In this document: piece by piece, positions 1-64,000 of the stretch
Layout of the letters: every line of letters begins with the position of its first letter
Numbering within the stretch: the first letter of the stretch is position 1
Source: Sphyrna mokarran
Taxonomy: Eukaryota
Length of the DNA: 64,000 bases
NCBI GenBank assembly: GCA_024679065.1
Contig: JAGIQG010000009.1
Span: 99,386,001-99,450,000 of the forward strand
Reading direction: 5' to 3'
Made by a program: the position numbers and the translations under genes
Notes under the pieces: generated by a model
What the model saw: the letters and a program-made list of their open reading frames with translations, nothing else
Told to the model about the DNA's origin: nothing
Databases searched by the model: none

Positions 1-439
1 AATTGCTTTTTTTTGCTGAGTTAATTAAAAGTTGACATCAATTTAGTGGAATCACAATGTCGATAAGGCTGTTTAACAGCGGAAATGAAGTGCAATCAAA
101 CAGAAACGTGATTCCATTGACATTCCTAAAAGGTGCAATAATTGCGCCCAGGATGAGAAAGAAAGAAAACACAAATTCAACAATGTTGTGTGTTTAAAAC
201 TTATTTTTAAAAGATCTGCTGCAACTGATTACCCTGCTATGTGAAGCAAAACATAAATTTGGAGGGATCGGTTGGAAAAAATAATAGCAGAACAGCATTA
301 TCTTAACAGAAAGATTCCTAGAAAAATGACTAAGCTTGGATGTAATTACGTTCACATTATACATGGAAAATGTAGAAGGTTTGAAGATAGACACAAGCAT
401 CAATATAGTTCTCAGGGTTCCATATATGCATATTACCAT

Positions 440-753
440 GGGCGGCACGGTGGCACAGTGGTTAGCACTGCTGCCTCACAGCACCAGGACCGTGTTCTGT
501 TCCTGGCTTGGGCCAGTTATCTGTGGATTTGCACATTCTCTCCATGTTTGCGTGGTGTTTGCACTCTTCCGGGTGCGCCGGTTTCCTCCCGCCGTCCAAA
601 GTGTGCGGGTCAGGTGCATTGGCCATGCTAACATGTCAGGGACACTAGTTAGGGTAAGTGCATGGATCATAGGGATAGGGGCTGGGTGGGAATGTAGACG
701 ATGCAGATTTGACGGTCCAAATTATCTCCTTGTGCACCATAGGATTCTATGAT
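440..753 (+). mobile_element. tRNA-derived V-domain SINE (HE1/V-SINE-like) with CR1-like tail
   Basis: ggcggcacggtggcacagtggttagcactgctgcctcacagc head (A box), tttgcacattctc...ccggtttcctccc V-domain, gattctatgatt tail. Confidence 0.9.
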
Positions 754-864
754 TTAAGACAAAGGCTAACAGAGGGGCTACTTTAGTTTTTCGGCGAGGT
801 TTGCTTGTTAGTTATGTATTTTGAGACAGACTTTCACATTATTAACATATTCTGCAGGACTTAC

Positions 865-891
865 CATCGGTTTTGTATTTTGTGTCCTGCT
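865..891 (-). CDS. 27-nt microexon EQDTKYKTD (most 3' exon found; the gene appears to continue left of the window)
   Basis: ttgctctcactcag|AGCAGGACACAAAATACAAAACCGATG|gtaagt. Confidence 0.85.
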
Positions 892-1041
892 CTGAGTGAG
901 AGCAATAATAAAAATCATCTTAGTCATAATATGAATGGTAGTATCAAGGATCATTATGGTTTTTATCACTCCATTCACCCATTTAAAATACAGGAGGAAA
1001 GAACTGTATATTACTTTACTTGGAGAAAAAAATCTTTTTAC

Positions 1042-1068
1042 CTTTCTTGACGTCAGTGAGCTTTTTTT
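1042..1068 (-). CDS. 27-nt microexon EKKLTDVKK
   Basis: gtttcccaacag|AAAAAAAGCTCACTGACGTCAAGAAAG|gtaaaa. Confidence 0.88.
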
Positions 1069-2516
1069 CTGTTGGGAAACATCAACAATCATGTTGATAT
1101 AATGCCGGAATTTATCTGTGATTTGGTTTCATTGGCAATTCTTGATAATGTTTGCAACCACGATATACAAGAATATTACTAAAGTAATAGCGAAGCACTG
1201 CTGCGGCTGGAGGTCAGAAATAAAAAAGAGTAAGTAAAGAACGGACTGCAAGGACGCTGTGCCATTCGGTGAGAGTATGTACGATCTAATTGTGATTTCA
1301 AATTCACTTTGCTGTCCGCCAATAACATTTACCTGCCTTGTATTTGAAAAGTTATCAAAATTAGCTTGAATGAAATGAATTACCAAACGCTTTTTGGCGC
1401 AGAGAATTCGACAGGCTACTGATATTCAGAGAGAAATAATATATTTCAATCTACATTTCTGATTGTTGAATTCTGGTTTTAAACATTGTACCCTTGTTCC
1501 AGACGTGCCCACAAAATTCACATCTTCTTGCGCTGCATCTTATAAAGTCCCATCACGATATTTTATGTTTCAGTGATATCACCTTGCGTTTTTCTGAACT
1601 ACAATGCATAAAATATCTTGTACGCGAACATAAAATGTTGCTCTATACCCGTCATAACTCATAAGCGTCAACTGGAAGAGCTTACGCTATTTCATTGTTA
1701 ATATGGCAGAATTCTGCCACGCCACACTCAGTTGAATATGACATTTTGTTTGGAAAGTAAGTGATCATCTTTGAAGTTTAATCAGAACAAATCTAGATAA
1801 ACTCTTTTAGCTGCACACTTCATGCATCAACTTTTCCACTATTCTGAGGAGTCCATCTTAATTGAAATGCACGTGATCAAAAACAAATATTTTCGCTTTC
1901 ATGTCATGAGTAGGTTTTGGATTATAATTTCCGAAATTGACAAATATTACATGGTTCTGTTCCATAATGCAATGTTACCAAATTTAAATTAATATTTAAG
2001 CATATAACCGTTCGAATTAATTAAAAAGCAAAAAAGGACTCAACGAATGTTAAAAATAAGTCACATACATAACAAGCCACGTATCACATGGCTGAAGTGC
2101 CCAATCCGTAAGCCGCTCCGCCGAGACAAATCTGTGAAATGTTTTGGGAGGCAGAATTTGTCTTTTGATTTGAGATCGCCGGCAATTCTTTCTCAAGTTC
2201 CTGTTCGGACCTCCTCTTGTAGTCTGATGTTCCCAAAAAATGCGCTTTCAATCAGGAGGCCCTTAGTCCCATTCCGGCAGTTGGTTGTGGACAAAGTGCA
2301 GTTTTCTTTAAAAATTCAACTGTTTTGTATAAAGGCGATTGCCTTGGTCCCAATTCCTTTTGGAAGATAGCGCAAGTCTATTGGCCCCACCATGATTGGA
2401 TTCAATTGAAGTGAATAATATAAAACATCAGACAGAACACAGAAGGGGAAACGCCTCAGTTATCGATCTTGTTCTGCAACGCAAGATGAAATCTTGCGTT
2501 GTTGAAAAGCATTTAC

Positions 2517-2552
2517 CTGAAATTTGTAGCATTTTAGTCAATTCTGTTTTTT
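2517..2552 (-). CDS. 36-nt microexon EKTELTKMLQIS
   Basis: cattttctcattttcag|AAAAAACAGAA...ATTTCAG|gtaaat. Confidence 0.88.
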
Positions 2553-3394
2553 CTGAAAATGAGAAAATGACCGACTATTGAATAAATGACACCCTGTCAG
2601 ACCACTGAGATTAAACCAGGCTTTTGCCTTGAAGTGTATGGACTCTAAAGAACAGATGTCAAAATCTGTTATACAATTGTCATGTAATTCTTTATCATTC
2701 CATCCCAAGAGGCCGACCAAGTTAATCTACATTTCAATATAGAAATTATCATGTCCGCTCTTGAAATTTCCCATGCCCCAGGTTCTCATAAGGTGTTGAA
2801 AGGGCGGATTTTCACTGAGCGTTTTAGAATTGTAGTTCATGGTGATGTAGACACATTTCGTGAGCAAAAATATACAAGAAGAATATGTGTCGTACACATT
2901 AATTCAATGTGAATTTATATTTTCCCTCTGGATTTCAATGAAATAATTATTATTATCATTATTATTATAATGACGAACACTTAAACATTTGTTTCGATCA
3001 ACTGATGACAGTTTTACAGTTTCTGGCATCAACTGATGCCAGACTTACAGTTTCAGATATCAGCTGCAATAACACAACAAGAAGACTCGGAAGTATACAT
3101 TTTTAACGTTGTATCGAATTGTTGCACAAACGAGTGGTATCGAACCTAGCTATAGATCACAATTTTACAACAGACAGATATTCTATTCTTCATTGCTGAA
3201 TATTTACTTATGGACTTTCTATGTCGCTAGCCTTTCGTCAGAGGCTTGACGATCCACATCAAGCATGTCTGATCAGGAGACTCCCCGGCTCAATGATGGA
3301 TTTACAAATTAGTAATAAATTTGTTTGCTATATTAAGAGCATAGCTTCTGTTGTCATCATGTGCTGAGGTTTTCCTGGAGTCCAGGACATGCGA

Positions 3395-4740
3395 AAACAG
3401 GAACTAAGAGTGGGAATGCACAATTCACCCTTCGAACCCACCCCACCATTTAACATCATCATGGCCGATCTTATTCTGGTCTGCAATCCACTTTTCTGCC
3501 TTATAGCCCTTTATTCCGTTTTTCATGAGTAACATATGTATCGCTTTCTTGAATCTGCTGATTGATTCTGCCTCCACTCCCACCTGTGGTAAAAAGTCCA
3601 CAGATTCACAACGATCTAAGAGAAGTATTTGCTCCTCATCTCATTTTTGAACCTATCTTTTCTCATTCTGGGTCCAGGGCCTCTTGTCCGACACTGTCTC
3701 ACAAGGGCAGACAATTGTTCAACATCCAGCTTCTCAACACCCTTTCGTATTTGAAATATCTCAAACAGCTTTCCTTGATTCTCCTAAAATCCAGCGAGTA
3801 CTGTAAAAGAATTCGTAGCCAAAACTTGTATTAGAATGTGTGTAAAAGAACTGTAGCCGAAACTTGTATTAGAATGTTTTTCTTATTGTAAAAGAATTGT
3901 AGCTGAAACTTGTATTAGAATGTTTTTCTTGAAGTAGATTTAGGATGGGTGATGGGATAAGACTAGTATAGTTAATCAGCTCAATGTGTGTGACTTAATG
4001 TAATTAAGTATAACTGATATAATCAATGCATGCGATCCAATGAAGTTAGTACAGTAATCACTCATTAGTGAATGTAAATAGTAGCCACTCGGGAGAACAA
4101 TGGACACTGCCCAGTTGTCCAACTTGATCTGTGACAGTAGCAAACGAGAGAATAAAGTCAGCATGTTTTTTCTTTACTATTCGGCTTGAGCTAATTAAGC
4201 TATGATTAGGAGGTAAGCAGAATGGTCTAGACAAGGGAAAAGGTTTAACCACCATGGTTTCAAAAAGCAAAGAGATGTAACAATGAATGGCCAGTCTCAA
4301 GCAAGATAGATAAAGGGTCGACCCAGAAACAATGTTGGCTAAACAAGATTGAATTTTGAAAGAAAGATAAGAGTCTTGAGATATGGAGCTGTAAGATGTA
4401 TAAGAAGACTGTAAGCAGAATGGTTCAGTGGAATGTTCCGGACATCCCGGCTTTATTCTCTTGTGCTGGAGAATAAAGTCTACTGCTTGGAGGATTACAA
4501 CTCAGACTCTCTGTTTCAATCGGGTTAAATAAGTTGTCGTCTTGGGGAACCACGACAGTACAAACCAAAGCCAATCAACTACTTCGTTGATTTTCATCTC
4601 CCATGCACGTTTTCTGGCATTGCTGTGTGACTCATTGCTCTTTTTTTGGATACATCCCTTTCTCTAAAGTCCGTAATAACACGTGTCATTTGCATTTTAT
4701 GCGATGTCTTTCAATTTCACGCTAGTTGTTCTCTCAATTC
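3395..4740 (-). mobile_element. Old CR1 LINE 3' fragment interrupted by a solo LTR
   Basis: CR1 3' motifs (cccttcga, cagattcacaac, ctaaaatccagcgagtac|aaacc) resume after 4561; boundaries approximate. Confidence 0.7.
3802..4557 (+). mobile_element. Solo LTR (756 bp; ERV or Gypsy type)
   Basis: TG...CA termini, 4-bp TSD GTAC (3798-3801 and 4558-4561), AATAAA at about 4471, triplicated ~40-bp motif at the 5' end. Confidence 0.88.
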
Positions 4741-4764
4741 TGGAAATGCTCATTTTGCTATTTA

Positions 4765-5076
4765 TAGAATCTCTCCAGTACAGAAGGAGGTCATTCGACC
4801 CTTCGAGTCTTTACTAACCACAATCTCACTCAGGACTTATTTCCATAACCATATTTACCACACTAATCCACCCGACACTTTAGCATAGCCAATCTTCGCA
4901 ACCTCACCTGCACATCTTTGGTGTGTGTGAGAAAACCGGAGCATTCGGAGAAAACGTACGCAGAAACGGGGAGAATGTGCAAACTCCATACAGACCGTGA
5001 CACGAGGCTGAAATTGAACCCGAGTCTCTGGCGCTATGAGGCAGCTGTGCTAATCACTGTGCCACCGCGCTGCCCT
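4765..5076 (-). mobile_element. tRNA/V-domain SINE
   Basis: reverse complement of SINE head (cactgtgccaccgcgctgccc) and V domain (gagaatgtgcaaactcc). Confidence 0.85.
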
Positions 5077-5205
5077 CTTTCTGCTGCATTATAAATTCAT
5101 TTTTGATTAGTTTACTTTCATTCAAAACACTAAGACATTTGCGCTGTTTGATTTACTTGAATTAAGACATAGAGCATTCAGATACATTTTTTAAGGAAAT
5201 ATTAC

Positions 5206-5232
5206 CTTTGTCTTTTATTTCAATCTGCTTGT
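5206..5232 (-). CDS. 27-nt microexon DKQIEIKDK
   Basis: tttgtctctacag|ACAAGCAGATTGAAATAAAAGACAAAG|gtaata. Confidence 0.9.
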
Positions 5233-6971
5233 CTGTAGAGACAAATGTTAACTTTAAGTTGAAGGGTAAGGTTCAAAGTGGCACATTTTCTTTGCAATCT
5301 TTCAACGACAGTGGAATAAACAATGTGATCTATACTCTGTAGAAAACAATACTGCCTTTTTCAATTTTCTTTGTTATGGTCTTAAGTTTATTTCGAATTA
5401 CTGTCAACATCCTTAAGTTTAGCATCTCTAATGCGTCTAAAAATCAAATTGATGGTCGAGTTTCCTGATGAAACAGTATCCTGAATATTTACAGCGTGAA
5501 AGTTGTGCGTTTCGGAGACTAATTTTACCGATTTATTTCAATATATTTTTGTGCTTTCGCATCACTCCACACGAAAACATCAAAATTCTCGAAAAAGTCA
5601 GATAACAGGAAGCAAGAAAAAAATGTTAAAAAAAGATTTTTAACATTTTTTAACATTTTCAATCAAAGATTTCTGGGACTAATATGCCTCACACTAACTG
5701 TGCACTAAAATAATTCTCACGATAGATATTGGGGATCTTGACGTAAACAGAAATTGCTGGAAATGCAACATAAGTCAAGAAGCACCTTTACCAAAACAGG
5801 AACGGTTCATGTGCCAGTTTCTTGACCTAAATCGTTCTCCATTTTGATAGATAGGGCTTGACGTTTTGAGGATTTCTTGCATTTTCTATTCGCATCTTTA
5901 CATGACAACGTAGAAACGTGTTGATGTGGAATGTTTTGCACCACCCACACTTCTCCCCAAATTTATAGTCGGCCAAAGAAGGGATAATGGCTTATTTTCA
6001 ATTAATTTACCTAAATACTCTGACGCCATTTATATTCACTCCTTTCCATCCCCCACCATCCCCCCCCCCTCAATGTTGCATCAAGTACTGAAATTAACCA
6101 GTCTCTGGCGCTGTGAGGCAGAGTTGGACAGGACCACATGCTTTTGATGGTATCAATTATGGGCTGGATTTTTCCTGCTCTTTGCAGCGAACTGCAGTCC
6201 GGAATCAAGCGTGTTGGGCGGCGTATGATGGAGTGGAGGGCAGATAGCATGTACGACCAGTAGGAAGCAAGAGAATAAAATGCCATGGGTTTTAAGCAGC
6301 CACAGCATAGGCCCAGGAGAAGACTCCAAATAGGCAATTTTGAATGTTGACTTGGATGCCACCTTGTCATGTCCCCGGAGCCTATCAGACGCTCTTCCCC
6401 ATGTGTTCCCCCCCCTCTCGTGTAGTCATCCTCTTCTTTCTGAATATCTTATTCTCCTCCCCAGAACTCTTCTTGCTGGAGGAATAATACCCGACTTACA
6501 CAACAGTATCTTCTTCCACGACTTAGGGTAGTACTAGTGATAGCGTTAGTGAGAAACTAGAGAACTAGTGGCCGCTGATTAGCCAGCGGTTTTCTGAGGA
6601 AGGATTACTGCTGATGGGGGGAGTGGTGGGGGTGGGGGTGGGGGGGGGGTGGGGATATGCGTAAAACAAGCCTCAGGCCAAATTACTACAGACCAATGTC
6701 GCTGAGGATTTTAATTGAATCAACTGCCATTTCAGTAGATAAGAATAGTTAAATCAATATTGGACCTAGTGGACAGGACCACATGCTTGTTGTAGGATTT
6801 CATAGCACCTGGAGATACAAAGCGTTGTTAAGCGAATGAAAATCTATCATAAATGATGCATTACAATGAAAATAATCTCCATTCTTTCCATTGTCCTAGA
6901 AACTGCGTGCTTTATTTACAATAAAACATTTAGGGATCAATGCATCGTGCTAAAATTTTGAAGGCACAAAC

Positions 6972-6998
6972 CTGACATTTTTATACGATTTTCTAGTT
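6972..6998 (-). CDS. 27-nt microexon ELENRIKMS
   Basis: ttttgtttggataacag|AACTAGAAAATCGTATAAAAATGTCAG|gtttgt. Confidence 0.78.
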
Positions 6999-7239
6999 CT
7001 GTTATCCAAACAAAAAAAAACAGTTAATCTTCAATCCACGTTCTTTGTCAGTTGGATGCAATTGTATCAAAAATCTTACTGCGTATTTTTCTTTAAAGAA
7101 GTATATCTTGCATTATCACCTGGACGTCAGCCAGCATTGCAAGTAAGAGAAGATCATAAGATGTTACAAAGGGATTCTACCAGATGTTTTAAATTTGATT
7201 GTGCCAAGTTGGTTAACTTGTGGCTGCATTCGTTGACTT

Positions 7240-7654
7240 AGAACAAAGAACAAAGAACAAAACAGCACGGGAAACAGGCCCTTCGGCCCAACAAGCCCGT
7301 GATGCCACCCCGATGTTCCCACCTCTACCCGTGATCCCTGTCTATGTTTATAGATCTATGGAATAAAAATCAAATTTGAGACAATTTACGGAGAATTTGT
7401 TTTGCCAATTAGCCTAAGAGCACATCTTTGGGATGTGGGAGGAAACCGGAGCACCTGGAGAAAACCCACGCAAAGACGGGGAGAATGCGCAAACTCCCAC
7501 AGACTCAGGCCAAAATCCATGTATCTGCACAGCACAGCAATAGTCACTGAGCTGTCGTGTTGCCCATCAAATGATCCAGGTCAAGCGTACACTAACGATG
7601 TGAAGCACTAGGATACTCTTGAACAAAAAATCCAAGAGCAGCCCTCTCACGACC
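7240..7654 (-). mobile_element. V-domain SINE variant with extra 5' leader (copy 1)
   Basis: V domain (ggaaaccggagcacc), (AGAACAA)n tail, leader shared with 62031-62399. Confidence 0.85.
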
Positions 7655-7835
7655 CATTGCGTGTATGCCCCTTGTTAGACAACAAGGTGGACCAAAGCAC
7701 CTGTAAGATAAAAACAAGTATATCGACTTATTTCCTTTTCATTCAAGTGAAGCTTTTTGACTCTAGTACATTGCTTGAAATTCAACTTTTCTGTTCAAAC
7801 ACTTTTACAGAAACCCCTGACATGATGACATGATT

Positions 7836-8014
7836 TGCCTGCAGCTGTTGTAGATGCGCCAAGTTTGGTGGCGTTTAAGAGGTTAATTGATAAGTATATG
7901 GAAGAGAAGGGAATGGTTTAGTTTGGAGGGGCATTGCTTTTTATTTTGGTCGGCACAGCATCGAAGGCCGAAGGGCCTGTTCTGTGCTGTAATGTTCTAT
8001 GTTCTATGTTCTAT
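7836..8014 (+). mobile_element. Young, heavily 5'-truncated CR1 3' end
   Basis: nearly identical to 35615-35794; (GTTCTAT)n tail. Confidence 0.9.
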
Positions 8015-8337
8015 GACTTGTTTTGTGAACATATTAACAAAATCTAGAAATGCATTAATTTCAAATGAAGACTTGACATATTTTTGATGTCTCCGATGTA
8101 GATGTTTTCCAATACTGAGTCACTGGGCATAAGTGCTAGACTCAGGAATACCAGTGCTGCTTTTTGCTGATTAATTCAGTAAACTGAAGAATGCACATTT
8201 GATTTGCATTCGCCCTTCTTTTTAAATGGTCTGTGAGAAAAAAATGTAGTTCAATCTCTCAACGCCTTCCAACAACTCAAAGATAACATTCAGAAATGCA
8301 GAATCATGTATGCTATCACGACTGCTTCTCAGAAATG

Positions 8338-8730
8338 TGATTGAATTTGATTTATTATAGTCACACGTATTAGCAGACAGTAAAAAGTATTGTTTCTCGC
8401 GTGCTATGCAGATAGAGCATACCGTTCATTGAGAAGGAAAAGACAAAGTGCAGAATATAGTGTTATAGACATAGCTAGGGTGTAGAGAAAGATCAACTTA
8501 ATGCAAGATAGGTCCATTCAAAAGTTTGATGCCAGTATGAAAGAAGCTACTCTTTTGACGGTTGGTGTGTGACCTCAGACTTGTGTATCATTTTACAAGG
8601 AAAGAAGGTGGAAGGGACAATATCCGGGGAGCCTGGGGTCCTTAATTGATTTGCCGAGGCAGCGGGAAGAGCAGACAGAGTCAATGGATGGAAGGCTTGT
8701 TTGCGTGATGATTGAATACATCGTGATGCG
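8338..8730 (-). mobile_element. Rex1/Babar-type LINE 3' fragment
   Basis: homologous to 19177-19580; aataaatcaaa-type tail on the minus strand. Confidence 0.75.
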
Positions 8731-9237
8731 ATCATTGTTTCAGTGATATTAGTTTCTTATTATACCAAGTTAAGTGCCAGAGTTATATCTCACAGCATTG
8801 GCTCATTCAACTTGTCATAATTGCTGAAAGTTTGAACAATATTACCTCATCTGATTTTCATTTAATTAATCATAAATGAAAGGTTTTTCAAACGTTTTTC
8901 CTTCAAGTCATAAAATATTTCTGTGGCGTTGTAAATTGTTCTGTTTAACTGCAATGGGGTGCCGAAATAGGGTCAAATGATACATACGTGACAAAATATC
9001 ATGACTTACAATGAGAAAAGATGTATAGAATGTTGTGAAAGTAGCACGATTAAACATAAAGCTTTGTTTATTGAATCCAGTTTGCACAACTTCAGACAAC
9101 TGGTGAGGGAAAATTTTAGAAATACGCTGCACATTTCAGATGTCACTTGTTTTCCTTTCTGAGCAAATCCCTGAACAGGTAGTGCAATTCTTTGAAAGTG
9201 TTGACTTCTATATCAAAGAGACCTTTCTTATGCTTAC

Positions 9238-9264
9238 CTATCTGTTTTTCAAACATATGATTTT
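9238..9264 (-). CDS. 27-nt microexon ENHMFEKQI
   Basis: ctacgccctcacag|AAAATCATATGTTTGAAAAACAGATAG|gtaagc. Confidence 0.85.
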   Translation of the reverse strand, partial: KIICLKNR

Positions 9265-9573
9265 CTGTGAGGGCGTAGTACATACTTTCAGTACAAAATC
9301 AAGTAGAAATGCAATGCTATCTTTTCAGGTAAATCCAGGAGATAAAATTTTTTCATGTCCCGCTCCACTTAATCAGATTTCTGGAATTATTCTTGATCCG
9401 AAATTTTATAGCATTAGGTCTTGCTATCTTGCTCACAAAAGCACAGAATACCGGAAAACAATCAGGAGCAGGAGAATCGACAGTTACATCCAATTCAACG
9501 TCATTGTCATTATCCTTCTGGTAACAATTGTCCATATGCTATGAAGGACTGTTGCACCAGTTTGACAGTAAGA

Positions 9574-9738
9574 AGTCTCACAACATCAGGCTAAAGTCCA
9601 GCAGGTTTATTTGTAGCAAACATCATTAGCTCTCGGAATTTGCTGTTCCTTTGACAGGTGGAGGAATAGCCAGTTCCAAAAGCTCGTAGCGTTTGCTACA
9701 AATGAACCTGTTGAATTTTAACCCAGTGTTGTGAGACT
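9574..9738. mobile_element. Penelope-like palindromic remnant
   Basis: inverted arms agtctcacaaca...caggtttatttgtagcaaac / gtttgctacaaatgaacctg...tgttgtgagact; family assignment from recall of similar shark repeats. Confidence 0.65.
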
Positions 9739-11001
9739 CCTTGCTGTATTTATCCCAGTCCAACGCCGCCATCTTCAAATTATGAGCACCAATTTCAAGC
9801 CAGGCGTTTTGGCATTGCATATATCAAGTTTAAAACCATTCCACGCAACCAAGTAACTAGAATGCTTCAGAAATGAAGTAATAGAGATTGAATTTGGTAA
9901 AGAGATGTGTCAACGTGTCACTCTCCTAAGCTATTTTCAGTATGTTGGCATAGTATGGTCATATGTCGCCCTTAAAGATATATTATCAGTCTGTCTGTCA
10001 CGTGTATCAAATGAAAAAAGAAGTGTACGAGAAAGAAATATGCCCAAAGTATGTACTTACTGAGAATAGTTTCCGTTTAATATGATAAACTCGGTAGTTA
10101 TCTGATTTATAGGGGTTTAGTTGGGCCCAAAATCGCATGAAATTACCGTCAGCAGATAGCGGCGATAGTGGTAGGTAAATAACTGTCCGCATTGTCCAGA
10201 GACGCCAAGTCACATTTTAGTGTGGAACAGCAGATCATGGCTGATCTACGACATGAATAACTTGCCTGTGTATCAGCAAAAAATCAAATAAAATGCAGCA
10301 ACGATACCGGGCCGGATAAATACATAAGAAGTGAATAAATTAAAAGGCCGTAAGAGTATAATTTGATGTAGGGTACTCAACTCCTCGAGGCTGCTATTTC
10401 ATTCAATATGACTTTGATGATCTTTTGTAGCAACACAACTACTCCACAAATGCCATAATTCCCTTAGCATCCTAAATCCTTCGACACGAGGCTTTATTAC
10501 TCTTTCTCTCAAGGAGCATATCCTTGTTTCTCTGTCTCCCAGTGTGATGGATGTATAATTCACCCAGCCAGCATCTAAGGTTCTGCAAGATAGGAAACTC
10601 AATTTTACAGGCACGGGAGCGCTGGTTTCTCGCGAGGAGCAGGCGAGGACAGTGGGGGAAGGGTTGGGTAGTGGCGAGGGAGCGGGAGTGGGGATGTTGT
10701 TGGGGGGTGGTGATGTAAGAGTAAGTGAAATGGCGTAACCTCTCAGCCTAACACTTTAACACCGACTTCCTAGCTTAGCAGGTTAAACGATGAAATGGAA
10801 ATCAGATGTCAGATGATATTTACTGGAGAAACGGGAAATGTGTCACAATGTGATTGTCAGTATGAGTAGAGACGTCATACAATGGGGTATTACCAGTTGA
10901 AAGCAAAATGCGTACAGGACATTAACGACTTGAGCTTAGCTTTGAAAGCAGTTAGAAACAGCTGTTATTAAAAAAGTGAAGGAAACTTTTTCTTCACCAG
11001 T

Positions 11002-11298
11002 GGGACGGTACAGTGGCACAGTCATTAGCACTGCTGCCCCATAATGATACGAACCTTGGGTTCGATTTACAGCTTTGGCCATTTTCTGTGTGGGGTTTGC
11101 ACGTTCTCCCCATGTCTGCGTGAGTTTCCTCCGGGTGTTTCCTTCCACAGTCCAAAAGATGTACTGGTTAGGTGGATTGGCAATGTTAAATTCTCCCTCG
11201 GTGTACCGGAACAGGCGCCAGAATGTGGCAACTAGGGGATGATCACAATAACTTAATTGCAGTGTTAATGCGAACCTGCTTGTGAAAATAAATAAATT
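11002..11298 (+). mobile_element. tRNA/V-domain SINE
   Basis: gtggcacagtcattagcactgctgcc head, gggttcgattt B box, V domain, aataaataaa tail; same subfamily as 22795-23040. Confidence 0.85.
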
Positions 11299-11689
11299 TA
11301 AGCCAGGTACTTCGTCGAAGTTAGGAACATACTTCAGTAACGTCAGGAAAATGTTATAAAATACTTGGCCGGTCTCAGCTGGCGTATTGCATTCAATCTC
11401 CCATCCACCAAGAAAATTAATGAATTCGAAGGCGGAGAGTAGCATTTCATCAGCATGAGTTCAATTTTGCGAGAAGGCTGTAGCAGATTTTTCTACTTAA
11501 ATCATGTATTCGGGGAGATTATAAATGATGTTCAAGATAATGAACAAGTTTAATTAACTGAGGATAACGTATTTTCGAAGCAAACATCGTCAGAAGCAAA
11601 GAACGTCAACTCAGCACATAGGCAGATATACTAGAACAAAGGAAAAACGAGCAGTCTTTCTCTGAAGACTGTATTGTTATGATCTTGAA

Positions 11690-14600
11690 TAGGGAAGTGG
11701 TAGTGTAGCAATGAAGAGACTCAAGCGAATGTTTTGGGTCATCGTCACCTTGGCAGAATTTAAATTTAATGCAAGCTCTCGGAAGTAAATTTCAAATGAA
11801 GGCCATTAAACAATTTTCTATGTGGTAAAAACACAACTTATTCTGTTTAGGGAAGCGAATCTGTCGCCTTGGCCTCCAGGTGGCTCCCAGCCACAGCAAT
11901 GTAGATAAGTCCTCGGTGCACTCCGAAATTGCTTAGCAAGCCATTGACTTGCATCTAATCGCTACAACTAAAACAGAAATAAATGAAAGCAATCAGACAA
12001 CACAGCATCGTCATAGACGCCGGAAATGAAAAGAGGATACCTAGTCCTGTTCATTCGGCAAAGTACTCCATGAAAGCATTTAGGATTTGCGACAAAATTG
12101 GAAGGGCTGTCTCATAATCCATTCCATCAGTAATCTGGCATAGTTTTACTACGGAATCATTCCTTGAGGCAATGACCCAGACACCACTATCGGCAATCGG
12201 CTTTTTGCGCTATTCCACCAGAAGGACACATCAAGCAGATGGCGCGATACAGTTGGATACCGTTTGGAGGGGAATCTCAGCATTGGCCGCAGACCGTATC
12301 AAAACCTCATAGCATCAGATCAAACGTGGTTTTGCTCTGATTACTACACAGTGTCCCCCTTCAGCACAGAATGAGAATTCCTCCATATTGCACAACACAT
12401 GGAGGAATCATTAAGGGCGGTAACGGCGCAGAATATAATTGTTTGACGGTTTTGAATTCCTATTAACGACAGTGGCTCTGTAGCATCACTTCAGAACAAG
12501 CTGGCCTGCTTCTAAAGGAAACAAACCTTAGAAGAGAACAGTGGCAGTTGATGAGTGAATAAACAAGAGGGAAGATATATTTGAATTTATTCTTACCAAA
12601 CTGCCTTCCTCAGATGTATCTGTCCTGGACAGTATCTATAGAATGAGCATCACACAGTCCTAACGGAAGCAACGTCCCGTTTTCACACCGAGAACGCCTC
12701 CATCGTGTTGTATGGTACCGCCATCATTCTAAGTGCGATTGGTCGTGAACGGACCTAGTAAAGCAAGACGAGACATCCGTATGACTCTAGTGCCTAACCG
12801 TAGCAGCAGAATCAAGCATCTGTTGAATGACGCATCGCAATGTCCCAGCAAAATTTAGCCATAATCTGTAATCCCATAACTCGACATGTGCTCTAATCTA
12901 TAATTACTACCATGACAGTTGGTCAGCCTTGGTTTATGAAGAGTGCAAGAGGTCATGGCAGGAGCAGCATTCCTAAAATGAGCTATCAACCTAATGAAGC
13001 CACAGCTTAGGGCTCCATGTGTGCTATAAAAAAAAGTGGCGAGTTTAGCAATTCTTCAGCAGTGGATGAGTTCAAAGCACTACAGTCCCGTCATCCAGTT
13101 GTGAATGGTGGCACAAGATTACCCAATGCACTGAAGGAGGAGGAAATATCCTCAATCTCAATGCTGCAAGAGACCAGCACATCGGTTCTCAAAGTAAAGT
13201 AAAAGCGTTCTCAACAATCTTTCATCAGAAGTGCCAAAAGTAGAATCGCTACAGTGCAGGAGAGGCCATTCTGCCCACCATATATGCATCGATTTGGGGC
13301 AGCATGGTAGCACAGTGATTAGCACTGCTGTTTCACAGTTCGAGGGACCTGAGTTCTATTCCCGGCTTGGGACAACGTCTATGTGGAGTTTGCACATTCT
13401 CCTCGTGTCTGCGTGGGTTTCCTCGAGGTGATCCGATTTCCGCTCACAGGGGGTCCTCCTTGGGCTCCTGGTGCTCCGGTTTCCTTCCATAGGGTTTCTT
13501 CCCTATGCTAAAATTGCACCCTTAGTGTCCTGAGATGCATAGGTTAGAGGGATTAACGGGCAAATGTGCAGGGATATGGGCGTTGAGCCTGGATGGGATT
13601 GTGGTCGAAGCAGACTCAGTGGGCCAGATAGCCTCTTCTTACGTTGTAAATTTTCTATGATTCTTTCTGTGATTGTCTAACAGCGTATCATTCCCTGACC
13701 CTCTCCCCATTGCACCCCCAGAGCACTTCACATATCCGAACTCTAATCCATCTGACCTATAGATTCAGGGGAACGATGCGTTAATTTAGCAAGGCTTCCA
13801 ATCCAACTAACCTGTACATCTTTGGATCGTGGGAGGAAAATGGAGTACCCTGCCGAAATTCTCCAGAGCTGTGAGACAGCTGTGATAACCATTGTGCCAA
13901 CATGTTACCCCCATTATCCATCATGGCCTCGTTCAGATATCCGCAACATTTCAGAAATTAGTCTTAAATAAATTAGACTCGCTGCGCTTGACATCAAGGA
14001 AAGGCAGAAGACACAGGATACATACTATGGACCTTTACAATATTCCAGAAACAGCACAGAAGTGATCACTCTGACTTTGCCATTCCCCTTGTCAAGCTTT
14101 TCCAGTATAGCTGCAGTATAAGCATCTTCTCTACAATGTGGAAACCTATCGAAGTAAGTGTTATTCAGTAGAAAACAGGGCAAATACAACCGGGTGAGCT
14201 AATGCCCCATTAGTCTACTCTCAATCCTCAGTAAAGTGATGGAATGGATTCGCAATAATGCTGTGAAGCTGAACTTATTCAGCAATAAGTTGTTCATTTT
14301 CTCTCAACTAGGTCCCGCCACTATAACTCAACTCTATGCTTCCTTTGCTGATTCTGTTCAAATATGGATAAAAGGAGCCGATTTCCAGAGGTGAGGTCAC
14401 AGCAACTGCCCTGAACATCAAGGCAGCATTTGACCGAGCATGGCATCAAAACGCCCTGGGAATCTCAACTACGTGGGAATTAGGGATCAGGATCAAATCA
14501 TCCGCCTTTTATCTTCAGTGTCATTACTAAGGCTAAATACCGCGCTATGAACATCCCTGGGGTTTATCATTAACCATAGACTGATCTAGATTAGTCCATT

Positions 14601-15112
14601 ATGCATACTGTGGTTAGAAGAGCTGGTCAAAATCGAGGAAACCTGCAGAGAGAAACTCCACTCCAAATTCCGCAAACCATGTCCAACATCTATGCAGTAC
14701 GTCTCTGGTGAGTGATGAATATCCTCCACTTTCCTAGAGACCTCAATGATACTGGTTCGCTCAAACCTTCCCAAAAAACATTGACAGTAACGTGTAACGT
14801 CTAGAAGATGCACTTCAGAGATTCGTGAAAATTCCGTCGGTAACACAGACCAAACCCACCGGAACTATGACACAGAACGATAATGACTGCAATTATCTGG
14901 GAAGATGCTTCAACGTCATTCATGGAAATTTATCGCCATTCGTTCAGTGTCACTGTACGCTAGGTAAACGTTCTCGTATTCCCTCCCTAACATCACGGCG
15001 GGATTGCAGTGGTGCAAAAAGGCAGCTAACTGCCACCTTCCCAAAGGCTACGAGAGATGGGAAATAAGTGATGGCTGAGCCAGTGGCACTCACTTTTCTG
15101 GAATAAATAAAA
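11690..15112 (+). mobile_element. Degenerate long non-LTR retrotransposon (CR1/L2 group; endonuclease and RT remnants) with nested SINEs
   Basis: remnants such as gttttactacggaatca (VLLTES-like), cccattagtctactctca (PISLLS), aacatcaaggcagcatttgaccga (IKAAFDR); many stops; 3' end related to 51200-51665. Confidence 0.75.
13297..13662 (+). mobile_element. SINE nested inside an opposite-strand SINE (about 13241-13912) inside the LINE
   Basis: ggggcagcatggtagcacagtg head, V domain, ttctatgattct tail; flanked by the two halves of a minus-strand SINE. Confidence 0.8.
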
Positions 15113-15908
15113 TTATTACAATTTTGAGTACAAGCATATTGAGTGACAGTTTGGAAGCGAAACTAGGAAGACATCGTGAAGTATAGAGCTGAATTTAATG
15201 GAGATCGCCAGTGTAGGTATCATATCGGAGTGATTAAGAACGCGTTGTGGAAAAAGGATGACAAGGCACACCTGCCGAGTCCTGATTCGGGATATTTTTG
15301 TTCAATTGGCTTCAGTCTGGAGCCTGTCAAGGACAATTGGTCCTGAGCCCAGCGGATTTGAGTGGTGGTTCATTAAGTTATCTGATCATTTATGGGCCTC
15401 CCCTGCCTCCTGACGACGGTCCAATAATCCCTGTTAGGTTTTTCTGTGATCTTGCATGGGAGGGGTTCTCGTTTACATATATTTATTGCCCAGTCGAGGA
15501 CAAAATTTCGGAAACAATTAACAAGATTTGCTAGGAGCCTGCAAACATTTAGTTGAATTAAGCAAAATAATTTTGTGCTGAGGAGAGAAAAAAAAATCAA
15601 ATTTTGATCAGACGCCTTGCATCTCACCTGGAATCAGCAGAATTGCAGTACATGCTGCATGTTAAACAATTAATGTACCCTTGGACCCAGTTTACACCTG
15701 TTCACAATTTCTGCGCCGCATTATGTTAATTTCATGAAGGATTCAACATTGACTAATACATGTTTGTAGTTGCAAAAAGATTTCACTTGTAACAAAACGC
15801 CTCTTGCACGCAAGGCCTGAAAATTAAGCAATCTTTTCAGCCTTTCACCGGCAATATTTTTCACAGTCGATATGCTGCTAATAACCCTCATATTAGTGAT
15901 TTATTCAC

Positions 15909-15932
15909 CTGAATCTTGACACTTCTTCAATT
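15909..15932 (-). CDS. 24-nt microexon ELKKCQDS
   Basis: tttttcattaccag|AATTGAAGAAGTGTCAAGATTCAG|gtgaat. Confidence 0.8.
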
Positions 15933-17169
15933 CTGGTAATGAAAAAGTATTTATATATTTTAGCTCTACGATTAGATATATGATTGTTATTCATTACCAT
16001 ATGTTGGTATTGTAAAACAATGAAACGTTTTCCTTTGCATTACTGAAATGATCCCAAATCTATAGTAATCATAATGAATACATTCATGTAATTTCACATC
16101 AACGGAAAATATTCGTCAGAACATAGTGGAGGCATTCTCAGGCCGCGCTCAATTGAAAATGTATATTCCCGATCGAATTCATTGGACCTTTACATGGTCT
16201 GCGCCCCGCGATCTTGAATTCCAGTGGCGGGCTGGAAAGGAGAATCCCGGTTATAATTTCAACATTATTTAGAACTGAGTTTGGAAAAAAAATCCTCCAG
16301 TTTTTCTTCTATTGCAACAGAGCTCTAGCAAAGAAAATGCTACGGAGATGATCTGTCAGAAACGGTTTTGTGCGATCTTTTCCGTTCCGTCCGCCGCGGG
16401 AACTGAAGCAGACGAGGGACGGACCATGGAAAAGTCCGTTGACTTCAACGAAAATTTCCAGTTTCGGGGCAACAGCGTCCGGAAAAACTCGCCACTAACT
16501 CAGCAACAAAAATGTAAAAAAAAGCAAGAAAATTAAAATCGGTTTGAAAATCCTATCTAAGAGTTCATTTTGTAAATGACAGTTAAGCATGGTTTAAATA
16601 AAACATCGCCAAATGAAAATGTGACTAATATACATTGGAATGCTGAGCAACTATCGCCTATATATCGGTTAGGTCATTCAAATGAACACTATCACCCTGC
16701 CTAATGGGTGTCTCGCTTCCTTATTATTAAAGTTATACTGCTTGATATTCCATTAATTTGCAGCTTCCCAAAACCAATTTTTATTTCTCTGTTGCATCTA
16801 GGTATGCTTGCTGTCATTGTTACGTTGCAATTCAGTCTCAACACATTTTCAAACATGGTCATTTGGTTGCTATTACTCTTACTTTTTCAATTTTGTCTCA
16901 AACGAATCTGAGATTATGCTACCCATGTTGGTTTTGGTGAACTCCGAACACCGATAACCTGTAGACATGTACATCAAATAATTAAGAAGGCGTGGAAAAC
17001 CTAGGTGCATTTCCTTATATTCAACAGGAGGTTATGATCCATCTCCATCAGAAACGGTGCCGATAAATAGGCTTTTTTGATATGACCTAAATTCATCTTA
17101 AATACGTACACTTAGCTGTTTGTGTCAACCTAAATGACAAACAATTCCTAAATTTCTATTGATTTACAT

Positions 17170-17520
17170 AAGATAAACATAGGAGCAGAAGTAGAGGATC
17201 CGACTAGTATAGTCTGCTCGGCTAGTCAATGAGACAATGGTTGCAAATCACTTTCCCGTCTTATTCCATTATCCTTGAATCACTTATTAATTAAGAATCT
17301 GTTTATCTCCGCGTTCAGCATACTTTAAAAAAACTCATCTTCTGCAGCCACGGATTCGCTACCGATCAGAGAAGGAATTTTTCCTTATTATTGTCTTAAA
17401 AGGGCGACCACATATTCTGAGATTAAAATCTCCGATCTTAGACTCTTCCACAAGGGAAAATAATCTTCGAGCACCTACTTTGTGAAGCCCCAGAAGACGC
17501 AATATTTATTCTTCTAAACT
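17170..17520 (-). mobile_element. Old CR1 3' fragment
   Basis: acataggagcagaagtag tail and gactcttcccacaaggg motif. Confidence 0.65.
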
Positions 17521-17553
17521 CTAGTTTATCTATTTATTACAACAAACTCTTAC

Positions 17554-17580
17554 CGGCCGTTTTCTCTTTCAGTTGGTCTT
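17554..17580 (-). CDS. 27-nt microexon EDQLKEKTA
   Basis: cgtttgttacag|AAGACCAACTGAAAGAGAAAACGGCCG|gtaaga. Confidence 0.88.
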
Positions 17581-19176
17581 CTGTAACAAACGATTACATT
17601 AACAATATACTTAATATGTAACTGGTAGATGCACAAAAACACTTACTTTCAATCTCTATTGGTTGAATATAAAGCGGTTCAAACGAACAATTCTTTGTTT
17701 TCTGCCTCTCCAGATACCCTTGAAAAATGTCAATCCTTATACTTGCAATGGTCACCAAATGCCATTCCCCGAAATCCGCAGGATTGGAACGGAATTCTAC
17801 TAACCTTTATTCGATAGATTCATATTTTTCTCACTCGGTATTCTGTTTCCCTTTGGCGATCGCGCTGTCGGAGAACTGTTTAACCATAACTTAAAGAACG
17901 ATTATTCTTGGCAATAAGGCGAGATGGTGGGTACAAAGATTTCTGTCTCCGTCAATAAGGGGTTAGAACTGGAACTGTTCCTATCCCTCAAGATATATAT
18001 AACTGAGCTAATCGACTCCTAGTTACCATACAAAAGAACAACATTAATTTCATTTCTTCTTTTTCCCTGTTCTCTAAAAAGCCGCGATATTTTTTACATG
18101 AATTATTTGCAGTGGCGCCATGAGTTCAGCATTAAAGGAAGGCCTCTCCAAAATGTAATGTACCCACTTCATCAGTTTTGTTTTACACACTGGAGTCATC
18201 TTAAACGCCTTGCACAGCATGTAATACAGATTACATCAAGGACGAAAATTATTCAGCGGAAGACAAAGCAGCAGTTTAAATGCAGCATTTTTTATTTGGC
18301 AGGAATCAGAATACTTATCTTACGGATTGGAGGAACGAATACATCAGGGTTTATCGTCGCCCTACGCTATTGTTTTTCTTACTGTTTTCCGTCATGATTA
18401 TTAATATCCAACAACTGGGTCAAAGGAAAATAATTTCAATATGTGCTGATGGCTGAAAACATGGAAAGATTCTGAACTGTAAGGATCGTGGTGGCCTTGC
18501 ATAAGGCTTACGGAATTTGCTTGAACGTGACTAATGCAAAGAAGCGAGAAGTTGTGTTTTTAGTACGCACAAGGGAAGGCAATAGAAAACAAAAATTGCC
18601 ATACATGGCAGGCATATTGAGTAAGTTTATGAGAACCCAGGCTCACAAAGCGATAGAAAGACTTGATATTGCGGAATTTGTGGCAAACTTTGAGAAATTT
18701 TCACCGTGAGCTTGTCTCCAGAGCTTGCGTCACACTTTAAAATAGGTGAGTACCGAAACGTTTCAGTAAGATTGCAGAAAGATTTCACAAGAAATATTTT
18801 GAAAAGAAGAAACTGCAGTTAATTGAGCATATTCTGATAATTTGGCGGAACCAGTGTTCTTATCCTGAGAGGAAATTTCATAGACCCGTTTAAGTCCCCG
18901 AGTTGTCTCGATGTTAGAGGAAGAGGGGAAATGTTGACACCATGAATGTACTGAAGAATCAAAGGATATTGTATAAATGTGAGTTACGAAGAACAAGCAA
19001 AAGATGTCAGGAAGCATTTTTTTTGCTGTACAACCATTGCTAGGGTCTGGAAAGCACTGTTTGTGAAATTGAACGATGGCTTTCAATCAAAAATGGGATA
19101 AACAGCTGAGGTAAATAACATTTTGGGACAATGGCAAAAGTCTAGGAAATTGGGGCTCGCTCTTTCAGAACGCTAG

Positions 19177-19580
19177 TTTTGATTTGATTTAATTATTATT
19201 ATTTTCACACGAATTAACATACAGTGAAAAGTATTGTTTCTTGTGTGTTATACGAACAAAAAATACCGTTCATAGGGAAGGAAACGAAATAGTGCAGAAT
19301 GTAATGTTACAGTCATACCTAGGGAGTAGAGAATGATCAACTTAATACAAAGTGATTCCATTCAAAAGTCTGAAAGCAGGGTGGAATCTGTTCTTGAGTC
19401 GGTTGGTGCGTGACCTCAAAGTTTTATGTCATTTTCCCGAAGAACAGAACAGAAAATGTCCAGCGTGCGTGGTGTCCTTAATCATGCTAGCTGCTTTACC
19501 AAAGCAGCGGGAAATGTAGACAGAATCAATGGTTGGGAGGCTGGTTTGCTTGGTGGGATGGGCTACATTCAAGAACTTTT
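19177..19580 (-). mobile_element. Rex1/Babar-type LINE 3' fragment
   Basis: minus-strand peptide LPTIDSVYISRCFGKAASMIKDTTHAGHFLF resembles the Rex1/Babar C-terminus; (TTTGA)n tail. Confidence 0.8.
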
Positions 19581-20232
19581 GTCGACATACGGAAGGACGG
19601 CCTCCTTTATTTCTGCGACGTTCTATGATTCTATACATTTCTATTAATTGGTTTCTTACTTTCAGTTGGGGTGTTTCATGAGATCGATAACGTTGTTCCA
19701 AAATATTTCTCCATAAACCTAATGCATATGGGCACCATTATATAAACGGACCCTGGCACCCATTTGCGTCAAATTTGTTCATTCCCTTTTTAATATCTCG
19801 CAAATCGAAAAGTTGTTGTGACTATTCGTACCGATCACAAATTATGGTAGCAAAATCCACCGCCGCTTTTCTAAAGAAAGTGAATCCATATTCGAGGAAA
19901 AAATTAATTGAAAAAAATCGGATTAAACATGTCCTTGTCTCATCAAGGAATAGTACATGTTTTATTTTCTGTTTATTAAAGATTTACTGTTTGCAATGTA
20001 GAACGGCACGTGTGATAAGGACTTTTCTAAGGTACCTTTTATAGTTGTTGTAGCAAGGAAATTCATATTTCTTTTGTAGGAGTTGTTTAATGTAGACCAG
20101 TGATTTAAGCTGACGCTATTTTATTCACAGCACTTAAGTCGTCGTGAACGACCAGACTTCAGGGACAGCAATCTAACAAATCAACGTACGGTCCTTCGCA
20201 GTACTGGCCGAGTAATGGCAGTTAACACTTAC

Positions 20233-20259
20233 CTAATTTTGCACGCACTTTCTCGAGGT
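20233..20259 (-). CDS. 27-nt microexon DLEKVRAKL
   Basis: tgtttgtttccag|ACCTCGAGAAAGTGCGTGCAAAATTAG|gtaagt. Confidence 0.88.
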   Translation of the reverse strand, partial: TSRKCVQN

Positions 20260-20957
20260 CTGGAAACAAACAGGTGGAGTCATTTTAATCAATGTATACA
20301 TTAGAAACTTTTGATTCGCAAGGAAATTAAAGAGAATTATTATCAAATATATCACAACCATCGTCACAAACACAGAGATTCGAGCGCTTAATATTACTCT
20401 ACCGAGAACAGGATTAAAGTGGCGCGCACAGATGCTTGGTGGTTTAACATACTTGGAGGAATTTTATTTATTTAAATGTCAAATTTGAATGAGTTGAGAG
20501 ATGAATTCGGCGGGAAACGCCATTTCACTCTAATATTATAAGGAAATGCAAAAGAATAGAAATCTGATATGAAAAATGCCAATAAAAATGGAAATGCACA
20601 ACAGTCTTAGTAGCTGTGGAGAGAAAATTTATTTTAAACGTTCTTGAACAATAAGCCAATAATGACATTTTTCCTATTCAAAATGGCTTAAGTGACACAA
20701 AATTGAGATCACAAATGAAATTTGGTCCAGGTGCTTGCGTATTTGTTAGTTCAAACAATGTTCGAAACATTTAGCATAATACAATTGCAATTAGAATTAT
20801 GTGGGGACACAAACACACAGGCAAATCTATTCGTTTATATATGATCTAGTTTGTTGGTTCCAGAGATCGCGCAAACTATGTTTTCAGTGAATAACTACGT
20901 GATCTTATTTTGTTTTATAGATGTTGACAAGGAATATAAGCGGAATACTTATGTTAC

Positions 20958-20981
20958 CTTTCACTTGAGCAATCTTGTTAA
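20958..20981 (-). CDS. 24-nt microexon VNKIAQVK
   Basis: cattttgtttttag|TTAACAAGATTGCTCAAGTGAAAG|gtaaca. Confidence 0.75.
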
Positions 20982-21359
20982 CTAAAAACAAAATGAATTT
21001 ATTGGTTACACGTTAACTTATGTCATTTTATATAGCAATAGAATAAACTGCTCAGAACATGCTACGATTTCAGTTTAATTCAGTTGATAAGCTGGAAGTA
21101 AAAATAAGCAAGTTTGTGGATCGGTGGTCATGAAACAAACGTGGATAATTGTAAAACCCTACCTGGTGTACTAATATATTATAGAAAGGGTATGTACTGC
21201 TCGTTTCATGTCTGACCGGTATTTGACGCCAAGCCAAAAATGTGGGTGGTTCTCAACTGATCTCTGGAATGGACTAGAAAGACATGCAGCTCAAGAACAA
21301 TTCAGAATTGGCAGTAAAGATGCTATTGCCAGTGAATCTCACTTCCCGTGAGGCTCTGA

Positions 21360-22350
21360 CGGGCTTGAAAATTAACAAATCGCCAGGCTCGGCGGATTGC
21401 ATTCCAGGCTTCCATGGATGGTAAGACACCATAATGCAGGGGCCTGCACAACATTTTATTTTCAATCTGGCCACGGGAGAAGTTCCAGAGTATTGGAGGA
21501 CGGCAAATGTGTTCCACTTTTCAAGAAGGATGCTGGAGATATACCAGGAAATTATGGACTAGTGTGTTTCAGTGTGTGCTATTGTTTTGTGCGAGGTGTT
21601 ATCCTCGAAAGAAGTAACAACAAAAAGAATATTTTCCGAACGGCAGGACATTATGAAGCACAAAGGAACAGATCGATTTTGTGATACTTATTCAAGGATG
21701 ACTGAAGGCGGCATAGCACGTTAGTATAATTTTTAAGAAGGCATATGGGATATTTGCTTTTATCACTTGTGACATCGAGTATACAGAAAAGGGATAATAT
21801 TGAAACTACGCAGAAACTTGGTTAGGTCACAGCTGGAGTACTGTGTACAATTCTGGGTATCTCACTATCGGAAGGATGTGATTGCCCTAGAGGGGATGCA
21901 GTGGACATTTTCCAGGATGTTGTCTTGGATGGAGCACTTGGATTAACAGACACGAATGGATCGTCTTGAAGTGATTTCTCTAGCGCAGAAGAGGCCGAGG
22001 GGATCATAATTGAGGCTCACATGATTATGAGGGGATGAACAAGGTGAATAGGAAGCAATTGCGCCCCTTTCTTGAGGGGTCAGTCAGGAGGGAGATAGTT
22101 TTCGGGTAAGGAGCAAGAAACTCAGAGGGTAACAGAGAAGCTCAGAGGGTTTTGAGAATCTGGAAGCACTTGCCTGGGAAGCTAGTGGGGGAAACTTACA
22201 ATACTTAAAATGTTTTTGGATGGGCACTTGTAACATCATAACATTAGGATAGGAGATAAGCGCTGTGAATGAGATTACCGCGAGTTTAGTGGTAGTCATT
22301 GTCGGTGCAGACTCGATGTCTGAACGGCCTTTTGTACACTGTACGAATCT
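21360..22350 (+). mobile_element. Degenerate CR1 ORF2 fragments and 3' end
   Basis: VPLFKK..PGNY, cagctggagtactgtgtacaattctgg (LEYCVQFW). Confidence 0.8.
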
Positions 22351-22794
22351 ATGTGCAATATGTATCAATTACTGTTCGCGACGTGTTAAAACAATACAGG
22401 TAAAATTTCGAAAGAAGACAGTGAGAAAGGAATGACAGCTGAGGGACGTCCATTCTACACGTGTTTAAATTTACCTTCCATTGACTTTATTAGAGTGATA
22501 CATCGGATCAGTATGCAAATGGTGGCAGGTCACTTAATGTTAATTTTCCTTCCTCCTCAAGTGGAATTTCAATCTTGATCAACATAAGTGAAATGTAATT
22601 GTTAAGGAATTCAGACGAGTGCCTTCAGTTGAACACTAAATTTGTCATTGTCTGTATCACCGCAAATAACCGGGAAGACAAAACAATTATGCACAACTAT
22701 TGATGTTCCCACTGAATTCTCTACCCAGTTTCACGATAAGCTACACCATACATCAAATCAATGGAGACAATTTTAGAGGGACACATGAACAGGG

Positions 22795-23040
22795 ACGTGT
22801 TTTCGGTTCCTGGTTTGGGTCACTGACTGTCTGCACGTTCTCCCCGTGTCTGATTAGGTTTCCTTTGGATGCTCCAGTTTCCTCTTACAGTCCGAAACAC
22901 GTGTTGGTTAGGTGAATTGGCTATGCTAAATTCTCCCTCAGTATTCCAACAAACGCTGGAGTGTGGTGATTCAGAGTTTTTCACAGTAACTTCATTGCAG
23001 TCTTAATTTAAGTTTATTTGTGACATTAATAGATAAACAT
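22795..23040 (+). mobile_element. Truncated V-domain SINE
   Basis: tgcacgttctccccgtgtctg, ttcacagtaacttcattgcag; related to 11002-11298. Confidence 0.75.
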
Positions 23041-24860
23041 TGAACTTTATAAACTTTACAACAGGGAGAATCTGCTATGTATAAACGTCATTGAACGCCG
23101 TGAGAACCCTATTATAAAGGATTTGAGAAGTACTAAATTACAGAAGAGGCAAAGAAAAAGTTATGCTAAAATTTTCAACCATTGGCCATGCTTCAGTTGA
23201 ATTCTCGTGTTCAACCATGGCTTCATGGAAATTATCACAATATGCCGAGGCTACTCAAAGGAAATTGCAATGATACTTAATATAATTAATTTATTTCATA
23301 GGCTTAATAGGAATTAACTGTTTCCCATGACAGAATTGTCGATACCAGAAACTACCGATTCAGAGTTATTGGTGAAAAAAACATGGGAAGTGACACGAAG
23401 ATACAATAATCTATAATTCGAGTTGTGATGTTGTAAATATCACTGTTTGAAAGGTTGATATCTTTGGAAATGAAATTGTAGAAGTACTCCATGGGACCCT
23501 TTAGAGGTCGATCGTGGAAGAACCACGGAAAATGATTAATGGTTTCATTAATGGAATGAACACGTATAGGTGCAGTGCATTGAGCGGATATTTTCTATTC
23601 GGCTTCATTTTCAAATTGAAATATTTCATAAGTGTAGATGAAGCTTAGAAAGTGCAACATCGATCATCGCAGCTGATCAGAAATCATCAAATTAAGTTGA
23701 TACTTTACTGAATTGGATTCGAAGCACGTCAGTCGCTGCAATAAAACAGAAATGGTGAAAATATCGTCAAAGTAGAATATAGGCACTATTTTTATTTTCA
23801 TTTGCTGCATTTCCGAACATGAAGAGCAATCACAGGGGATCAGTCGCCTTTTATCCATCATTCCAACAGTTCAGCTATTACTTGCAGAGTCCACTCTGCA
23901 TCCGAGTTGAAGTTGATTTCCACGTCAACATTTTTTCTCATATGTTGTGGAGATTGGTGCGTGATTCTGTTTATGTGCGTGTGTGCTAATGCATAGGGAA
24001 ACCATGGAGCAATCTAAGTGTTGAGGGTGAAGGAGCAGCGGCGAGGAATGGTCTTCGCTTTATCAAATACTTACTTTAAAAATGAATTGGCCATTTTAAC
24101 AGAGAGTATTGGTCAGGCAACTGGTGAGGTCCTGTGAAAGCCTTAATTTGCCTCATCACATTTACCTTCCCATTGAATGCAAAAGACATCAGTCGTGGTT
24201 GGAGAAGTCATGTATTGGATGTTGCCATTATCAGCCGGGCAAAGGAGGCGATAGGAGCTGACTTGATCCGAGGCGGTAAAGAGTCATCAAAGCCCAATTG
24301 AGAGCCTTTGCCGCGAAGTTGCTAGAAATATTCGAATTTAAAACTTCCTTCACCCAACACGCCGCTCTCTGAATCTGTTTTCACGTTTTTTCATCAAAAA
24401 AATCAGAACGTGATTTGATACCTCAAACAAATTGCCACATCCAGGAGCATAATCTGGTGAGATACGCATCATGTTTCCAGCAACAGATCGTTTCTTCCAC
24501 CATCGCGAGTTCTCGTTAGGACCACCGTAAAACACTCGCATGCGTTTTCTATCATACTCCAGAAAATTGCAAAGTAATTTGGGAGGTACAATCATGAAAT
24601 AACTGATCCCTTCTCTCTTGCACACAGCAAGAAGGTGTGAGGGATTTAGATGATTGATTACTTGCTGCAGAGGGACCAGCCACTAGATTTACATCGCTGG
24701 TCTAATTCCATTAATGTTGAATTAAATTGTCACAACGTGAGATTGTGACAATTAATACTAATTTATCTGCTTTCCGTGGAATACATTTGCAAAGCATGAT
24801 ATAGATTATGTCATTTAGAGTGGCATTTTCTCCTATTGAAGGAGTGTCATTCAATCTTAC

Positions 24861-24902
24861 CGGATTGTTGTATTGGAAGATTTCTCCGAGGCTGAATGAT
24901 TT
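24861..24902 (-). CDS. 42-nt microexon EIIQPRRNLPIQQS (proline-containing variant of the 36-nt class)
   Basis: caattttcacag|AAATCATTCAG...CAATCCG|gtaaga; phase 1-1, follows a 27-nt exon where a long-class exon is expected. Confidence 0.78.
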
Positions 24903-26344
24903 CTGTGAAAATTGTATTGTTAGCATCCTTTACATGTATAGAGTATGAGACGCTTTTGCTTAGTAACTAATAAGCAGTTGAAATGTTCTAATCAAATGCA
25001 ATGCTTTCAGCGGTTAGATGAATAGATATTCGAATAAAAAGTCTTATTCTGCATGATACATCTTAACTTTAAATTGAATTGTCTATTCCTTCTTTCCGGA
25101 AATAGATATCTCTAATATTATTCGTATCTGACTATAGTAATTTGGTTTCAATTGTCTTGTCATTCTCAAGCTATAAATTAACTGAAAATAGTTCGTCACT
25201 GTTTTGCAGCAGATAGCAAATGCATCCATATTTGGGTTAACAATGTAAACAATAATCGTCACATTGAGTCAAAAGATCTCGTAAAATTATGGTTTGTGCA
25301 TTAGAAACTGAACGGATTTATATGTGCTCCATATATTGTAATTAAAGTCATAATCATGCTGGTATCGCCAACGGCACTCAGTATTCCTTCAGGGATGTTT
25401 GAGCGAGGGTTAAGTCACACATTTCGGTGAAATCGTATCATAGAAGAGGAGCTAAAATATCTCTGGTATGGTGACAAATATCATTCCTCAATGAACATCA
25501 CAAAATAATTGTCAAGCAAACAATAATTGTTTGTGTGAATTTCCTGTGTGTTAATTGGATGTCTCTTTTTCTACTTTTCAAAAAAAACCCCTGCAAATTA
25601 CTTTTGATCATCCGCTGGTCATGTATTGGACAAATATTTCATTCTTTCTCGCCGTTCTATCAGGATAACAATTGCACCAGTAACAATTCTCACCGACTTA
25701 AATTTGGGACAGTTGTTCACCCTAATTAATAATCTGACCCGAGCCTTCATATGAATTGGAAATACATGAACATTTCCACCTATTCAACATTGGGGTACAC
25801 TATTCAGATCACAAGCAAGTATGCAAAAGTGACTTATTTTGTGAAAATAATTATTTAATTGGCATTTGCATTATGATAATCGGATAAACTACTTTGCTGG
25901 CAGAAAATCTCCCCCAGGTACTATTTTCAGAAATGAAATTGCTACGCTAAGCCAGTATACTTTGGCCTTGAAAGGTATTCACTTGCATGTGGCAACCATT
26001 CTCCCCATAATTTTTGCATGTTTTCGCGAATACTCATGCACATTTTGTACAGCAATTGTTAGTGGTCATGAATAAGAAAATATTTGTAAACAAACTCAGA
26101 AATGGCATCAAAGTTAAAACATAGAATCAATTTAATTGCAATGATGTCAACATGCATGGGCAAAAAGTTCACTGAGTGAACCATCAATGATAAATTTGGG
26201 TACGACAGGAGAAACATCTCATTTCTTCTAATACTTTGGTGCATCAGGAGCAGATCAAAAATCAATTATTATATGGAAATAAATATAAATAGGAGAAAAT
26301 AATATGATTAAAAATACAAATTGTAACATGTGGCGAGAATTTAC

Positions 26345-26371
26345 CTTTCTCTTTTTGCTTCAGGCTTTCTT
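26345..26371 (-). CDS. 27-nt microexon QESLKQKEK
   Basis: tttgcctaattag|AAGAAAGCCTGAAGCAAAAAGAGAAAG|gtaaat. Confidence 0.9.
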
Positions 26372-26594
26372 CTAATTAGGCAAATGCATTGGGTTAATTA
26401 CAATGATCTGTAATGGTCATATACACTTTTATTTCCCCTGAAGTGTCTCGATAAGGTGTGCAATGAACTGTAATATTAAACAATTATCCTGACTTATCCA
26501 GAGTTTTTTGACATCGTAAAAACGTGCAAACAATTTTTCTATCAATTAATATATGAAAATAATACCTTACTTAACTCAAATAGATTTTACTCAC

Positions 26595-26630
26595 GTGTCT
26601 TTTGCAAAGTTTGCTTCATGATATTAAGTT
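26595..26630 (-). CDS. 36-nt microexon ELNIMKQTLQKT
   Basis: tttttacttttcag|AACTTAATATC...AAGACAC|gtgagt. Confidence 0.9.
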
Positions 26631-27124
26631 CTGAAAAGTAAAAACGTTTCATACAAAATCTAGTATTTTAGTTTGCGTTCACTTTATTGTAATAGGAGAT
26701 CCAAAAACATGGCTTATTTTAGCGATAACATAGCACATCTCTAACTTTGCAGAATAAATTTTACTTTTTTCCACTACACAACAGTGTGAGGGAATAAAAA
26801 AAAACTACATGTACTCAGGGTTCCATTTTTCTCTAAATATGTTGAATCATCTTGCGCAAAAGGGAACATTTGTTCGGCCAAAGGAAATGCGCATGTGGAT
26901 TTTTTTTTACTGTGCATCAGAAACCGTTAAAGAAACACCTTAGAATATTAAAAACATCGTTTTGGAAGTGTGAACATAGACGCATCTGGTCAGATGAACA
27001 GCTTAACTGATTTTAATTATCCAATAAGAGATCAGTTTATTACTTCCTCCTTCGGTTACAGTTCGCTATGAAAATCTTCAGTTCATAATACATTACCAAT
27101 TGATACGCATTTTCATTAGAAAGG

Positions 27125-30100
27125 AAAAGAAAATAATAACTAGGAACAAAAATAAGCAATTCAGTCCATAGATTCTGCTCCGCCATTCAGAAGAATGGTC
27201 GCCTATCTCATCTCTGGATCAAATCTACTCTCCCCACTGTTCCCCATAACTTTCAATCCAATACTTATTGAATACCTATCAGTTCCTTAAAGTTACTCCG
27301 TGTCCCACCGTATACCGCTCTCTGAGGTAGTGAATTGCAAAGATTCACGATCCTTAAGAAATGTTGTTTCTCCTCATCTATACTTTAAATATGCAATCCC
27401 TTATCGTAAAACGATGCCATCTTGTTCCAGATTGCCTGTCCAGAAGAAGCATCACAGTACCTCAACTTGTTCGACATTTTTTACCATCCTGTATGCCTCA
27501 ATTAGACTTCCTCACTCTCTTGTAAACTGTGTTAAGTTTAGGCCTAACCTGCTCAATGTCTGTTTGTAAGACAAAATGCCCATCTTTGGACTCAATCTAG
27601 TGAACACCCTGTGAACTGCTTTCATGCATTTGCATGCTTCCTGAAATAACGGGATCAAAATCATACGCTGTAATCCAGGAGATGTCTTACCAAGGCTTGA
27701 ATAGGTTCAGAAACATTTATTTTCTTTCAAACTCACTTTCTTTATCTATAGATGCAAAAATAGAATTTGCTTTCCTTTTTTATTGCTGTACCTGCATACC
27801 AGTTTTCTCGGACATAGGCACAAGGACACCCAAGCTATTCAAACCAAAGCACCACCAAATCTCTGCCTATTTACATATTAAATTGCCTTTCAACTTAACG
27901 GACCAAATTGTTAACGTCACAGTCCATCCTCCGTTAAGCTCATATTTTGGCCCAACCACCTAAGTTATTATACCACTGACTCAAAGAATCCTTACAGTGC
28001 ATAATGAAGTCGTTCTGCGCATCGAGCCTGCGCCAATTCAGCGTCCCACCCAGGCCCACGCATCCCACGTCCGCCCAGTACCCGGTACCAGTCATCTACC
28101 TCATCTGCATAAGAACATAAGAAATAGGAGCAAGAGTAGGCCATGCAGCCCTTCGAGCCTGCCCGCCATTCAACAAGGTCATGGCTGATCTGAAGTGGAT
28201 CAGTTCCACTTTCCCACTTTCTCCCCATAACCTTAATCCCCTTGTTTATCAGAAACCTATCTACGCGTGACTTAAGTATATTCAACGAGGTAGCCTCCAC
28301 CACTTCAATAGGCAGAGAATTCCAGAGACTCACCACTCTTTGAGTGAAAAAGTTTCTCCTCAACTCCGATCTAAACTGCCCCACTCCCTTATTTTGAGGC
28401 TTGTTTTCTAGTTCTGCTATCCTTTCTAAGTGAGCGAAATCTCTCTTCCTCTACCCTATCTATCCTCTTCATTATCTTATATGTCTCTATAAGATCCCCT
28501 CTCAGCCTTCTAAACTCCAACGAGTACAGACCCAGCTGAAGATATTCAGCACTCCACCTTCAGGATATCCACGCATATATAGGGAGAACAGATTGTCTCC
28601 ACAGAGACAATCGCCGAAAGCCAGTCTCGAACCCGGATCACTGTGATGCATCGGAGCTATTGGTTGTGCCACCATGTTGCATTATCTATATGTAAATTTC
28701 TTATTTCTGCACCTGATCTGAGGATTCTACCTAGTTTAATATCATCCTTAAATGTGACTCCATTATCTTCTATTCCTTTACCCAAGTTGCTAATATGGAT
28801 TATCAGTGGTTCGTGCCCAAAGACCAAATAATGTGGCACCCCAATTATTAAATCTTGTCAACCAGAAAAAAGTACCATTTGTCCCGACTCTCTATTTTCT
28901 GTCAGTTAGTCAGTCCTCCATTAAATAAAATGCATTGTTTCTAACTAATTCTTCATGTGATCTGATCTCGTACATTAATCTTCTGTGCAGCAGCATACAG
29001 ATGTTACAGACGGGATAGAGGAGTATGTAAAACGTGTGGGAGAGTTGTAGTATTAGGTAAGGCCTCATTGCGGGAGGACATTCGAAGGGCTCATTCAACG
29101 AGGTAATAGGATAGAGCTCAGGAGTAGGAATGGTGTAGTCACAATGTTGAGCATTTACCATAGGCTGCCAAACAACCAGCGGGAGATCGAGGAACAGACA
29201 TGCAGGCAAGATGTAAAAGTGACAGTCTTACGTGGTGGGAGATTTCAACTTCCACTATATTGACTAGGACTCACTTAGTGCTAGGGGTACTACATTGGAT
29301 GTTGTTTACATGGACTCCAGCAAGGCCTTTGACAAGGCACTTCATGGTAGACTGGTACAGAAGGTGAAGACTCATGCAATACGAGGTGAGCTGGCAAGAT
29401 GGGTAGAGAACTGGCTTAGTCATGGAGACAGAGTGTCGAAGTGGAAGGCTGCATTTCTGAATGGAGGGCTGTGACAAGTAGTTTTCCTCAGAGCTCACTA
29501 CTGGGATCTTTGCTGTTTGTTAAATACAAAAATGAGTTGGCAGAAAAAATAACTAGTTTAATTAGTAAGTTTGCAGACGACATAAAGGTTGACACAAAGT
29601 GAACAATTCAGATCCTCGATGATTATACGAAGTGCAAAATGGAACTTAAGAAAATAACGAGGAAAACCAAAAGAGGGCATAAAACAAGCCTTGTGAATAG
29701 GATTAGGTGAATTCTAAGATATTTTATCAATACATTAAAGAGAAGTTAACCAGGAAATGTGTAGGGCCCATTCGAAACCAAGATGGTGATCTCTGTATGA
29801 AATCGCAGTATATTGGAAGAGTGTTAAATGGATACTCCTTCTTGATCTTTATAGTATCAAGGATAGGAAGACGAAAGTAGGAAATTCACGAAAAAAGGAA
29901 TGAGAGGAACATGCACCGTTTGACACAGGGAATGGAGAGTTGTTGATCTGGATGAATTGCACCGCAAGCTGCCATAGGATGCAACAGAAAAATGCAGGGA
30001 TCTGACATGCGTTTTCATATCTTTCTGGCCACGGGAACATGCCAGCGGACTGCAGGGCGGCTCATGATGTTCCAATGTTCAAAGATTAGTAGAGATGAAC

Positions 30101-31270
30101 TAAAAAGAATACAGGCCGCTGAGTCTCATGTCAGTGAATGGGAAGCTAGGGGAGAAAATTCTGAAGGAGATAATTAATATTTACTTCTTAAGGCATGAGT
30201 TTGTTAGAGATAGCATGGCTTTGACAGAAGGAGGCCATGCCAGACAATTATTAGAATTGGTCTAAAATGAGGTCAAATGTGTGGATGAGGAAAACTGCTG
30301 TAGTTGGTGGATTTTACCAAAACACTTGGAAAGGTGCCACATTGGGGACCAATTGAGAAGGTCATATCACATAGAATTCAGGGAAATTTAGCGACATAGA
30401 ACGGAAACTGGCATCGTAATAGGACACAACATGTAGTAGTAAAAGATTGTTGGAGGCTGGGAGAAGAAAAAGCAATTTGCCCCATTTCAGTTTTAAATGG
30501 ATTCCGCCTTATTGTTAAACAGTAGCACCAATTTCTAGGCTTTCGACAGCAAAGAAGACATCCTCGTCAAATTCACCATTTCAAAGTCAGGAATTTATCT
30601 GTTTCAGGCAAGTCACCTCTTATTCACCTGAATTCTAGCGGTCACATGCCTAGTCTACCCAACCTTTCCTCAGAAAAGGCCCTCACGTTCCGCTAGTAAT
30701 CTGATAAATATTGTTTGAATTATCTCCAAAGCATTTCCATTCTTCCTTATGTAAAAGGATAACATTTCCCACATTATTCTATATTTGCCAGATCGCTTCC
30801 CATGCAGTTCGCCTATCTATGCCCATTTGAGGCCTTCTCTGCTATCTTCATAAATTACTATTCTTCCTATCTTTGTACCTTTGTAACATTCGGCAATCAT
30901 CTTCTGCAACCATTACCAACGTCATTACAAATTGTAAACAGTTGAGGTCTCAACACACCACACTTATGGAACAGCATCGTTTCATCTTTTCAGTCCACAA
31001 AAAATATCAATTTGTACTCAATCACTGCTTCCCGTTAACCAGTCAAGTTCACATCCATGCCAATATGTTAGCCTCTATACCATGAGCTTTTATTTTCCGC
31101 AATGAACTTCGATGTAACAATTTATTAAATACGCCGTTGGAGATCTAAGTAGAACATGACCACCAGTTCTTCTTAATTCACAGTAAATGGTACTTTCTGA
31201 AACATCTCCAATCAATTGGTTAAACATGATATTCCTTTCACAAAACCATGTTGACTTTTCATGTATGATG
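27125..31270. mobile_element. Cluster of nested CR1 fragments on both strands, including a younger minus-strand CR1 3' end at about 28108-28535
   Basis: FFTQRVVSLWNSLP peptide, cataagaacataag tail, VGDFNF, agtaagtttgcagacgac (SKFADD). Confidence 0.8.
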
Positions 31271-32137
31271 GATCTGAAAAAATACCGTGGAAATGAAATA
31301 TAGCTCAAGAATTTGAACAGCATTTGAACAAGCGTACCACTTGTGGTTAAACTGGTGGCATCTTCCATTAATTGTTGTAACTGTCAGCACAAAAGTGAAT
31401 TTTGTCCAGTAAGCAATTGAGCAATGCCGTCTTTGGATTAAAATGTTGGTGCAATTAATGGCATTTAGACCGTATGTCTCAATGATTGACCAATTGGTCT
31501 CTTGAAGGTTTGCATCCTGTGCTGGACAACGCCAAAATAATCATTCTTTGTTATGTATGAATGTGTACTTGGTCAGCTGTTGCTCAGCTCACTTTTAGAT
31601 ACCATATGTCCTCTGAAATATCATCAGTTGAGCTCATGACTTGGCTTGCAAAACCAAAGGGTTGCTTGCAATCCTTGCGTTTTTTTTTGCATTACAGGAA
31701 GTTTGGTGAGCTTATGGTTCCCTGCTGCCATTTTCATATCAATTTTGTGTGTTATCAGGCTCTCTTGTTTTCTCTTGTGGTACAAATCATTGTCATTGCT
31801 TAAGATTTGGTATTCCCATCTTTCTCCAGATGAGTGCAAAGTTAAAACTGCAACTTTTGTCTCTTTCTCATAATTACAGATCTAAATTAAGAAATGAACG
31901 AAAGGAGAAAACAAAGAGCGGATGGATGAATGGTCTTAATTATTTTATGTAATATAACCTGATTATAAACTATTTGTAACAAGCTAACTGGTTTCAATAA
32001 TCTAGATATAATAGGATTCAAGTTTAGATCAATACTTCTAAAGATATTGGTAGCATTATTATGTTTGAAGGCAAATATATGAGCTGTCAGAAGATGCCAT
32101 TGATTATATTCACAAATTTCCCTTGTTGTGAACTTAC

Positions 32138-32164
32138 CACTTTCTTTCTCACTGAACGCTTTTT
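32138..32164 (-). CDS. 27-nt microexon EKAFSEKES
   Basis: tcttcactgcacag|AAAAAGCGTTCAGTGAGAAAGAAAGTG|gtaagt. Confidence 0.9.
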
Positions 32165-34652
32165 CTGTGCAGTGAAGACAAAAATCATTTAGTTAGAGAA
32201 TCAGTCCGACATATTGATTGATTAGCAAAACAGACCCTATCTCATTTTGAACAATTAGGCAAATAATTAATAAAGTAATAATGTGGAAACGTGATACATA
32301 TACGGATATAAACCGATGATTGAATCTAAAATTATACATTGGCGAAATCAGTAGATGGTAAAGGATATAACTTATTATTTCGTGTTTGGATTCTTGCCAA
32401 TGCAAAATAAATGAAGACATTTTAATTGATTGATCCATAGGGGGAACAGATAAGATCATGTTTAAATATGGATTTACCCACTATTTTAATTTCTATGGAA
32501 ATCAGCGACCATATAGAAAACAACTTTGCATTTCTGTCCCTTTGGCTGTCACAATGCGTGATAAATTAGATTAATACAACTAAAATATACTGAAGTGGTA
32601 TATTCCACTTTATATTAGGTGGATGATTTAAAGTATGCCACACTATGGTCGAAGAACAAACAACGAAAATGATTTCAGCAACAATAAGGCAATTTTAGGG
32701 GCAAGACCAATTGTGACAATGAGAGTGAAGCTGGCTGGGATCTTTGGTCAATTTATAATTAAAACCAGATGTAGGTAATAAAGTTGCTACATATTATGAC
32801 CCAGTCTATCTGACTATAGCTGGGCAAATTATCGATAATAATGACATTCGGTTCAGTGATGTCCTTCGGGAAAGAAAATCTGTCATATATGACAGGTGTG
32901 GCCTACATGTGATTCAAAATCTACACCAAGTTGGTTGACTTCTAACGATCCACTTACGTGGATAAATAAACCGCTCAGTTCAGTGATCATAAGAAATGGA
33001 TGACAATTTCGGTCGCTGCCAGCAGCGGCCCAGTCCCATCAAAAAAAAACATGATTTTCAATAAAGTGTGCCATTTGATAACTTCCATAACTTACTTTCA
33101 TGATCTTTTCGGAGAGTCCGAAGCATAAATCATAACTCCGTTTGAAATTCGAAAATGACCTTAAAGTTTATTCAGTTTTTATTTGCTATTATAAAGCTTG
33201 GCAACTTAACATTTTGAATTGCTGTGTATAAAAATGCAAAGACATCGCAATGAAAATGTAAAGGAGTTGAGGAAATGCTCTGTAACCAGTTTGAATGCAC
33301 ACATTGAACTCATGTTTTGTGTACATAATGCCGAATTTTGCAAGGTTGGTCTCTGAATCAGGTATTGACAAAAACATTCACACTGGTCGCGGAAGTTCTG
33401 TTGGAGAGTGGGACTGGTGGATGGACCTTGTCAAAATTTTATTTCAGGGAGACGGAAATTCCCGGATCGCTAAATTAATTTTATGATCGTATGTTGAACA
33501 TATATTATCCTGCCTAACTTTTACAAACTTTTTGGTCCTAAAAATCGCATGAAGACTGGTTAAAAGTATGTAAATATTCGACTGCTCTGAATGTTGCAAG
33601 AGTAAATCACAGGATGTGCCTTCACAACTATCCTTAATTCAGAATTATGGGGAGGCGCAGCACAACAGTGCAATATCAAGGGTGAAGCATTCGCAGCAAT
33701 ATGAAGCCAGAACTACCACTGTCTACTTGGATCCCTTTCTAAGTCAGGAGTGTGTTGGAATGCTGTCCATTTGCTCGATCATTACTGCTTCAGAGCACAC
33801 AAGAACCCCAACGCAATCGAGGACAAAACAAACCATTCCCTCAGCAATCACCATCAAAAACATACATTCTAGTCAAGACTAATACAGTATGGCAGCAGTA
33901 TTTATAATGTGCACCATAATATCCCAAAGCCTCCCTCAACAACACTTGTTATATGAACCTAAGGAAGAGTTGATTATAACCAAGAGACCATTCGGGGTTT
34001 TGTCATGATCGCCACGTGGCAAAATTTTGGCTTATCTGAATTTGATCTCAGTTGTACCTTTCATCTTCCTTTCGTCCTTTGACGTCTTGAGAGTTAGTCA
34101 AGACCCCATTTAACTCTATCTTATGAATATCAATGATCCTGCTTCAACTGCTCTCTCCATTGAGCGAGAAAGTACAACTCATGTGTATCATAAACATGAT
34201 ACCCCCGTCAGTTTAATATTTATCCCCTAATTGTTTTACCTTACACAAAAAGGATTATCATTTTTACCAACGATCCCATCAATTTCGTTCGCATCTTCCA
34301 CTCTTGAATAATCCAACCTCTCATTCTTCGGAACTTCAATGGACAAAGGCCCAAACTGTCAAATATTTCTTCCTTAATAACGTCCGAATCCAAGGAAACA
34401 GTCGACTAAATTTCTCTGAGCGGCTTCAAGTGTAATTATGTCCTTTCTGAAAGACAAAAACCGTAGCCAGTACTCTGATGTGATTGCACTATTACCTTGT
34501 GAACTGTAGCAATACTTGCCTATTGTTAGATTCAATTCGCCTTGAAATTGGCCGTAAAACCACCTGCTGGGTTCAATGCGAACGTTTATTTCCTTCGCGT
34601 TGCATAGCAACCAAATTTCTCTGTTGCACAGAATTCATCAATCTCTTCTCAT

Positions 34653-35794
34653 GGGAAGTCTGCCCATGGAAGACTTCTACAGAAAATGCAGATGTGTGGA
34701 ATAGAGGGTGATTTAGCAAATTGGATTAGAAATTGGCTGGCAGATAGAAGACAGAGGGTGGTGGTTGATGGGAGATTTTCATCGTGGAGTTCGGTGACGA
34801 GTGGTGTGCCTCAGGGGTCTGTTTTGGGGCCCCTGCTGTTTGTAATTTTTATAAATGATCTGGATGAGGGTATTGAGGGATGGATCAGTAAAATTGCAGA
34901 TGATACTAAAGTTGGTGGTGTGGTAGATAGTGAAGAGGGGTGTTTTAGTTTACAGAGTGACTTGGACAAGTTGCAGAGCTGGGCCGAGAGGTGGCAAATG
35001 GAGTTTAATGTGGAAAAGTGTGAGGTAATGCACTTTGGCAGGAACAATAAATGTGTAGAGTATAGGGCTAATGGTAGGGCTCTTAATAGTATTGAGGAAC
35101 AGAAGGATCTTGGTGTATGTGTCAATAGATCCCTGAAAGTAGGCAGTCAAGTGGATAAAGTTGTTAAGAAGGCATATGGAGTCCTAGCTTTTATTGGTAG
35201 GGGATTGAATTTAGGAGCCGCAGCATCATGTTGCAACTGTACAAAACTCTAGTGCGGCCGCACTTGGAGTATTGTGTGCAGTTCTGGTCCCCACATTATA
35301 AGAAAGATGTGGAGGCATTGGAGAGGGTACAGAGGAGGTTTACCAGGATGTTGCCTGGTATGGAGGGAAGGTCCTATGAAGAGAGGTTGAAGGATTTGAG
35401 GTTGTTTTCGTTAGAAAGGAGGCGGCTAAGGGGGGATCTTATTGAAACATACAAGATAATTAGAGGTTTGGATAGGGTGGACAGTGATAGCCTTTTTCCT
35501 AGGATGGAAAAAGCTAGCACGAGGGGACACAACTTTAAATTAAGGGGTCATAGTTATAGGACGGATATCAGAGGCAGGTTCTTACCCAAAGAGTGATTAG
35601 GGAGTGGAATGCCCTGCCTGCAGCTGTTGTAGATGCGCCAAGTTTGGTGGCGTTTAAGAGGTTAGTTGATAAGTATATGGAAGAGAAGGGAATGGTTTAG
35701 TTAGGAGGGGCATTGCTTTTTATTTTGGTCGGCACAACATCGAAGGCCGAAGGGCCTGTTCTGTGCTGTATTGTTCTATGTTCTATGTTCTATG
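34653..35794 (+). mobile_element. Young 5'-truncated CR1 LINE; RT C-terminus split by frameshifts; inserted into an older CR1
   Basis: GVPQGSVLGPLLF, IADDTK, RPHLEYCVQFWSP, LERRRLRGDLIETYK; (GTTCTAT)n tail; apparent TSD TTCTCAT at 34646-34652 and 35795-35801. Confidence 0.95.
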
Positions 35795-37354
35795 TTCTCA
35801 TTGAAATAATAAGCTGCTTCCTGATTGTTCTTGACAAGATGCACAATTTCACATTCTCTAACTTTGTTCTCCATCCCCAAATTACATTTTCAAGGAACTC
35901 TAACATTTTTGTCAAAAACGATTTCCCTTTTACAAAACCATTTTTACTATGTCTAATTGCATTGAAATTTTACACGTGCCCCTATATAACCGTCTTTCTA
36001 ATGGCTTTCACCATCTTTACAAGTACTTTCGGCTAACTGTTCTATATATTCCTGTTCTCTGTGTTCCTCATTTCATGACAGGGAGTTACTTTCGTTACTT
36101 TGCAAGATGATTGAACCTTTCCAGATAATAATCATTTCTTGAAAATGAAAAGCATTAAATATACTATCTCAGTAGCAATCTCAGGATCTGTACATTCAAC
36201 AAGGAGCAGGTCTGGAGATGGATGGGGACACCACCGTCTGTAAATTTTCCTCAAATCAACAAATATTCCGACTTGTAAGTAAATCGTCATTGTAACTCTG
36301 TAAGAATTCTGAAATTCCATTTTTAATGGAACTATGTGTGTGACTGCAGATATTCAGGAAAACTATCTGCCATAACAATCAGAAACATAAATGGGGATAA
36401 AGTTTCAACAGCTGGCCATTTACTCCAGGAGTGCGCTTACTAATTCTAAAAATCTAGAACAGTGAAACTTCCGGTTAGTATGCTAAATATCGAATTCAAT
36501 AGGATTTCATTTTGTCAAGATATTGTGTCACGTCATCTAAATTCTGGGAAGGTGTGTATTTGCACTCCAGCTATTCTCATGGAACTGCATCAATTTTCTG
36601 CATTTTCTTCAAAGAATGAAGTTTCTTCACCAGAGCGAGAAAACCAAATTGTGCAATATCCTCTAGGTATGGTCTCAGGAAGTTCCTATACCTTGCAGTA
36701 CAAGTTTTTCTTTTAGTTTGTAATGCCTATTGATTCTATGTAAACATAGAATTGTAAACATTAACTTACTCTTCGAATTGCTTATTTTGCTTTCGCGTCA
36801 TCGTTCTATGATTTGTGACTAAGGACACACAGGCCTCTTGAATGCGAACATTTACTACTTTCTCGCTTTAGAAATTATTTGTCTTTTCCTTTTCCGACCA
36901 AGTTGGTCATCAGCACCTTCCTCAGTAGTGTATCCCAGTTGCTACCACGTGCCCATTCATTGCGTGACTAATTCATTTTGTTTTTTGTTCACACATGAAA
37001 ACGTGGTTTCGTACCCAACATTGTAATTCCTCCAACTTGGAAAAGTTTCTCATAATTTCCTCAACTAGACTCTGACATTGACTGTAAATCGCTAAGGCTT
37101 AAGCATCTTTCTTTGTAGCGTCTCGCTGGAAAGAGCTTGTTAATTGTCTTCCTTTTGTCCCTCATCGGATCCTCATTCTAATGTATAAACTTCCAACTTA
37201 CTGAACATAGTATTGCGTAATTTCTAATTTTTTATTGGAACTAATCAAACGTTTACTTTTTTAGAAAATAAACTCCCTCATATGCCGGTCATTTACATGT
37301 ATTAATCCTGTCAAATGACATTTTATTCTTCTAAACACGCGCCAATAATTAAGA

Positions 37355-37960
37355 ACGCAAATGGCATCCTTTATTAACAGAAGCATGGTTTCAGCGTAGG
37401 AAGGTTATTTGGAACTATATAAATGGTTGCTGAGGCAACAGCCCTATGAAAATATTATAGAGAATTGGTATTATTGGAGGGCTGTTAAAACATTGGAAAG
37501 GGTGCAAAATGATTTACCAGGATGTTGCCTTGGCTGGAAAGTTTTAGATATCAGTTGACATGGCACCGACTGTTTTTGTTTGGAGCAGCGAGGACAGTTT
37601 TGAGATCTATAAACGTGTGAGCGGAATAGGTAGGCAGGAAGAAACATTTCCCCTTGATGGGTGGATGAATGACTAGGGAGCATAGAATTAAGGAACGGGT
37701 AGGATGTTTAAAGGGGATGTGCAGCAAAAACAAAAAACGTTTTTACCAAAAGATGGTGGGGGTCTCGGGTTCATTGCTCGAAAGGATAGTGGAGGCAAAG
37801 ACTGTCATAATATTTAAGACACATTTAGATGTACTTTTGAGATGCCAAGTCATACAGGACTACGTATGAATTTCTGGAAAATGGGACTGGGATAGCTAAT
37901 TAATTTGTCTTTACTGAAACATACATGACGGGCTGAAAGGCTTTTCCTGCTTTTAGACAT
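37355..37960 (+). mobile_element. Old CR1 3' fragment
   Basis: ttggaaagggtgcaa...tttaccaggatgttgcc, RFYQKMVGV. Confidence 0.75.
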
Positions 37961-38170
37961 ACATACCTGTGCGATTCAGTTGTCAATTTCTAAATTAGAG
38001 GTTTTAGCATCCATCTTACTACTGGTGTCAGGTGAATTGACCTGCATTTTTTTGTCCCGTTCCTTCCTTCAACAGCAGAATGACTTTTCCTACCTGCCAT
38101 AGATGCTTCTGCAATCCAAGGAGTTCTGGACAATCATAAACAACCCAATACTACCTATCAAGCCTATTGC

Positions 38171-38871
38171 TGTTATTACTTAAGTTTAATTTTCACTCTA
38201 TTATTCCAAAATGTAGACATTGATTCTACATGGAGATGAAGGCTTAAACGTATTTGTGCACTGTTGTGACATAAATATTGAAGTAAAAGTTATTTGTTTA
38301 TTTCTCACCCGTATCTTTCAGACTTTTTCTCAGTTGGTCTATTTCTGGAAAATCAAATCAGAGCTCTTAGGCTATTATCTCTTAATGTCTAATACATCAC
38401 ATTTTATTGTTCCTTAATTATATTGTGAAATTTTCAGTGTCTTTTTTTTACAGGGGTTTGTAAAGTTAATAGGATGGCATCCCTGAAGTACTTAATATTG
38501 TAACTGCTTAGCATGAATAGTGTCTAACTAGTCTTTTTGGTTGATAACAAAATTAAGACTAGGTAAAATATATCCCATTTACGAAGAGAAAGGAAAAGAG
38601 AGACCAGGAACTATTGAGGTTATGTATCATACTACTCCAAAATTGCTTGTGAAAAACTTATTTTGCATCGCGTTTAAATTATCTGAGGTAGCTGCATATT
38701 AGGTTAATGTTAAAATAACTGAAACCATCTATGTAGGGAAATAAACAAATAACTTTTACTTCAATATTTATGTCACAACAGTGCACAAATACGTTTAAGC
38801 CTTCATCTCCACGTAGAATCAATGTCTACATTTTGGAATAATAGAGTGAAAATTAAACTTAAGTAATAACA
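38171..38871. repeat. 134-bp inverted repeat (38171-38304 / 38738-38871), 433-bp spacer
   Basis: arms compared by eye: one mismatch (ctacatgg vs ccacgtag). Confidence 0.97.
38309..38344 (-). CDS. 36-nt microexon EIDQLRKSLKDT
   Basis: gatttgattttccag|AAATAGACCAA...GATACGG|gtgaga; lies inside the loop of a 134-bp inverted repeat. Confidence 0.88.
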
Positions 38872-41800
38872 TTGTGCAAATAATGACTAACGGTATAATA
38901 CAATATCACAAAAAAGATGGCTTTGGACGTGAACCATTTCAAAAATAGAACACAATGACTCGGAATTCATTGTATCCTACGTGGTTGCAATTCCAGGAGA
39001 TAGAACATTAAATCAGAATATCCCTGGCTATCCACTTAAGGTCAATTGAGGTAGTGCCAAGGCAACAGTGAGCAATATTACCAAGTGCACAAAACGGTCT
39101 GTTGAATATTTCGAAAATGTAATTTCTCAGACATTCGGTGCCTCGGGCGCATTTCAGCGTGTAGTATCTGACATGTGCAATCACTTCCAATCGGCTGAAT
39201 ATTAAGCATATGGCCACCCAATGGATCAAATTCTCAAATGGAGAGCCATAATAATACGAGAAATATCTTGATTTTTCACATGTCCAAAGCATAATTGACT
39301 GTCGGCAGATAGTCAACAGATCTTTCCGAGGCCGCTGAAGTTTTTTCATCAACTGGAGGAGATATAATTCTATTATTGTCTAAATGGTATGTGAGCACCA
39401 GCATGTTCTTTATCCCATAGCAGTCGTGACATGTGCTTTCTCAGATAATCTGTCACGTAATCATGTGATCTGACGTTTATCTCCTCTCCGAAAGCCACTG
39501 CACTATAGGGTGTATAAGTGAAAAGATGGCTCCTGAAATCGGATTGAAATCACCCCTTGAAGTATAGGGACAGTTGCAAACCGACGGCTATCAGGCGATA
39601 TGTCTATTCAGCTCATTTGTATAACATGTGGGTGGCACTCCGTATTATGCCCCAATAAGGGTTTCTTGGATTATTCTTATCAACTGAACAATTTATTTTC
39701 TTCAGTTATCGTGCGAGCGATCCCATACTGTGGGCCCAATCATGGCCCGTGAGAATTTGTTAGGCGACGGTACTGATGAAAAACCAAAGTCTAGTCATAG
39801 CTTCAAACTCAGCCTGCTATACTTTTCAAGATCTTAGCACGGGTCAGGCATGCTAAGGTTTTCATGCTCATTGCTGCACTTTACTTTCTCATTGCAGGTT
39901 CACTGCTGATCGCTATCTTCTGAGAGCTGAGACGATCCTGCTCATGAGAGCTTTGCGCAGCTCCGCGAGCTTTTCCAATGAATAGAATCTGTTATGATCA
40001 ACCCCAAGCAACTCATAGCCTCGTAACCTTCCCCAAACGTACGCATGGACGCCCACATACCGTTAGTCGATAAATAAATTTCCAAGTGTAATACCGTGAT
40101 GTATTACTCTTTTTCCGAGTGCGCCTTTCTGATGCATCTCCCTCCCTCACTTCGTACTACTCACTTCTTCCCTTTCCCATCTTGCCACCGTCTATTACCA
40201 ATTGTAGTGCAAGCAAGTTGTTTGTTCAGAGGAATAGGGTTTGCAACTCGGCGAATCAAGGGATGCAGGAAAGGATAAGCACATTGACTTAAAAGCCAAG
40301 ATTGCGTTTGAACGGAGGGGCAAGCATGACAGCCAGATAGCCTACGCTTGTTTCATTTCATTGCGCCCTGTTTCCTGGTCAAGGCTTCACTTTTATTTTT
40401 CTAGCATCCTGCCTCGAGAACCTGGGAACAGTGTGAAGCCTCCTCTGTTTCCAAAGCAACCTGAAGTACTTGTGTCACTTGCAAAGCATTGGAAAAACCG
40501 CTGGCAACACAACAGTTCCGTAACACGTGCTCTGGATGCAGCCTAGTGTCATATTTGACAGCCGTTGCTTAGTGTCAAGTTGCCTGTTATAGATCATAGA
40601 CAAAGTTTGACAGTACACTGACAGCTCCAATGAACTGATGCTTTCTCCAAGACACCGTGTTTAGCAGTCTCAATAGTTAATTGGCCTGCATGCTGTTCTC
40701 ATTTCAGTACAAATTTGTTTCTCCTTACACTACAATTCTTGCGAATCATTCCTATGAGTAAAAGGCGAAACGCCTCGAGAAATATTTGTTCTTCTTTCAA
40801 CAATATTCAATTAACACAAAAAAAGAAAATGCTTCCAGTTTCGCCTAGCGCCGGGACCTGCCAGTCCTCCCGAAAGTCCATGGAATTTTTCGCCGACTGT
40901 GTATTCTCCCATGGCTGGTCCCATCACGGCGGGGGGCAGAATAATATTTAGTGTATCAATCATTGTGTCTGCTATTATATACCAGTTGCCTTCATATTCA
41001 ACGCATCCAACAAAAAGATATTATCAAATTGGCGAATAATGAAATATTTAGTTCCATTCGATTGAAAACTCTTACATGAAATAACCGAAACTGTCAGTGT
41101 ATTTAATTGATTCACTTGGAATCTTGAATTGAAACAAGTATTGCTAAGCAGTGTTTACCATCTGCAAGACACAGTATTAGAACTCACAAATATTTATTCC
41201 AAAGCACCTTCAAAACTGACGACTGTTGCCATCTAGAATAACATGGATAGCAGCTACATGGGAAGGATAGCGAGTAGAAGTTTCCCTGCAAATCTCTCGC
41301 CATCCTGAATGGGAAATGCATCCCTCTTCTTCATTTCCTCTGGGGCAAAGTTCTGTAATTTTTTTTCTAACAGCATTGCAGAATAACGCACACTGCTTTG
41401 ACCGCAGCGTTTCAAGAAAATATCTCGCCCCCACCTTCTTGGAAGTAATTATAAATAGGATATCAATAATGCTAGTTCAGCAAGAAATACTTTTATCTCC
41501 TGCAGAAGAAATAAACCACTTCAAACTGTTTTATTGCCCATTTTATACACATTGAGCCCTTGGCCCTGCATACTCAGTTACTGATTTCCAACTTTCACTC
41601 CCATTTTTCCTTTCCCTCTAGAATCATGCTGTCAGCGTTCTAACTCGCAGCAAAGCATACTGAACCACTCTTGAGCCGTTTCAGCAAATATTAGCACTCG
41701 TGTATTACGTCGTAACTCTGGTAAACCGTACAGTCTCTCGATACACTGGACAGACCCGGACCAGAATCACTTCAAACGCTCCCCAAATATAAATCAGTTT

Positions 41801-43021
41801 CCCTCTTATTATCTATCCAGTTATCTACATTCTAATTCCTGTCCAGAGAACGGATCTCTCTGGCATTTTCCTTTGCTGTTGTACCATGACGCCTTGCATA
41901 TAAATTTTAGTCAGGATTTGGAATTAAACCTTTCTATGTTTTGATATGTTCTTATTTTCGGTTTGAAGTTTTCGAATGACTATGGAACCCTTAATACATC
42001 GAAACAAACATACATTTAAGCCCTTTAGTCTAGCACGTAGTGGTTTGCAGGGGAAAGAAGTAAAGTACGCAGATCAATCCCGGGAATTGATATTCTGATG
42101 AAGTCCAAATTCAATCATTTTTCTGAACTGGGAGGACAAAATTTGCTCTTAGTACGAAATAGTAAATTTAGAAATAGCTGGTCTATTTGGTTCACTGGCC
42201 ATTGCTTACATCACAAAATAAATCATCAGACCAGAAATGTGATCCTGCAATGTGCTGAAGAAAATGAAGAGAAAAATAATGGTAAAACGGTTACAATTGG
42301 TTTTAAAAGCCTTCATAACTGATTTCGAAAAAGCATGCGCGTGAAGCGTATTTCAAAAGAACATTGTTACCTTAGCTGATCAAATCACGAAGTATTTTGG
42401 TTACCCGAGAGAAGCACAATGGGAAAGAAGAATGCACTAAGTAGTGAAAAAGAACCTGAATTGTAAATAAATAGCTAGCACACTTGCCACAATCCTTGCA
42501 ATGTGGCCTTATTTGTACAATAGTCAACAATAAGAGAAGAGCCACTAAAATGGATGGATTGATTGATTGATGCACGTTTTAGATGTACTAAATGAACGTA
42601 CACAAATCTGAACAAACGAATTTTGCCTTTCGAGTCGGCTTCATCATTCAATAAGATCATGGCTGATATGATTGTAACCTCTATACCAACATTTATACCA
42701 ACCCACAATTAACTTTCATCGTTGTTAATCAAGAGTATCAGAATCTGCCTGACAAATATCGAAAGACTTTACTTCCGATGCCTCTAGAGGACCAGGGTTT
42801 CAAAAACAGAGGACATTAAAAAAATCTCCGAATCGCTACTTTCAATGCCCCACACCACTTTAATGTGGAAAGTAAATTCGAATGGAATGCAATTTCTTTT
42901 CTTTAGAAACGAAAGTCGGGTACTGAGAAAACTGCTAATTTTAGTGAATAAGACTGATTAGTAATTGGGAATAAAAATTCGATAGAGTGGCATTTTCCCT
43001 TCTGCTAACATTGTTTTATAC

Positions 43022-43057
43022 CTGATAATTGCATAATATCTTTCAGGTTTTCGATGT
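43022..43057 (-). CDS. 36-nt microexon DIENLKDIMQLS
   Basis: ttttctttttcag|ACATCGAAAAC...TTATCAG|gtataa. Confidence 0.88.
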
Positions 43058-44465
43058 CTGAAAAAGAAAATCGGGTGAAACTTACCTAGCTTTGATTTCA
43101 TGTTTAATCACTTGATAGGAAAAAACATACATTTGATAGTATCCTTGTCCAACCGATGTTGTATATGTCTTACAAATTGAGCTTTTTTTAATCACCAAGC
43201 AGAATATGAGGCAAGGGGAGTAGTGAATAAACTGACAATAGATGCTGTCAGAACAAAGAGTCATGGACGGAATATTCTGGCCTTTCAAGCCTGAGGAACC
43301 TGGGTGTCATCATTCCCACCACGAGTTTCATTGTGGAGTGTGACGCATTCAAAGGGAAACCCCGTTTACAACGGTGAGGCCAGTAGGTGCCGCTGCGAAC
43401 ATGCGGAGTGTTTGGTGAAAATGGTAGAATGGTTGAGGGGAATATACGGCTTCTTCTGTCACATTTGGCATTGTGAAGGATCAATTCACATTGTCATTGT
43501 TCCAACCGTCCGTCACTCTGCAACTTCTTGTTTTTCGGAGCTACTTCCCCCTGAATGCCTCTATCGAATTATCTTCACTATACTCTCAGTACAGTGCATC
43601 GTCATCGCGCCGTTTATTCTTTGGCTACTCATGTGAAATCAAATAGATTTTAAAAAATCATGGAATAAATTAAGTAACACCTGTGCTTAACAACGTGCTG
43701 ACATTAGTCTATTTGCAGTTCTTGCAGGATAACTCACTTTAAAGGCTGCAGTAAGAAGTAAACATAATGCAGATATAAACAACCCGGAGTTGAAATTGAA
43801 AACCTCTTTTTTTGAAGAATTAACATTTCATTGGTGAAATATATGCTGGAAAATTAAATACAAAGGAATAAAGATTATAGTTGCACTTGAAATCTGCATG
43901 GACATGATTAGTAAGTCTGTTCTGTTTTATTTTATTGATGTACTATCGCATTTAAATATTGTCTAAGTGCAATTTCTGCCGTGTGAAGCTTGATAGCATG
44001 CAACCTGTTCTGACATTAGAATAGGATTAGCGTTGGTCGCCTTTTCTCGTTCCAGGCAAACATTTTTTTTAAAAATGTTCATGAATTACAAACAAATGAT
44101 GCAAAAGTATATTATAGTCTAAATAATCTTACTCATACAACGATGCTGATATTACTGTATGGGGTTGTTGGGGGGGGGGGATGGCGACAAACGGATGTTC
44201 GGCTAGTTATTATTATCTTCATACCCTATAACTTTCTCCTAGCCTTCAACTCTTCATCTTGTGTCCAAATATGAAGGCAAAAACGAATAGCTTGTTAGAA
44301 TATATGCTCTCCATCAATGGATTAACTAATCTTGCATAGAGATATAACCACACATTATATTTATAGAAAAAATACTTTTGGATCTTATTAATGTTTAACA
44401 TGTTGTAAATGCACCAACTTGTAATATAAACAGAACCGCATGTTTCTTTGTATGTTTTCTTTTAC

Positions 44466-44501
44466 CTGAGAGTTTTATAAGTTTATTAAGATGTTCAATT
44501 T
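44466..44501 (-). CDS. 36-nt microexon EIEHLNKLIKLS
   Basis: attatttttgtcag|AAATTGAACAT...CTCTCAG|gtaaaa. Confidence 0.88.
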
Positions 44502-45034
44502 CTGACAAAAATAATGGAAATAAAGAATAAAAGCGATGAATAAAAATAGAAAAAAAAAACTTAAAAAAAGGTAGTTATAGTAGCATCTGCGGAGAGAGAA
44601 ACAGAGTTAGCATTTGGACTTCATATGACTACTTCAGGGTTTTAGAGAAGGATAAATGTAATACATTATATACCAGAAAAGAAGGATGGAGAAGCTGAGC
44701 AACGTAGAACCTCAGAAATAAGTGGTACAAGGTGACATTGCAACAAGAACACGAGTCACAGGTAGTATTAAGTGTTACAAAGTTTACTCACAATACTAAT
44801 TAATGTAATATTTAACTTTTATAAAAAAAATCAGGTTTTGAAATTGCCCCATTAACCAGAGTGAGACACATTAATGCATGACACGATTATTTTCCAGATT
44901 AAGGGTTCACATTGAGACTTGCACGGCATAGCTCGCTTTGAGGATGGAACGAAAATATAGTTTACTTGAAATACATGCATGAGGACTCGATTACGACCTA
45001 AGATGTGCATTGAAGATAGCCAGACAAAATGGAA

Positions 45035-46375
45035 ATCAAGTTTTTTCAAGGAAGTGACGAAGATGACTGATGAGATAGGAAAGAGCGTGTTGTCTACATG
45101 GACTTCAGTAAAGCTTTTGATAAGACTGGTGCATAAGGTGACGTCGCATGGAATTAGTGCTGAGCTGGCCAGATTGGTACTGAACTGGCTTGATCATAGA
45201 AGGCAGAGGTCAGCAGTGGAACTGTGTGTTTCTGAATGGAGGGCTGTAACAAGTGGCGTTCCTCAGGGATCAGTGATGGAATCTTTGCTGTTTGTTTTTT
45301 ATATATATATAATATGAATAATTTGGAGGAAAATGTAACTGGCTTGATTAGCAAGTTTGGCCACAACACAAAGGCTGGTGGGTTCACGGATATCAATGAG
45401 GACAATCAGAGGATATAGCAGGATATGGATCGATTGGAGATTTGGGCGGACAGATTGCGGATGGAATTTAATCCAAACCAATGTGACGTAATGCATTTTA
45501 GAAGACCTAATACAGATATGAAATATTCATTAAAGGGCAGAACCCTTAAGAGTATTGATAAGCAGAAGGATATGGGTGTACAGGTGCACAGGTAACGCAG
45601 GTGAAGAAAGTAGTCAAGAAGGCATAAGGCATACTTGCCTTCATTGGCTGGAGCATTGAGTTAAAAAATTGGCAGATCATGTTGCAGCTTTATTGAACCT
45701 TAGTTTGGTTGCACTTGGATTATAGTATTCAATTCTGGTCACCACACTACCAGAAGGATGGGGAGCCTTTGGAGAGGGTACAGAAAAGTTTTACCAGGGT
45801 GTTGGCTGGTATGGAGGGTATTAGCTATAGGAGAGGTTGGGGAAAATTAGTTTGTTCTCACTGGGATAACGGAAATTGAGGGCCACCTGGTAGAAGGCTA
45901 CAAGATTATGAGGGGCATGGACATAATGGATAATCAATGGATAATTAAAAGCTTTTCCTCGGGGCGTAAGTTAATTACTAGGGAGCATACGTTTAAGGTG
46001 CGAGGGACAAGGTTTAGAGGAGATGTATGCAGCAAGTTTTTTTTTGCATAGACGAATTTTCAAACATCATTTTTCCTTGCTTTCATTACGCCGCGTTTAT
46101 GCAAATGACAATACAGCTGGACTATTGAGTATTACATTTCATTACGTCAAACAAGTGTGACATAAATATTTCGAAGTGTGTGCCTGGAACTTGCTGCCGT
46201 GGGAAGCAGTGGACTAGATACGTTAGTGACTTTTAATGCGCATCTTGACAAATGCATAAATAGGAATGGAATGGAGGGGCATTGTCCCTGGAAGATAGGT
46301 AGTTTTAGTTCGGCGCATGATTGGTGTGGGCTTGGAGGGTAGAATGGCTTATTCCTGTACAGTACTTTTTTTCTT
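45035..46375 (+). mobile_element. CR1 3' portion (RT C-terminus), degenerate
   Basis: GVPQGSV, SKFGHNTK, ttctggtcaccacactac; interrupted at 46054-46176. Confidence 0.9.
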
Positions 46376-46711
46376 CGTTGAAATAAGAAAGGCTATTCGT
46401 GTACACTTGGCTGACATATTGTTGAATTTGAGCCTTGATCGTCGAGGTGCATTCTATGTCACGTAGGCATAAATATAATAATTTCCACTGACAGTACTTT
46501 TCACCATTATTTCACGAGTAATCACACTTAATCTGAGGCTAGGCTGGATATTAGGTGCATCATTGTTAATAAAAAAAACCTCTGGTTCTTCGAAATATTT
46601 ATGCCATATTTGTTCAACGTAACGAAATGTAACACTCAATAGTCTAGCTGTAGTTGCCATTTGCATAAACACTGCGTGATGGAAGCAAGGAAAAATGATG
46701 TTTGAAAATTC
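46054..46711. repeat. ~123-bp inverted repeat (46054-46176 / 46588-46711), ~411-bp spacer
   Basis: gaattttcaaacatcatttttccttgc...ataaatatttcgaag is the reverse complement of cttcgaaatatttatg...ggaaaaatgatgtttgaaaattc, with scattered mismatches. Confidence 0.93.
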
Positions 46712-47328
46712 TTCCCAAAGTCACAGATGAGGGAATAGGGCTGCACTTCTAATGAAGAATGACAATGTAGGAATAACTTGCAATTTCACTTGAAGTCAGT
46801 AAATCAGATGTCATTCAGGCCTGCGATATCCTAATACGTTAAATACGATTTATCTGGACTGTATTTGCCTCATAAACGAATCAATTTCGGGTTTGAAAAA
46901 GAGTGAAAGTTGCCAAACATACTTTGCGATTGAGTCTCGAGTGGCGTTGATAATCTCAGTTCCCAGAACATTAGGAAGTCGAAATTTCTGTTTTATTTTA
47001 CAGATTCACTCTACGGTTCACAATATAGAGCGACAGTAATGTTACTGCCTGGTATTGACGCCATTTTGAGCCAGAATATTGCATAAATTACGCGAGGCAC
47101 AGTCAGTGCAATGCTCATAAGCATGCATAACTTTTTTTTAAAAACAATAATTGTTCTGTTAATGTGTGCAACTATATTCAGATATGGCTTTATAAAAGAA
47201 TATGAAAATAACATGGCTAAAATGAGTGCGCGGATTTAGATCACATGAACCCGTTTTAATACTGGCATTGGGGAAACATTTCAGGATATTTAAATTGTAA
47301 AATAAAATAAAGGTCTGCTGAGACTTAC

Positions 47329-47355
47329 CTTTCTCTTGCTCGATGATTCTTTTTT
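47329..47355 (-). CDS. 27-nt microexon EKRIIEQEK
   Basis: ttttctgtcttag|AAAAAAGAATCATCGAGCAAGAGAAAG|gtaagt. Confidence 0.92.
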
Positions 47356-48119
47356 CTAAGACAGAAAAAAATTCCTTACATTTTAAGCAAGCAGGAAATA
47401 TATTTCCTTCTCACAATAAATCAAAATAAACTATTTTTCTGAAGTGCAAAATCTTAAACAATGTTCAGCCAGGTTAAAGCTTTTCTCTTCATGTATTAAT
47501 GGGATGTAGGCACCAGGGACTGTGCTATCAGTTATTCAGCAATCCTGACTGGACTTGAGCTCCGTGATTCAGAGGGGATACAAGGGTCAGCAACATTGCT
47601 TTGGATTTGTAATCACATGCAAGCCAGACTAGGTAAGCGTCGCAAAGTTCCTTGCCAAAGAGGCATTAGCGAAGCATATGCACTCACTAACGCCCTCAAT
47701 TAATGTCTTTTCGAAAAATGACATCGATATCTGCGCATTATGGTAAAGCAGATTGTCGAATTTCAATCCGAGTCATGCAAAAGAACAATATGATTAGTAA
47801 AAAGATGAGTTATATTCGGTACCAAACGTTAATTATTTCCCGTTTTCTTATAAATTTGTTCAGCACTTTGAGTTTCGTTAGAAATATGGAAGTTTGTGAT
47901 ATAAATGCAATACGTTTTATGTATTTTGTTAGCGTTCTGTCTCGTCTTGTCGGGAAATCATTCCACCATATTGACTGCACTCCAAAGCCTGCAAGGATTT
48001 TCTAGAATGTTTCTATAAGGTGGAACAGAGATTACTGATCTGGTTGCGTGAGGAGTGCAATGGGAAGGAAAGGCCTCTGGTGGGGTTTGGAGTTCCTGCA
48101 GCTCCATCGTAAATTGTAT

Positions 48120-48216
48120 TTCCATCTTTCCTTCCATCCTTCCTTCCTTCGTTCCTTCTTTCCATCCTTCCTTCCTTCCTCCCAACTTCAGTTCTTCCTT
48201 TCATCCTTCCTTCATT
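48120..48216. repeat. Imperfect (CCTT)n microsatellite
   Basis: ccttccatccttccttccttcgttcctt... Confidence 0.9.
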
Positions 48217-48508
48217 CAATCTTTTAGATTCTGTTCGAACTAAAATGTGCCCTTCGATCTCTCTGTAAGTCCATCCATTCTCTATCCCACCATTCTTCCA
48301 CCCATAATCTTTCCAGCAACCGACTTGTCTAATAATCTATTTACTGATGTGACAATTGAACCTGTTCTCGAGAGGAAAATGAGCAAAACGGGCAAAATAA
48401 TGGCTCCCACAATCAGACTTTTCATTACAGTTTGTATAAATGACTACCAATATTCATTTCAAATGCATAACTAATTTGAAGTGCATTAAAAAAAGATGCT
48501 ACTGGCAC

Positions 48509-48544
48509 CTGCTTTCTTCAGGTGGTCTTTCAGTCTTCGAATCT
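48509..48544 (-). CDS. 36-nt microexon EIRRLKDHLKKA
   Basis: ttattttgttcgtag|AGATTCGAAGA...AAAGCAG|gtgcca; fits the EIxxLxxxL motif. Confidence 0.88.
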
Positions 48545-50805
48545 CTACGAACAAAATAAACAGTTTTTCATAAAATGAATCGCTGCAATTTTATTATTTC
48601 AGCCTTAGCATGTCACAGAAATATTATTAGTTTGAGGAAAGTTGCACCTCTTTTTTTCTGCACTGCATGATTTAGAAAAGCGAGAATATTCGCACTTCTG
48701 CAGTTCAAAAGTTTCCATACGCATTGCTGAACTTGCAGATATTGTAACTTTACTCTCAGTAAGTATTTACCACAAGCAAGTTTTATTTTCATTTAAGCAA
48801 GCTGCCTTTGTCGGAATAGTATATCTGTATTTGCAAATTTTCACGAAAATGGCTGACGTCAGACCAGCACAACGTCAGATTCATTTATTAGGAAAAAATG
48901 AATGAACACGGCAATATATGTCATTATTAAAAAGGTACGGATTTGGAATTTCTCTTTCAGAGTCATAGCTCTTAAATACCTAGCTATTGAAAGAGAACAC
49001 ACATCATTAAGACAAAACATTAGTCTGAATAAAGTAAGAGAAAACGCCTTCCACATTACACATTGAAATCAAATAATCGTGAGAGTGTCCAGGACAGATT
49101 GAGGGTGCAATAAGTTCTAAGGCATTATTAGTGGATGCAGCATTTTAAAAGTCATTTCGGTAATGTAACAAGCAGGATGCAGTAAATGGGCGCAATCAAG
49201 TAAATACACTTTCATTTCCAAAGAACGCTGTGTGTGGTGCCACTTTAAACGTTACTGCAAAAAAATACGACCTTCTGATATTTGAAGTGATACATGGCTA
49301 TAAGCAGAAGGTTGGAAAATAATCTTTTCAGTTTTGCAAGTTGTGATTACTGGACAGAAATAAAAATCAATGGTGAACCTCTGCTATGTGCATACTATGC
49401 TATTCAATTAGACAAAAATGTTAGCTGTATTGCAGCAAAATTTGCTGACGAATCTAAGTCAGTGAGAAATGGAATTACATATGTACAATATATATGCATA
49501 CACACGCACATTTACATAGATAATAGATCAAAACGTGACACATTCTAACATAAAACAAAGAACAAACATGAATTACATACAATAGGAATGCAGAATGTGA
49601 TGGATCCGAGTGGCCGTGTATTTAACTCACAAAAACCTAACATTTGGGTACAGCAAGTAAATAGAAAGGAAATTGTATGTTCGTGTTTATTGTAATGAAG
49701 ATTGAGAATAGAATAGATATGTGCACTTCTTCATATATGAAGGCGATAGGGGCCAATCACTTTGCACAGAGGCTTGTTTCTTTTTGTAAAATTGTTTCTC
49801 AGAGATCAGTAGAAACCTACTCATTGGATAGCGTCAAAGATCAGTCATCGGTATTTTGAAACACACAGGAGTCAATGATCATAGAAGGCAGGAAAGAATG
49901 TGGGCTAAATGACACCATCAGATTCAAAATCATCTTATTGAATGGATGCGCAACTTAATGAACAGCCTCTGCTCTATTTGTTATGATTTTACACAAGAGT
50001 CAATCAAACATCTAAAGGAGACGACTTTGAAAACAGATTATATAATGGAAGCAACTATAAGTTCAGAAAATGAAAATTATTAAGCAAGAAACGACTTTGT
50101 GATTGTTATTGTACTTAATGGAACTCATTGTTTTGAGATTTCACAAGTGAAGGCCGAAATGTCAATTAATTTTAGCGACGTTAAAAAATCGTAATAAACA
50201 TTGGGAAAATGTGGAAAGAGTCACATTACGTTTGGTCCATATATTACCTTTGTAATTGTATGAAGGAGATTGCGATATAATGCTTTGCAATTAAATAAAA
50301 TGTGATTTCCAGAAGTAGTTGAAATAAATACATAATTGCAAGATGTGTAGCCAAATAGATAAATCCATAAATATGGCACACATAATCTGAGTTGCTAATG
50401 AGGGGAAAATGATTTCTTTTCCCGTGTTATTGCCAAAGTAGATGGCACTGGGCATAGGAAGGACTATTTGATGAAGAGGATGACATTTCCATAATTAACT
50501 AGCTCATTTAATCTAAACAGAAGGAATTTCAAGGAGGTACTCAGGGTGGGGTGTTGTGTCGACCAAACCATATGACGTTTATTAATCTTTCCCGATGAAT
50601 GCCATTGAATCACGTCGGACACACAACATATCAACTGACCATAGTTCCCAATTTATCCATGTGAACTCCGACGCTGCACTCACATCTTTTCCCATATTTC
50701 CTTATCTAATTCTATGATACTGAATTTCCATTCCTTGTTCTATCACAAATATTTCTATCTTCCCTTTGAAGACATTCGAGCTATTCGCTTCAAATACTCC
50801 CTCAT

Positions 50806-51131
50806 GTTACGAATAGTATGTAACTTGAAATTCAATTTATATTTATACTTACGTGCTAACACAATTGAAACATGTTTCTAGTTCCAATTAGAAATGTTTG
50901 TGTTCTTGCATTTGTTTAGAAATCTTTGCAACATTTTTGTGCTTTGCAATGTGTTATTTTTCTTATTTAATAATTATTTTATTGTTTGTGTTAAAGGTAC
51001 GCTAACATAAGGAAATCACTGTACTGAGCAAATTAAAGCCGCGCATTACAGAATAGCAAAGTTAGCATTTACCAAGCGAGTGTTATTCTGGGCTCAGACT
51101 GTTCAGTACTAACACCAGGTGGGATCGTAAA
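50806..51131. mobile_element. Probable short solo LTR
   Basis: begins tgttacga and ends gggatcgtaaa (near-inverted termini); internal attaaa; no clear TSD. Confidence 0.45.
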
Positions 51132-51199
51132 CCCGCATAAGCACATCGACTACAACAGCAGGTGAAAGGCTAGGAAAACTGAGCGAGTAAACAAATTCC

Positions 51200-51665
51200 T
51201 AACACCCCAAAGCCGGTTCACCATCTACAAGGCACAAGTCAGGAGTGAATTGGAATGCTCCCCAGTTGCCCGAATCGTTCAACTCTAGCAACACCGAGGA
51301 AATTTGAGGACAAAGCAGCCTGCTTCATTGGAACCACATCTTCGCTGTCTATCATCAATGCTCAGTAGCAGCTGAGCGTATTATCTGCAAAATGCACCTT
51401 AACAGTTCACCAACAGATACACGGGAACACCACTGTCTCTTAGCCACTTAGAATTCTAACCAGTAAATATATTGTCATTCGTTTACAGTCGCTGGGTCAA
51501 CATTCTCAACGTTCTCCCTAATGTCACCGTGGTCAACCAACAGCACGTGGACTGTAGCGTTTCAAGATTGCAGCTCATTTTCACCTTCTCAAGGGCAACT
51601 CGAGAGGAGCATTAAATGCTGGCCAGCCAGAGACGCCTATGTTCCCTGACTGAATTTAAAAAAAG
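51200..51665 (+). mobile_element. 3' end of CR1/L2-group LINE (same family as 11690-15112)
   Basis: accatctacaaggcacaagtcaggagt (TIYKAQVRS), caccttctcaagggcaact, aaatgctggcc tail. Confidence 0.75.
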
Positions 51666-51714
51666 TCTATAGTCCTAACATGCTATATGTTCAGACTTAT
51701 GGCTGAAAAATTCC

Positions 51715-52790
51715 AAGGCCGGGAATCTCCCATTCGCTGCGCTAATGATTTTAGCGAGCAGGGAAAATCAGGCGTCGACCAATTTGCGAGGTTACGGTGA
51801 GTATTCGCGCAGAAAAGCAACGAGAAAGCAGGGTCAGCATTCAAATAGCATTTCGCATGTTATTTAAGTAATATTAAATACTAGCATCTCCCACTCTGCA
51901 AGGATATTTCATTCCAACTGATTTACACTAGCTTCCCGCTGACCGGGAACAGGAGGAAGTGAAGGGGGAGGGGAGGGGGAACTACCTGGCCCTCCACGGA
52001 GTCTGGGCCCAGGGAATGGTATGCCCTGGGCATGAATACCCTAGCAGTGCCATGCTTTACACACTAGCACAGCCGAACGGGTAAAATGGCCAGCGGATGG
52101 GCACCAAGTATGGATCAGTGCCAAGGAGACATTGCCAATTATAGGAAGGGTTTAGGGAGCGATGTCTATGCGGCGAAAAGTGTGGGTGGGGGTTCCCGCT
52201 GCCACTCTGCAGTCTGGATAGGTCAGTGATCAGATCGGACTGATCGGGGCAGGGGGGCGGTGATATCCGCCTACTGGGGGTCAGAATTTCGGGGAATGGG
52301 GAGTCTGGACTGTGGGAAAATGGGTTGGTCTGCAGGTGGGTCGGTTAAATGTCGCAAGTGAATTGGGGAAGGTGGTTGGAGAGAAGGAGGCAGGCCATTA
52401 ATGGCGAGCCAATGATCAGATTGTGGTGGGAGGCGGGCGGGGTGCAGGACGGCAGAGATGGCTGCATTGCGGAGGTCGAGGAGTTGGCCAGAAATGATCA
52501 GGTCAGCAAAAAGGGAGATTGTCAGTGCGGGAAGAGTACGCAAGTGCCATTCTCGGCACTGAAAGATCGGCGCGTGCGGAGTGGTCCGATCAGCACTCTG
52601 ATTTCAGTATCTTGAGCAACAATAGGCCCCGTCTTCTGAAATCCAATGATGTTCGCGCTAGTGGCCTCTGCAGTGCACAGAGAGTGGGAGATTCTTGTCT
52701 GAAATCTTATTGATGAAACCACCGTGAATTACTCCAGCTTTGAATTCGACGTTAGAAGTTACTGGGAGTCACTTCTGATAATTATCGCCT
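51715..52790. mobile_element. GC/G-rich interspersed element, probably a non-autonomous DNA transposon
   Basis: abrupt GC-rich island in AT-rich DNA; ends aatctccca...cgctaat vs gcgctag...tgggagatt partly inverted; family not determined. Confidence 0.45.
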
Positions 52791-52930
52791 CAAGCCTTGC
52801 TTGTCAGAGAACAAAATTAGTAATGAATGGCAGGGGTGCTACACAAATCAAACCACATTGACTAGTTTTTATACTCCGAGTATAAAACTTTATATTTCAA
52901 AAATAAAGCATTTTCTGAATAAGCATTTAC

Positions 52931-52957
52931 CTTTGTCTTTTAAAATGAGAGCTTTGT
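52931..52957 (-). CDS. 27-nt microexon DKALILKDK
   Basis: ttttttgacag|ACAAAGCTCTCATTTTAAAAGACAAAG|gtaaat; paralogous to exon 5206-5232. Confidence 0.9.
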
Positions 52958-53215
52958 CTGTCAAAAAAAAGAATAAGGCAGTTTGTACAGTACATCAAAG
53001 AACATAGCATTTTGTGTTCACAACTATATTTTGATGCAAATGTGACGAATAAACCGAATGAGTCAAATAATTGGCCGGTGCCGTTTCTTTATGCTAAACT
53101 GTATAGTTGATCAGATAAACTAAGTACCTAAATTGATTTTGCGAGCATGTGGAATTTCTTATATTGCATTCTTCTTTCATACATTAAAAAGAAGAATACT
53201 TTATTTCTTTTTCAC

Positions 53216-53251
53216 CTTTCTCAAAGAGCATTGATTCAAGCGTGTTCATTT
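53216..53251 (-). CDS. Coiled-coil microexon gene, 36-nt exon, (E)MNTLESMLFEK (most 5' exon found)
   Basis: tctttgttttcag|AAATGAACACG...GAGAAAG|gtgaaa; phase 1-1, no stop, hydrophobic at positions 2/5/9. Confidence 0.85.
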
Positions 53252-54039
53252 CTGAAAACAAAGAACAGTTAGTGCATTTGAACTGTACTTGAATTTTGTC
53301 AGCAAATTTATATTATAACGCTGATTTAGTTTAAAGCATCTCCCTGAACAGAAATAAGTAACCTCCTGACAATGAAATTTTAAGGACCGTCAGTATGAGT
53401 ATGAAAAGTAATCTGCACAGCCAAAATGCTGTATTGGGTACAAAACGGAAATAAAAATAAACTTAGGAGACTGCATTGCGTGTTTGCACTAACAAAATAT
53501 CTTACATTTTAGATTCATTGAAAGGAGAGACATTTTATCTTGCCTGGTGGTCCTGCAACATGGTTCCGTGGTGTGAATCATGCGATCAAAGAACTTTAAA
53601 CTAAAGGAGCCAATTTGTCCTTTTGGTCCACCAGAAGTTAGACAAAATGATACTCTTGGTTCATGGCCTTGAGGCGAACTCTTGAAGTGCATGAAAATTA
53701 ATTCGATAGGTTCCGTAAACTCAAGTGTTCAAGCACGTTTTAAATGTTATGAAGTTATATTCATACATTACTCTTTCAGGCACAAGCTGCAGATACCCAC
53801 TCCTGTCTTGCCGCGGATAAAGGTACTCTTAGCCTCTTACCCCGAGTCATCAGTCTATATGTCAACGTTCTGCAGCCCTCATAAAAAAGAATAGCGCCTT
53901 CCTCTTCAAGCTATCAGAGCCACTTAGCGTTTTCTAAACATCAAACAGACCTCTTCGCAGCTTGGTCTTCTCCAATGAAGACACGTCCATTATTGTTAGA
54001 AAGACACCTAAGTTCATTGAATTATTAATCACAAGTAGA

Positions 54040-54310
54040 CTTACATCAACGCTGCAATGAAGTTACCGCGAAAATCACCTAGTTGCCACCCTCCAGCACC
54101 TGTTGAGGTATATTGGAAGAAAATTTAGCATGGCCAGTGCACCTGGCCAGCATATTTTTTGGACTGTGGAAGGAAACTGGAACTCCCTGAGGGAACTCAC
54201 GCAGACACGGGGAGAATGTAGAGACTCCACACAGACAGTGCCCTAAGCCGGGAATTGAACCCAGGTTCCCTAGTGCTGGGAACTGGCAGTGCTAAGCATT
54301 GTGCCACTGT
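54040..54310 (-). mobile_element. tRNA/V-domain SINE
   Basis: cacgcagacacggggagaatg, gggaattgaaccc (B box), cattgtgccac. Confidence 0.85.
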
Positions 54311-56344
54311 ACAGGCTTATACAATTGCACAGTGGGAATATGTCCAAAATTAAAGGGAGTAGCAATATACTATTCATGACAAAGTGATGCTGATTCCTTG
54401 GGGAGCCTCTTCTAAATGTTCTATATATTGCCATGGAGAGAAAACAAGAATTCTCCGCATGCTTTTATTTGATTAAAACAAAATGCAATGCGTGGACCTG
54501 ATCCTTTAGCCTGCAGAGCACAAGTCCCAGCCTATTAATATTTACATGTTTTAGCAATCATATGTGAAACACATTATGAGCCCGATTGATGACATTAAAT
54601 GGGCTCTTAGTGCAATTTCAGTTGGACGGTATGTCCTTAGTTTTGCGAACACGAGCTGGTTGGGTAGGTTCAGTATCGTACCTATTCCCACCACAAAAAG
54701 AGAAATGATATTTGGTACGATCCAGCAGTATTGGAACGTATTATCCAATTATCTGGCACTCCATTGGCATTGATTTTACCATTCCATGTTATTCCCTCAA
54801 GTCGGAGTTGATGGACTTCTTAAGTTGTTGGAAGCATCATGGCCGCTGAAAATCATACAGCATTGCGACCGCATGGATTGGCTTGTTTCGCATTATGTTT
54901 TAACCATACAAATTAATACGAGAGAAAATCCGTACATCTTTGGTTTGAGCGCGTCAGCCTTAGCTCCAGTCGTGAATTTGCCTGACTTACAGTATGCAAT
55001 GATCTGACTGGGTAGGCAAGATCCTGTAGAATAACTTTCATGCTTCTGGTTTCATCCTCAAGTTTGCACCGACTGACACTATTTTTTATAGAAGCATTTT
55101 GTAGAATGTGAAACTACAGGAAATCCAACATCTATGTTGAACAGTGAATGTCTGTTTACAGGAGACAATAGTAGTGAACCCATTAGGGAGTTTCTCAGCT
55201 AGTAATTCGAAGTATGAAAGCTCATTCTGCACAAAGCACAATAATGATAAATATCGTTAGGAGCAAACATATACATTGCATGAGAAAATGATGTTGGGAT
55301 AATTAGTAAATCTACTCCAATTGTTACCGCCGTTATCATGGTGAATAAATCAAGGGAGTATTATTCAATTTGCACTTGCTTAATTGAAAAATATGACTTT
55401 CCAGCTGGCGTGCGTTAAGTTGTGTGAAGAAATTGCTACCTCAATCTGACGGTTCAATTACAGCAAGCAAAATACTTTAAACTGGGGAATATGAAAGATC
55501 TAAGAATCGTTGATAATTTCAAAATCGCGAGTTTTAAGTTGATTATCATTTTATCGTTCGAATAAATATGTTTTAAGCATTTTCTGCTGATATTCATGGA
55601 AGACATTTTAATAAAAAAGACTAACCTGGTAGTTTTGGGAACAAGCCGGATCATTTTAATCACATTGACCACTTATGTTGCTACTTTAAGGAAACTGTGG
55701 ATCTGCAGCACGGATACCTCTGTATATTAAGGTTAAGGGTTCTTCTATTTGCAGCAGAATTTGATCCTCCAGAATGCACTACCTCGCATTGTTCCGATTA
55801 CATTCCATCTGCTATTTCTGTGCCCAAGTCTTCAAACTATTTACATACTGGCGTATCCTCTGACAACCAACTCCACCTTAGGGTCTGACAATTTGCGGGG
55901 ACTACCGGATCCTAAGATAGAAGAAAGGCAATGTCACTTTGAATATTAAGGGACTCTGGAAAAATAACAGAAGTATTAAAGCTGAATGTTCCAGTGAATA
56001 AAATCTGGCAGAAGTTTACTTCCTGGTTTTACAGGAGACGGCATTTTTTGATCCGAGAAAGGTGAGATAACCAGCAATATCTGGTTATTATTTAGGAAAA
56101 AAAAACCCCCTCCAGTTCAACGGTCACTGGGGGGGTGGGGGGGGGGGAAGATTGGACTACTGGAAACAATCCTCTGTCGGTATTGCTTGCAAGAGGAATT
56201 CAATTCGATTTCGCTAACTGAAGGAAGTGAATCATGGAGTTCCTATGCGTGGCGTTTTCAATACTTTGTACAAGCGAATTAAATTGCAGATTGATTTCTC
56301 ATGCCTCCTTCTCACGGTACAATAAGAAATAAAACGAAAGAAAA

Positions 56345-56520
56345 AAAATGCTGGAAAATTTCAGCAGATCTATCAGCAGCCGTAAGGAGAAAAATGAGCT
56401 GAAGCTTTGAGCCCAGATAACCCTTCTTCAGCTTTGACAAAGGGTAATCTGGGCTCGAATCGTCAGGTCCTCTCCCGTTACAGATGCTGCAAGTCTTGCT
56501 GAGATTTACCAGTATTTTCT
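56345..56520. mobile_element. Penelope-like tail-to-tail palindrome
   Basis: aaatgctggaaaat..cagcag..gagcccagataaccctt / aagggtaatctgggctc..tgctgagatttaccagtatttt. Confidence 0.7.
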
Positions 56521-56569
56521 CTTATGGTCTCACATTCCAGCATCCGTAGTAATTTGCTTTTATAAAAAG

Positions 56570-59500
56570 TAAAATCTTCACCTTGTTCGAAGCCAGCAAC
56601 CAAAACTTACCATGACTTGACAAAAATCCTTAAAGATCATTACTCTTCAATGCCACTGATAATTCTCGAACTGTTCAATTTCCATGGAAAGTATCAAATG
56701 GAAAGCGAGTGCATTGCTCAGTTTGTGGGAAACTGAAGTTTAAAATACTGGCACAACATAGTGAGTTTTTCGAGTCATTAGAAGATTCACTTAGAGATCG
56801 TTTCCATTGCAGTGTGCAAAATGAGGTTATCTAAAATGGAAACTGCGGACTAAACATGCTTTGACTTGAAATAAAACAATAGAAACCACAGGGCTGATGG
56901 AGCAGGCTGCTGAAGAGGCTGTAATTTTGGGTTTAGAGATGAAGATTCACAAGTTAGTAATTGCCTATGAAAGGCCAAAACGCCAGAAATCATGCCACAA
57001 ATGTGGCAAAATGGGTAGTACAGTTTTAAAATTTTGGGGCAATGATAACAATTGTAAGAAATTTGCAAAAAAGGTTACATTGCAGAAGTGCATTGAGCTA
57101 GACCAACTTTTCCTGCGAAGAGTAATCAGAAGAAAAATCTCTGTATGTTCAAGAAGAGAAACAAGTTGATTTTTACAAAAAGCTGTCTATAACATGGAAG
57201 AAACGGCTGTGAAGAAGAGCAATGACCATAAACAAGATGAAGAGTTCCAACTGTCATCTTGTCCATACAAGGTGAATCACATTGTCGTGGTTGGTTCAGA
57301 AGAAAAGTATAAAAATTGTTAAATTGGAAGTTGAAACTGATGTTGCTGTATATTTACTTTCTGACACTATCTACCAATAAAAGCTTAAACAACTCAGTTA
57401 AAACCAGCTGGCGTCATTGTAAGGAAATATAGAGAAGTAATCGTACCATGGTCAACACAATTGTCAATAAGTAAACGGAGAAGTTGGCTCTCCATGTGAT
57501 TATTTTCCATTTCTATTTGAAAGATCACGGTTGGAGAATTGAAACATTAACTGGAGCGTTTTCAACACTTTAGTCAATGCCAAAACAGACCTACATCACT
57601 TTCTGGATAAAATTGATTGTATTCAGAGATCACTTGTGTCACTGAAAGGAGTTCTAGGGAAACTTAAAATAAAGTAGTCGTTTTTGAAGAAGTCTCAGAG
57701 TAAGTGTGGCTCTATACGCAAAGTCTTCCCAAAATCGAAGAATAAATAATTGGGGTTGCTAATACTGCTATGCTCCTATCGGTTGTAAAGAGCAACTCGG
57801 TTACTCCCATCGTACTCATTATGGAACCAGACAGCGCGATTTTGTATTTATGATTCTTCTGAAATGGCCATAAATCTGGTGTTTTGTGTTGAACAATATC
57901 CACTTCCATTAATTGAAACATTGTTTGCCGATTGCAAAGACGCTCACTGATCTTTTCTGCGTACTGTTATGATAGAGTATCGGCAATCAGATTGCTGTGC
58001 TGATGCTGATACGTTCTTGCACTCACTTTTTCCTGATGAGCATAAGCCACTAACTAGTTTTGTTGATATATCTTAGCTTACGCTCATTGTCTTTTGACTG
58101 TGAAAGGTTCTCAAGTTCAGAAACACATCAGAAAAGATCTCGGGATGAGGAAGGTGATGGAAATGTTATTGAAAAAAACAAAATTTGCAATGCATCAGAC
58201 ACGTTCTGATTTTAAACATATGTGACATATACACCTAAGCTGACCTTGCAATGCGCGTGTTATTGAGGGGAATTTGAGTGATTATTCCTCATAGTTTGTG
58301 TGAAACTGTCTTTGAACATCCGGTACAGTGCATGTCAAGAAATGTATCAAGTAGTTATTCTGGCGTCTGGTTCTGGATATTCGGATTGAAGAAAATGTCA
58401 AACAGCGTCAATCCTGTATACTAATAAGTAATACACCACCATTGTCTTCTTTATAAAGTCCGGAGAGGCCTACAATGCCACGGCAAGATTGTACGTTGAA
58501 ACTGTTGGCCTGTTTAAGTCATGATTGAAGTACACTGAAATTGGCCTGTCTTTGCCTTTTCATCTACTGCATCTGAAAAATAGAAATAAAAACTTGACCG
58601 TTTTGCAAAATGTATTAAATTGGAAAAAAACGTTGATGATAATTGTTAGAAACGTTTCTTCAGAAGAAAAGCGGGCTCGATTTAAATGAGATTTCGAACA
58701 CAAAATAGAATCCATATAATCCATCAATCAATGGATTCACTGAAAGATTTATACAATTCTTGAAACATTATTAGAAAAATTCGAGACAGTACGGATTGCT
58801 ATCACATCACGTGAATAACCATTTGCTATCTTGCTGCAACATAACTCATGCGACAAATCAAACTTCACTCTGAATTATAATTTGAAAACCGTGTCTGATT
58901 TGCTATTAATTTCAGAAATACAGAAATAATTGGGCGCCAATAAAAAAACTCTCACGTTGTTAGACGAGAAGTGAAAGCAAACAACACATACACGTGGCCT
59001 ATTTGTGCCACGATTAAGCTGTGGATATCAACCACAATGTTTAGGAATAAAACGGACCTGATTTCTTAGCGGTTCAAAGTAAAGATGAACTAGTTTGGCG
59101 ACATCATGCTAACTGAGTGTTGTCATCTTGAAATTACTTCCCAGAATCATGTGCGGAAGTTTCAAATTCTTTAGCGTCCAGCGTTGCAAATAGTATAGTT
59201 GAAGAAGTGGTTTAATCTGAATTACATAATGTTTGTGCCTTGCTACTTTACCACGTTAGACTAATGCATAATTAGTTCCAAGAGAAGACGTGTTCAGTGA
59301 AGTTGAAAATTACACTTCTAGAGTGAAAGACAGCAATTTCCAGAATGTTGAAAAAGAGTAGACGTCCTGCTGTCGACTTTCTTAATGATTGCGTGTAATG
59401 ATTAATGGTGCATAGTTTCCAGAATATTACCAATCCTACATACATCGCGATAATAATTTGTTGGTATGACCGAAGCAGCAAAGGGCTGTGATGGTACATA

Positions 59501-59694
59501 TTTAACTGAAGAACTTGAAACTTCCCTTGATTGTTTTAGCGCCTGACCACAAGATTTGATGATGATGTCATTAGCGTGAAGCATACACTGTTATTTCAGT
59601 TTCGTTTTTGTATTCTGTATAAGAACATCTTTCAATAAACCTGTTGTTTGCTACTTTGAATATCTCCTCGAGATCTTTGCTTTTAATGCCAACA
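56570..59694 (+). mobile_element. Heavily decayed Gypsy/Ty3 LTR retrotransposon (gag-pol remnants, probable 3' LTR)
   Basis: gag-like KPATKTYHDLTKILKDHYS and SLEDSLRDRF, CHKCG knuckle remnant, integrase-like catcaatcaatgga..gaaagattt; AATAAA at about 59634. Confidence 0.8.
58964..59106 (+). repeat. Source copy of a 143-bp direct duplication (second copy 63026-63168)
   Basis: 4 mismatches in 143 bp by eye. Confidence 0.95.
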
Positions 59695-60413
59695 ACGATG
59701 AACATAGGTCATTACAATTGGTCATATAACCTAGTTCTCCAGTCCTTCTTCAAAACCAACAATGTGAATTACAGGAAACCTCCTCATAAGACGGATTTAT
59801 ATACCCCCCCCCCCCCGGAAATTGATTTACTTATCCATTTTCAGATGAAGAAATGCATACAATTATTGCTGTCCATCTTCAGACATAGTTGGACATACAC
59901 TACATTGTTCCTTTGCTCCTCCACCATTTCCAGTACTCGACCATTTATTCTGTGTCCACTGAGTTCCTAGAATTCCTAAAATGTATAGCATTATGCACCT
60001 CCAGGTTAAACTATATTTGCCAGTGTTCTGCAGAGCTGACTACTCCATTGACTTCCAACTGCTGGATCCATATTTTGTCTTCATTAGCAGCCACACTCCC
60101 AAATACATATGTCCTGAAAAACTATGATGAACACACTGACAATTTTGTCCAAATGTTTCAAAAATACCTGGTGCTGAGACCGGCCAAAGCTCACTAGAAA
60201 TGTTCATGTGGTCTAAATACCAATCTTCCATTCCTATTTATTTACAGTCTCTGATCCAAGTTGGATATGAACTTCAAGTTTCCCTTGGATAATACTGGCT
60301 TTTATTTTCGAGACAAATCATGGATCAGAGTGCATATCACCGTTCACACAATAGTCCATATCTCCTTAGTTCATTGCAGATTACTAAGGAAATCCAAGGT
60401 TCAATACAAACGT

Positions 60414-61003
60414 TGTAGGTAAAGATACCTCTGAGACGAATTGTGAGTCAAAGTACAGTAGTTTATTGAAAAGCTTTTGGGAGGCACACCTGTGACCTAA
60501 CAGCGTTTCCCCAAGGCGTCTCCCCGAACAAATTTTAAGAGAATATATTTATACCTCACCAAGTCATGTACACATCTCCTCATTCTCAGCAGGTTCCCAG
60601 GCTGTGGGTTGTCCTCCTTCATGGAAACATGGCTGCCTCAGCATTTCTTCGTGGTCATCTCAAGGTCACAATTGACGTGTGTGATTAGCCCTTAGCTAAC
60701 GTACAGGCTGACAAGACAAGTTAAAATTAACCAGCTGATATAACAAGCCAGCTCACAAGTTGTATAACATATAATATGTATAGCATGTTGGTACATGACA
60801 CATAAGCAGTATATAACGAATAAAATACATATTTAGGACACGCAAGCTTCACTGTGTTAGACGAAAGTCCATGTAATTAAAGGCACAAAAACTTAACGAC
60901 AGGCTGGGTCAGCTTCATTTCTGAGTGGGCTTATCATAAACTTGTGTACAACAGCAAAAACAGCTGCCGTCTCCCTGTCTGGGCACACGAAAGCAAAGTT
61001 ACA
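60414..61003 (-). mobile_element. Probable solo LTR
   Basis: TGTA...TACA termini, tttatt (AATAAA on the minus strand) at about 60462, tatatttata box; flanks share only CGT. Confidence 0.55.
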
Positions 61004-62030
61004 CGTATCTGAAATATATGAAAACTAGCTGCATGTAGGCTACTCAATACTTTTTCATTCTCCACCAAGTGTTACAAAGTTCATTAACTCATTCATTATT
61101 GCACAAACATGCACTCTGGAATAATGGGTATCGAAGACAGAGGTGCCAATGTTTTTAAATCACATGATTTAGAGATCTCGCTTGCTGTTTCCACATGCTT
61201 GTGTCTTGTGTTACCCTTAGTAGAATTTACATGATGATATTCAGTCAGTTTGGGTATGCAAATAAGGAAAATTCCTTGATCATAATGTGGTACAATTTGA
61301 ACACGGTGAATGTATACCATTTATTCGCTAATAAGGTATTGATGTTGCTGTCTATCCGTATGTTTCTTTGAAAATAATGGTATACCACAATACCTCAGAG
61401 TGCGGAAAGGAGTCAAACACATTTTGGTCTGTCTGAAGTTAGACCAACGCTCGATTTATTTCCCTAACGGACATGATAAACTAAAGGTCTTTTTCAAAAA
61501 CTGACCTTGGCATATGACTGCAGTCGAAATGTTTGTTTTTCAACTACGGATCATTAATTTGTTTTATACTCCACCAATTTTTTGGGATTTTGAGATTTAA
61601 GCACTTGTAGCCTTAGTATTAGCTTGAGCCTTCGGATTACAAACCCACCGGCAATTCCATAGAACAACTATGTTCCACCTATCCGCCCCATGTTCTATTA
61701 CTAACAAGGCATCCAAAGCATCCACGTATCTCATATGAATTGAGTATTCTGAGCGAAGCTAGTTATTATCCGCTCGAAAAAGCTATCTTTTACCTGAAGT
61801 AATAGCTTTTCTGAACGAATCCTTTACTGACATTCATTAATTGGGTCTTTTTTTAAATGAGGATTTCTTTTTATCATCGGCATACCTTTCAATATTTTTC
61901 ACCTCTAATAAGCGGAAACTGTTCCATCTATTTTCCATGTTTAACCTATAATTCTAAGTTAACTGCCATCGGGTCTCTCCTTCCACAACAGCGATTGATA
62001 CATTTCTGATAAACAATACACAAAGGGTTA

Positions 62031-62399
62031 AAGAACAAAGAACAAAGAGCAACACAGAACGGGAAACAGGCCTTTCGGCCCAACGAGCCCGCGCCGCCGT
62101 CCTAACGTCTTAATGACTTATAGGGACCAATATAAGGACAATTTGTTACCCAATCAGCCTAAGAGCACATTTTTGGGATGTGGGAGGAAACCGGAGCACC
62201 CGGAGAAAACCCACGCAACCACGAGGAGAACGCGCAAACTCCCGCAGACACAGGCCCAAATCCATGTGTCTGCACAGCAACAGCGATAGTCTCTGAGCTG
62301 TCATGTTGCCCATCAGATGGTCCAGTTTAAGCATACACTAACGACGTGAAGCACTAGGCCACTCCTGAAGCAACATCCAAGAGCAGCCCTCGCACGACC
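62031..62399 (-). mobile_element. V-domain SINE variant with extra 5' leader (copy 2)
   Basis: colinear with 7240-7654. Confidence 0.85.
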
Positions 62400-62444
62400 T
62401 GCCGAATGCATGGACTGAATAACCTGTGGAAACAAATAAGATAT

Positions 62445-62760
62445 TTAGACAGTCCTGCTATATCCCTCTATCTGCAGACCGCTCATGTGGCTGTCCAAGA
62501 GACCCTTAAACAACCCTAGCGTGCCTGTTCCCACCACCTTACTCGATAGTGCATTCCACACCCCCACTACCCTTTGTGTGAAAAACTGCCCTCTAATATT
62601 CGTCTTATACATAGCCCCCCTCACCCTGAGCCCGTGACCCCTCGTTCTATCCATTTCTAATGGTGGAAAAAGCTTACCACTATTTACTCTATCTATACCC
62701 CTCATAATCTTGTATACCTCTAATAGATCCCCTCTCAGCCGACGTCTTTCAAGGGAAAAC
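62445..62760 (-). mobile_element. Young CR1 ORF2 C-terminal fragment
   Basis: FSLERRRLRGDLLEVYKIMRG...FFTQRVVGVWNAL. Confidence 0.92.
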
Positions 62761-63261
62761 AAAGGGTTATGCATATTACGTGTGTAAATATCAATGAATT
62801 GTGCTACCTTTTATAATAGCACTGAATGCGTAACAGACTGGACTAATTGAACAACCTCATATTCTTCCCATTTTCTTGCCTCTCCACTGAATACTGGAAT
62901 TGATTATCATCGGCTGCGGTGTTTCTTCCCTAGTCTGCCTTAACAATCAAGAATGGTTGGGGGTCATTGATCTGTAAGGAACACAGATTCATCAGCCTTC
63001 AAGGATCTTAAACCCCTTTTCCGCAACGAGAAGTGAAAGCAAACAACACATACACGTGGCCTATTTGTGCCACGATTAAGACGTGGATATCAACCACAAT
63101 ATTTAGGAATAAAACGGACCTGATTTCTTAGCGGTTCAAACTAAAGATGAACTAGTTTGGCGACATCAGTATTGTATTTTCCATAAAAATCTCGCATCCT
63201 TATCCTAATTGCAATGGTTGTGACTTAACCTTTTTTTTGGGAAATATAGCTGCAAATGGCT

Positions 63262-64000
63262 CTAGCCATTTCAGAGACTTGGGTAGAGCAGGGACAGGAA
63301 TGGATGTTGCAGGTTCCGGGGTACAAATGCTTTAGTCGGAGTAGAGAAGGAGGTAGAAGGGGGGGAGGAGTGGCGTTATTGGTCAAAGACTGTATCACGG
63401 TGATAGAAAAGAAGTTTGATGAGGACTTGTCTGTTGAGGTAGTATGGGCTGAGATTAGAAACAGGAGAGGAGAGGTCACCCTGTTGGGAGTCTTTTACAG
63501 ACCTCCTAATAGTTCTAGAGAGGTTGAGGAAAGGATTGCGAAGTCAATTCTGATTAGGAGTGAAAGTAGTAGGGTAATTGTGATGGGGGACTTTAACTTT
63601 GCTAATATTGATTGGAATAGCTATAGCTCTAGCTCGTTAGAGGGGTCAGTTTTCGTACAGAGTGTGCAGGAAGGTTTTTTGACTCAGTATGTAGATAGGC
63701 CAACTAGAGGTGAGGCTACATTGGATTTGGTGCTGGGCAATGAGCCAGACCAGGTGTTAGGCTTGGAAGTTAGTGAACATTTTGGTGATAGTGACCACAA
63801 TTCGGTTACGTTCACCTTAGTGATGGACAGGGATAGGCATGAAGCTGGGGGCTGTAGTTATAGCTGGGGGAAGGGTAATTATGAGGCCATCAGGAGAGAA
63901 TTAGGGTGCATAGATTGGACTAGGGAACTACAGGGACTGGGAACATCTGGAATGTGGTGCTTATTCAAGGAGCAGCTGCTGCGAGTCCTTGATAAGTATG
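63262..64000 (+). mobile_element. Young CR1 LINE ORF2, APE endonuclease domain, open to the window end
   Basis: AISETW, GGGVALLVK, GVFYRPP, VMGDFN, LDLVL, FGDSDH; no stop from 63250 to 64000 (absent from the ORF track because it runs off the end). Confidence 0.95.

Follow-up and report, generated by a model that had tools for sequence, protein, structure and literature searches.

The window, a stretch of 64,000 nucleotides of Sphyrna mokarran DNA, lies wholly inside a gene on the minus strand (1..64000), whose exon array begins and finishes beyond it. This is probably, if only by a modest measure, one large cartilaginous-fish gene coding for a soluble tether made of a coiled coil and a B30.2 domain, which resembles the tail of butyrophilins and BG proteins and belongs to neither family. 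The gene model (Table 1) comprises a Met-bearing short head exon 20 kb above the window, 123 phase-1 microexons, all symmetric, and a terminal B30.2/SPRY exon 283 kb below, spanning ~367 kb in total; exons 5–26 of the model fall in the window. An earlier note on this DNA had proposed a hidden coiled-coil gene of at least 21 microexons with a 36+27-nt unit. Both the gene and its unit were borne out (in 23 of 29 instances the exon after a 36-nt one is 27 nt long), but the size of the array had been understated, as it contains about 123 exons. These code for a rod of about 1170 aa and include 68 exons of 27 nt, 29 of 36 nt and 5 of 21 nt; the count of 123 follows the manual removal of twelve rows of the chain or scan output that were considered spurious or overlapped, and seven of the 123 have a splice score as their sole support.

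Table 1. Exons of the gene model, listed from the 5' end within each part (positions outside the window are the contig coordinate minus 99,386,000).
Feature	Position	Strand	Source
Head exon with ATG	84323-84454	-	gene model
Four microexons	73429-75383	-	gene model
Microexon, 36 nt	53216..53251	-	scan + catshark protein mapping
Microexon, 27 nt	52931..52957	-	scan + catshark protein mapping
Microexon, 36 nt	48509..48544	-	scan + catshark protein mapping
Microexon, 27 nt	47329..47355	-	scan + catshark protein mapping
Microexon, 36 nt	44466..44501	-	scan + catshark protein mapping
Microexon, 36 nt	43022..43057	-	scan + catshark protein mapping
Microexon, 36 nt, without clear paralog partner	38309..38344	-	scan + catshark protein mapping
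Microexon, 27 nt	32138..32164	-	scan + catshark protein mapping
Microexon, 36 nt	26595..26630	-	scan + catshark protein mapping
Microexon, 27 nt	26345..26371	-	scan + catshark protein mapping
Microexon, 42 nt, proline-containing linker	24861..24902	-	scan + catshark protein mapping
Microexon, 27 nt, overlooked earlier	23709..23735	-	scan, paralog, catshark proteins
Microexon, 24 nt	20958..20981	-	scan + catshark protein mapping
Microexon, 27 nt	20233..20259	-	scan + catshark protein mapping
Microexon, 27 nt	17554..17580	-	scan + catshark protein mapping
Microexon, 24 nt	15909..15932	-	scan + catshark protein mapping
Microexon, 27 nt	9238..9264	-	scan + catshark protein mapping
Microexon, 27 nt	6972..6998	-	scan + catshark protein mapping
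Microexon, 27 nt	5206..5232	-	scan + catshark protein mapping
Microexon, 36 nt	2517..2552	-	scan + catshark protein mapping
Microexon, 27 nt	1042..1068	-	scan + catshark protein mapping
Microexon, 27 nt	865..891	-	scan + catshark protein mapping
97 further microexons	-2756 to -276806	-	gene model
Terminal B30.2 exon with early TGA	-282164 to -282691	-	gene model

De novo scans recovered all 21 segments listed earlier, on the minus strand within 865..53251. Together they amount to 639 nt (seven segments of 36 nt, eleven of 27, two of 24 and one of 42) and are stop-free and of phase 1-1 throughout, with YAG acceptors carrying 10–16 pyrimidines per 19 positions and GT donors, which are weak in two exons (48509 and 6972). 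The joined peptide, however, skipped a 22nd exon of 27 nt (23709-23735, between 24861-24902 and 20958-20981); this exon is matched in paralog B and in both catshark proteins, and the junction proposed there was thus wrong by one exon. Five additional candidates in the window (58534-58572, 55938-55955, 38094-38108, 32478-32492 and 13643-13666) had no catshark or paralog partner and were dropped. Long ORFs of the window, one of which is a reverse-transcriptase fragment, do not explain the array, and an Rfam scan of the window gave 0 matches.

Short AG..GT segments are abundant in the window (1495 raw candidates on the minus and 1724 on the plus strand), and splice-like motifs might arise by chance in intronic DNA. 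A fixed rule (YAG/A..G/GT; 24, 27, 36 or 42 nt; charged; stop-free), which was defined after the exons had been seen, gave 20 minus-strand hits versus 4 on the plus strand and 2.2 ± 1.4 (maximum 6) in 100 dinucleotide shuffles, so both controls suggested in the earlier note yielded far fewer hits than the minus strand. The held-out scan is a cleaner test than this post hoc rule: when a model was trained on the 21 exons and applied to the 283 kb that lie below the window, it found 81 hits on the minus strand and 3 on the plus strand. The strand bias and the held-out test, together with the colinear paralog, the catshark proteins and the dN/dS values given below, refute an origin by chance, whose probability we consider negligible.

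Predicted catshark proteins match the array exon by exon. In P0174, a predicted protein of S. canicula, 20 of 21 window junctions were adjacent and in the same order, with 144 of 200 aa identical, and P0007 of S. torazame had an exon-chain score of 1612, the two controls, plus strand and reversed protein, scoring 140 and 298, respectively. Joined through their overlaps, P0174, P0007 and P0001 give a chain of 1492 aa, composed of pieces from both species, that extends from the head Met to the B30.2 domain. The database models found were fragments (430, 579, 589, 730 and 945 aa), and none of them spans head to B30.2. RefSeq pieces of the family, orthologous or paralogous, include XP_038671249.1, XP_072329362.1, XP_072329363.1, Narcine XP_0697754xx and P0174, and such fragments carry automatic names (A33-like, CENP-E-like, golgin-like, trichohyalin-like or uncharacterized). 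Orthologues of the gene, which the earlier note could not assign to a named one, do exist as fragmentary, automatically named RefSeq models, none of those found being full length. A genome-wide translated search with the catshark orthologue found the gene by its head exon only, and an ESM Atlas search returned only generic coiled-coil clusters. As the array is split between the models P0174 and P0001 in S. canicula and between P0007 and P0005 in S. torazame, it might represent two or more genes or transcripts. Yet the break points differ between these species and the pieces overlap, truncated models finish in non-coil, intron-like tails (by eye), and the exon chain of Sphyrna mokarran runs unbroken from a single head exon to a single terminal exon. 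Such a division is improbable, and we infer that a single transcript would run from head to B30.2 in Sphyrna mokarran.

The rod has a hydrophobic period of 3.5 (power 58.9 versus at most 29.5 in 100 residue shuffles), the heptad pattern expected of the coiled coil proposed earlier. The heptad score of the real exon order was 53.4, compared with a maximum of 21.8 in 300 exon-order shuffles, and 23 of the 29 36-nt exons begin at heptad position g. A single-sequence structure model of P0001 (S. canicula) consisted entirely of long helices, at low confidence (pLDDT 55). It had also been suggested that any subset of exons could be skipped to tune rod length. Every skip is indeed in frame. However, an exon corresponds to whole heptads in only 6 cases out of 123, and since the exon order preserves heptad register, free combinatorial skipping is unlikely. 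The possibility that such skipping is the main function, generating rods of varying length or surface, agrees with the symmetry of every exon and with predicted isoforms: models of the ray Narcine omit 8, 8, 11, 12 and 23 aa, with occasional skips of single exons, and single 9-aa omissions occur in predicted models of catshark, Narcine and chimaera paralogs. However, besides the scarcity of whole-heptad exons, the loss of one 27-nt exon creates on average 0.46 additional register breaks, whereas the loss of a 36+27 pair removes 0.18 (a single 36-nt exon costs only 0.04), and in Narcine 5 of 8 models depart from the longest one by a single internal gap rather than by free combinations. We thus consider isoform diversification quite unlikely as the main role.

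The gene belongs to a tandem cluster of at least three related genes, which occupies 99.1-101.5 Mb of the contig. Tandem paralog B (116700-461456, window-relative) retains 72 of 73 matched microexons intact, and between the window gene (copy A) and copy B the dN/dS ratio over 72 intact exon pairs was 0.42 (bootstrap 0.32-0.54), or 0.33 for the window exons alone, values biased downward because the exons had been pre-selected as stop-free and similar. The neighborhood is a B30.2/TRIM-rich zone beside MHC class I genes; all 53 MHC-I matches lie on the same contig as the gene, the nearest 3.3 Mb away. A search for MHC class II beta was uninformative, as it gave no match anywhere, including the controls.

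The terminal exon matched the SPRY Pfam model at 32.5 bits (cut-off 26.3), with no match to the PRY model at E 0.1. Its closest relative of solved structure by sequence was the B30.2 domain of BTN3A3 (E 1.8e-9), and the structure model of an orthologue's domain folds as a B30.2 (TM about 0.8 to B30.2 structures), with TRIM7 B30.2 as the top Foldseek match. In the B30.2 tree, which was midpoint-rooted, with weak deeper nodes and only five Ig-bearing rows, the cartilaginous-fish domains formed their own clade (support 1.0), and the shark protein did not group with the sampled Ig-bearing proteins; the branch length was 0.54 for copy A versus 0.22 for catshark. Copy A contains a TGA 21 codons ahead of the natural B30.2 stop, which would delete the last two strands of the fold and leave the domain incomplete. 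Copy B has a TGA at the same codon and a frameshifted, decayed B30.2, and no B30.2 match was found in the DNA searched for copy C. As the rod of copy B is under selection despite its ruined B30.2, this domain may not be essential and is possibly dispensable. The rod alone might then be functional while B30.2 is being lost in this lineage, the product being a structural protein that consists of the coil alone, comparable to the BG-derived zipper protein, or the gene a recent pseudogene; copy A also lacks one exon that is present in copy B and catshark, and another was cut from 36 to 27 nt. Against this, a full B30.2 is kept in catshark, basking shark and copy D, and the 20 residues past the copy A stop are as conserved (14/20 identical to catshark and 16/20 to basking shark) as the domain body (90/151 and 78/151, respectively), which suggests a recent change, an allele or read-through. 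A rod that works without B30.2 therefore appears rather unlikely.

No Ig, RING, B-box or TM exon was found alongside the coil and B30.2 in the DNA searched. Between the head and the next gene, none of 97 minus-strand ORFs of at least 50 aa (97/97) matched an Ig, RING, B-box or Pyrin family in Pfam, and tblastn for these domains gave no match there; two weak tblastn matches occurred elsewhere (E 0.011 on the plus strand, and E 0.038). Motif searches of the DNA upstream of the head likewise gave no Ig, RING, B-box or Pyrin exon, and no hydrophobic exon common to copies A and B was found there. In six shark and ray family proteins the maximum 19-residue hydropathy was 0.59-1.34, with no TM- or signal-like stretch. 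The flanks contained a terminal B30.2 exon, one of the features whose presence the earlier note had raised, but no signal peptide, Ig or TM exon was found in the DNA searched. A membrane receptor of butyrophilin/BG type, with signal, Ig-V and TM exons far upstream or shared by the cluster, would fit the MHC linkage, the nearness of the B30.2 domain to BTN3A among solved structures, and the head exon, which is itself phase 1-1 and open 5' of the ATG in all three copies, so that a distant upstream coding exon is possible. However, no Ig or TM exon lies between the head and the next gene, the catshark model begins at the head Met, no V-set was found in the scanned shark and ray family members, and the B30.2 tree does not group the protein with the sampled Ig-bearing proteins. 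We regard a membrane receptor as very improbable.

Under the preferred reading of a soluble tether, the transcript would open with a short acidic head exon, continue through about 120-130 symmetric phase-1 microexons whose order is largely fixed, and close with the B30.2 exon; the predicted product, of about 1400-1500 aa, would be soluble and cytosolic. The long coiled coil formed by its rod is predicted to be left-handed, to extend over about 175-190 nm and to be interrupted by a few short hinges. Judging from the heptad pattern only, two chains would most likely pair in parallel, which would place paired B30.2 domains at one end. We infer the dimer geometry, the cytosolic location and a tether role: the protein may serve as tether or spacer much as the tail of a butyrophilin or chicken BG protein does in the cytoplasm, minus the membrane part, with B30.2 binding a partner and the rod setting the reach or lying along a filament. 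Changes in the length of the array probably came about as groups of exons, above all the 36+27-nt pair of three heptads, were duplicated or deleted. A broader proposal, which we hold doubtful, is that an old, unrecognized family of B30.2 proteins, tail-only and linked to the MHC, exists in cartilaginous fishes, with >100 microexons setting the reach and the copies changing rod length by whole exon groups and repeatedly shedding B30.2. The history of chicken BG would then have been repeated independently with another exon unit, and 36+27-nt pairs, skipped in a regulated manner, would serve as a molecular ruler for an immune or cytoskeletal tether roughly 180 nm long. The gene adds an undescribed branch to the butyrophilin/BG/TRIM neighborhood of the oldest jawed-vertebrate MHC, and it exposes a blind spot of annotation, in that a 367-kb cluster member is present in databases only as misnamed pieces.

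Several known systems resemble the shark gene in part. Schistosome micro-exon genes (MEG) likewise have symmetric microexons, which are skipped combinatorially in their transcripts; in the family of the shark gene, predicted isoforms show single skips, and the register constraint speaks against free skipping. Guinea-pig enterophilins combine a long leucine zipper with B30.2 and are not known to contain a RING; they share with the shark protein a soluble long coil and B30.2 without known RING or Ig, but are several-fold shorter. Enterophilin-1 has been linked to SNX1 (PMC13749957). B30.2-type TRIM proteins share the coiled coil, the B30.2 and the genomic neighborhood, and RefSeq names of relatives are A33-like, TRIM39-like or TRIM58, but no RING or B-box was found in the shark gene, whose rod is far longer and microexon-coded. 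Teleost proteins with a long coil and PRY-SPRY (carp si:ch211-14a17.10, Triplophysa "myosin-4" and a Hemibagrus model) have the same domain order at 725-2602 aa, with no RING or Ig in the 12 scanned of 45 hits, but their B30.2 forms a separate clade and several begin with signal-peptide-like stretches (by eye). A testis role was considered since a teleost look-alike is listed among testis-specific Arapaima transcripts (bioRxiv 10.1101/2020.09.29.317222); the same look-alike, however, turns up in a proteome table of zebrafish embryos (PMC9995408) and in a list for microglia (PMC9653411), and it lies outside the shark clade, so that a testis role is a lead only. Two other text matches to "ch211-14a17" (PMC10961373, PMC7092794) concern, in the matching passages, a different gene.

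The analogy with butyrophilins and BG genes drawn at first holds for the terminal B30.2 exon and the MHC linkage, but no Ig or TM exon was found. Butyrophilins (BTN3A1/3A3, BTN2A1, BTNL) are MHC-linked, have heptad exons followed by a terminal B30.2 exon, and provide the best sequence match of solved structure. They are described (PMC8813856) as having just a few heptads in addition to Ig-V, Ig-C2 and TM, whereas Ig-V, Ig-C2 and TM were found in none of the shark DNA searched, and Ig-V + Ig-C2 in neither the DNA from head to next gene nor the database fragments. In chicken BG, according to three papers (PMC4046983, PMC5938342, PMC8813856), the long coiled-coil tail derives from a series of tiny exons, 13-36 of 21 nt with one heptad each, which are of phase 1 and have their first codon split, together with Ig-V and TM and without B30.2; the genes lie in tandem on one strand, adjoining a TRIM region in the vicinity of the MHC, and a BG-derived intestinal zipper protein is a soluble tail-only form described as regulating actin-myosin. 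The shark gene resembles these accounts of chicken BG in its long coil from tiny phase-1 exons that split the first codon, in its same-strand tandem array near MHC and TRIM region and, as predicted, in a soluble tail-only product, but differs in its terminal B30.2, in having no Ig or TM found, and in its about 123 exons, mostly of 27 or 36 nt (only 5 of 123 have the 21-nt length of the BG unit), which make it an extreme case for splicing fidelity. It can now be tested whether long microexon-coded tails were ancestral to BG genes or had two origins.

De novo scans of the window recovered all 21 minus-strand segments (639 nt in total) that an earlier note had proposed as microexons of a hidden gene, and the phase 1-1, stop-free frame and YAG..GT borders claimed for them held in every case. 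The list was one short, as the exon at 23709-23735 had been overlooked. A fixed rule, composed once the exons were already known, gave 20 minus-strand and 4 plus-strand matches in the window, versus 2.2 ± 1.4 (maximum 6) in 100 shuffles. When a model trained on the 21 exons only was applied to 283 kb of held-out sequence below the window, the plus strand, named as the control, gave 3 matches versus 81 on the minus strand. This bias leaves a negligible probability that the segments are chance splice-like motifs. Across the 914 kb examined (genome total, 2.77 Gb), the same model gave 194 minus-strand (108 + 69 + 17) versus 11 plus-strand matches. The hidden gene is real.

The gene containing the window (copy A) extends past both ends. 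In window numbering carried past its ends (contig position minus 99,386,000), the array continued downstream as far as -276,806, and 5.4 kb further a SPRY-scoring frame of 174 codons was found (32.5 bits versus a cut-off of 26.3), whose best solved relative was BTN3A3 (E 1.8e-9). Upstream lay four additional microexons and a 132-nt Met-bearing head exon, 84% identical to that of a tandem paralog, copy B. The model comprised 123 microexons (3519 nt) spanning 367 kb, counted after twelve doubtful rows had been removed by hand and a lower bound because some catshark segments matched no exon. Catshark protein or paralog supported 116 exons, and score alone 7. Exon lengths were 27 nt (68), 36 nt (29), 24 nt (14) and others (12); donors were GT (120) or GC (3), and the median intron was 2.0 kb. 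Copies A and B also share a conserved block that ends at a common splice donor and is likely a 5' untranslated exon and promoter region.

The copy A B30.2 frame, used as query, returned a 945-aa Scyliorhinus canicula protein (XP_038671249.1), through which further models were reached: one of 430 aa from S. canicula, others from Narcine, and XP_072329362.1 and XP_072329363.1 from S. torazame. These catshark and Narcine matches are computed protein models; NCBI pipeline models of such kind rest on RNA-seq. The head Met is the first residue of the 430-aa protein, in which each of the 22 window exons is represented in the same order, with exactly one junction residue at 20 of 21 junctions and identity at 144 of 200 residues. 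The 730-aa S. torazame protein had a chain score of 1612, compared with 140 for the plus strand and 298 for the reversed protein. Pieces from different species overlapped into 1492 aa from head through B30.2, which makes it improbable that the array represents several separate genes.

The rod encoded by the microexons was 1173 aa long (K+R 22.5%, D+E 22%, P+G 2.3%), with E or D as junction residue in 90 of 123 cases. The suggested coiled coil was borne out by a hydrophobic period peak of 3.5 (power 58.9 versus ≤29.5 in 100 shuffles); at a coiled-coil rise of 0.1485 nm per residue, the rod would be ~175 nm long. For the catshark protein, AlphaFold run on the single sequence predicted long helices joined by short linkers, with low confidence (pLDDT 55). 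The proposed 36+27 unit was also evident: a 27-nt exon directly followed 23 of 29 36-nt exons, and such a pair encodes 21 residues, or three heptads. By a simple heptad model devised for this analysis, the real exon order scored 53.4 with 21 register breaks, compared with a mean of -6.5 (maximum 21.8) and 35 breaks (minimum 26) for 300 shuffled orders; removal of an exon added on average 0.46 breaks for 27-nt exons, 0.04 for 36-nt exons and -0.18 for 36+27 pairs. Exon order thus matters and skipping is not free. Of the idea that any subset could be skipped, only part survives: some exon skipping likely occurs, as predicted isoforms suggest, whereas freely skippable subsets conflict with the register constraint. 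Compared with the longest Narcine model, 5 of 8 lacked internal stretches (8, 8, 11, 12 and 23 aa) without loss of frame, and 9-aa drops were present in three paralog sets. Such drops would suit a combinatorial isoform diversifier, which we consider unlikely given the constrained order and the fact that only 6 of 123 exons are whole heptads.

The copy A B30.2 exon contains a TGA (next base C) 21 codons ahead of the natural stop, and copy B has the same TGA within a frameshifted exon. Catshark and basking shark have Arg at this codon, and a basking-shark domain model (pLDDT 88.9, B30.2 fold) places two predicted strands beyond it. The last 39 exons are absent from copy B, for which no true 3' end was found. 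Within its range it matched 73 of 84 copy A exons, of which 72 were intact; dS was 0.58, dN 0.25 and dN/dS 0.42 (0.32-0.54; window exons, 0.33), a ratio biased downward because of exon selection, which does not affect the catshark match. The TGA, together with the frameshifted B30.2 and intact microexons of copy B, would fit a coil-only protein or a recent pseudogene. This appears rather doubtful, since the copy A tail after the stop is undecayed (identity 14/20 with catshark and 16/20 with basking shark; domain body, 90/151 and 78/151, respectively). Judged from these alignments, an old truncation is the less likely reading, and the TGA may instead be an allele, a site of read-through, or a recent or parallel (CpG-type) change. 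Copy B also has, 1.6 kb apart, a pair of 24-nt exon candidates with the same sequence, a probable recent exon duplication.

Further members lie on the same contig. A third head exon (copy C) and the microexons below it may form one gene of ~590 kb; no B30.2 for this array was found in the part of the region examined. Copy D has 9 microexon matches within 50 kb (L082-L085), and its B30.2 groups with a catshark "TRIM39-like" model, itself without RING. All 53 MHC class I matches of the genome were on this contig (85.8-95.8 Mb), as were ~110 of the 150 SPRY matches listed (counted by eye; region 81-113 Mb). A V-set cluster was also present. Located 190 kb below the gene was an intact PRY-SPRY exon of the conventional kind; the 20 kb examined near it gave no microexon matches on the minus strand.

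Locations of features (L numbers, stretches of contig C1548 in local coordinates; P numbers, database proteins)
Feature	Location	Remark
Copy A head exon	84,323-84,454 (window numbering)	
Copy A TGA	L059:7372-7374	
Conserved block, copies A/B	L013:2220-2500	
Copy B	contig 99.50-99.85 Mb (L016-L040, L068-L080, L021-L027)	72 or more microexons intact, under selection
Identical 24-nt candidates, copy B	L038:4975-4998, L038:3351-3374	
Third head exon (copy C)	contig 100.48 Mb, L091:5200-5460	microexons below: 100.47, 100.25, 99.89-100.0 Mb (L093, L086-L090, L061-L065)
Fourth array (copy D)	contig 101.42 Mb, 2.0 Mb above window	intact B30.2, L081:3329-3778
Conventional PRY-SPRY exon	L094:2563-2889	
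V-set cluster	contig 81.1-81.8 Mb	
LINE-type fragment	window 34608-35596 (+)	intronic; RVT_1 confirmed
LINE-type fragments	window 27992-28450 (-), 44852-45317, 62445-62810 (-)	intronic; identified by eye
46-bp tandem repeat	window 3802-3930	two copies
TTCC microsatellite	window 48120-48217	
Giant coil + PRY-SPRY proteins	P0045, P0050, P0055, P0065, P0075, P0085-P0088, P0095, P0100, P0118	

The flanking scan proposed earlier yielded the B30.2 exon but no Ig or transmembrane parts. From the head to the end of copy B, no Ig, RING, B-box or Pyrin exons were found by motif scans, tblastn (12 N-terminal pieces of BTN, TRIM and Pyrin proteins) or Pfam (97/97 minus-strand frames of ≥50 aa), which returned just repeat fragments and one sub-threshold match. 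Hydropathy revealed no transmembrane-strength stretch in six family proteins examined. These results make a membrane butyrophilin very unlikely, although the head exon is symmetric and its frame open ahead of the ATG in three copies, which qualifies the no-membrane result. The best explanation, in our view somewhat favored, is a soluble B30.2-bearing rod acting as a tether and encoded by one gene. The product would be a soluble, rod-shaped molecule, probably of two parallel chains, with B30.2 at one end, resembling the inner half of a butyrophilin/BG molecule, greatly lengthened and released from the membrane. It could hold a ligand of B30.2 some way off, as a tether, or run along a filament, by analogy with a BG-derived zipper protein described as acting on actin-myosin (PMC4046983, PMC5938342).

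A tree was built from 45 hand-chosen B30.2 domains (FastTree, 181 columns, rooted at the midpoint). Copies A and D grouped in it, at support 1.0, with sequences from catsharks, basking shark, bamboo sharks, an electric ray and a chimaera, and with three unnamed proteins. Provided that the chimaera protein, placed here by its B30.2 sequence, truly belongs, the family extends across the cartilaginous fishes. Among 45 matches scanned out of 150 listed, 12 had a long coil and PRY-SPRY without RING or Ig; these formed a clade separate from copies A and D, and the three named ones were all bony fish. Members of that clade reach 2602 aa, and several have signal-peptide-like starts and misleading names. 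Four other proteins (P0015, P0017, P0018 and P0022) carry 3 to 8 PRY-SPRY domains in tandem after a Pyrin domain.

Enterophilins combine a long leucine zipper with B30.2, and triadin and TSBP1 are microexon arrays that serve as comparison systems. No description of a shark microexon rod-B30.2 family was found in titles and abstract openings of the open-access literature; shark MHC gene tables in supplements, outside this scope, could list these models. On those titles and openings, the copy A family would be a previously undescribed variant of the BG/butyrophilin-type tail. Schistosome micro-exon genes (PMC5825161) offer another comparison. According to three papers (PMC4046983, PMC5938342, PMC8813856), BG genes carry Ig-V, TM and 13-36 exons, each of 21 nt; butyrophilins combine Ig-V, Ig-C2, TM and B30.2 with a few heptads; and TRIMs require RING and B-box. 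Unlike BG genes, copy A has B30.2 and mostly 27/36-nt exons, and no Ig-V or TM was found; it shares B30.2 with butyrophilins and B30.2-type TRIMs, whereas Ig and TM parts of the former and RING and B-box of the latter were not found. Because a defining feature of each is missing, the gene lies outside all three. The BG/butyrophilin analogy first drawn for this array therefore holds for the tail and not for family membership: the copy A gene belongs to none of these families and, by analogy, functionally resembles their tail.

Follow-up and report, generated by a model that had tools for sequence, protein, structure and literature searches.

A 367-kb hammerhead shark gene of 132 phase-1 micro-exons predicted to encode a long coiled coil with a B30.2 end

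Introduction

A 64,000-nucleotide stretch of the Sphyrna mokarran genome, hereafter the window, carries short, regularly sized open exons on its minus strand. An initial annotation of positions 26345-53251 read them as pairs of 36 and 27 nt, each pair encoding exactly three heptads, and proposed an old tandem duplication of a two-exon cassette maintained by purifying selection. What gene do these exons belong to, and what does it encode? Here, we trace them to a single gene, gene B, and propose that they probably belong to a gene family of sharks and rays that joins a soluble, long coiled-coil rod to a divergent B30.2 (PRY-SPRY) end, resembling the tails of BG proteins and butyrophilins. The earlier observation is partly confirmed, and its interpretation partly supported.

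Results

Micro-exons in the window

Positions 26345-53251 hold ten exons bounded by AG..GT and symmetric in phase 1 (six of 36 nt and four of 27 nt), and the whole window holds 22 phase-1/phase-1 micro-exons on its minus strand:

1..64000, minus strand: gene B, which encloses the entire window
53216..53251, minus strand: 36-nt phase-1 micro-exon, long class, in-exon peptide MNTLESMLFEK, pair 1 with 52931..52957
52931..52957, minus strand: 27-nt micro-exon, short class, KALILKDK, pair 1
48509..48544, minus strand: 36-nt micro-exon, IRRLKDHLKKA
47329..47355, minus strand: 27-nt micro-exon, KRIIEQEK, pair 2
44466..44501, minus strand: 36-nt micro-exon, IEHLNKLIKLS, unpaired, opening a 36-36-36 run
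43022..43057, minus strand: 36-nt micro-exon, IENLKDIMQLS, unpaired
38309..38344, minus strand: 36-nt micro-exon, IDQLRKSLKDT, counterpart in paralogue A not found
32138..32164, minus strand: 27-nt micro-exon, KAFSEKES, pair 3
26595..26630, minus strand: 36-nt micro-exon, LNIMKQTLQKT
26345..26371, minus strand: 27-nt micro-exon, ESLKQKEK, pair 4
24861..24902, minus strand: 42-nt micro-exon, 14 aa, containing Pro
23709..23735, minus strand: 27-nt micro-exon, TDVLRIQF, weak donor
20958..20981, minus strand: 24-nt micro-exon, NKIAQVK
20233..20259, minus strand: 27-nt micro-exon with long-class pattern, LEKVRAKL
17554..17580, minus strand: 27-nt micro-exon, DQLKEKTA
15909..15932, minus strand: 24-nt micro-exon, LKKCQDS
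9238..9264, minus strand: 27-nt micro-exon, NHMFEKQI
6972..6998, minus strand: 27-nt micro-exon with long-class pattern, LENRIKMS
5206..5232, minus strand: 27-nt micro-exon, KQIEIKDK
2517..2552, minus strand: 36-nt micro-exon, KTELTKMLQIS
1042..1068, minus strand: 27-nt micro-exon, KKLTDVKK
865..891, minus strand: 27-nt micro-exon, QDTKYKTD

These exons are genuine and not chance occurrences. An exon scan at one set of thresholds returned 15 matches on the minus strand and none on the plus strand, whereas 20 Markov simulations gave 0-2 apiece, and a separate scan returned 17 versus 0. All 22 fall in one chain collinear with a protein of the catshark Scyliorhinus torazame (XP_072329363.1, P0005), with 140 of 200 amino acids identical and 20 of 21 junctions free of gaps.

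A single gene of about 367 kb

Gene B comprises a Met exon (C1548:99470323-99470454, 20 kb past the right end of the window) followed by 132 micro-exons of 15-42 nt that encode 5-14 aa each, and closes with a B30.2 exon whose start lies near C1548:99103835, 282 kb past the left end. Every micro-exon has AG..GT/GC splice ends and is symmetric in phase 1 (132/132), so the gain, loss or skipping of any one of them stays in frame. The spliced array, free of stops, encodes about 1,260 residues, and lengths are mostly 27, 36 and 24 nt. Since exons were selected as open, the weight of the evidence lies in collinearity with catshark proteins, at 68–71% identity across four regions, and not in the open frame. 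No single database protein contains the full chain; the models of two catshark species form overlapping halves.

Five guided exon calls that were spurious or mis-bounded (66568, 73738, -143083, -265037 and -269965) were excluded before counting, and 24 exons were added through a paralogue match or splice strength; as a few of these rest on splice strength alone, the count of 132 is accurate to a few exons. For the neighbouring paralogue, gene A, two exons were removed from the set and nine added.

Heptad register and exon pairing

Long-class exons (24-36 nt) carry hydrophobic residues at positions 2, 5 and 9, short-class exons (27 nt) at position 4, and the two classes usually alternate in gene B. 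The commonest unit is 36+27, which is also the one that preserves heptad register, while the other units (18, 17 and 12 aa) displace it. The equation of an exon pair with three heptads fits the 36+27 pairs, but only 23 of 131 gene B junctions run from 36 to 27 nt, compared with 31 of 131 from 27 to 27 nt. Strict pairing fails even among the ten exons first described, which resolve into four 36+27 pairs and a run of three 36-nt exons (44466, 43022 and 38309); four targeted searches found no 27-nt exon hidden within that run. The predicted a/d register follows exon boundaries inside a 36+27 pair and is broken in the 36-36-36 run.

Within a pair, hydrophobic residues had been predicted at positions 2, 5, 9, 12, 16 and 19. 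Positions 2, 5, 9 and 16 bear this out in all four pairs of 26345-53251, and in 19, 20, 18 and 23, respectively, of the 23 pairs in gene B. Positions 12 and 19, however, are mostly polar: position 12 is hydrophobic in 0/4 of those pairs and 8/23 in gene B, and position 19 in 0/4 and 2/23, with Lys in 17/23. The seven short exons cited in the initial annotation were not all drawn from the range it described, as three (17554, 5206 and 1042) lie outside, two of them preceded by a 27-nt exon, and the K-[DE]-K ending said to be frequent occurs in three of the seven. Neither a gene built of three-heptad pairs nor a continuous register is supported, with successive 36-nt exons spaced by a multiple of seven residues in 11 of 31 cases. 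Our own register assignment, which uses an author-made, unvalidated scoring, places 45 breaks in 1,261 aa. Annotated ray isoform models omit single exons of 8, 11 or 12 aa.

Cassette duplication and purifying selection

Tandem duplication of a two-exon cassette is one real mechanism in this family: XP_072329363.1 contains an extra 27+36 unit, 21 aa long, at the sole gapped junction with the window exons. Introns around the repeats lack similarity as claimed, since flanks behave like shuffled sequence (alignments scoring at least 30: 0/30, 0/12 and 0/992), and the proposal that the repeats are old is supported. Purifying selection also held, with a dN/dS of 0.45 (95% interval 0.36-0.55) relative to the paralogue; the ratio against the paralogue was 0.33 for the window exons only and 0.43 (interval 0.22-0.88) for nine paired exons of 26345-53251. 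The comparison is with a paralogue, and as exons were picked partly by similarity the sample favours conserved ones.

A predicted parallel coiled coil

To model chain pairing we used the orthologous stretch of the catshark protein, residues 116-245 (130 residues), rather than gene B itself. The dimer model scored 0.35, against 0.00 for the best of three controls. Among microbial examples, 21 of 30 solved pairs attain the mark that we applied and 0 of 23 single chains do; for eukaryotes the figures are 17 of 29 pairs and 0 of 30 single chains. Runs agreed in at least 75% of contacts with a pLDDT of at least 72, and the self-contacts map to cassette positions 2/5/9/12/16/19 as the core. The two modelled chains run in the same direction and in register, and a small residue and Lys/Gln occupy two of three d positions; the pass may reflect likeness to solved coiled coils. 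Searches of the ESM Atlas gave generic coiled-coil clusters only. Separately, a Pfam PKG leucine zipper match (E=0.0017) fell below the cut-off and is a resemblance only.

A divergent B30.2 end

In gene B the heptad region is followed by a terminal exon that matches Pfam SPRY (E=1e-7), while Pfam PRY itself is unmatched. Its closest solved-structure matches are BTN3A and TRIM21, with butyrophilins at E about 1e-9, and a structure model of the family domain folds as a B30.2. In an unrooted B30.2 tree, 16 family rows form one branch (support 100/100) apart from both butyrophilins and TRIMs, and the butyrophilin rows themselves are not one group. A profile search for further members listed P0001 alone, with ordinary B30.2 proteins dominating, and is weak evidence on range.

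This end could also mark a TRIM derivative that has lost its RING and B-box, its likeness to BG and butyrophilin tails being convergent. We consider that origin credible but somewhat doubtful. The gene belongs to a B30.2 cluster that numbers many dozens of exons, its relatives bear TRIM-like database names (the split models of the family are called golgin-like, trichohyalin-like, A33-like or uncharacterized), and the top fold match is TRIM7. Against it, no trace of a RING or B-box was found, and the tree separates the family from TRIMs as much as from butyrophilins. TRIM coiled coils are antiparallel and encoded on large exons, whereas our model of one 130-residue fragment is parallel. Phase-1 heptad micro-exons are instead the architecture described for BG in the accessible text of PMC5938342.

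MHC neighbourhood and paralogues

Within this B30.2 cluster, gene B is 3.3 Mb away from MHC class I genes; all 53 class I matches are on the gene B contig, at 85.8-95.8 Mb (outermost 95.84 Mb), and a class II search gave no match anywhere and is hence uninformative. Gene B has tandem paralogues, with three start exons in tandem. The initial annotation included neither the B30.2 end, the paralogues nor the MHC linkage. In the literature covered, from which subscription journals are mostly absent, we found no description of this family.

An immune role, for which MHC linkage is the sole argument, hangs evenly in the balance. The rod could instead be structural or cytoskeletal, comparable to the BG-derived zipper protein that acts on actin-myosin, with no part in immunity and MHC linkage a matter of ancestry only; this, too, is a reading of some substance that we would nonetheless bet against. 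A BG tail fragment displaces tropomyosin, according to the accessible parts of PMC5938342 and PMC8813856, dN/dS is below 1 with no overall diversifying signal, and six members of the B30.2 clade are located on a different contig. Conversely, the birth, truncation and decay of paralogues near the MHC resemble immune gene families, and the B30.2 is a ligand-binding type of domain.

Integrity and boundaries of gene B

A TGA interrupts the gene B B30.2 20 codons early, where the catshark and basking shark proteins continue, and deletes the modelled strand 156-165 and the short strand 172-174, such that the domain may not fold in this genome. Gene B might then be a recently dead or dying paralogue, its exon array a relic of past selection. 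Its B30.2 branch is longer than that of the catshark (0.53 versus 0.22), its first five micro-exons have drifted, two of them losing the heptad pattern, and what remains of the B30.2 in neighbouring gene A is interrupted by stops and frameshifts. However, 85 of 88 gene A exons match an open gene B exon of the same length with intact splice ends, and 33 targeted searches for expected exons recovered no copy carrying a stop. Moreover, the 20 residues past the TGA are still orthologue-like (14/20 and 16/20 identical), indicating that the stop arose recently, is allelic or reflects an assembly error. We therefore judge a dying gene distinctly unlikely.

Family proteins P0001, P0002, P0004 and P0005 contain no Ig, RING or B-box domain, and across ten family proteins the top 19-residue hydropathy was 0.5-1.4, compared with 2.4 for a butyrophilin control, identifying no transmembrane segment. 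A V-set search, a weak test, placed 0 of 150 scored hits (from 1,261 candidates) near the gene. One transmembrane-like exon (window coordinate 86844-87092) was rejected, as it belongs to a repeat that matches 20 times across the region. It is highly improbable that the array encodes the cytoplasmic tail of a genuine butyrophilin- or BG-like receptor with Ig and transmembrane exons farther upstream, for example because gene A, or some other gene, forms one transcription unit with gene B: the Met exon does have a phase-1 acceptor and an open frame ahead of its ATG, and C1548:99.87-100.44 Mb lay beyond the upstream reading, but three paralogues and P0005 all begin with the same ATG start exon, neither the 32 kb preceding the gene B Met exon nor the 22.5 kb upstream of A holds an Ig-like or real transmembrane exon, and no orthologue model includes either.

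Discussion

A segmented rod with a B30.2 end

We favor a soluble coiled-coil rod with a divergent B30.2 end. Two chains would pair in parallel and in register, as in our model, and at the coiled-coil rise of 0.15 nm per residue the dimer would form a segmented rod of up to about 190 nm carrying two ligand-binding B30.2 domains. By analogy, it could work like the cytoplasmic tail of a BG protein or butyrophilin, or like a TRIM without its RING, serving in the cytosol as a scaffold or sensor, with exon duplication, loss and skipping altering its length and hinges.

Butyrophilins combine Ig domains, a transmembrane segment, a short tail and a B30.2, and BG proteins combine Ig, a transmembrane segment and a long tail. 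More speculatively, and in our estimate unlikely, the MHC-linked family of sharks and rays is a third combination of butyrophilin parts, a long micro-exon heptad tail with a B30.2 and no Ig or anchor. It would share with BG tails one ancestral phase-1 micro-exon cassette, which would then date to the first jawed vertebrates, and skipping of single exons across more than 130 would yield many rod isoforms whose hinges move. The gene also allows the effect of exon length and splicing on coiled-coil register to be tested in nature, as whole-exon changes of 8, 9, 12, 18 and 21 residues can be compared across paralogues and species.

Comparison with known systems

Schistosome micro-exon genes likewise consist mostly of symmetric micro-exons, which allow in-frame skipping, but their products are unrelated, short and secreted, with neither coiled coil nor B30.2. 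Class IV TRIMs (TRIM7, TRIM21, 'A33-like') share the cytosolic coiled coil with C-terminal B30.2, the genomic cluster and the fold; gene B differs in its missing RING and B-box and in a much longer, micro-exon-encoded coil that is modelled as parallel. Teleost si:ch211-14a17.10-like proteins (P0035, P0040, P0045, P0075-P0078) also join a long coiled coil to a B30.2, and some have repeats of 21 aa and isoforms that differ by 21 aa; unlike the shark family, these proteins have B30.2 domains on a separate branch (100/99) among butyrophilin and TRIM rows, and some begin with a signal-peptide-like stretch.

Butyrophilins (BTN3A1/A3, BTN2A1) show the same order of heptad region then B30.2, and MHC linkage. 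Gene B, by contrast, lacks Ig-V/C2 and transmembrane exons, its B30.2 falls in its own clade, and its heptad region spans about 1,260 aa where butyrophilins have a few heptads.

The closest parallels in gene structure are with chicken BG genes, which, as described in the accessible portions of PMC5938342, PMC4046983 and PMC8813856, are MHC-linked, tandem and in the same orientation, encode a long coiled coil on many phase-1 micro-exons whose first codons are split, and vary in exon number and by alternative splicing. In those portions, BG genes have a signal peptide, an Ig-V and a transmembrane exon, where the shark family has neither Ig nor transmembrane segment, and 27-38 exons, mostly of 21 nt, with no B30.2, where gene B has 132 (21 nt in 6/132) and a B30.2 end. 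Gene B thereby has about four times the heptad micro-exons of the BG genes described there. The origin of BG tails and their dealings with B30.2 domains are called unclear in the available text of PMC8813856, and the shark family provides an out-group for both.

Micro-exon chain and gene architecture

The window is part of a 2.77-Gb genome (G000:C1548:99386001-99450000); its long open reading frames are repeat-derived, and its closest named proteins come from catsharks. Scanning splice sites for open exons with phase 1 at both ends returned 17 minus-strand candidates and no plus-strand ones, and a narrower repeat gave 15 and 0, with 0–2 per Markov simulation (n = 20). Guided refinement yielded 22 window exons, all forming a chain collinear with the Scyliorhinus torazame protein XP_072329363.1 (140/200 residues identical; 20 of 21 junctions gapless); applied to the plus strand, this procedure recovered nine scattered weak pieces. 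Ten of these exons lie at 26345-53251, measuring 36, 27, 36, 27, 36, 36, 36, 27, 36 and 27 nt in transcript order. The initial annotation had read this stretch as exon pairs of 36+27 nt, each encoding exactly three heptads. Four such pairs are present, but so is a 36-36-36 run; the micro-exon observation is confirmed in part and its interpretation supported in part, and the pair rule is not general. The introns also hold putative LINE-type endonuclease and reverse-transcriptase fragments, labelled by their motifs (34608-35249 and 63250-64000), the second in a frame open for 897 codons beyond the window end.

Reading 784 kb around the window revealed that the array extends past it both ways, within a single gene (gene B). 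Its 132 micro-exons (27 nt, 70; 36 nt, 32; 24 nt, 15; 21 nt, 6; others, 9) total 3,783 nt spread across 352 kb, and the final exon encodes a SPRY domain. XP_072329363.1 covers the first half, start motif included, and S. canicula XP_038671249.1 the second half and B30.2 domain, with identity to catshark proteins at 68–71% across four regions but 52% over the gene's first few exons. Relatives are recorded in Narcine, Cetorhinus, Hemiscyllium and Rhincodon. We found no Ig, TM, RING or B-box parts in the family proteins or upstream of gene B and its paralogue, gene A. The loci are as follows.

Family loci (C1548 is the contig of the window, C668 a second contig; L-numbers are locus handles)
C1548:99470323-99470454, minus strand: gene B start exon with ATG, 132 nt
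L049:7375-7310 (G000:C1548 ~99103370), minus strand: stop in the gene B B30.2 exon; Arg codon there in catshark and basking shark proteins
G000:C1548:99503000-99847400: upstream paralogue A, with 88 micro-exons that are open and appear to be under purifying selection, and a dead B30.2 exon at the end
100.48 Mb: third start exon, then exons of 36, 27, 36 and 42 nt
C1548:101.42 Mb: one further B30.2 exon of the family clade (L073-L087)
G000:C668, 8.56, 11.34, 11.88, 11.93, 13.72 and 14.32 Mb: six B30.2 exons of the family clade (L073-L087)

Two side features of the array are given in window coordinates. The first five micro-exons of gene B (69347-75383) keep their length and splice sites, yet have diverged fast in sequence; two now lack the heptad pattern and have gained Gly or Pro. 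A 6–7-exon higher-order repeat, in three to four copies, spans -116208 to -184987 and includes Cys-containing 27-nt exons, possibly inter-chain disulphide or metal sites.

Heptad register

The annotated a/d frame (positions 2/5/9/12/16/19 of a 36+27 pair) is right, with polar d positions, as judged from pair hydrophobicity and the self-contacts of a dimer model. Among the 23 gene B pairs, position 2 is hydrophobic in 19, 5 in 20, 9 in 18 and 16 in all; position 12 is hydrophobic in 8, with small residues predominating, and position 19 in 2, with Lys in 17 pairs. The four pairs at 26345-53251 score 4 each at positions 2, 5, 9 and 16, and 0 at 12 and 19. A two-copy structure model of the orthologous stretch, XP_072329363.1 residues 116-245, scored 0.35 against 0.00 for the best control, narrowly passing the tool's mark, which solved pairs reach in 21/30 (microbes) and 17/29 (eukaryotes) cases and single chains in 0/23 and 0/30. 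The modelled dimer (contact agreement at least 75%, pLDDT at least 72) is parallel and in register, with its tightest self-contacts on the six cassette positions. Named contacts stop at residue 187, just ahead of the run's remaining 36-nt exons, unnamed residues being merely uncertain. The pass may stem from likeness to solved coiled coils; on this model, the gene B product would be a parallel dimer in heptad register.

The pairing itself does not hold as a rule: only 23 of 131 gene B junctions run 36 to 27, and of the 31 distances from one 36-nt exon to the next, no more than 11 are divisible by seven. The array is better described as a long-class pattern (hydrophobic at 2, 5 and 9) alternating with a short-class pattern (hydrophobic at 4), which gives 51 units, 16 of them 21 aa long, 10 of 18 aa, 4 of 12 aa and the rest of other lengths. 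By our own assignment, the register breaks in the 36-36-36 run (exons 44466, 43022 and 38309), also present in XP_072329363.1, and then continues downstream across a 14-aa exon and two groups of 27- and 24-nt exons that each encode 35 aa, so exon sums besides 36+27 also hold register. Nine Narcine isoforms, which are annotation models rather than reads, vary at their ends and by individual blocks (8, 8, 11, 12 and 23 residues), which argues that splicing ignores the exon pair.

Repeat history, selection and paralogues

The proposed tandem cassette duplication is directly supported by one extra 27+36 unit in XP_072329363.1, at the sole gapped junction. Introns flanking gene B's internal repeats are, as annotated, without similarity (shuffle level; 0/992 alignments scoring ≥30). 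Where an A exon matches a B exon, by contrast, the flanks are more alike than shuffles (61/170 scoring ≥30; intron lengths, rho 0.52), indicating that the repeats inside gene B long predate the A/B gene duplication. Purifying selection, also as annotated, is moderate: A versus B dN/dS is 0.45 (0.36–0.55) at dS 0.66, and it stands at 0.33 over 21 of the window's exons and at 0.43 (0.22–0.88) over nine at 26345-53251. One exon pair (A 279727-279753, B -73756 to -73730, window coordinates) is identical at 27/27 bases despite dS ~0.66, for which we propose gene conversion or strong splicing constraint.

Partners of equal length exist in B for 85 of A's 88 micro-exons; A has no counterpart of the final third of the B array, and its B30.2 remnant is broken by stops and frameshifts. 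The product of A may be a coiled-coil-only protein, or A may splice on into gene B. Two identical 24-nt exons of A, 1.6 kb apart (window coordinates 238975-238998 and 237351-237374), are a recent single-exon duplication. Upstream of the seven additional clade B30.2 exons (20–30 kb each) lie 3–10 sense and 0–5 antisense micro-exon candidates, and the family comprises at least ten loci across two contigs.

In gene B's last exon a TGA follows 153 codons, 20 residues short of the catshark and basking shark ends. The next 20 residues match these proteins at 14/20 and 16/20, and a modelled strand at 156-165 falls in the part removed. The A remnant (window coordinate ~116900-117000) has TGA at the matching codon. 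The gene B stop may be a recent allele, an old change shared with A, or an assembly error.

Genomic setting and relation to known families

Gene B (99.1-99.5 Mb) is linked to the MHC: its contig carries all 53 MHC class I matches, at 85.8-95.8 Mb, together with most B30.2 matches, which form a large cluster at 92-113 Mb. A V-set cluster occupies 81.1-81.8 Mb. Besides a quick tree of 155 rows, we built a careful unrooted tree of 49 B30.2 domains, in which a 100/100 branch separates the 16 family rows from those of TRIMs, butyrophilin-like proteins and the teleost coiled-coil proteins; it does not name the parent of the family B30.2. The teleost proteins (P0035, P0040, P0045, P0075-P0078) form a clade of their own, in which B30.2 is joined to a very long coiled coil; some members have 21-residue repeats and begin with a signal-peptide-like stretch, and the design may be convergent. 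The literature searched, which takes in few subscription journals, yielded no description of the shark family.

Chicken BG tails comprise 27–38 phase-1 exons, mostly of 21 nt, on proteins described with Ig-V and TM but not B30.2, and butyrophilins combine few heptads with B30.2 (PMC5938342, PMC4046983, PMC8813856); RING-less TRIM-like genes are on record in birds (PMC10445537). Gene B falls outside BG, butyrophilin and TRIM alike. We infer that the product could serve as a cytosolic scaffold or sensor; any descent from BG/butyrophilin is likewise inferred. In its manner of working, gene B would resemble a BG tail joined to B30.2.

Follow-up and report, generated by a model that had tools for sequence, protein, structure and literature searches.

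The window, by which we mean the whole analysed stretch of 64,000 nt from Sphyrna mokarran, contains two 134-nt arms in inverted orientation that bracket a 36-nt coding exon. The explanation that fits best, and that we hold with somewhat more confidence than doubt, is that the pair arose by a local inverted duplication, that it may cause partial skipping of the enclosed exon by loop-out, and that it is tolerated. The pair is real and well formed, it belongs to an ordinary class, and it would act at most like the insRCS2 allele of mouse Tbxt. The gene family to which the host belongs, whose members each comprise about 70 symmetric microexons and lack any named domain, may merit more attention than the hairpin.

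The inverted pair and its support in reads

With 134 nt per arm and a spacing of 433 nt, the two arms form the top inverted pair in the window (Table 1). Self-comparison of the window agrees with an earlier note on this DNA, according to which the arms differ at one base, and the two bases of this sole mismatch (38230 A versus 38812 C) can still pair, as G·U, in the pre-mRNA of the minus strand, so that all 134 arm positions pair. The note was also right that the loop of 433 nt contains the exon 38309-38344, which is backed by two catshark proteins, and that one arm begins within the donor: the donor reads CGG/GTGAGA with +1 at 38308, and the left arm therefore starts at +5. Its further statement that the arms resemble no transposon in this window accords with a search of the 2.77-Gb own genome, in which very common words were skipped and both arm matches (2/2) fell at this locus; an equivalent search with the 1.5-kb region around the arms returned this locus alone. 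At the outer ends of the arms the flanks differ, and neither a target-site duplication nor a poly(A) stretch was found there.

Table 1. Coordinates of the inverted pairs, the looped exon and neighbouring features (window positions unless prefixed)
Feature	Position	Strand	Description
Left arm	38171..38304	-	3' arm of the pre-mRNA hairpin; intron +5 to +138 past the exon donor
Right arm	38738..38871	-	5' arm of the hairpin; upstream intron, ends 393 nt before the acceptor
Loop	38305..38737	-	433 nt; branch region, acceptor, exon, donor +1..+4
Looped exon	38309..38344	-	36 nt, coding, phase 1-1, IDQLRKSLKDT; paralogue lacks it
Upstream neighbour exon	43022..43057	-	36 nt; 4677-nt intron to looped exon
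Downstream neighbour exon	32138..32164	-	27 nt; 6144-nt intron from looped exon
Left flank	37983..38040	.	In the paralogue adjoins the counterpart of the right flank (about 38860-39102)
Second pair, left arm	46051..46176	.	88%; older inverted copy, sits in CR1-type LINE, exon-free loop
Second pair, right arm	46588..46714	.	Template of the inverted copy
305-nt pair	L067:9186-9490 / L068:497-801		99.0%, 1006 nt apart, single-locus, exon-free loop

Reads came from one listed DNA run, X1, which is possibly the source of the assembly itself. The X1 contigs covering 36000-38200, 38275-38767 and 38842-39327 each stop 30 nt into an arm, and a separate 134-nt arm contig has a depth of 28.4, whereas the loop is at 15.1 and the flanks are at 14.8-18. 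Contigs that stop inside the arms, together with an arm contig of about double depth, place both arms and all four junctions in the reads. The possibility that the second arm is an assembly artefact, which the earlier note had wished to see checked, thus retains next to no probability, even though the sole run may be the assembly's own source and the mismatch is not separately seen, as the X1 contigs show a single version of the arm, owing to a popped bubble or to an error. No joint without an arm occurs in the X1 contigs, which represent one individual. Five X1 joints were considered as alternative alleles and rejected, because a CR1 remnant contains four of them and because 38011>39029, the fifth, with a side of 20 nt, fits the paralogue contig.

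Host gene family, looped exon and paralogue

The host is an uncharacterised shark coiled-coil gene with about 70 phase-1 microexons. A splice-site scan of 664 kb gave 164 candidate phase-1 exons of 21-36 nt on the minus strand and 25 on the plus strand. The microexons of the family, which are 21, 24, 27 or 36 nt long and in phase 1, encode, downstream of a conserved MAAPVDEYINIGT start, a long coiled coil; they occupy window positions 865-53251 and the flanks (99.17-99.85 Mb and 100.38-100.48 Mb of the contig), with at least three paralogues. For a 43-residue 5' exon that lies beyond the window, there are two paralogues on this contig, and a profile built from its copies matched three catshark proteins. 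Two of these were also the sole homologues among 7998 candidates scored in a later search, namely XP_072329363.1 from Scyliorhinus torazame (uncharacterized) and XP_038671248.1 from S. canicula (annotated as "centromere-associated protein E-like"), which share the N-terminus and the looped exon and contain the window exon peptides in the same order, with about 71% identity over 25 matched exons. As Pfam gave no family at the cut-off for the host gene product, and as there is no motor domain, the "CENP-E-like" label reflects the coiled coil alone. A Butyrophilin/TRIM/Ig identity was also considered and dropped, since motif scans gave no Ig or SPRY exon and since Pfam had no family at the cut-off; the sole match among protein representatives, a mosquito EGF-repeat protein, was rejected, its score being the sum of nine repeats. 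A literature search for this gene family found no description, which does not prove that none exists.

The part of the gene at 43022-44501 deviates from the general pattern: the exons 44466, 43022 and 38309 are three 36-nt exons in succession, which disrupts the 36+27 rhythm, and an extra unit of 21 residues is present here in S. torazame but missing from S. canicula. The extra unit and the broken rhythm suggest that modules come and go in this region of the gene.

The peptide of the looped exon matches both catshark proteins at 10 of 11 residues, which places it among the best conserved of the gene (gene mean 71%; P about 0.13). As its order and these 10 residues are kept in two catshark proteins, this is a genuine exon of great age that has not decayed. 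If it were skipped, 43022 would be spliced to 32164 in frame at the cost of 12 residues, and the in-frame character that the earlier note had assigned to skipping thus holds for this exon of 36 nt and phase 1-1.

About 390 kb upstream there is a paralogous gene that is collinear with the host gene at 65-73%. Every exon neighbouring 38309-38344 has a counterpart there, and the looped exon alone has none; at about 99812570-99812870 of the same contig, the flanks are adjacent, and about 830 nt (or 0.7-0.8 kb) including the exon is absent. Because the catsharks, as outgroup, have the exon in the same order, it was the paralogue that lost it. The break points of the paralogue are strongly diverged; the right one is close to where the right arm ends on its outer side, which is probably chance. 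When the introns of sister exons were compared for arm polarity, the best z among 33 exons was 2.9, and that of the closest exon was 1.3.

Origin, age and frequency of local inverted pairs

The interpretation that suits the repeat best is a local inverted duplication of the "Inverted Dup" class, which is well supported, with a mechanism that we infer. In the description given for phase 3 of the 1000 Genomes Project, such variants are below 1 kb, lie less than 5 kb apart, are not retrotransposed, account for 54% of the sequenced human inversions, and are ascribed to replication errors (Sudmant et al. 2015, PMC4617611). The shark pair resembles them in size (134 nt), spacing (433 nt) and non-mobile origin, as no mobile-element insertion is involved, but in contrast to those variants it is known in the derived state alone (PMC4617611). 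In replication or in break repair, a polymerase would have jumped about 0.4 kb to the other strand, used 134 nt of it as a template and then returned, thereby leaving an inverted copy, and a recurrent type of local mutation would have happened to bracket an exon at this position. The microhomology at the switch points of the pair, determined without a fixed arm polarity, is at most 1 nt.

How common such pairs are was assessed by a census that combined self-comparison with a low-copy filter and accepted arms of at least 35 nt with spacers below 3 kb. Transposon-derived, multi-copy pairs were removed, which concerned 13 of the 21 rows of one self-comparison. This left 16 low-copy local inverted pairs in 864 kb, or about one per 54 kb, with 10 in 664 kb, 3 in 100 kb at the third paralogue and 3 in 100 kb comprising two control regions. 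Their arms measure 39-305 nt, their spacers 411-2337 nt, and their identities range from 71 to 99%, with two pairs at 99%. The genome-wide low-copy check covered 4 of the 16 kept pairs, and all four were single-locus. The genome probably holds thousands of local inverted duplications.

The position around an exon is in line with chance. An exon lies in the loop of 2 of 10 pairs, as compared with 1.78 expected, and in one of these two loops the exon has no catshark match and is probably false; none of the three loops at the third paralogue holds an exon. The chance of at least one arm end lying 5 nt or less from an exon boundary is about 0.16. With exon enclosure and edge proximity both at chance level, the placement needs no special cause.

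In the second inverted pair of the window, the left arm at 46051 splits a CR1 copy that is continuous elsewhere, which for this pair reveals the one-copy ancestral state indirectly, and the loop is collinear with the paralogue, as is, weakly, the right arm. In the pair at -70470, it is the left arm that is common to the paralogue. As the new arm differs between these two pairs, both polarities occur. The left arm of the 38171 pair has one 15-nt word in common with an arm of the 46051-46714 pair, and a homology of the two pairs, suggested by this word and by a 26-nt patch at equal offset, was considered and put down to chance: the two-pair alignment scores 315, where shuffles give 273±13 and unrelated segments reach 326. 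Two further elements in the window may be mentioned. An inverted pair of 86 nt with 77% identity and an 11-nt spacer at 9565-9747 is probably an old small element, and a CR1-type LINE at 63250-64000, which continues into L003, has an open frame of 897 codons; its 3' part has nearby copies at 98-99% identity, which indicates that this CR1 family was recently active.

By identity, the 38171/38738 pair is the youngest of the 16, although the 305-nt pair at 99.0%, a longer member of the class, counts as equally young. Its age can be estimated with the mutation rate of 7e-10 per base per generation that is given for the epaulette shark (PMC10587355). At this rate, one mismatch in 134 corresponds to 0.13-30 million generations, and zero mismatch to up to 20 million. 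CpG sites mutate faster, and as the arm mismatch lies at a CpG, the younger ages are favoured. That the event is very recent and possibly polymorphic does not follow from the near identity, as the age range extends to millions of generations; the X1 contigs, from one individual, contain no arm-less joint and give no sign of a second allele.

Which other origins are conceivable for such an arrangement? A transposon with terminal inverted repeats, of the MITE or Pack type, might have brought the exon in, and the arm-loop-arm form as well as the absence of the entire block from the paralogue would agree with this, but target-site duplications at the outer ends and dispersed copies are both missing, and the exon occupies the same order in two catshark proteins, so that the interior is not foreign. 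The transposon reading thus fails on target-site duplication, copy number and exon ancestry and is extremely improbable. The pair might also constitute a flippable cassette, in which recombination between the arms would invert the loop, place the exon in antisense orientation and cause a polymorphic or somatic in-frame loss at the DNA level. The geometry permits this, and the X1 contigs, being built from short words, fit either loop orientation. There is, however, no recombinase site and no sign of an inverted loop, in the pairs 46051, -70470, -140916 and 286430 the loops are in paralogue orientation where they align, and arms of 134 bp are short for efficient homologous recombination, which makes such a cassette very unlikely. 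A local inverted duplication remains the preferred origin.

Possible consequences for splicing and editing

Folding, which the earlier note had proposed as a check, gave a very stable stem with a real, in-frame exon looped out. The fold of the 801-nt region has a free energy of -293 kcal/mol (z -20.6 against 20 shuffles) with 134 of 134 positions paired, and the arm duplex has one of -213.5 kcal/mol. The arms would zip into the 134-bp helix once about 15 nt past the donor have been transcribed: at equilibrium, the helix takes the positions from +5 onward (0.92-1.0) with 15 nt past the donor, and not with 12. U1 could then still pair with -3..+4, while the 36-nt exon with its apparently weak acceptor would be held in the loop, would compete less, and would be skipped in part of the transcripts. 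The helix would probably be edited by ADAR and thereby weakened. Skipping would leave a long modular coiled coil shorter by 12 residues and in frame, which is the form found in the paralogue, where a deletion has become fixed.

On this basis, it is plausible, at about even odds, that there is partial loop-out skipping to a measurable extent. Exon-flanking arms in both introns and a stable stem are both present, and exons with weak acceptors are described as most prone to loop-out skipping (PMC13019027). The locus shares with the inverted-Alu loop-out cases the pair in flanking introns and, to judge from our simple weight matrix, the combination of a weak acceptor with a strong donor, whereas its arms are unique host sequence and not a mobile element, and its downstream intron of 6.1 kb contrasts with the shorter introns to which that paper ties skipping (PMC13019027). 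It also counts against loop-out that the flanking introns still measure 4-6 kb after looping. It is most likely that the hairpin event is tolerated rather than selected, because the skip is in frame and because the paralogue has deleted the same exon; a selected role for the hairpin is improbable.

The closest experimental parallel is mouse Tbxt, where insRCS2, an unplanned event at a CRISPR target site, placed a 220-bp reverse copy of the next intron across exon 6, at a distance of about 950 bp from the template (Xia et al. 2024, PMC10901737). In the same study, skipping was stronger with a perfect 297-bp reverse pair around Tbxt exon 6 than with an Alu pair, and for hominoid TBXT, with its AluY/AluSx1 pair, it is described that such pairs loop the exon out and lead to skipping (PMC10901737). 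As in insRCS2 and insRCS, a stretch of intron was reverse-copied to the other side of an exon, but the shark pair is natural, shorter at 134 bp, and A+T-rich; it abuts the donor of the 36-nt microexon that it encloses, this microexon belongs to a modular coiled-coil gene, and skipping is here a prediction (PMC10901737).

What else might the hairpin do, if anything? With the same DNA origin, splicing may simply be unaffected, because U1 and exon definition act first, or because hnRNPs or ADAR open the helix. This is possible, although we would not expect it. The donor ranks in the top fifth of the gene, the helix is unfavoured until +12 to +15 has been transcribed, and as a strong donor is out before the 3' arm, U1, binding during transcription, may prevail. 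That the exon is highly conserved in catsharks points in the same direction, as it has not decayed in the way a long-skipped exon might. Against an absent effect stand the stem of -213 kcal/mol with its loop of merely 433 nt and the skipping that perfect intronic reverse pairs of 220-297 bp cause at the mouse Tbxt exon (PMC10901737). It has also been suggested, in the earlier note, that the hairpin could mask U1 binding. In favour of this, the stem does pair +5 onward, with +5 to +10 engaged at 0.92-1.0, and the U1 duplex would fall from -10.4 kcal/mol to -6.8 kcal/mol if +5 were lost. Moreover, U6 requires +4..+6 at a later step. Against it, -3..+4 opens for 1.9 kcal/mol and is accessible, and opening -3..+6 costs 5.9 kcal/mol, which is within the range of two controls with shuffled upstream arms (4.0 and 6.3 kcal/mol). 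Masking of U1 is therefore marginal, and it is unlikely that the hairpin acts chiefly by hiding the 5' splice site.

Back-splicing to a circular RNA was another consequence envisaged there, and reverse-complementary matches are indeed reported to favour back-splicing and skipping alike (PMC8330042). The sole looped exon has only 36 nt, however, and the donor is within the stem from +5 onward, while short exons are described as disfavoured and single-exon circles as derived from long exons (PMC5748671, PMC11134749), so that back-splicing is disfavoured and a hairpin that drives it is highly improbable. The third suggestion, that the hairpin could be an ADAR substrate, agrees with the form of the duplex: the near-perfect stem of 134 bp contains 97 adenosines and has 27% G+C, and by the known preference of ADAR it would be a good substrate. 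Partial loop-out skipping of a tolerated hairpin remains the reading that we prefer.

A farther-reaching reading, which we regard as rather doubtful, would see in the locus a natural, transposon-free counterpart of Tbxt insRCS2. The hairpin would make a constitutive microexon alternative, so that RNA would yield the coiled coil of the paralogue, shorter by 12 residues. Local inverted duplications, at a frequency of about one per 54 kb, would then give rise to new in-frame skipping, by a route so far overlooked, in shark genes that consist of dozens of symmetric microexons. If arm-dependent skipping were true, this would be a clean natural case in which an error of repair or replication, and not a transposon, creates an alternative exon, with dozens of microexons of the same transcript and a paralogue without the same exon as a built-in control.

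The strengths of the splice sites were ranked among the 74 candidate exons in the scored span of the host gene with a simple weight matrix of our own, not with MaxEntScan. By this measure, the acceptor of the looped exon is weaker than those of 77% of the gene exons, and its donor is stronger than those of 82%. The donor would score 10.1 without the left arm, as compared with its present 9.7, and it stays GTGAG with either arm as the new copy. Two minor observations concern candidate sites nearby. At 38094-38108, 60 nt past the left arm, there is a 15-nt phase-1 candidate exon with splice scores of 7.8 and 9.6, which has no catshark protein match and is possibly a pseudo-exon. A cryptic AG at 38729 scores 6.2, as compared with 5.7 for the real acceptor; its pyrimidine tract stems from the U-rich inner end of the right arm, and the site would come to lie inside the stem once the hairpin forms.
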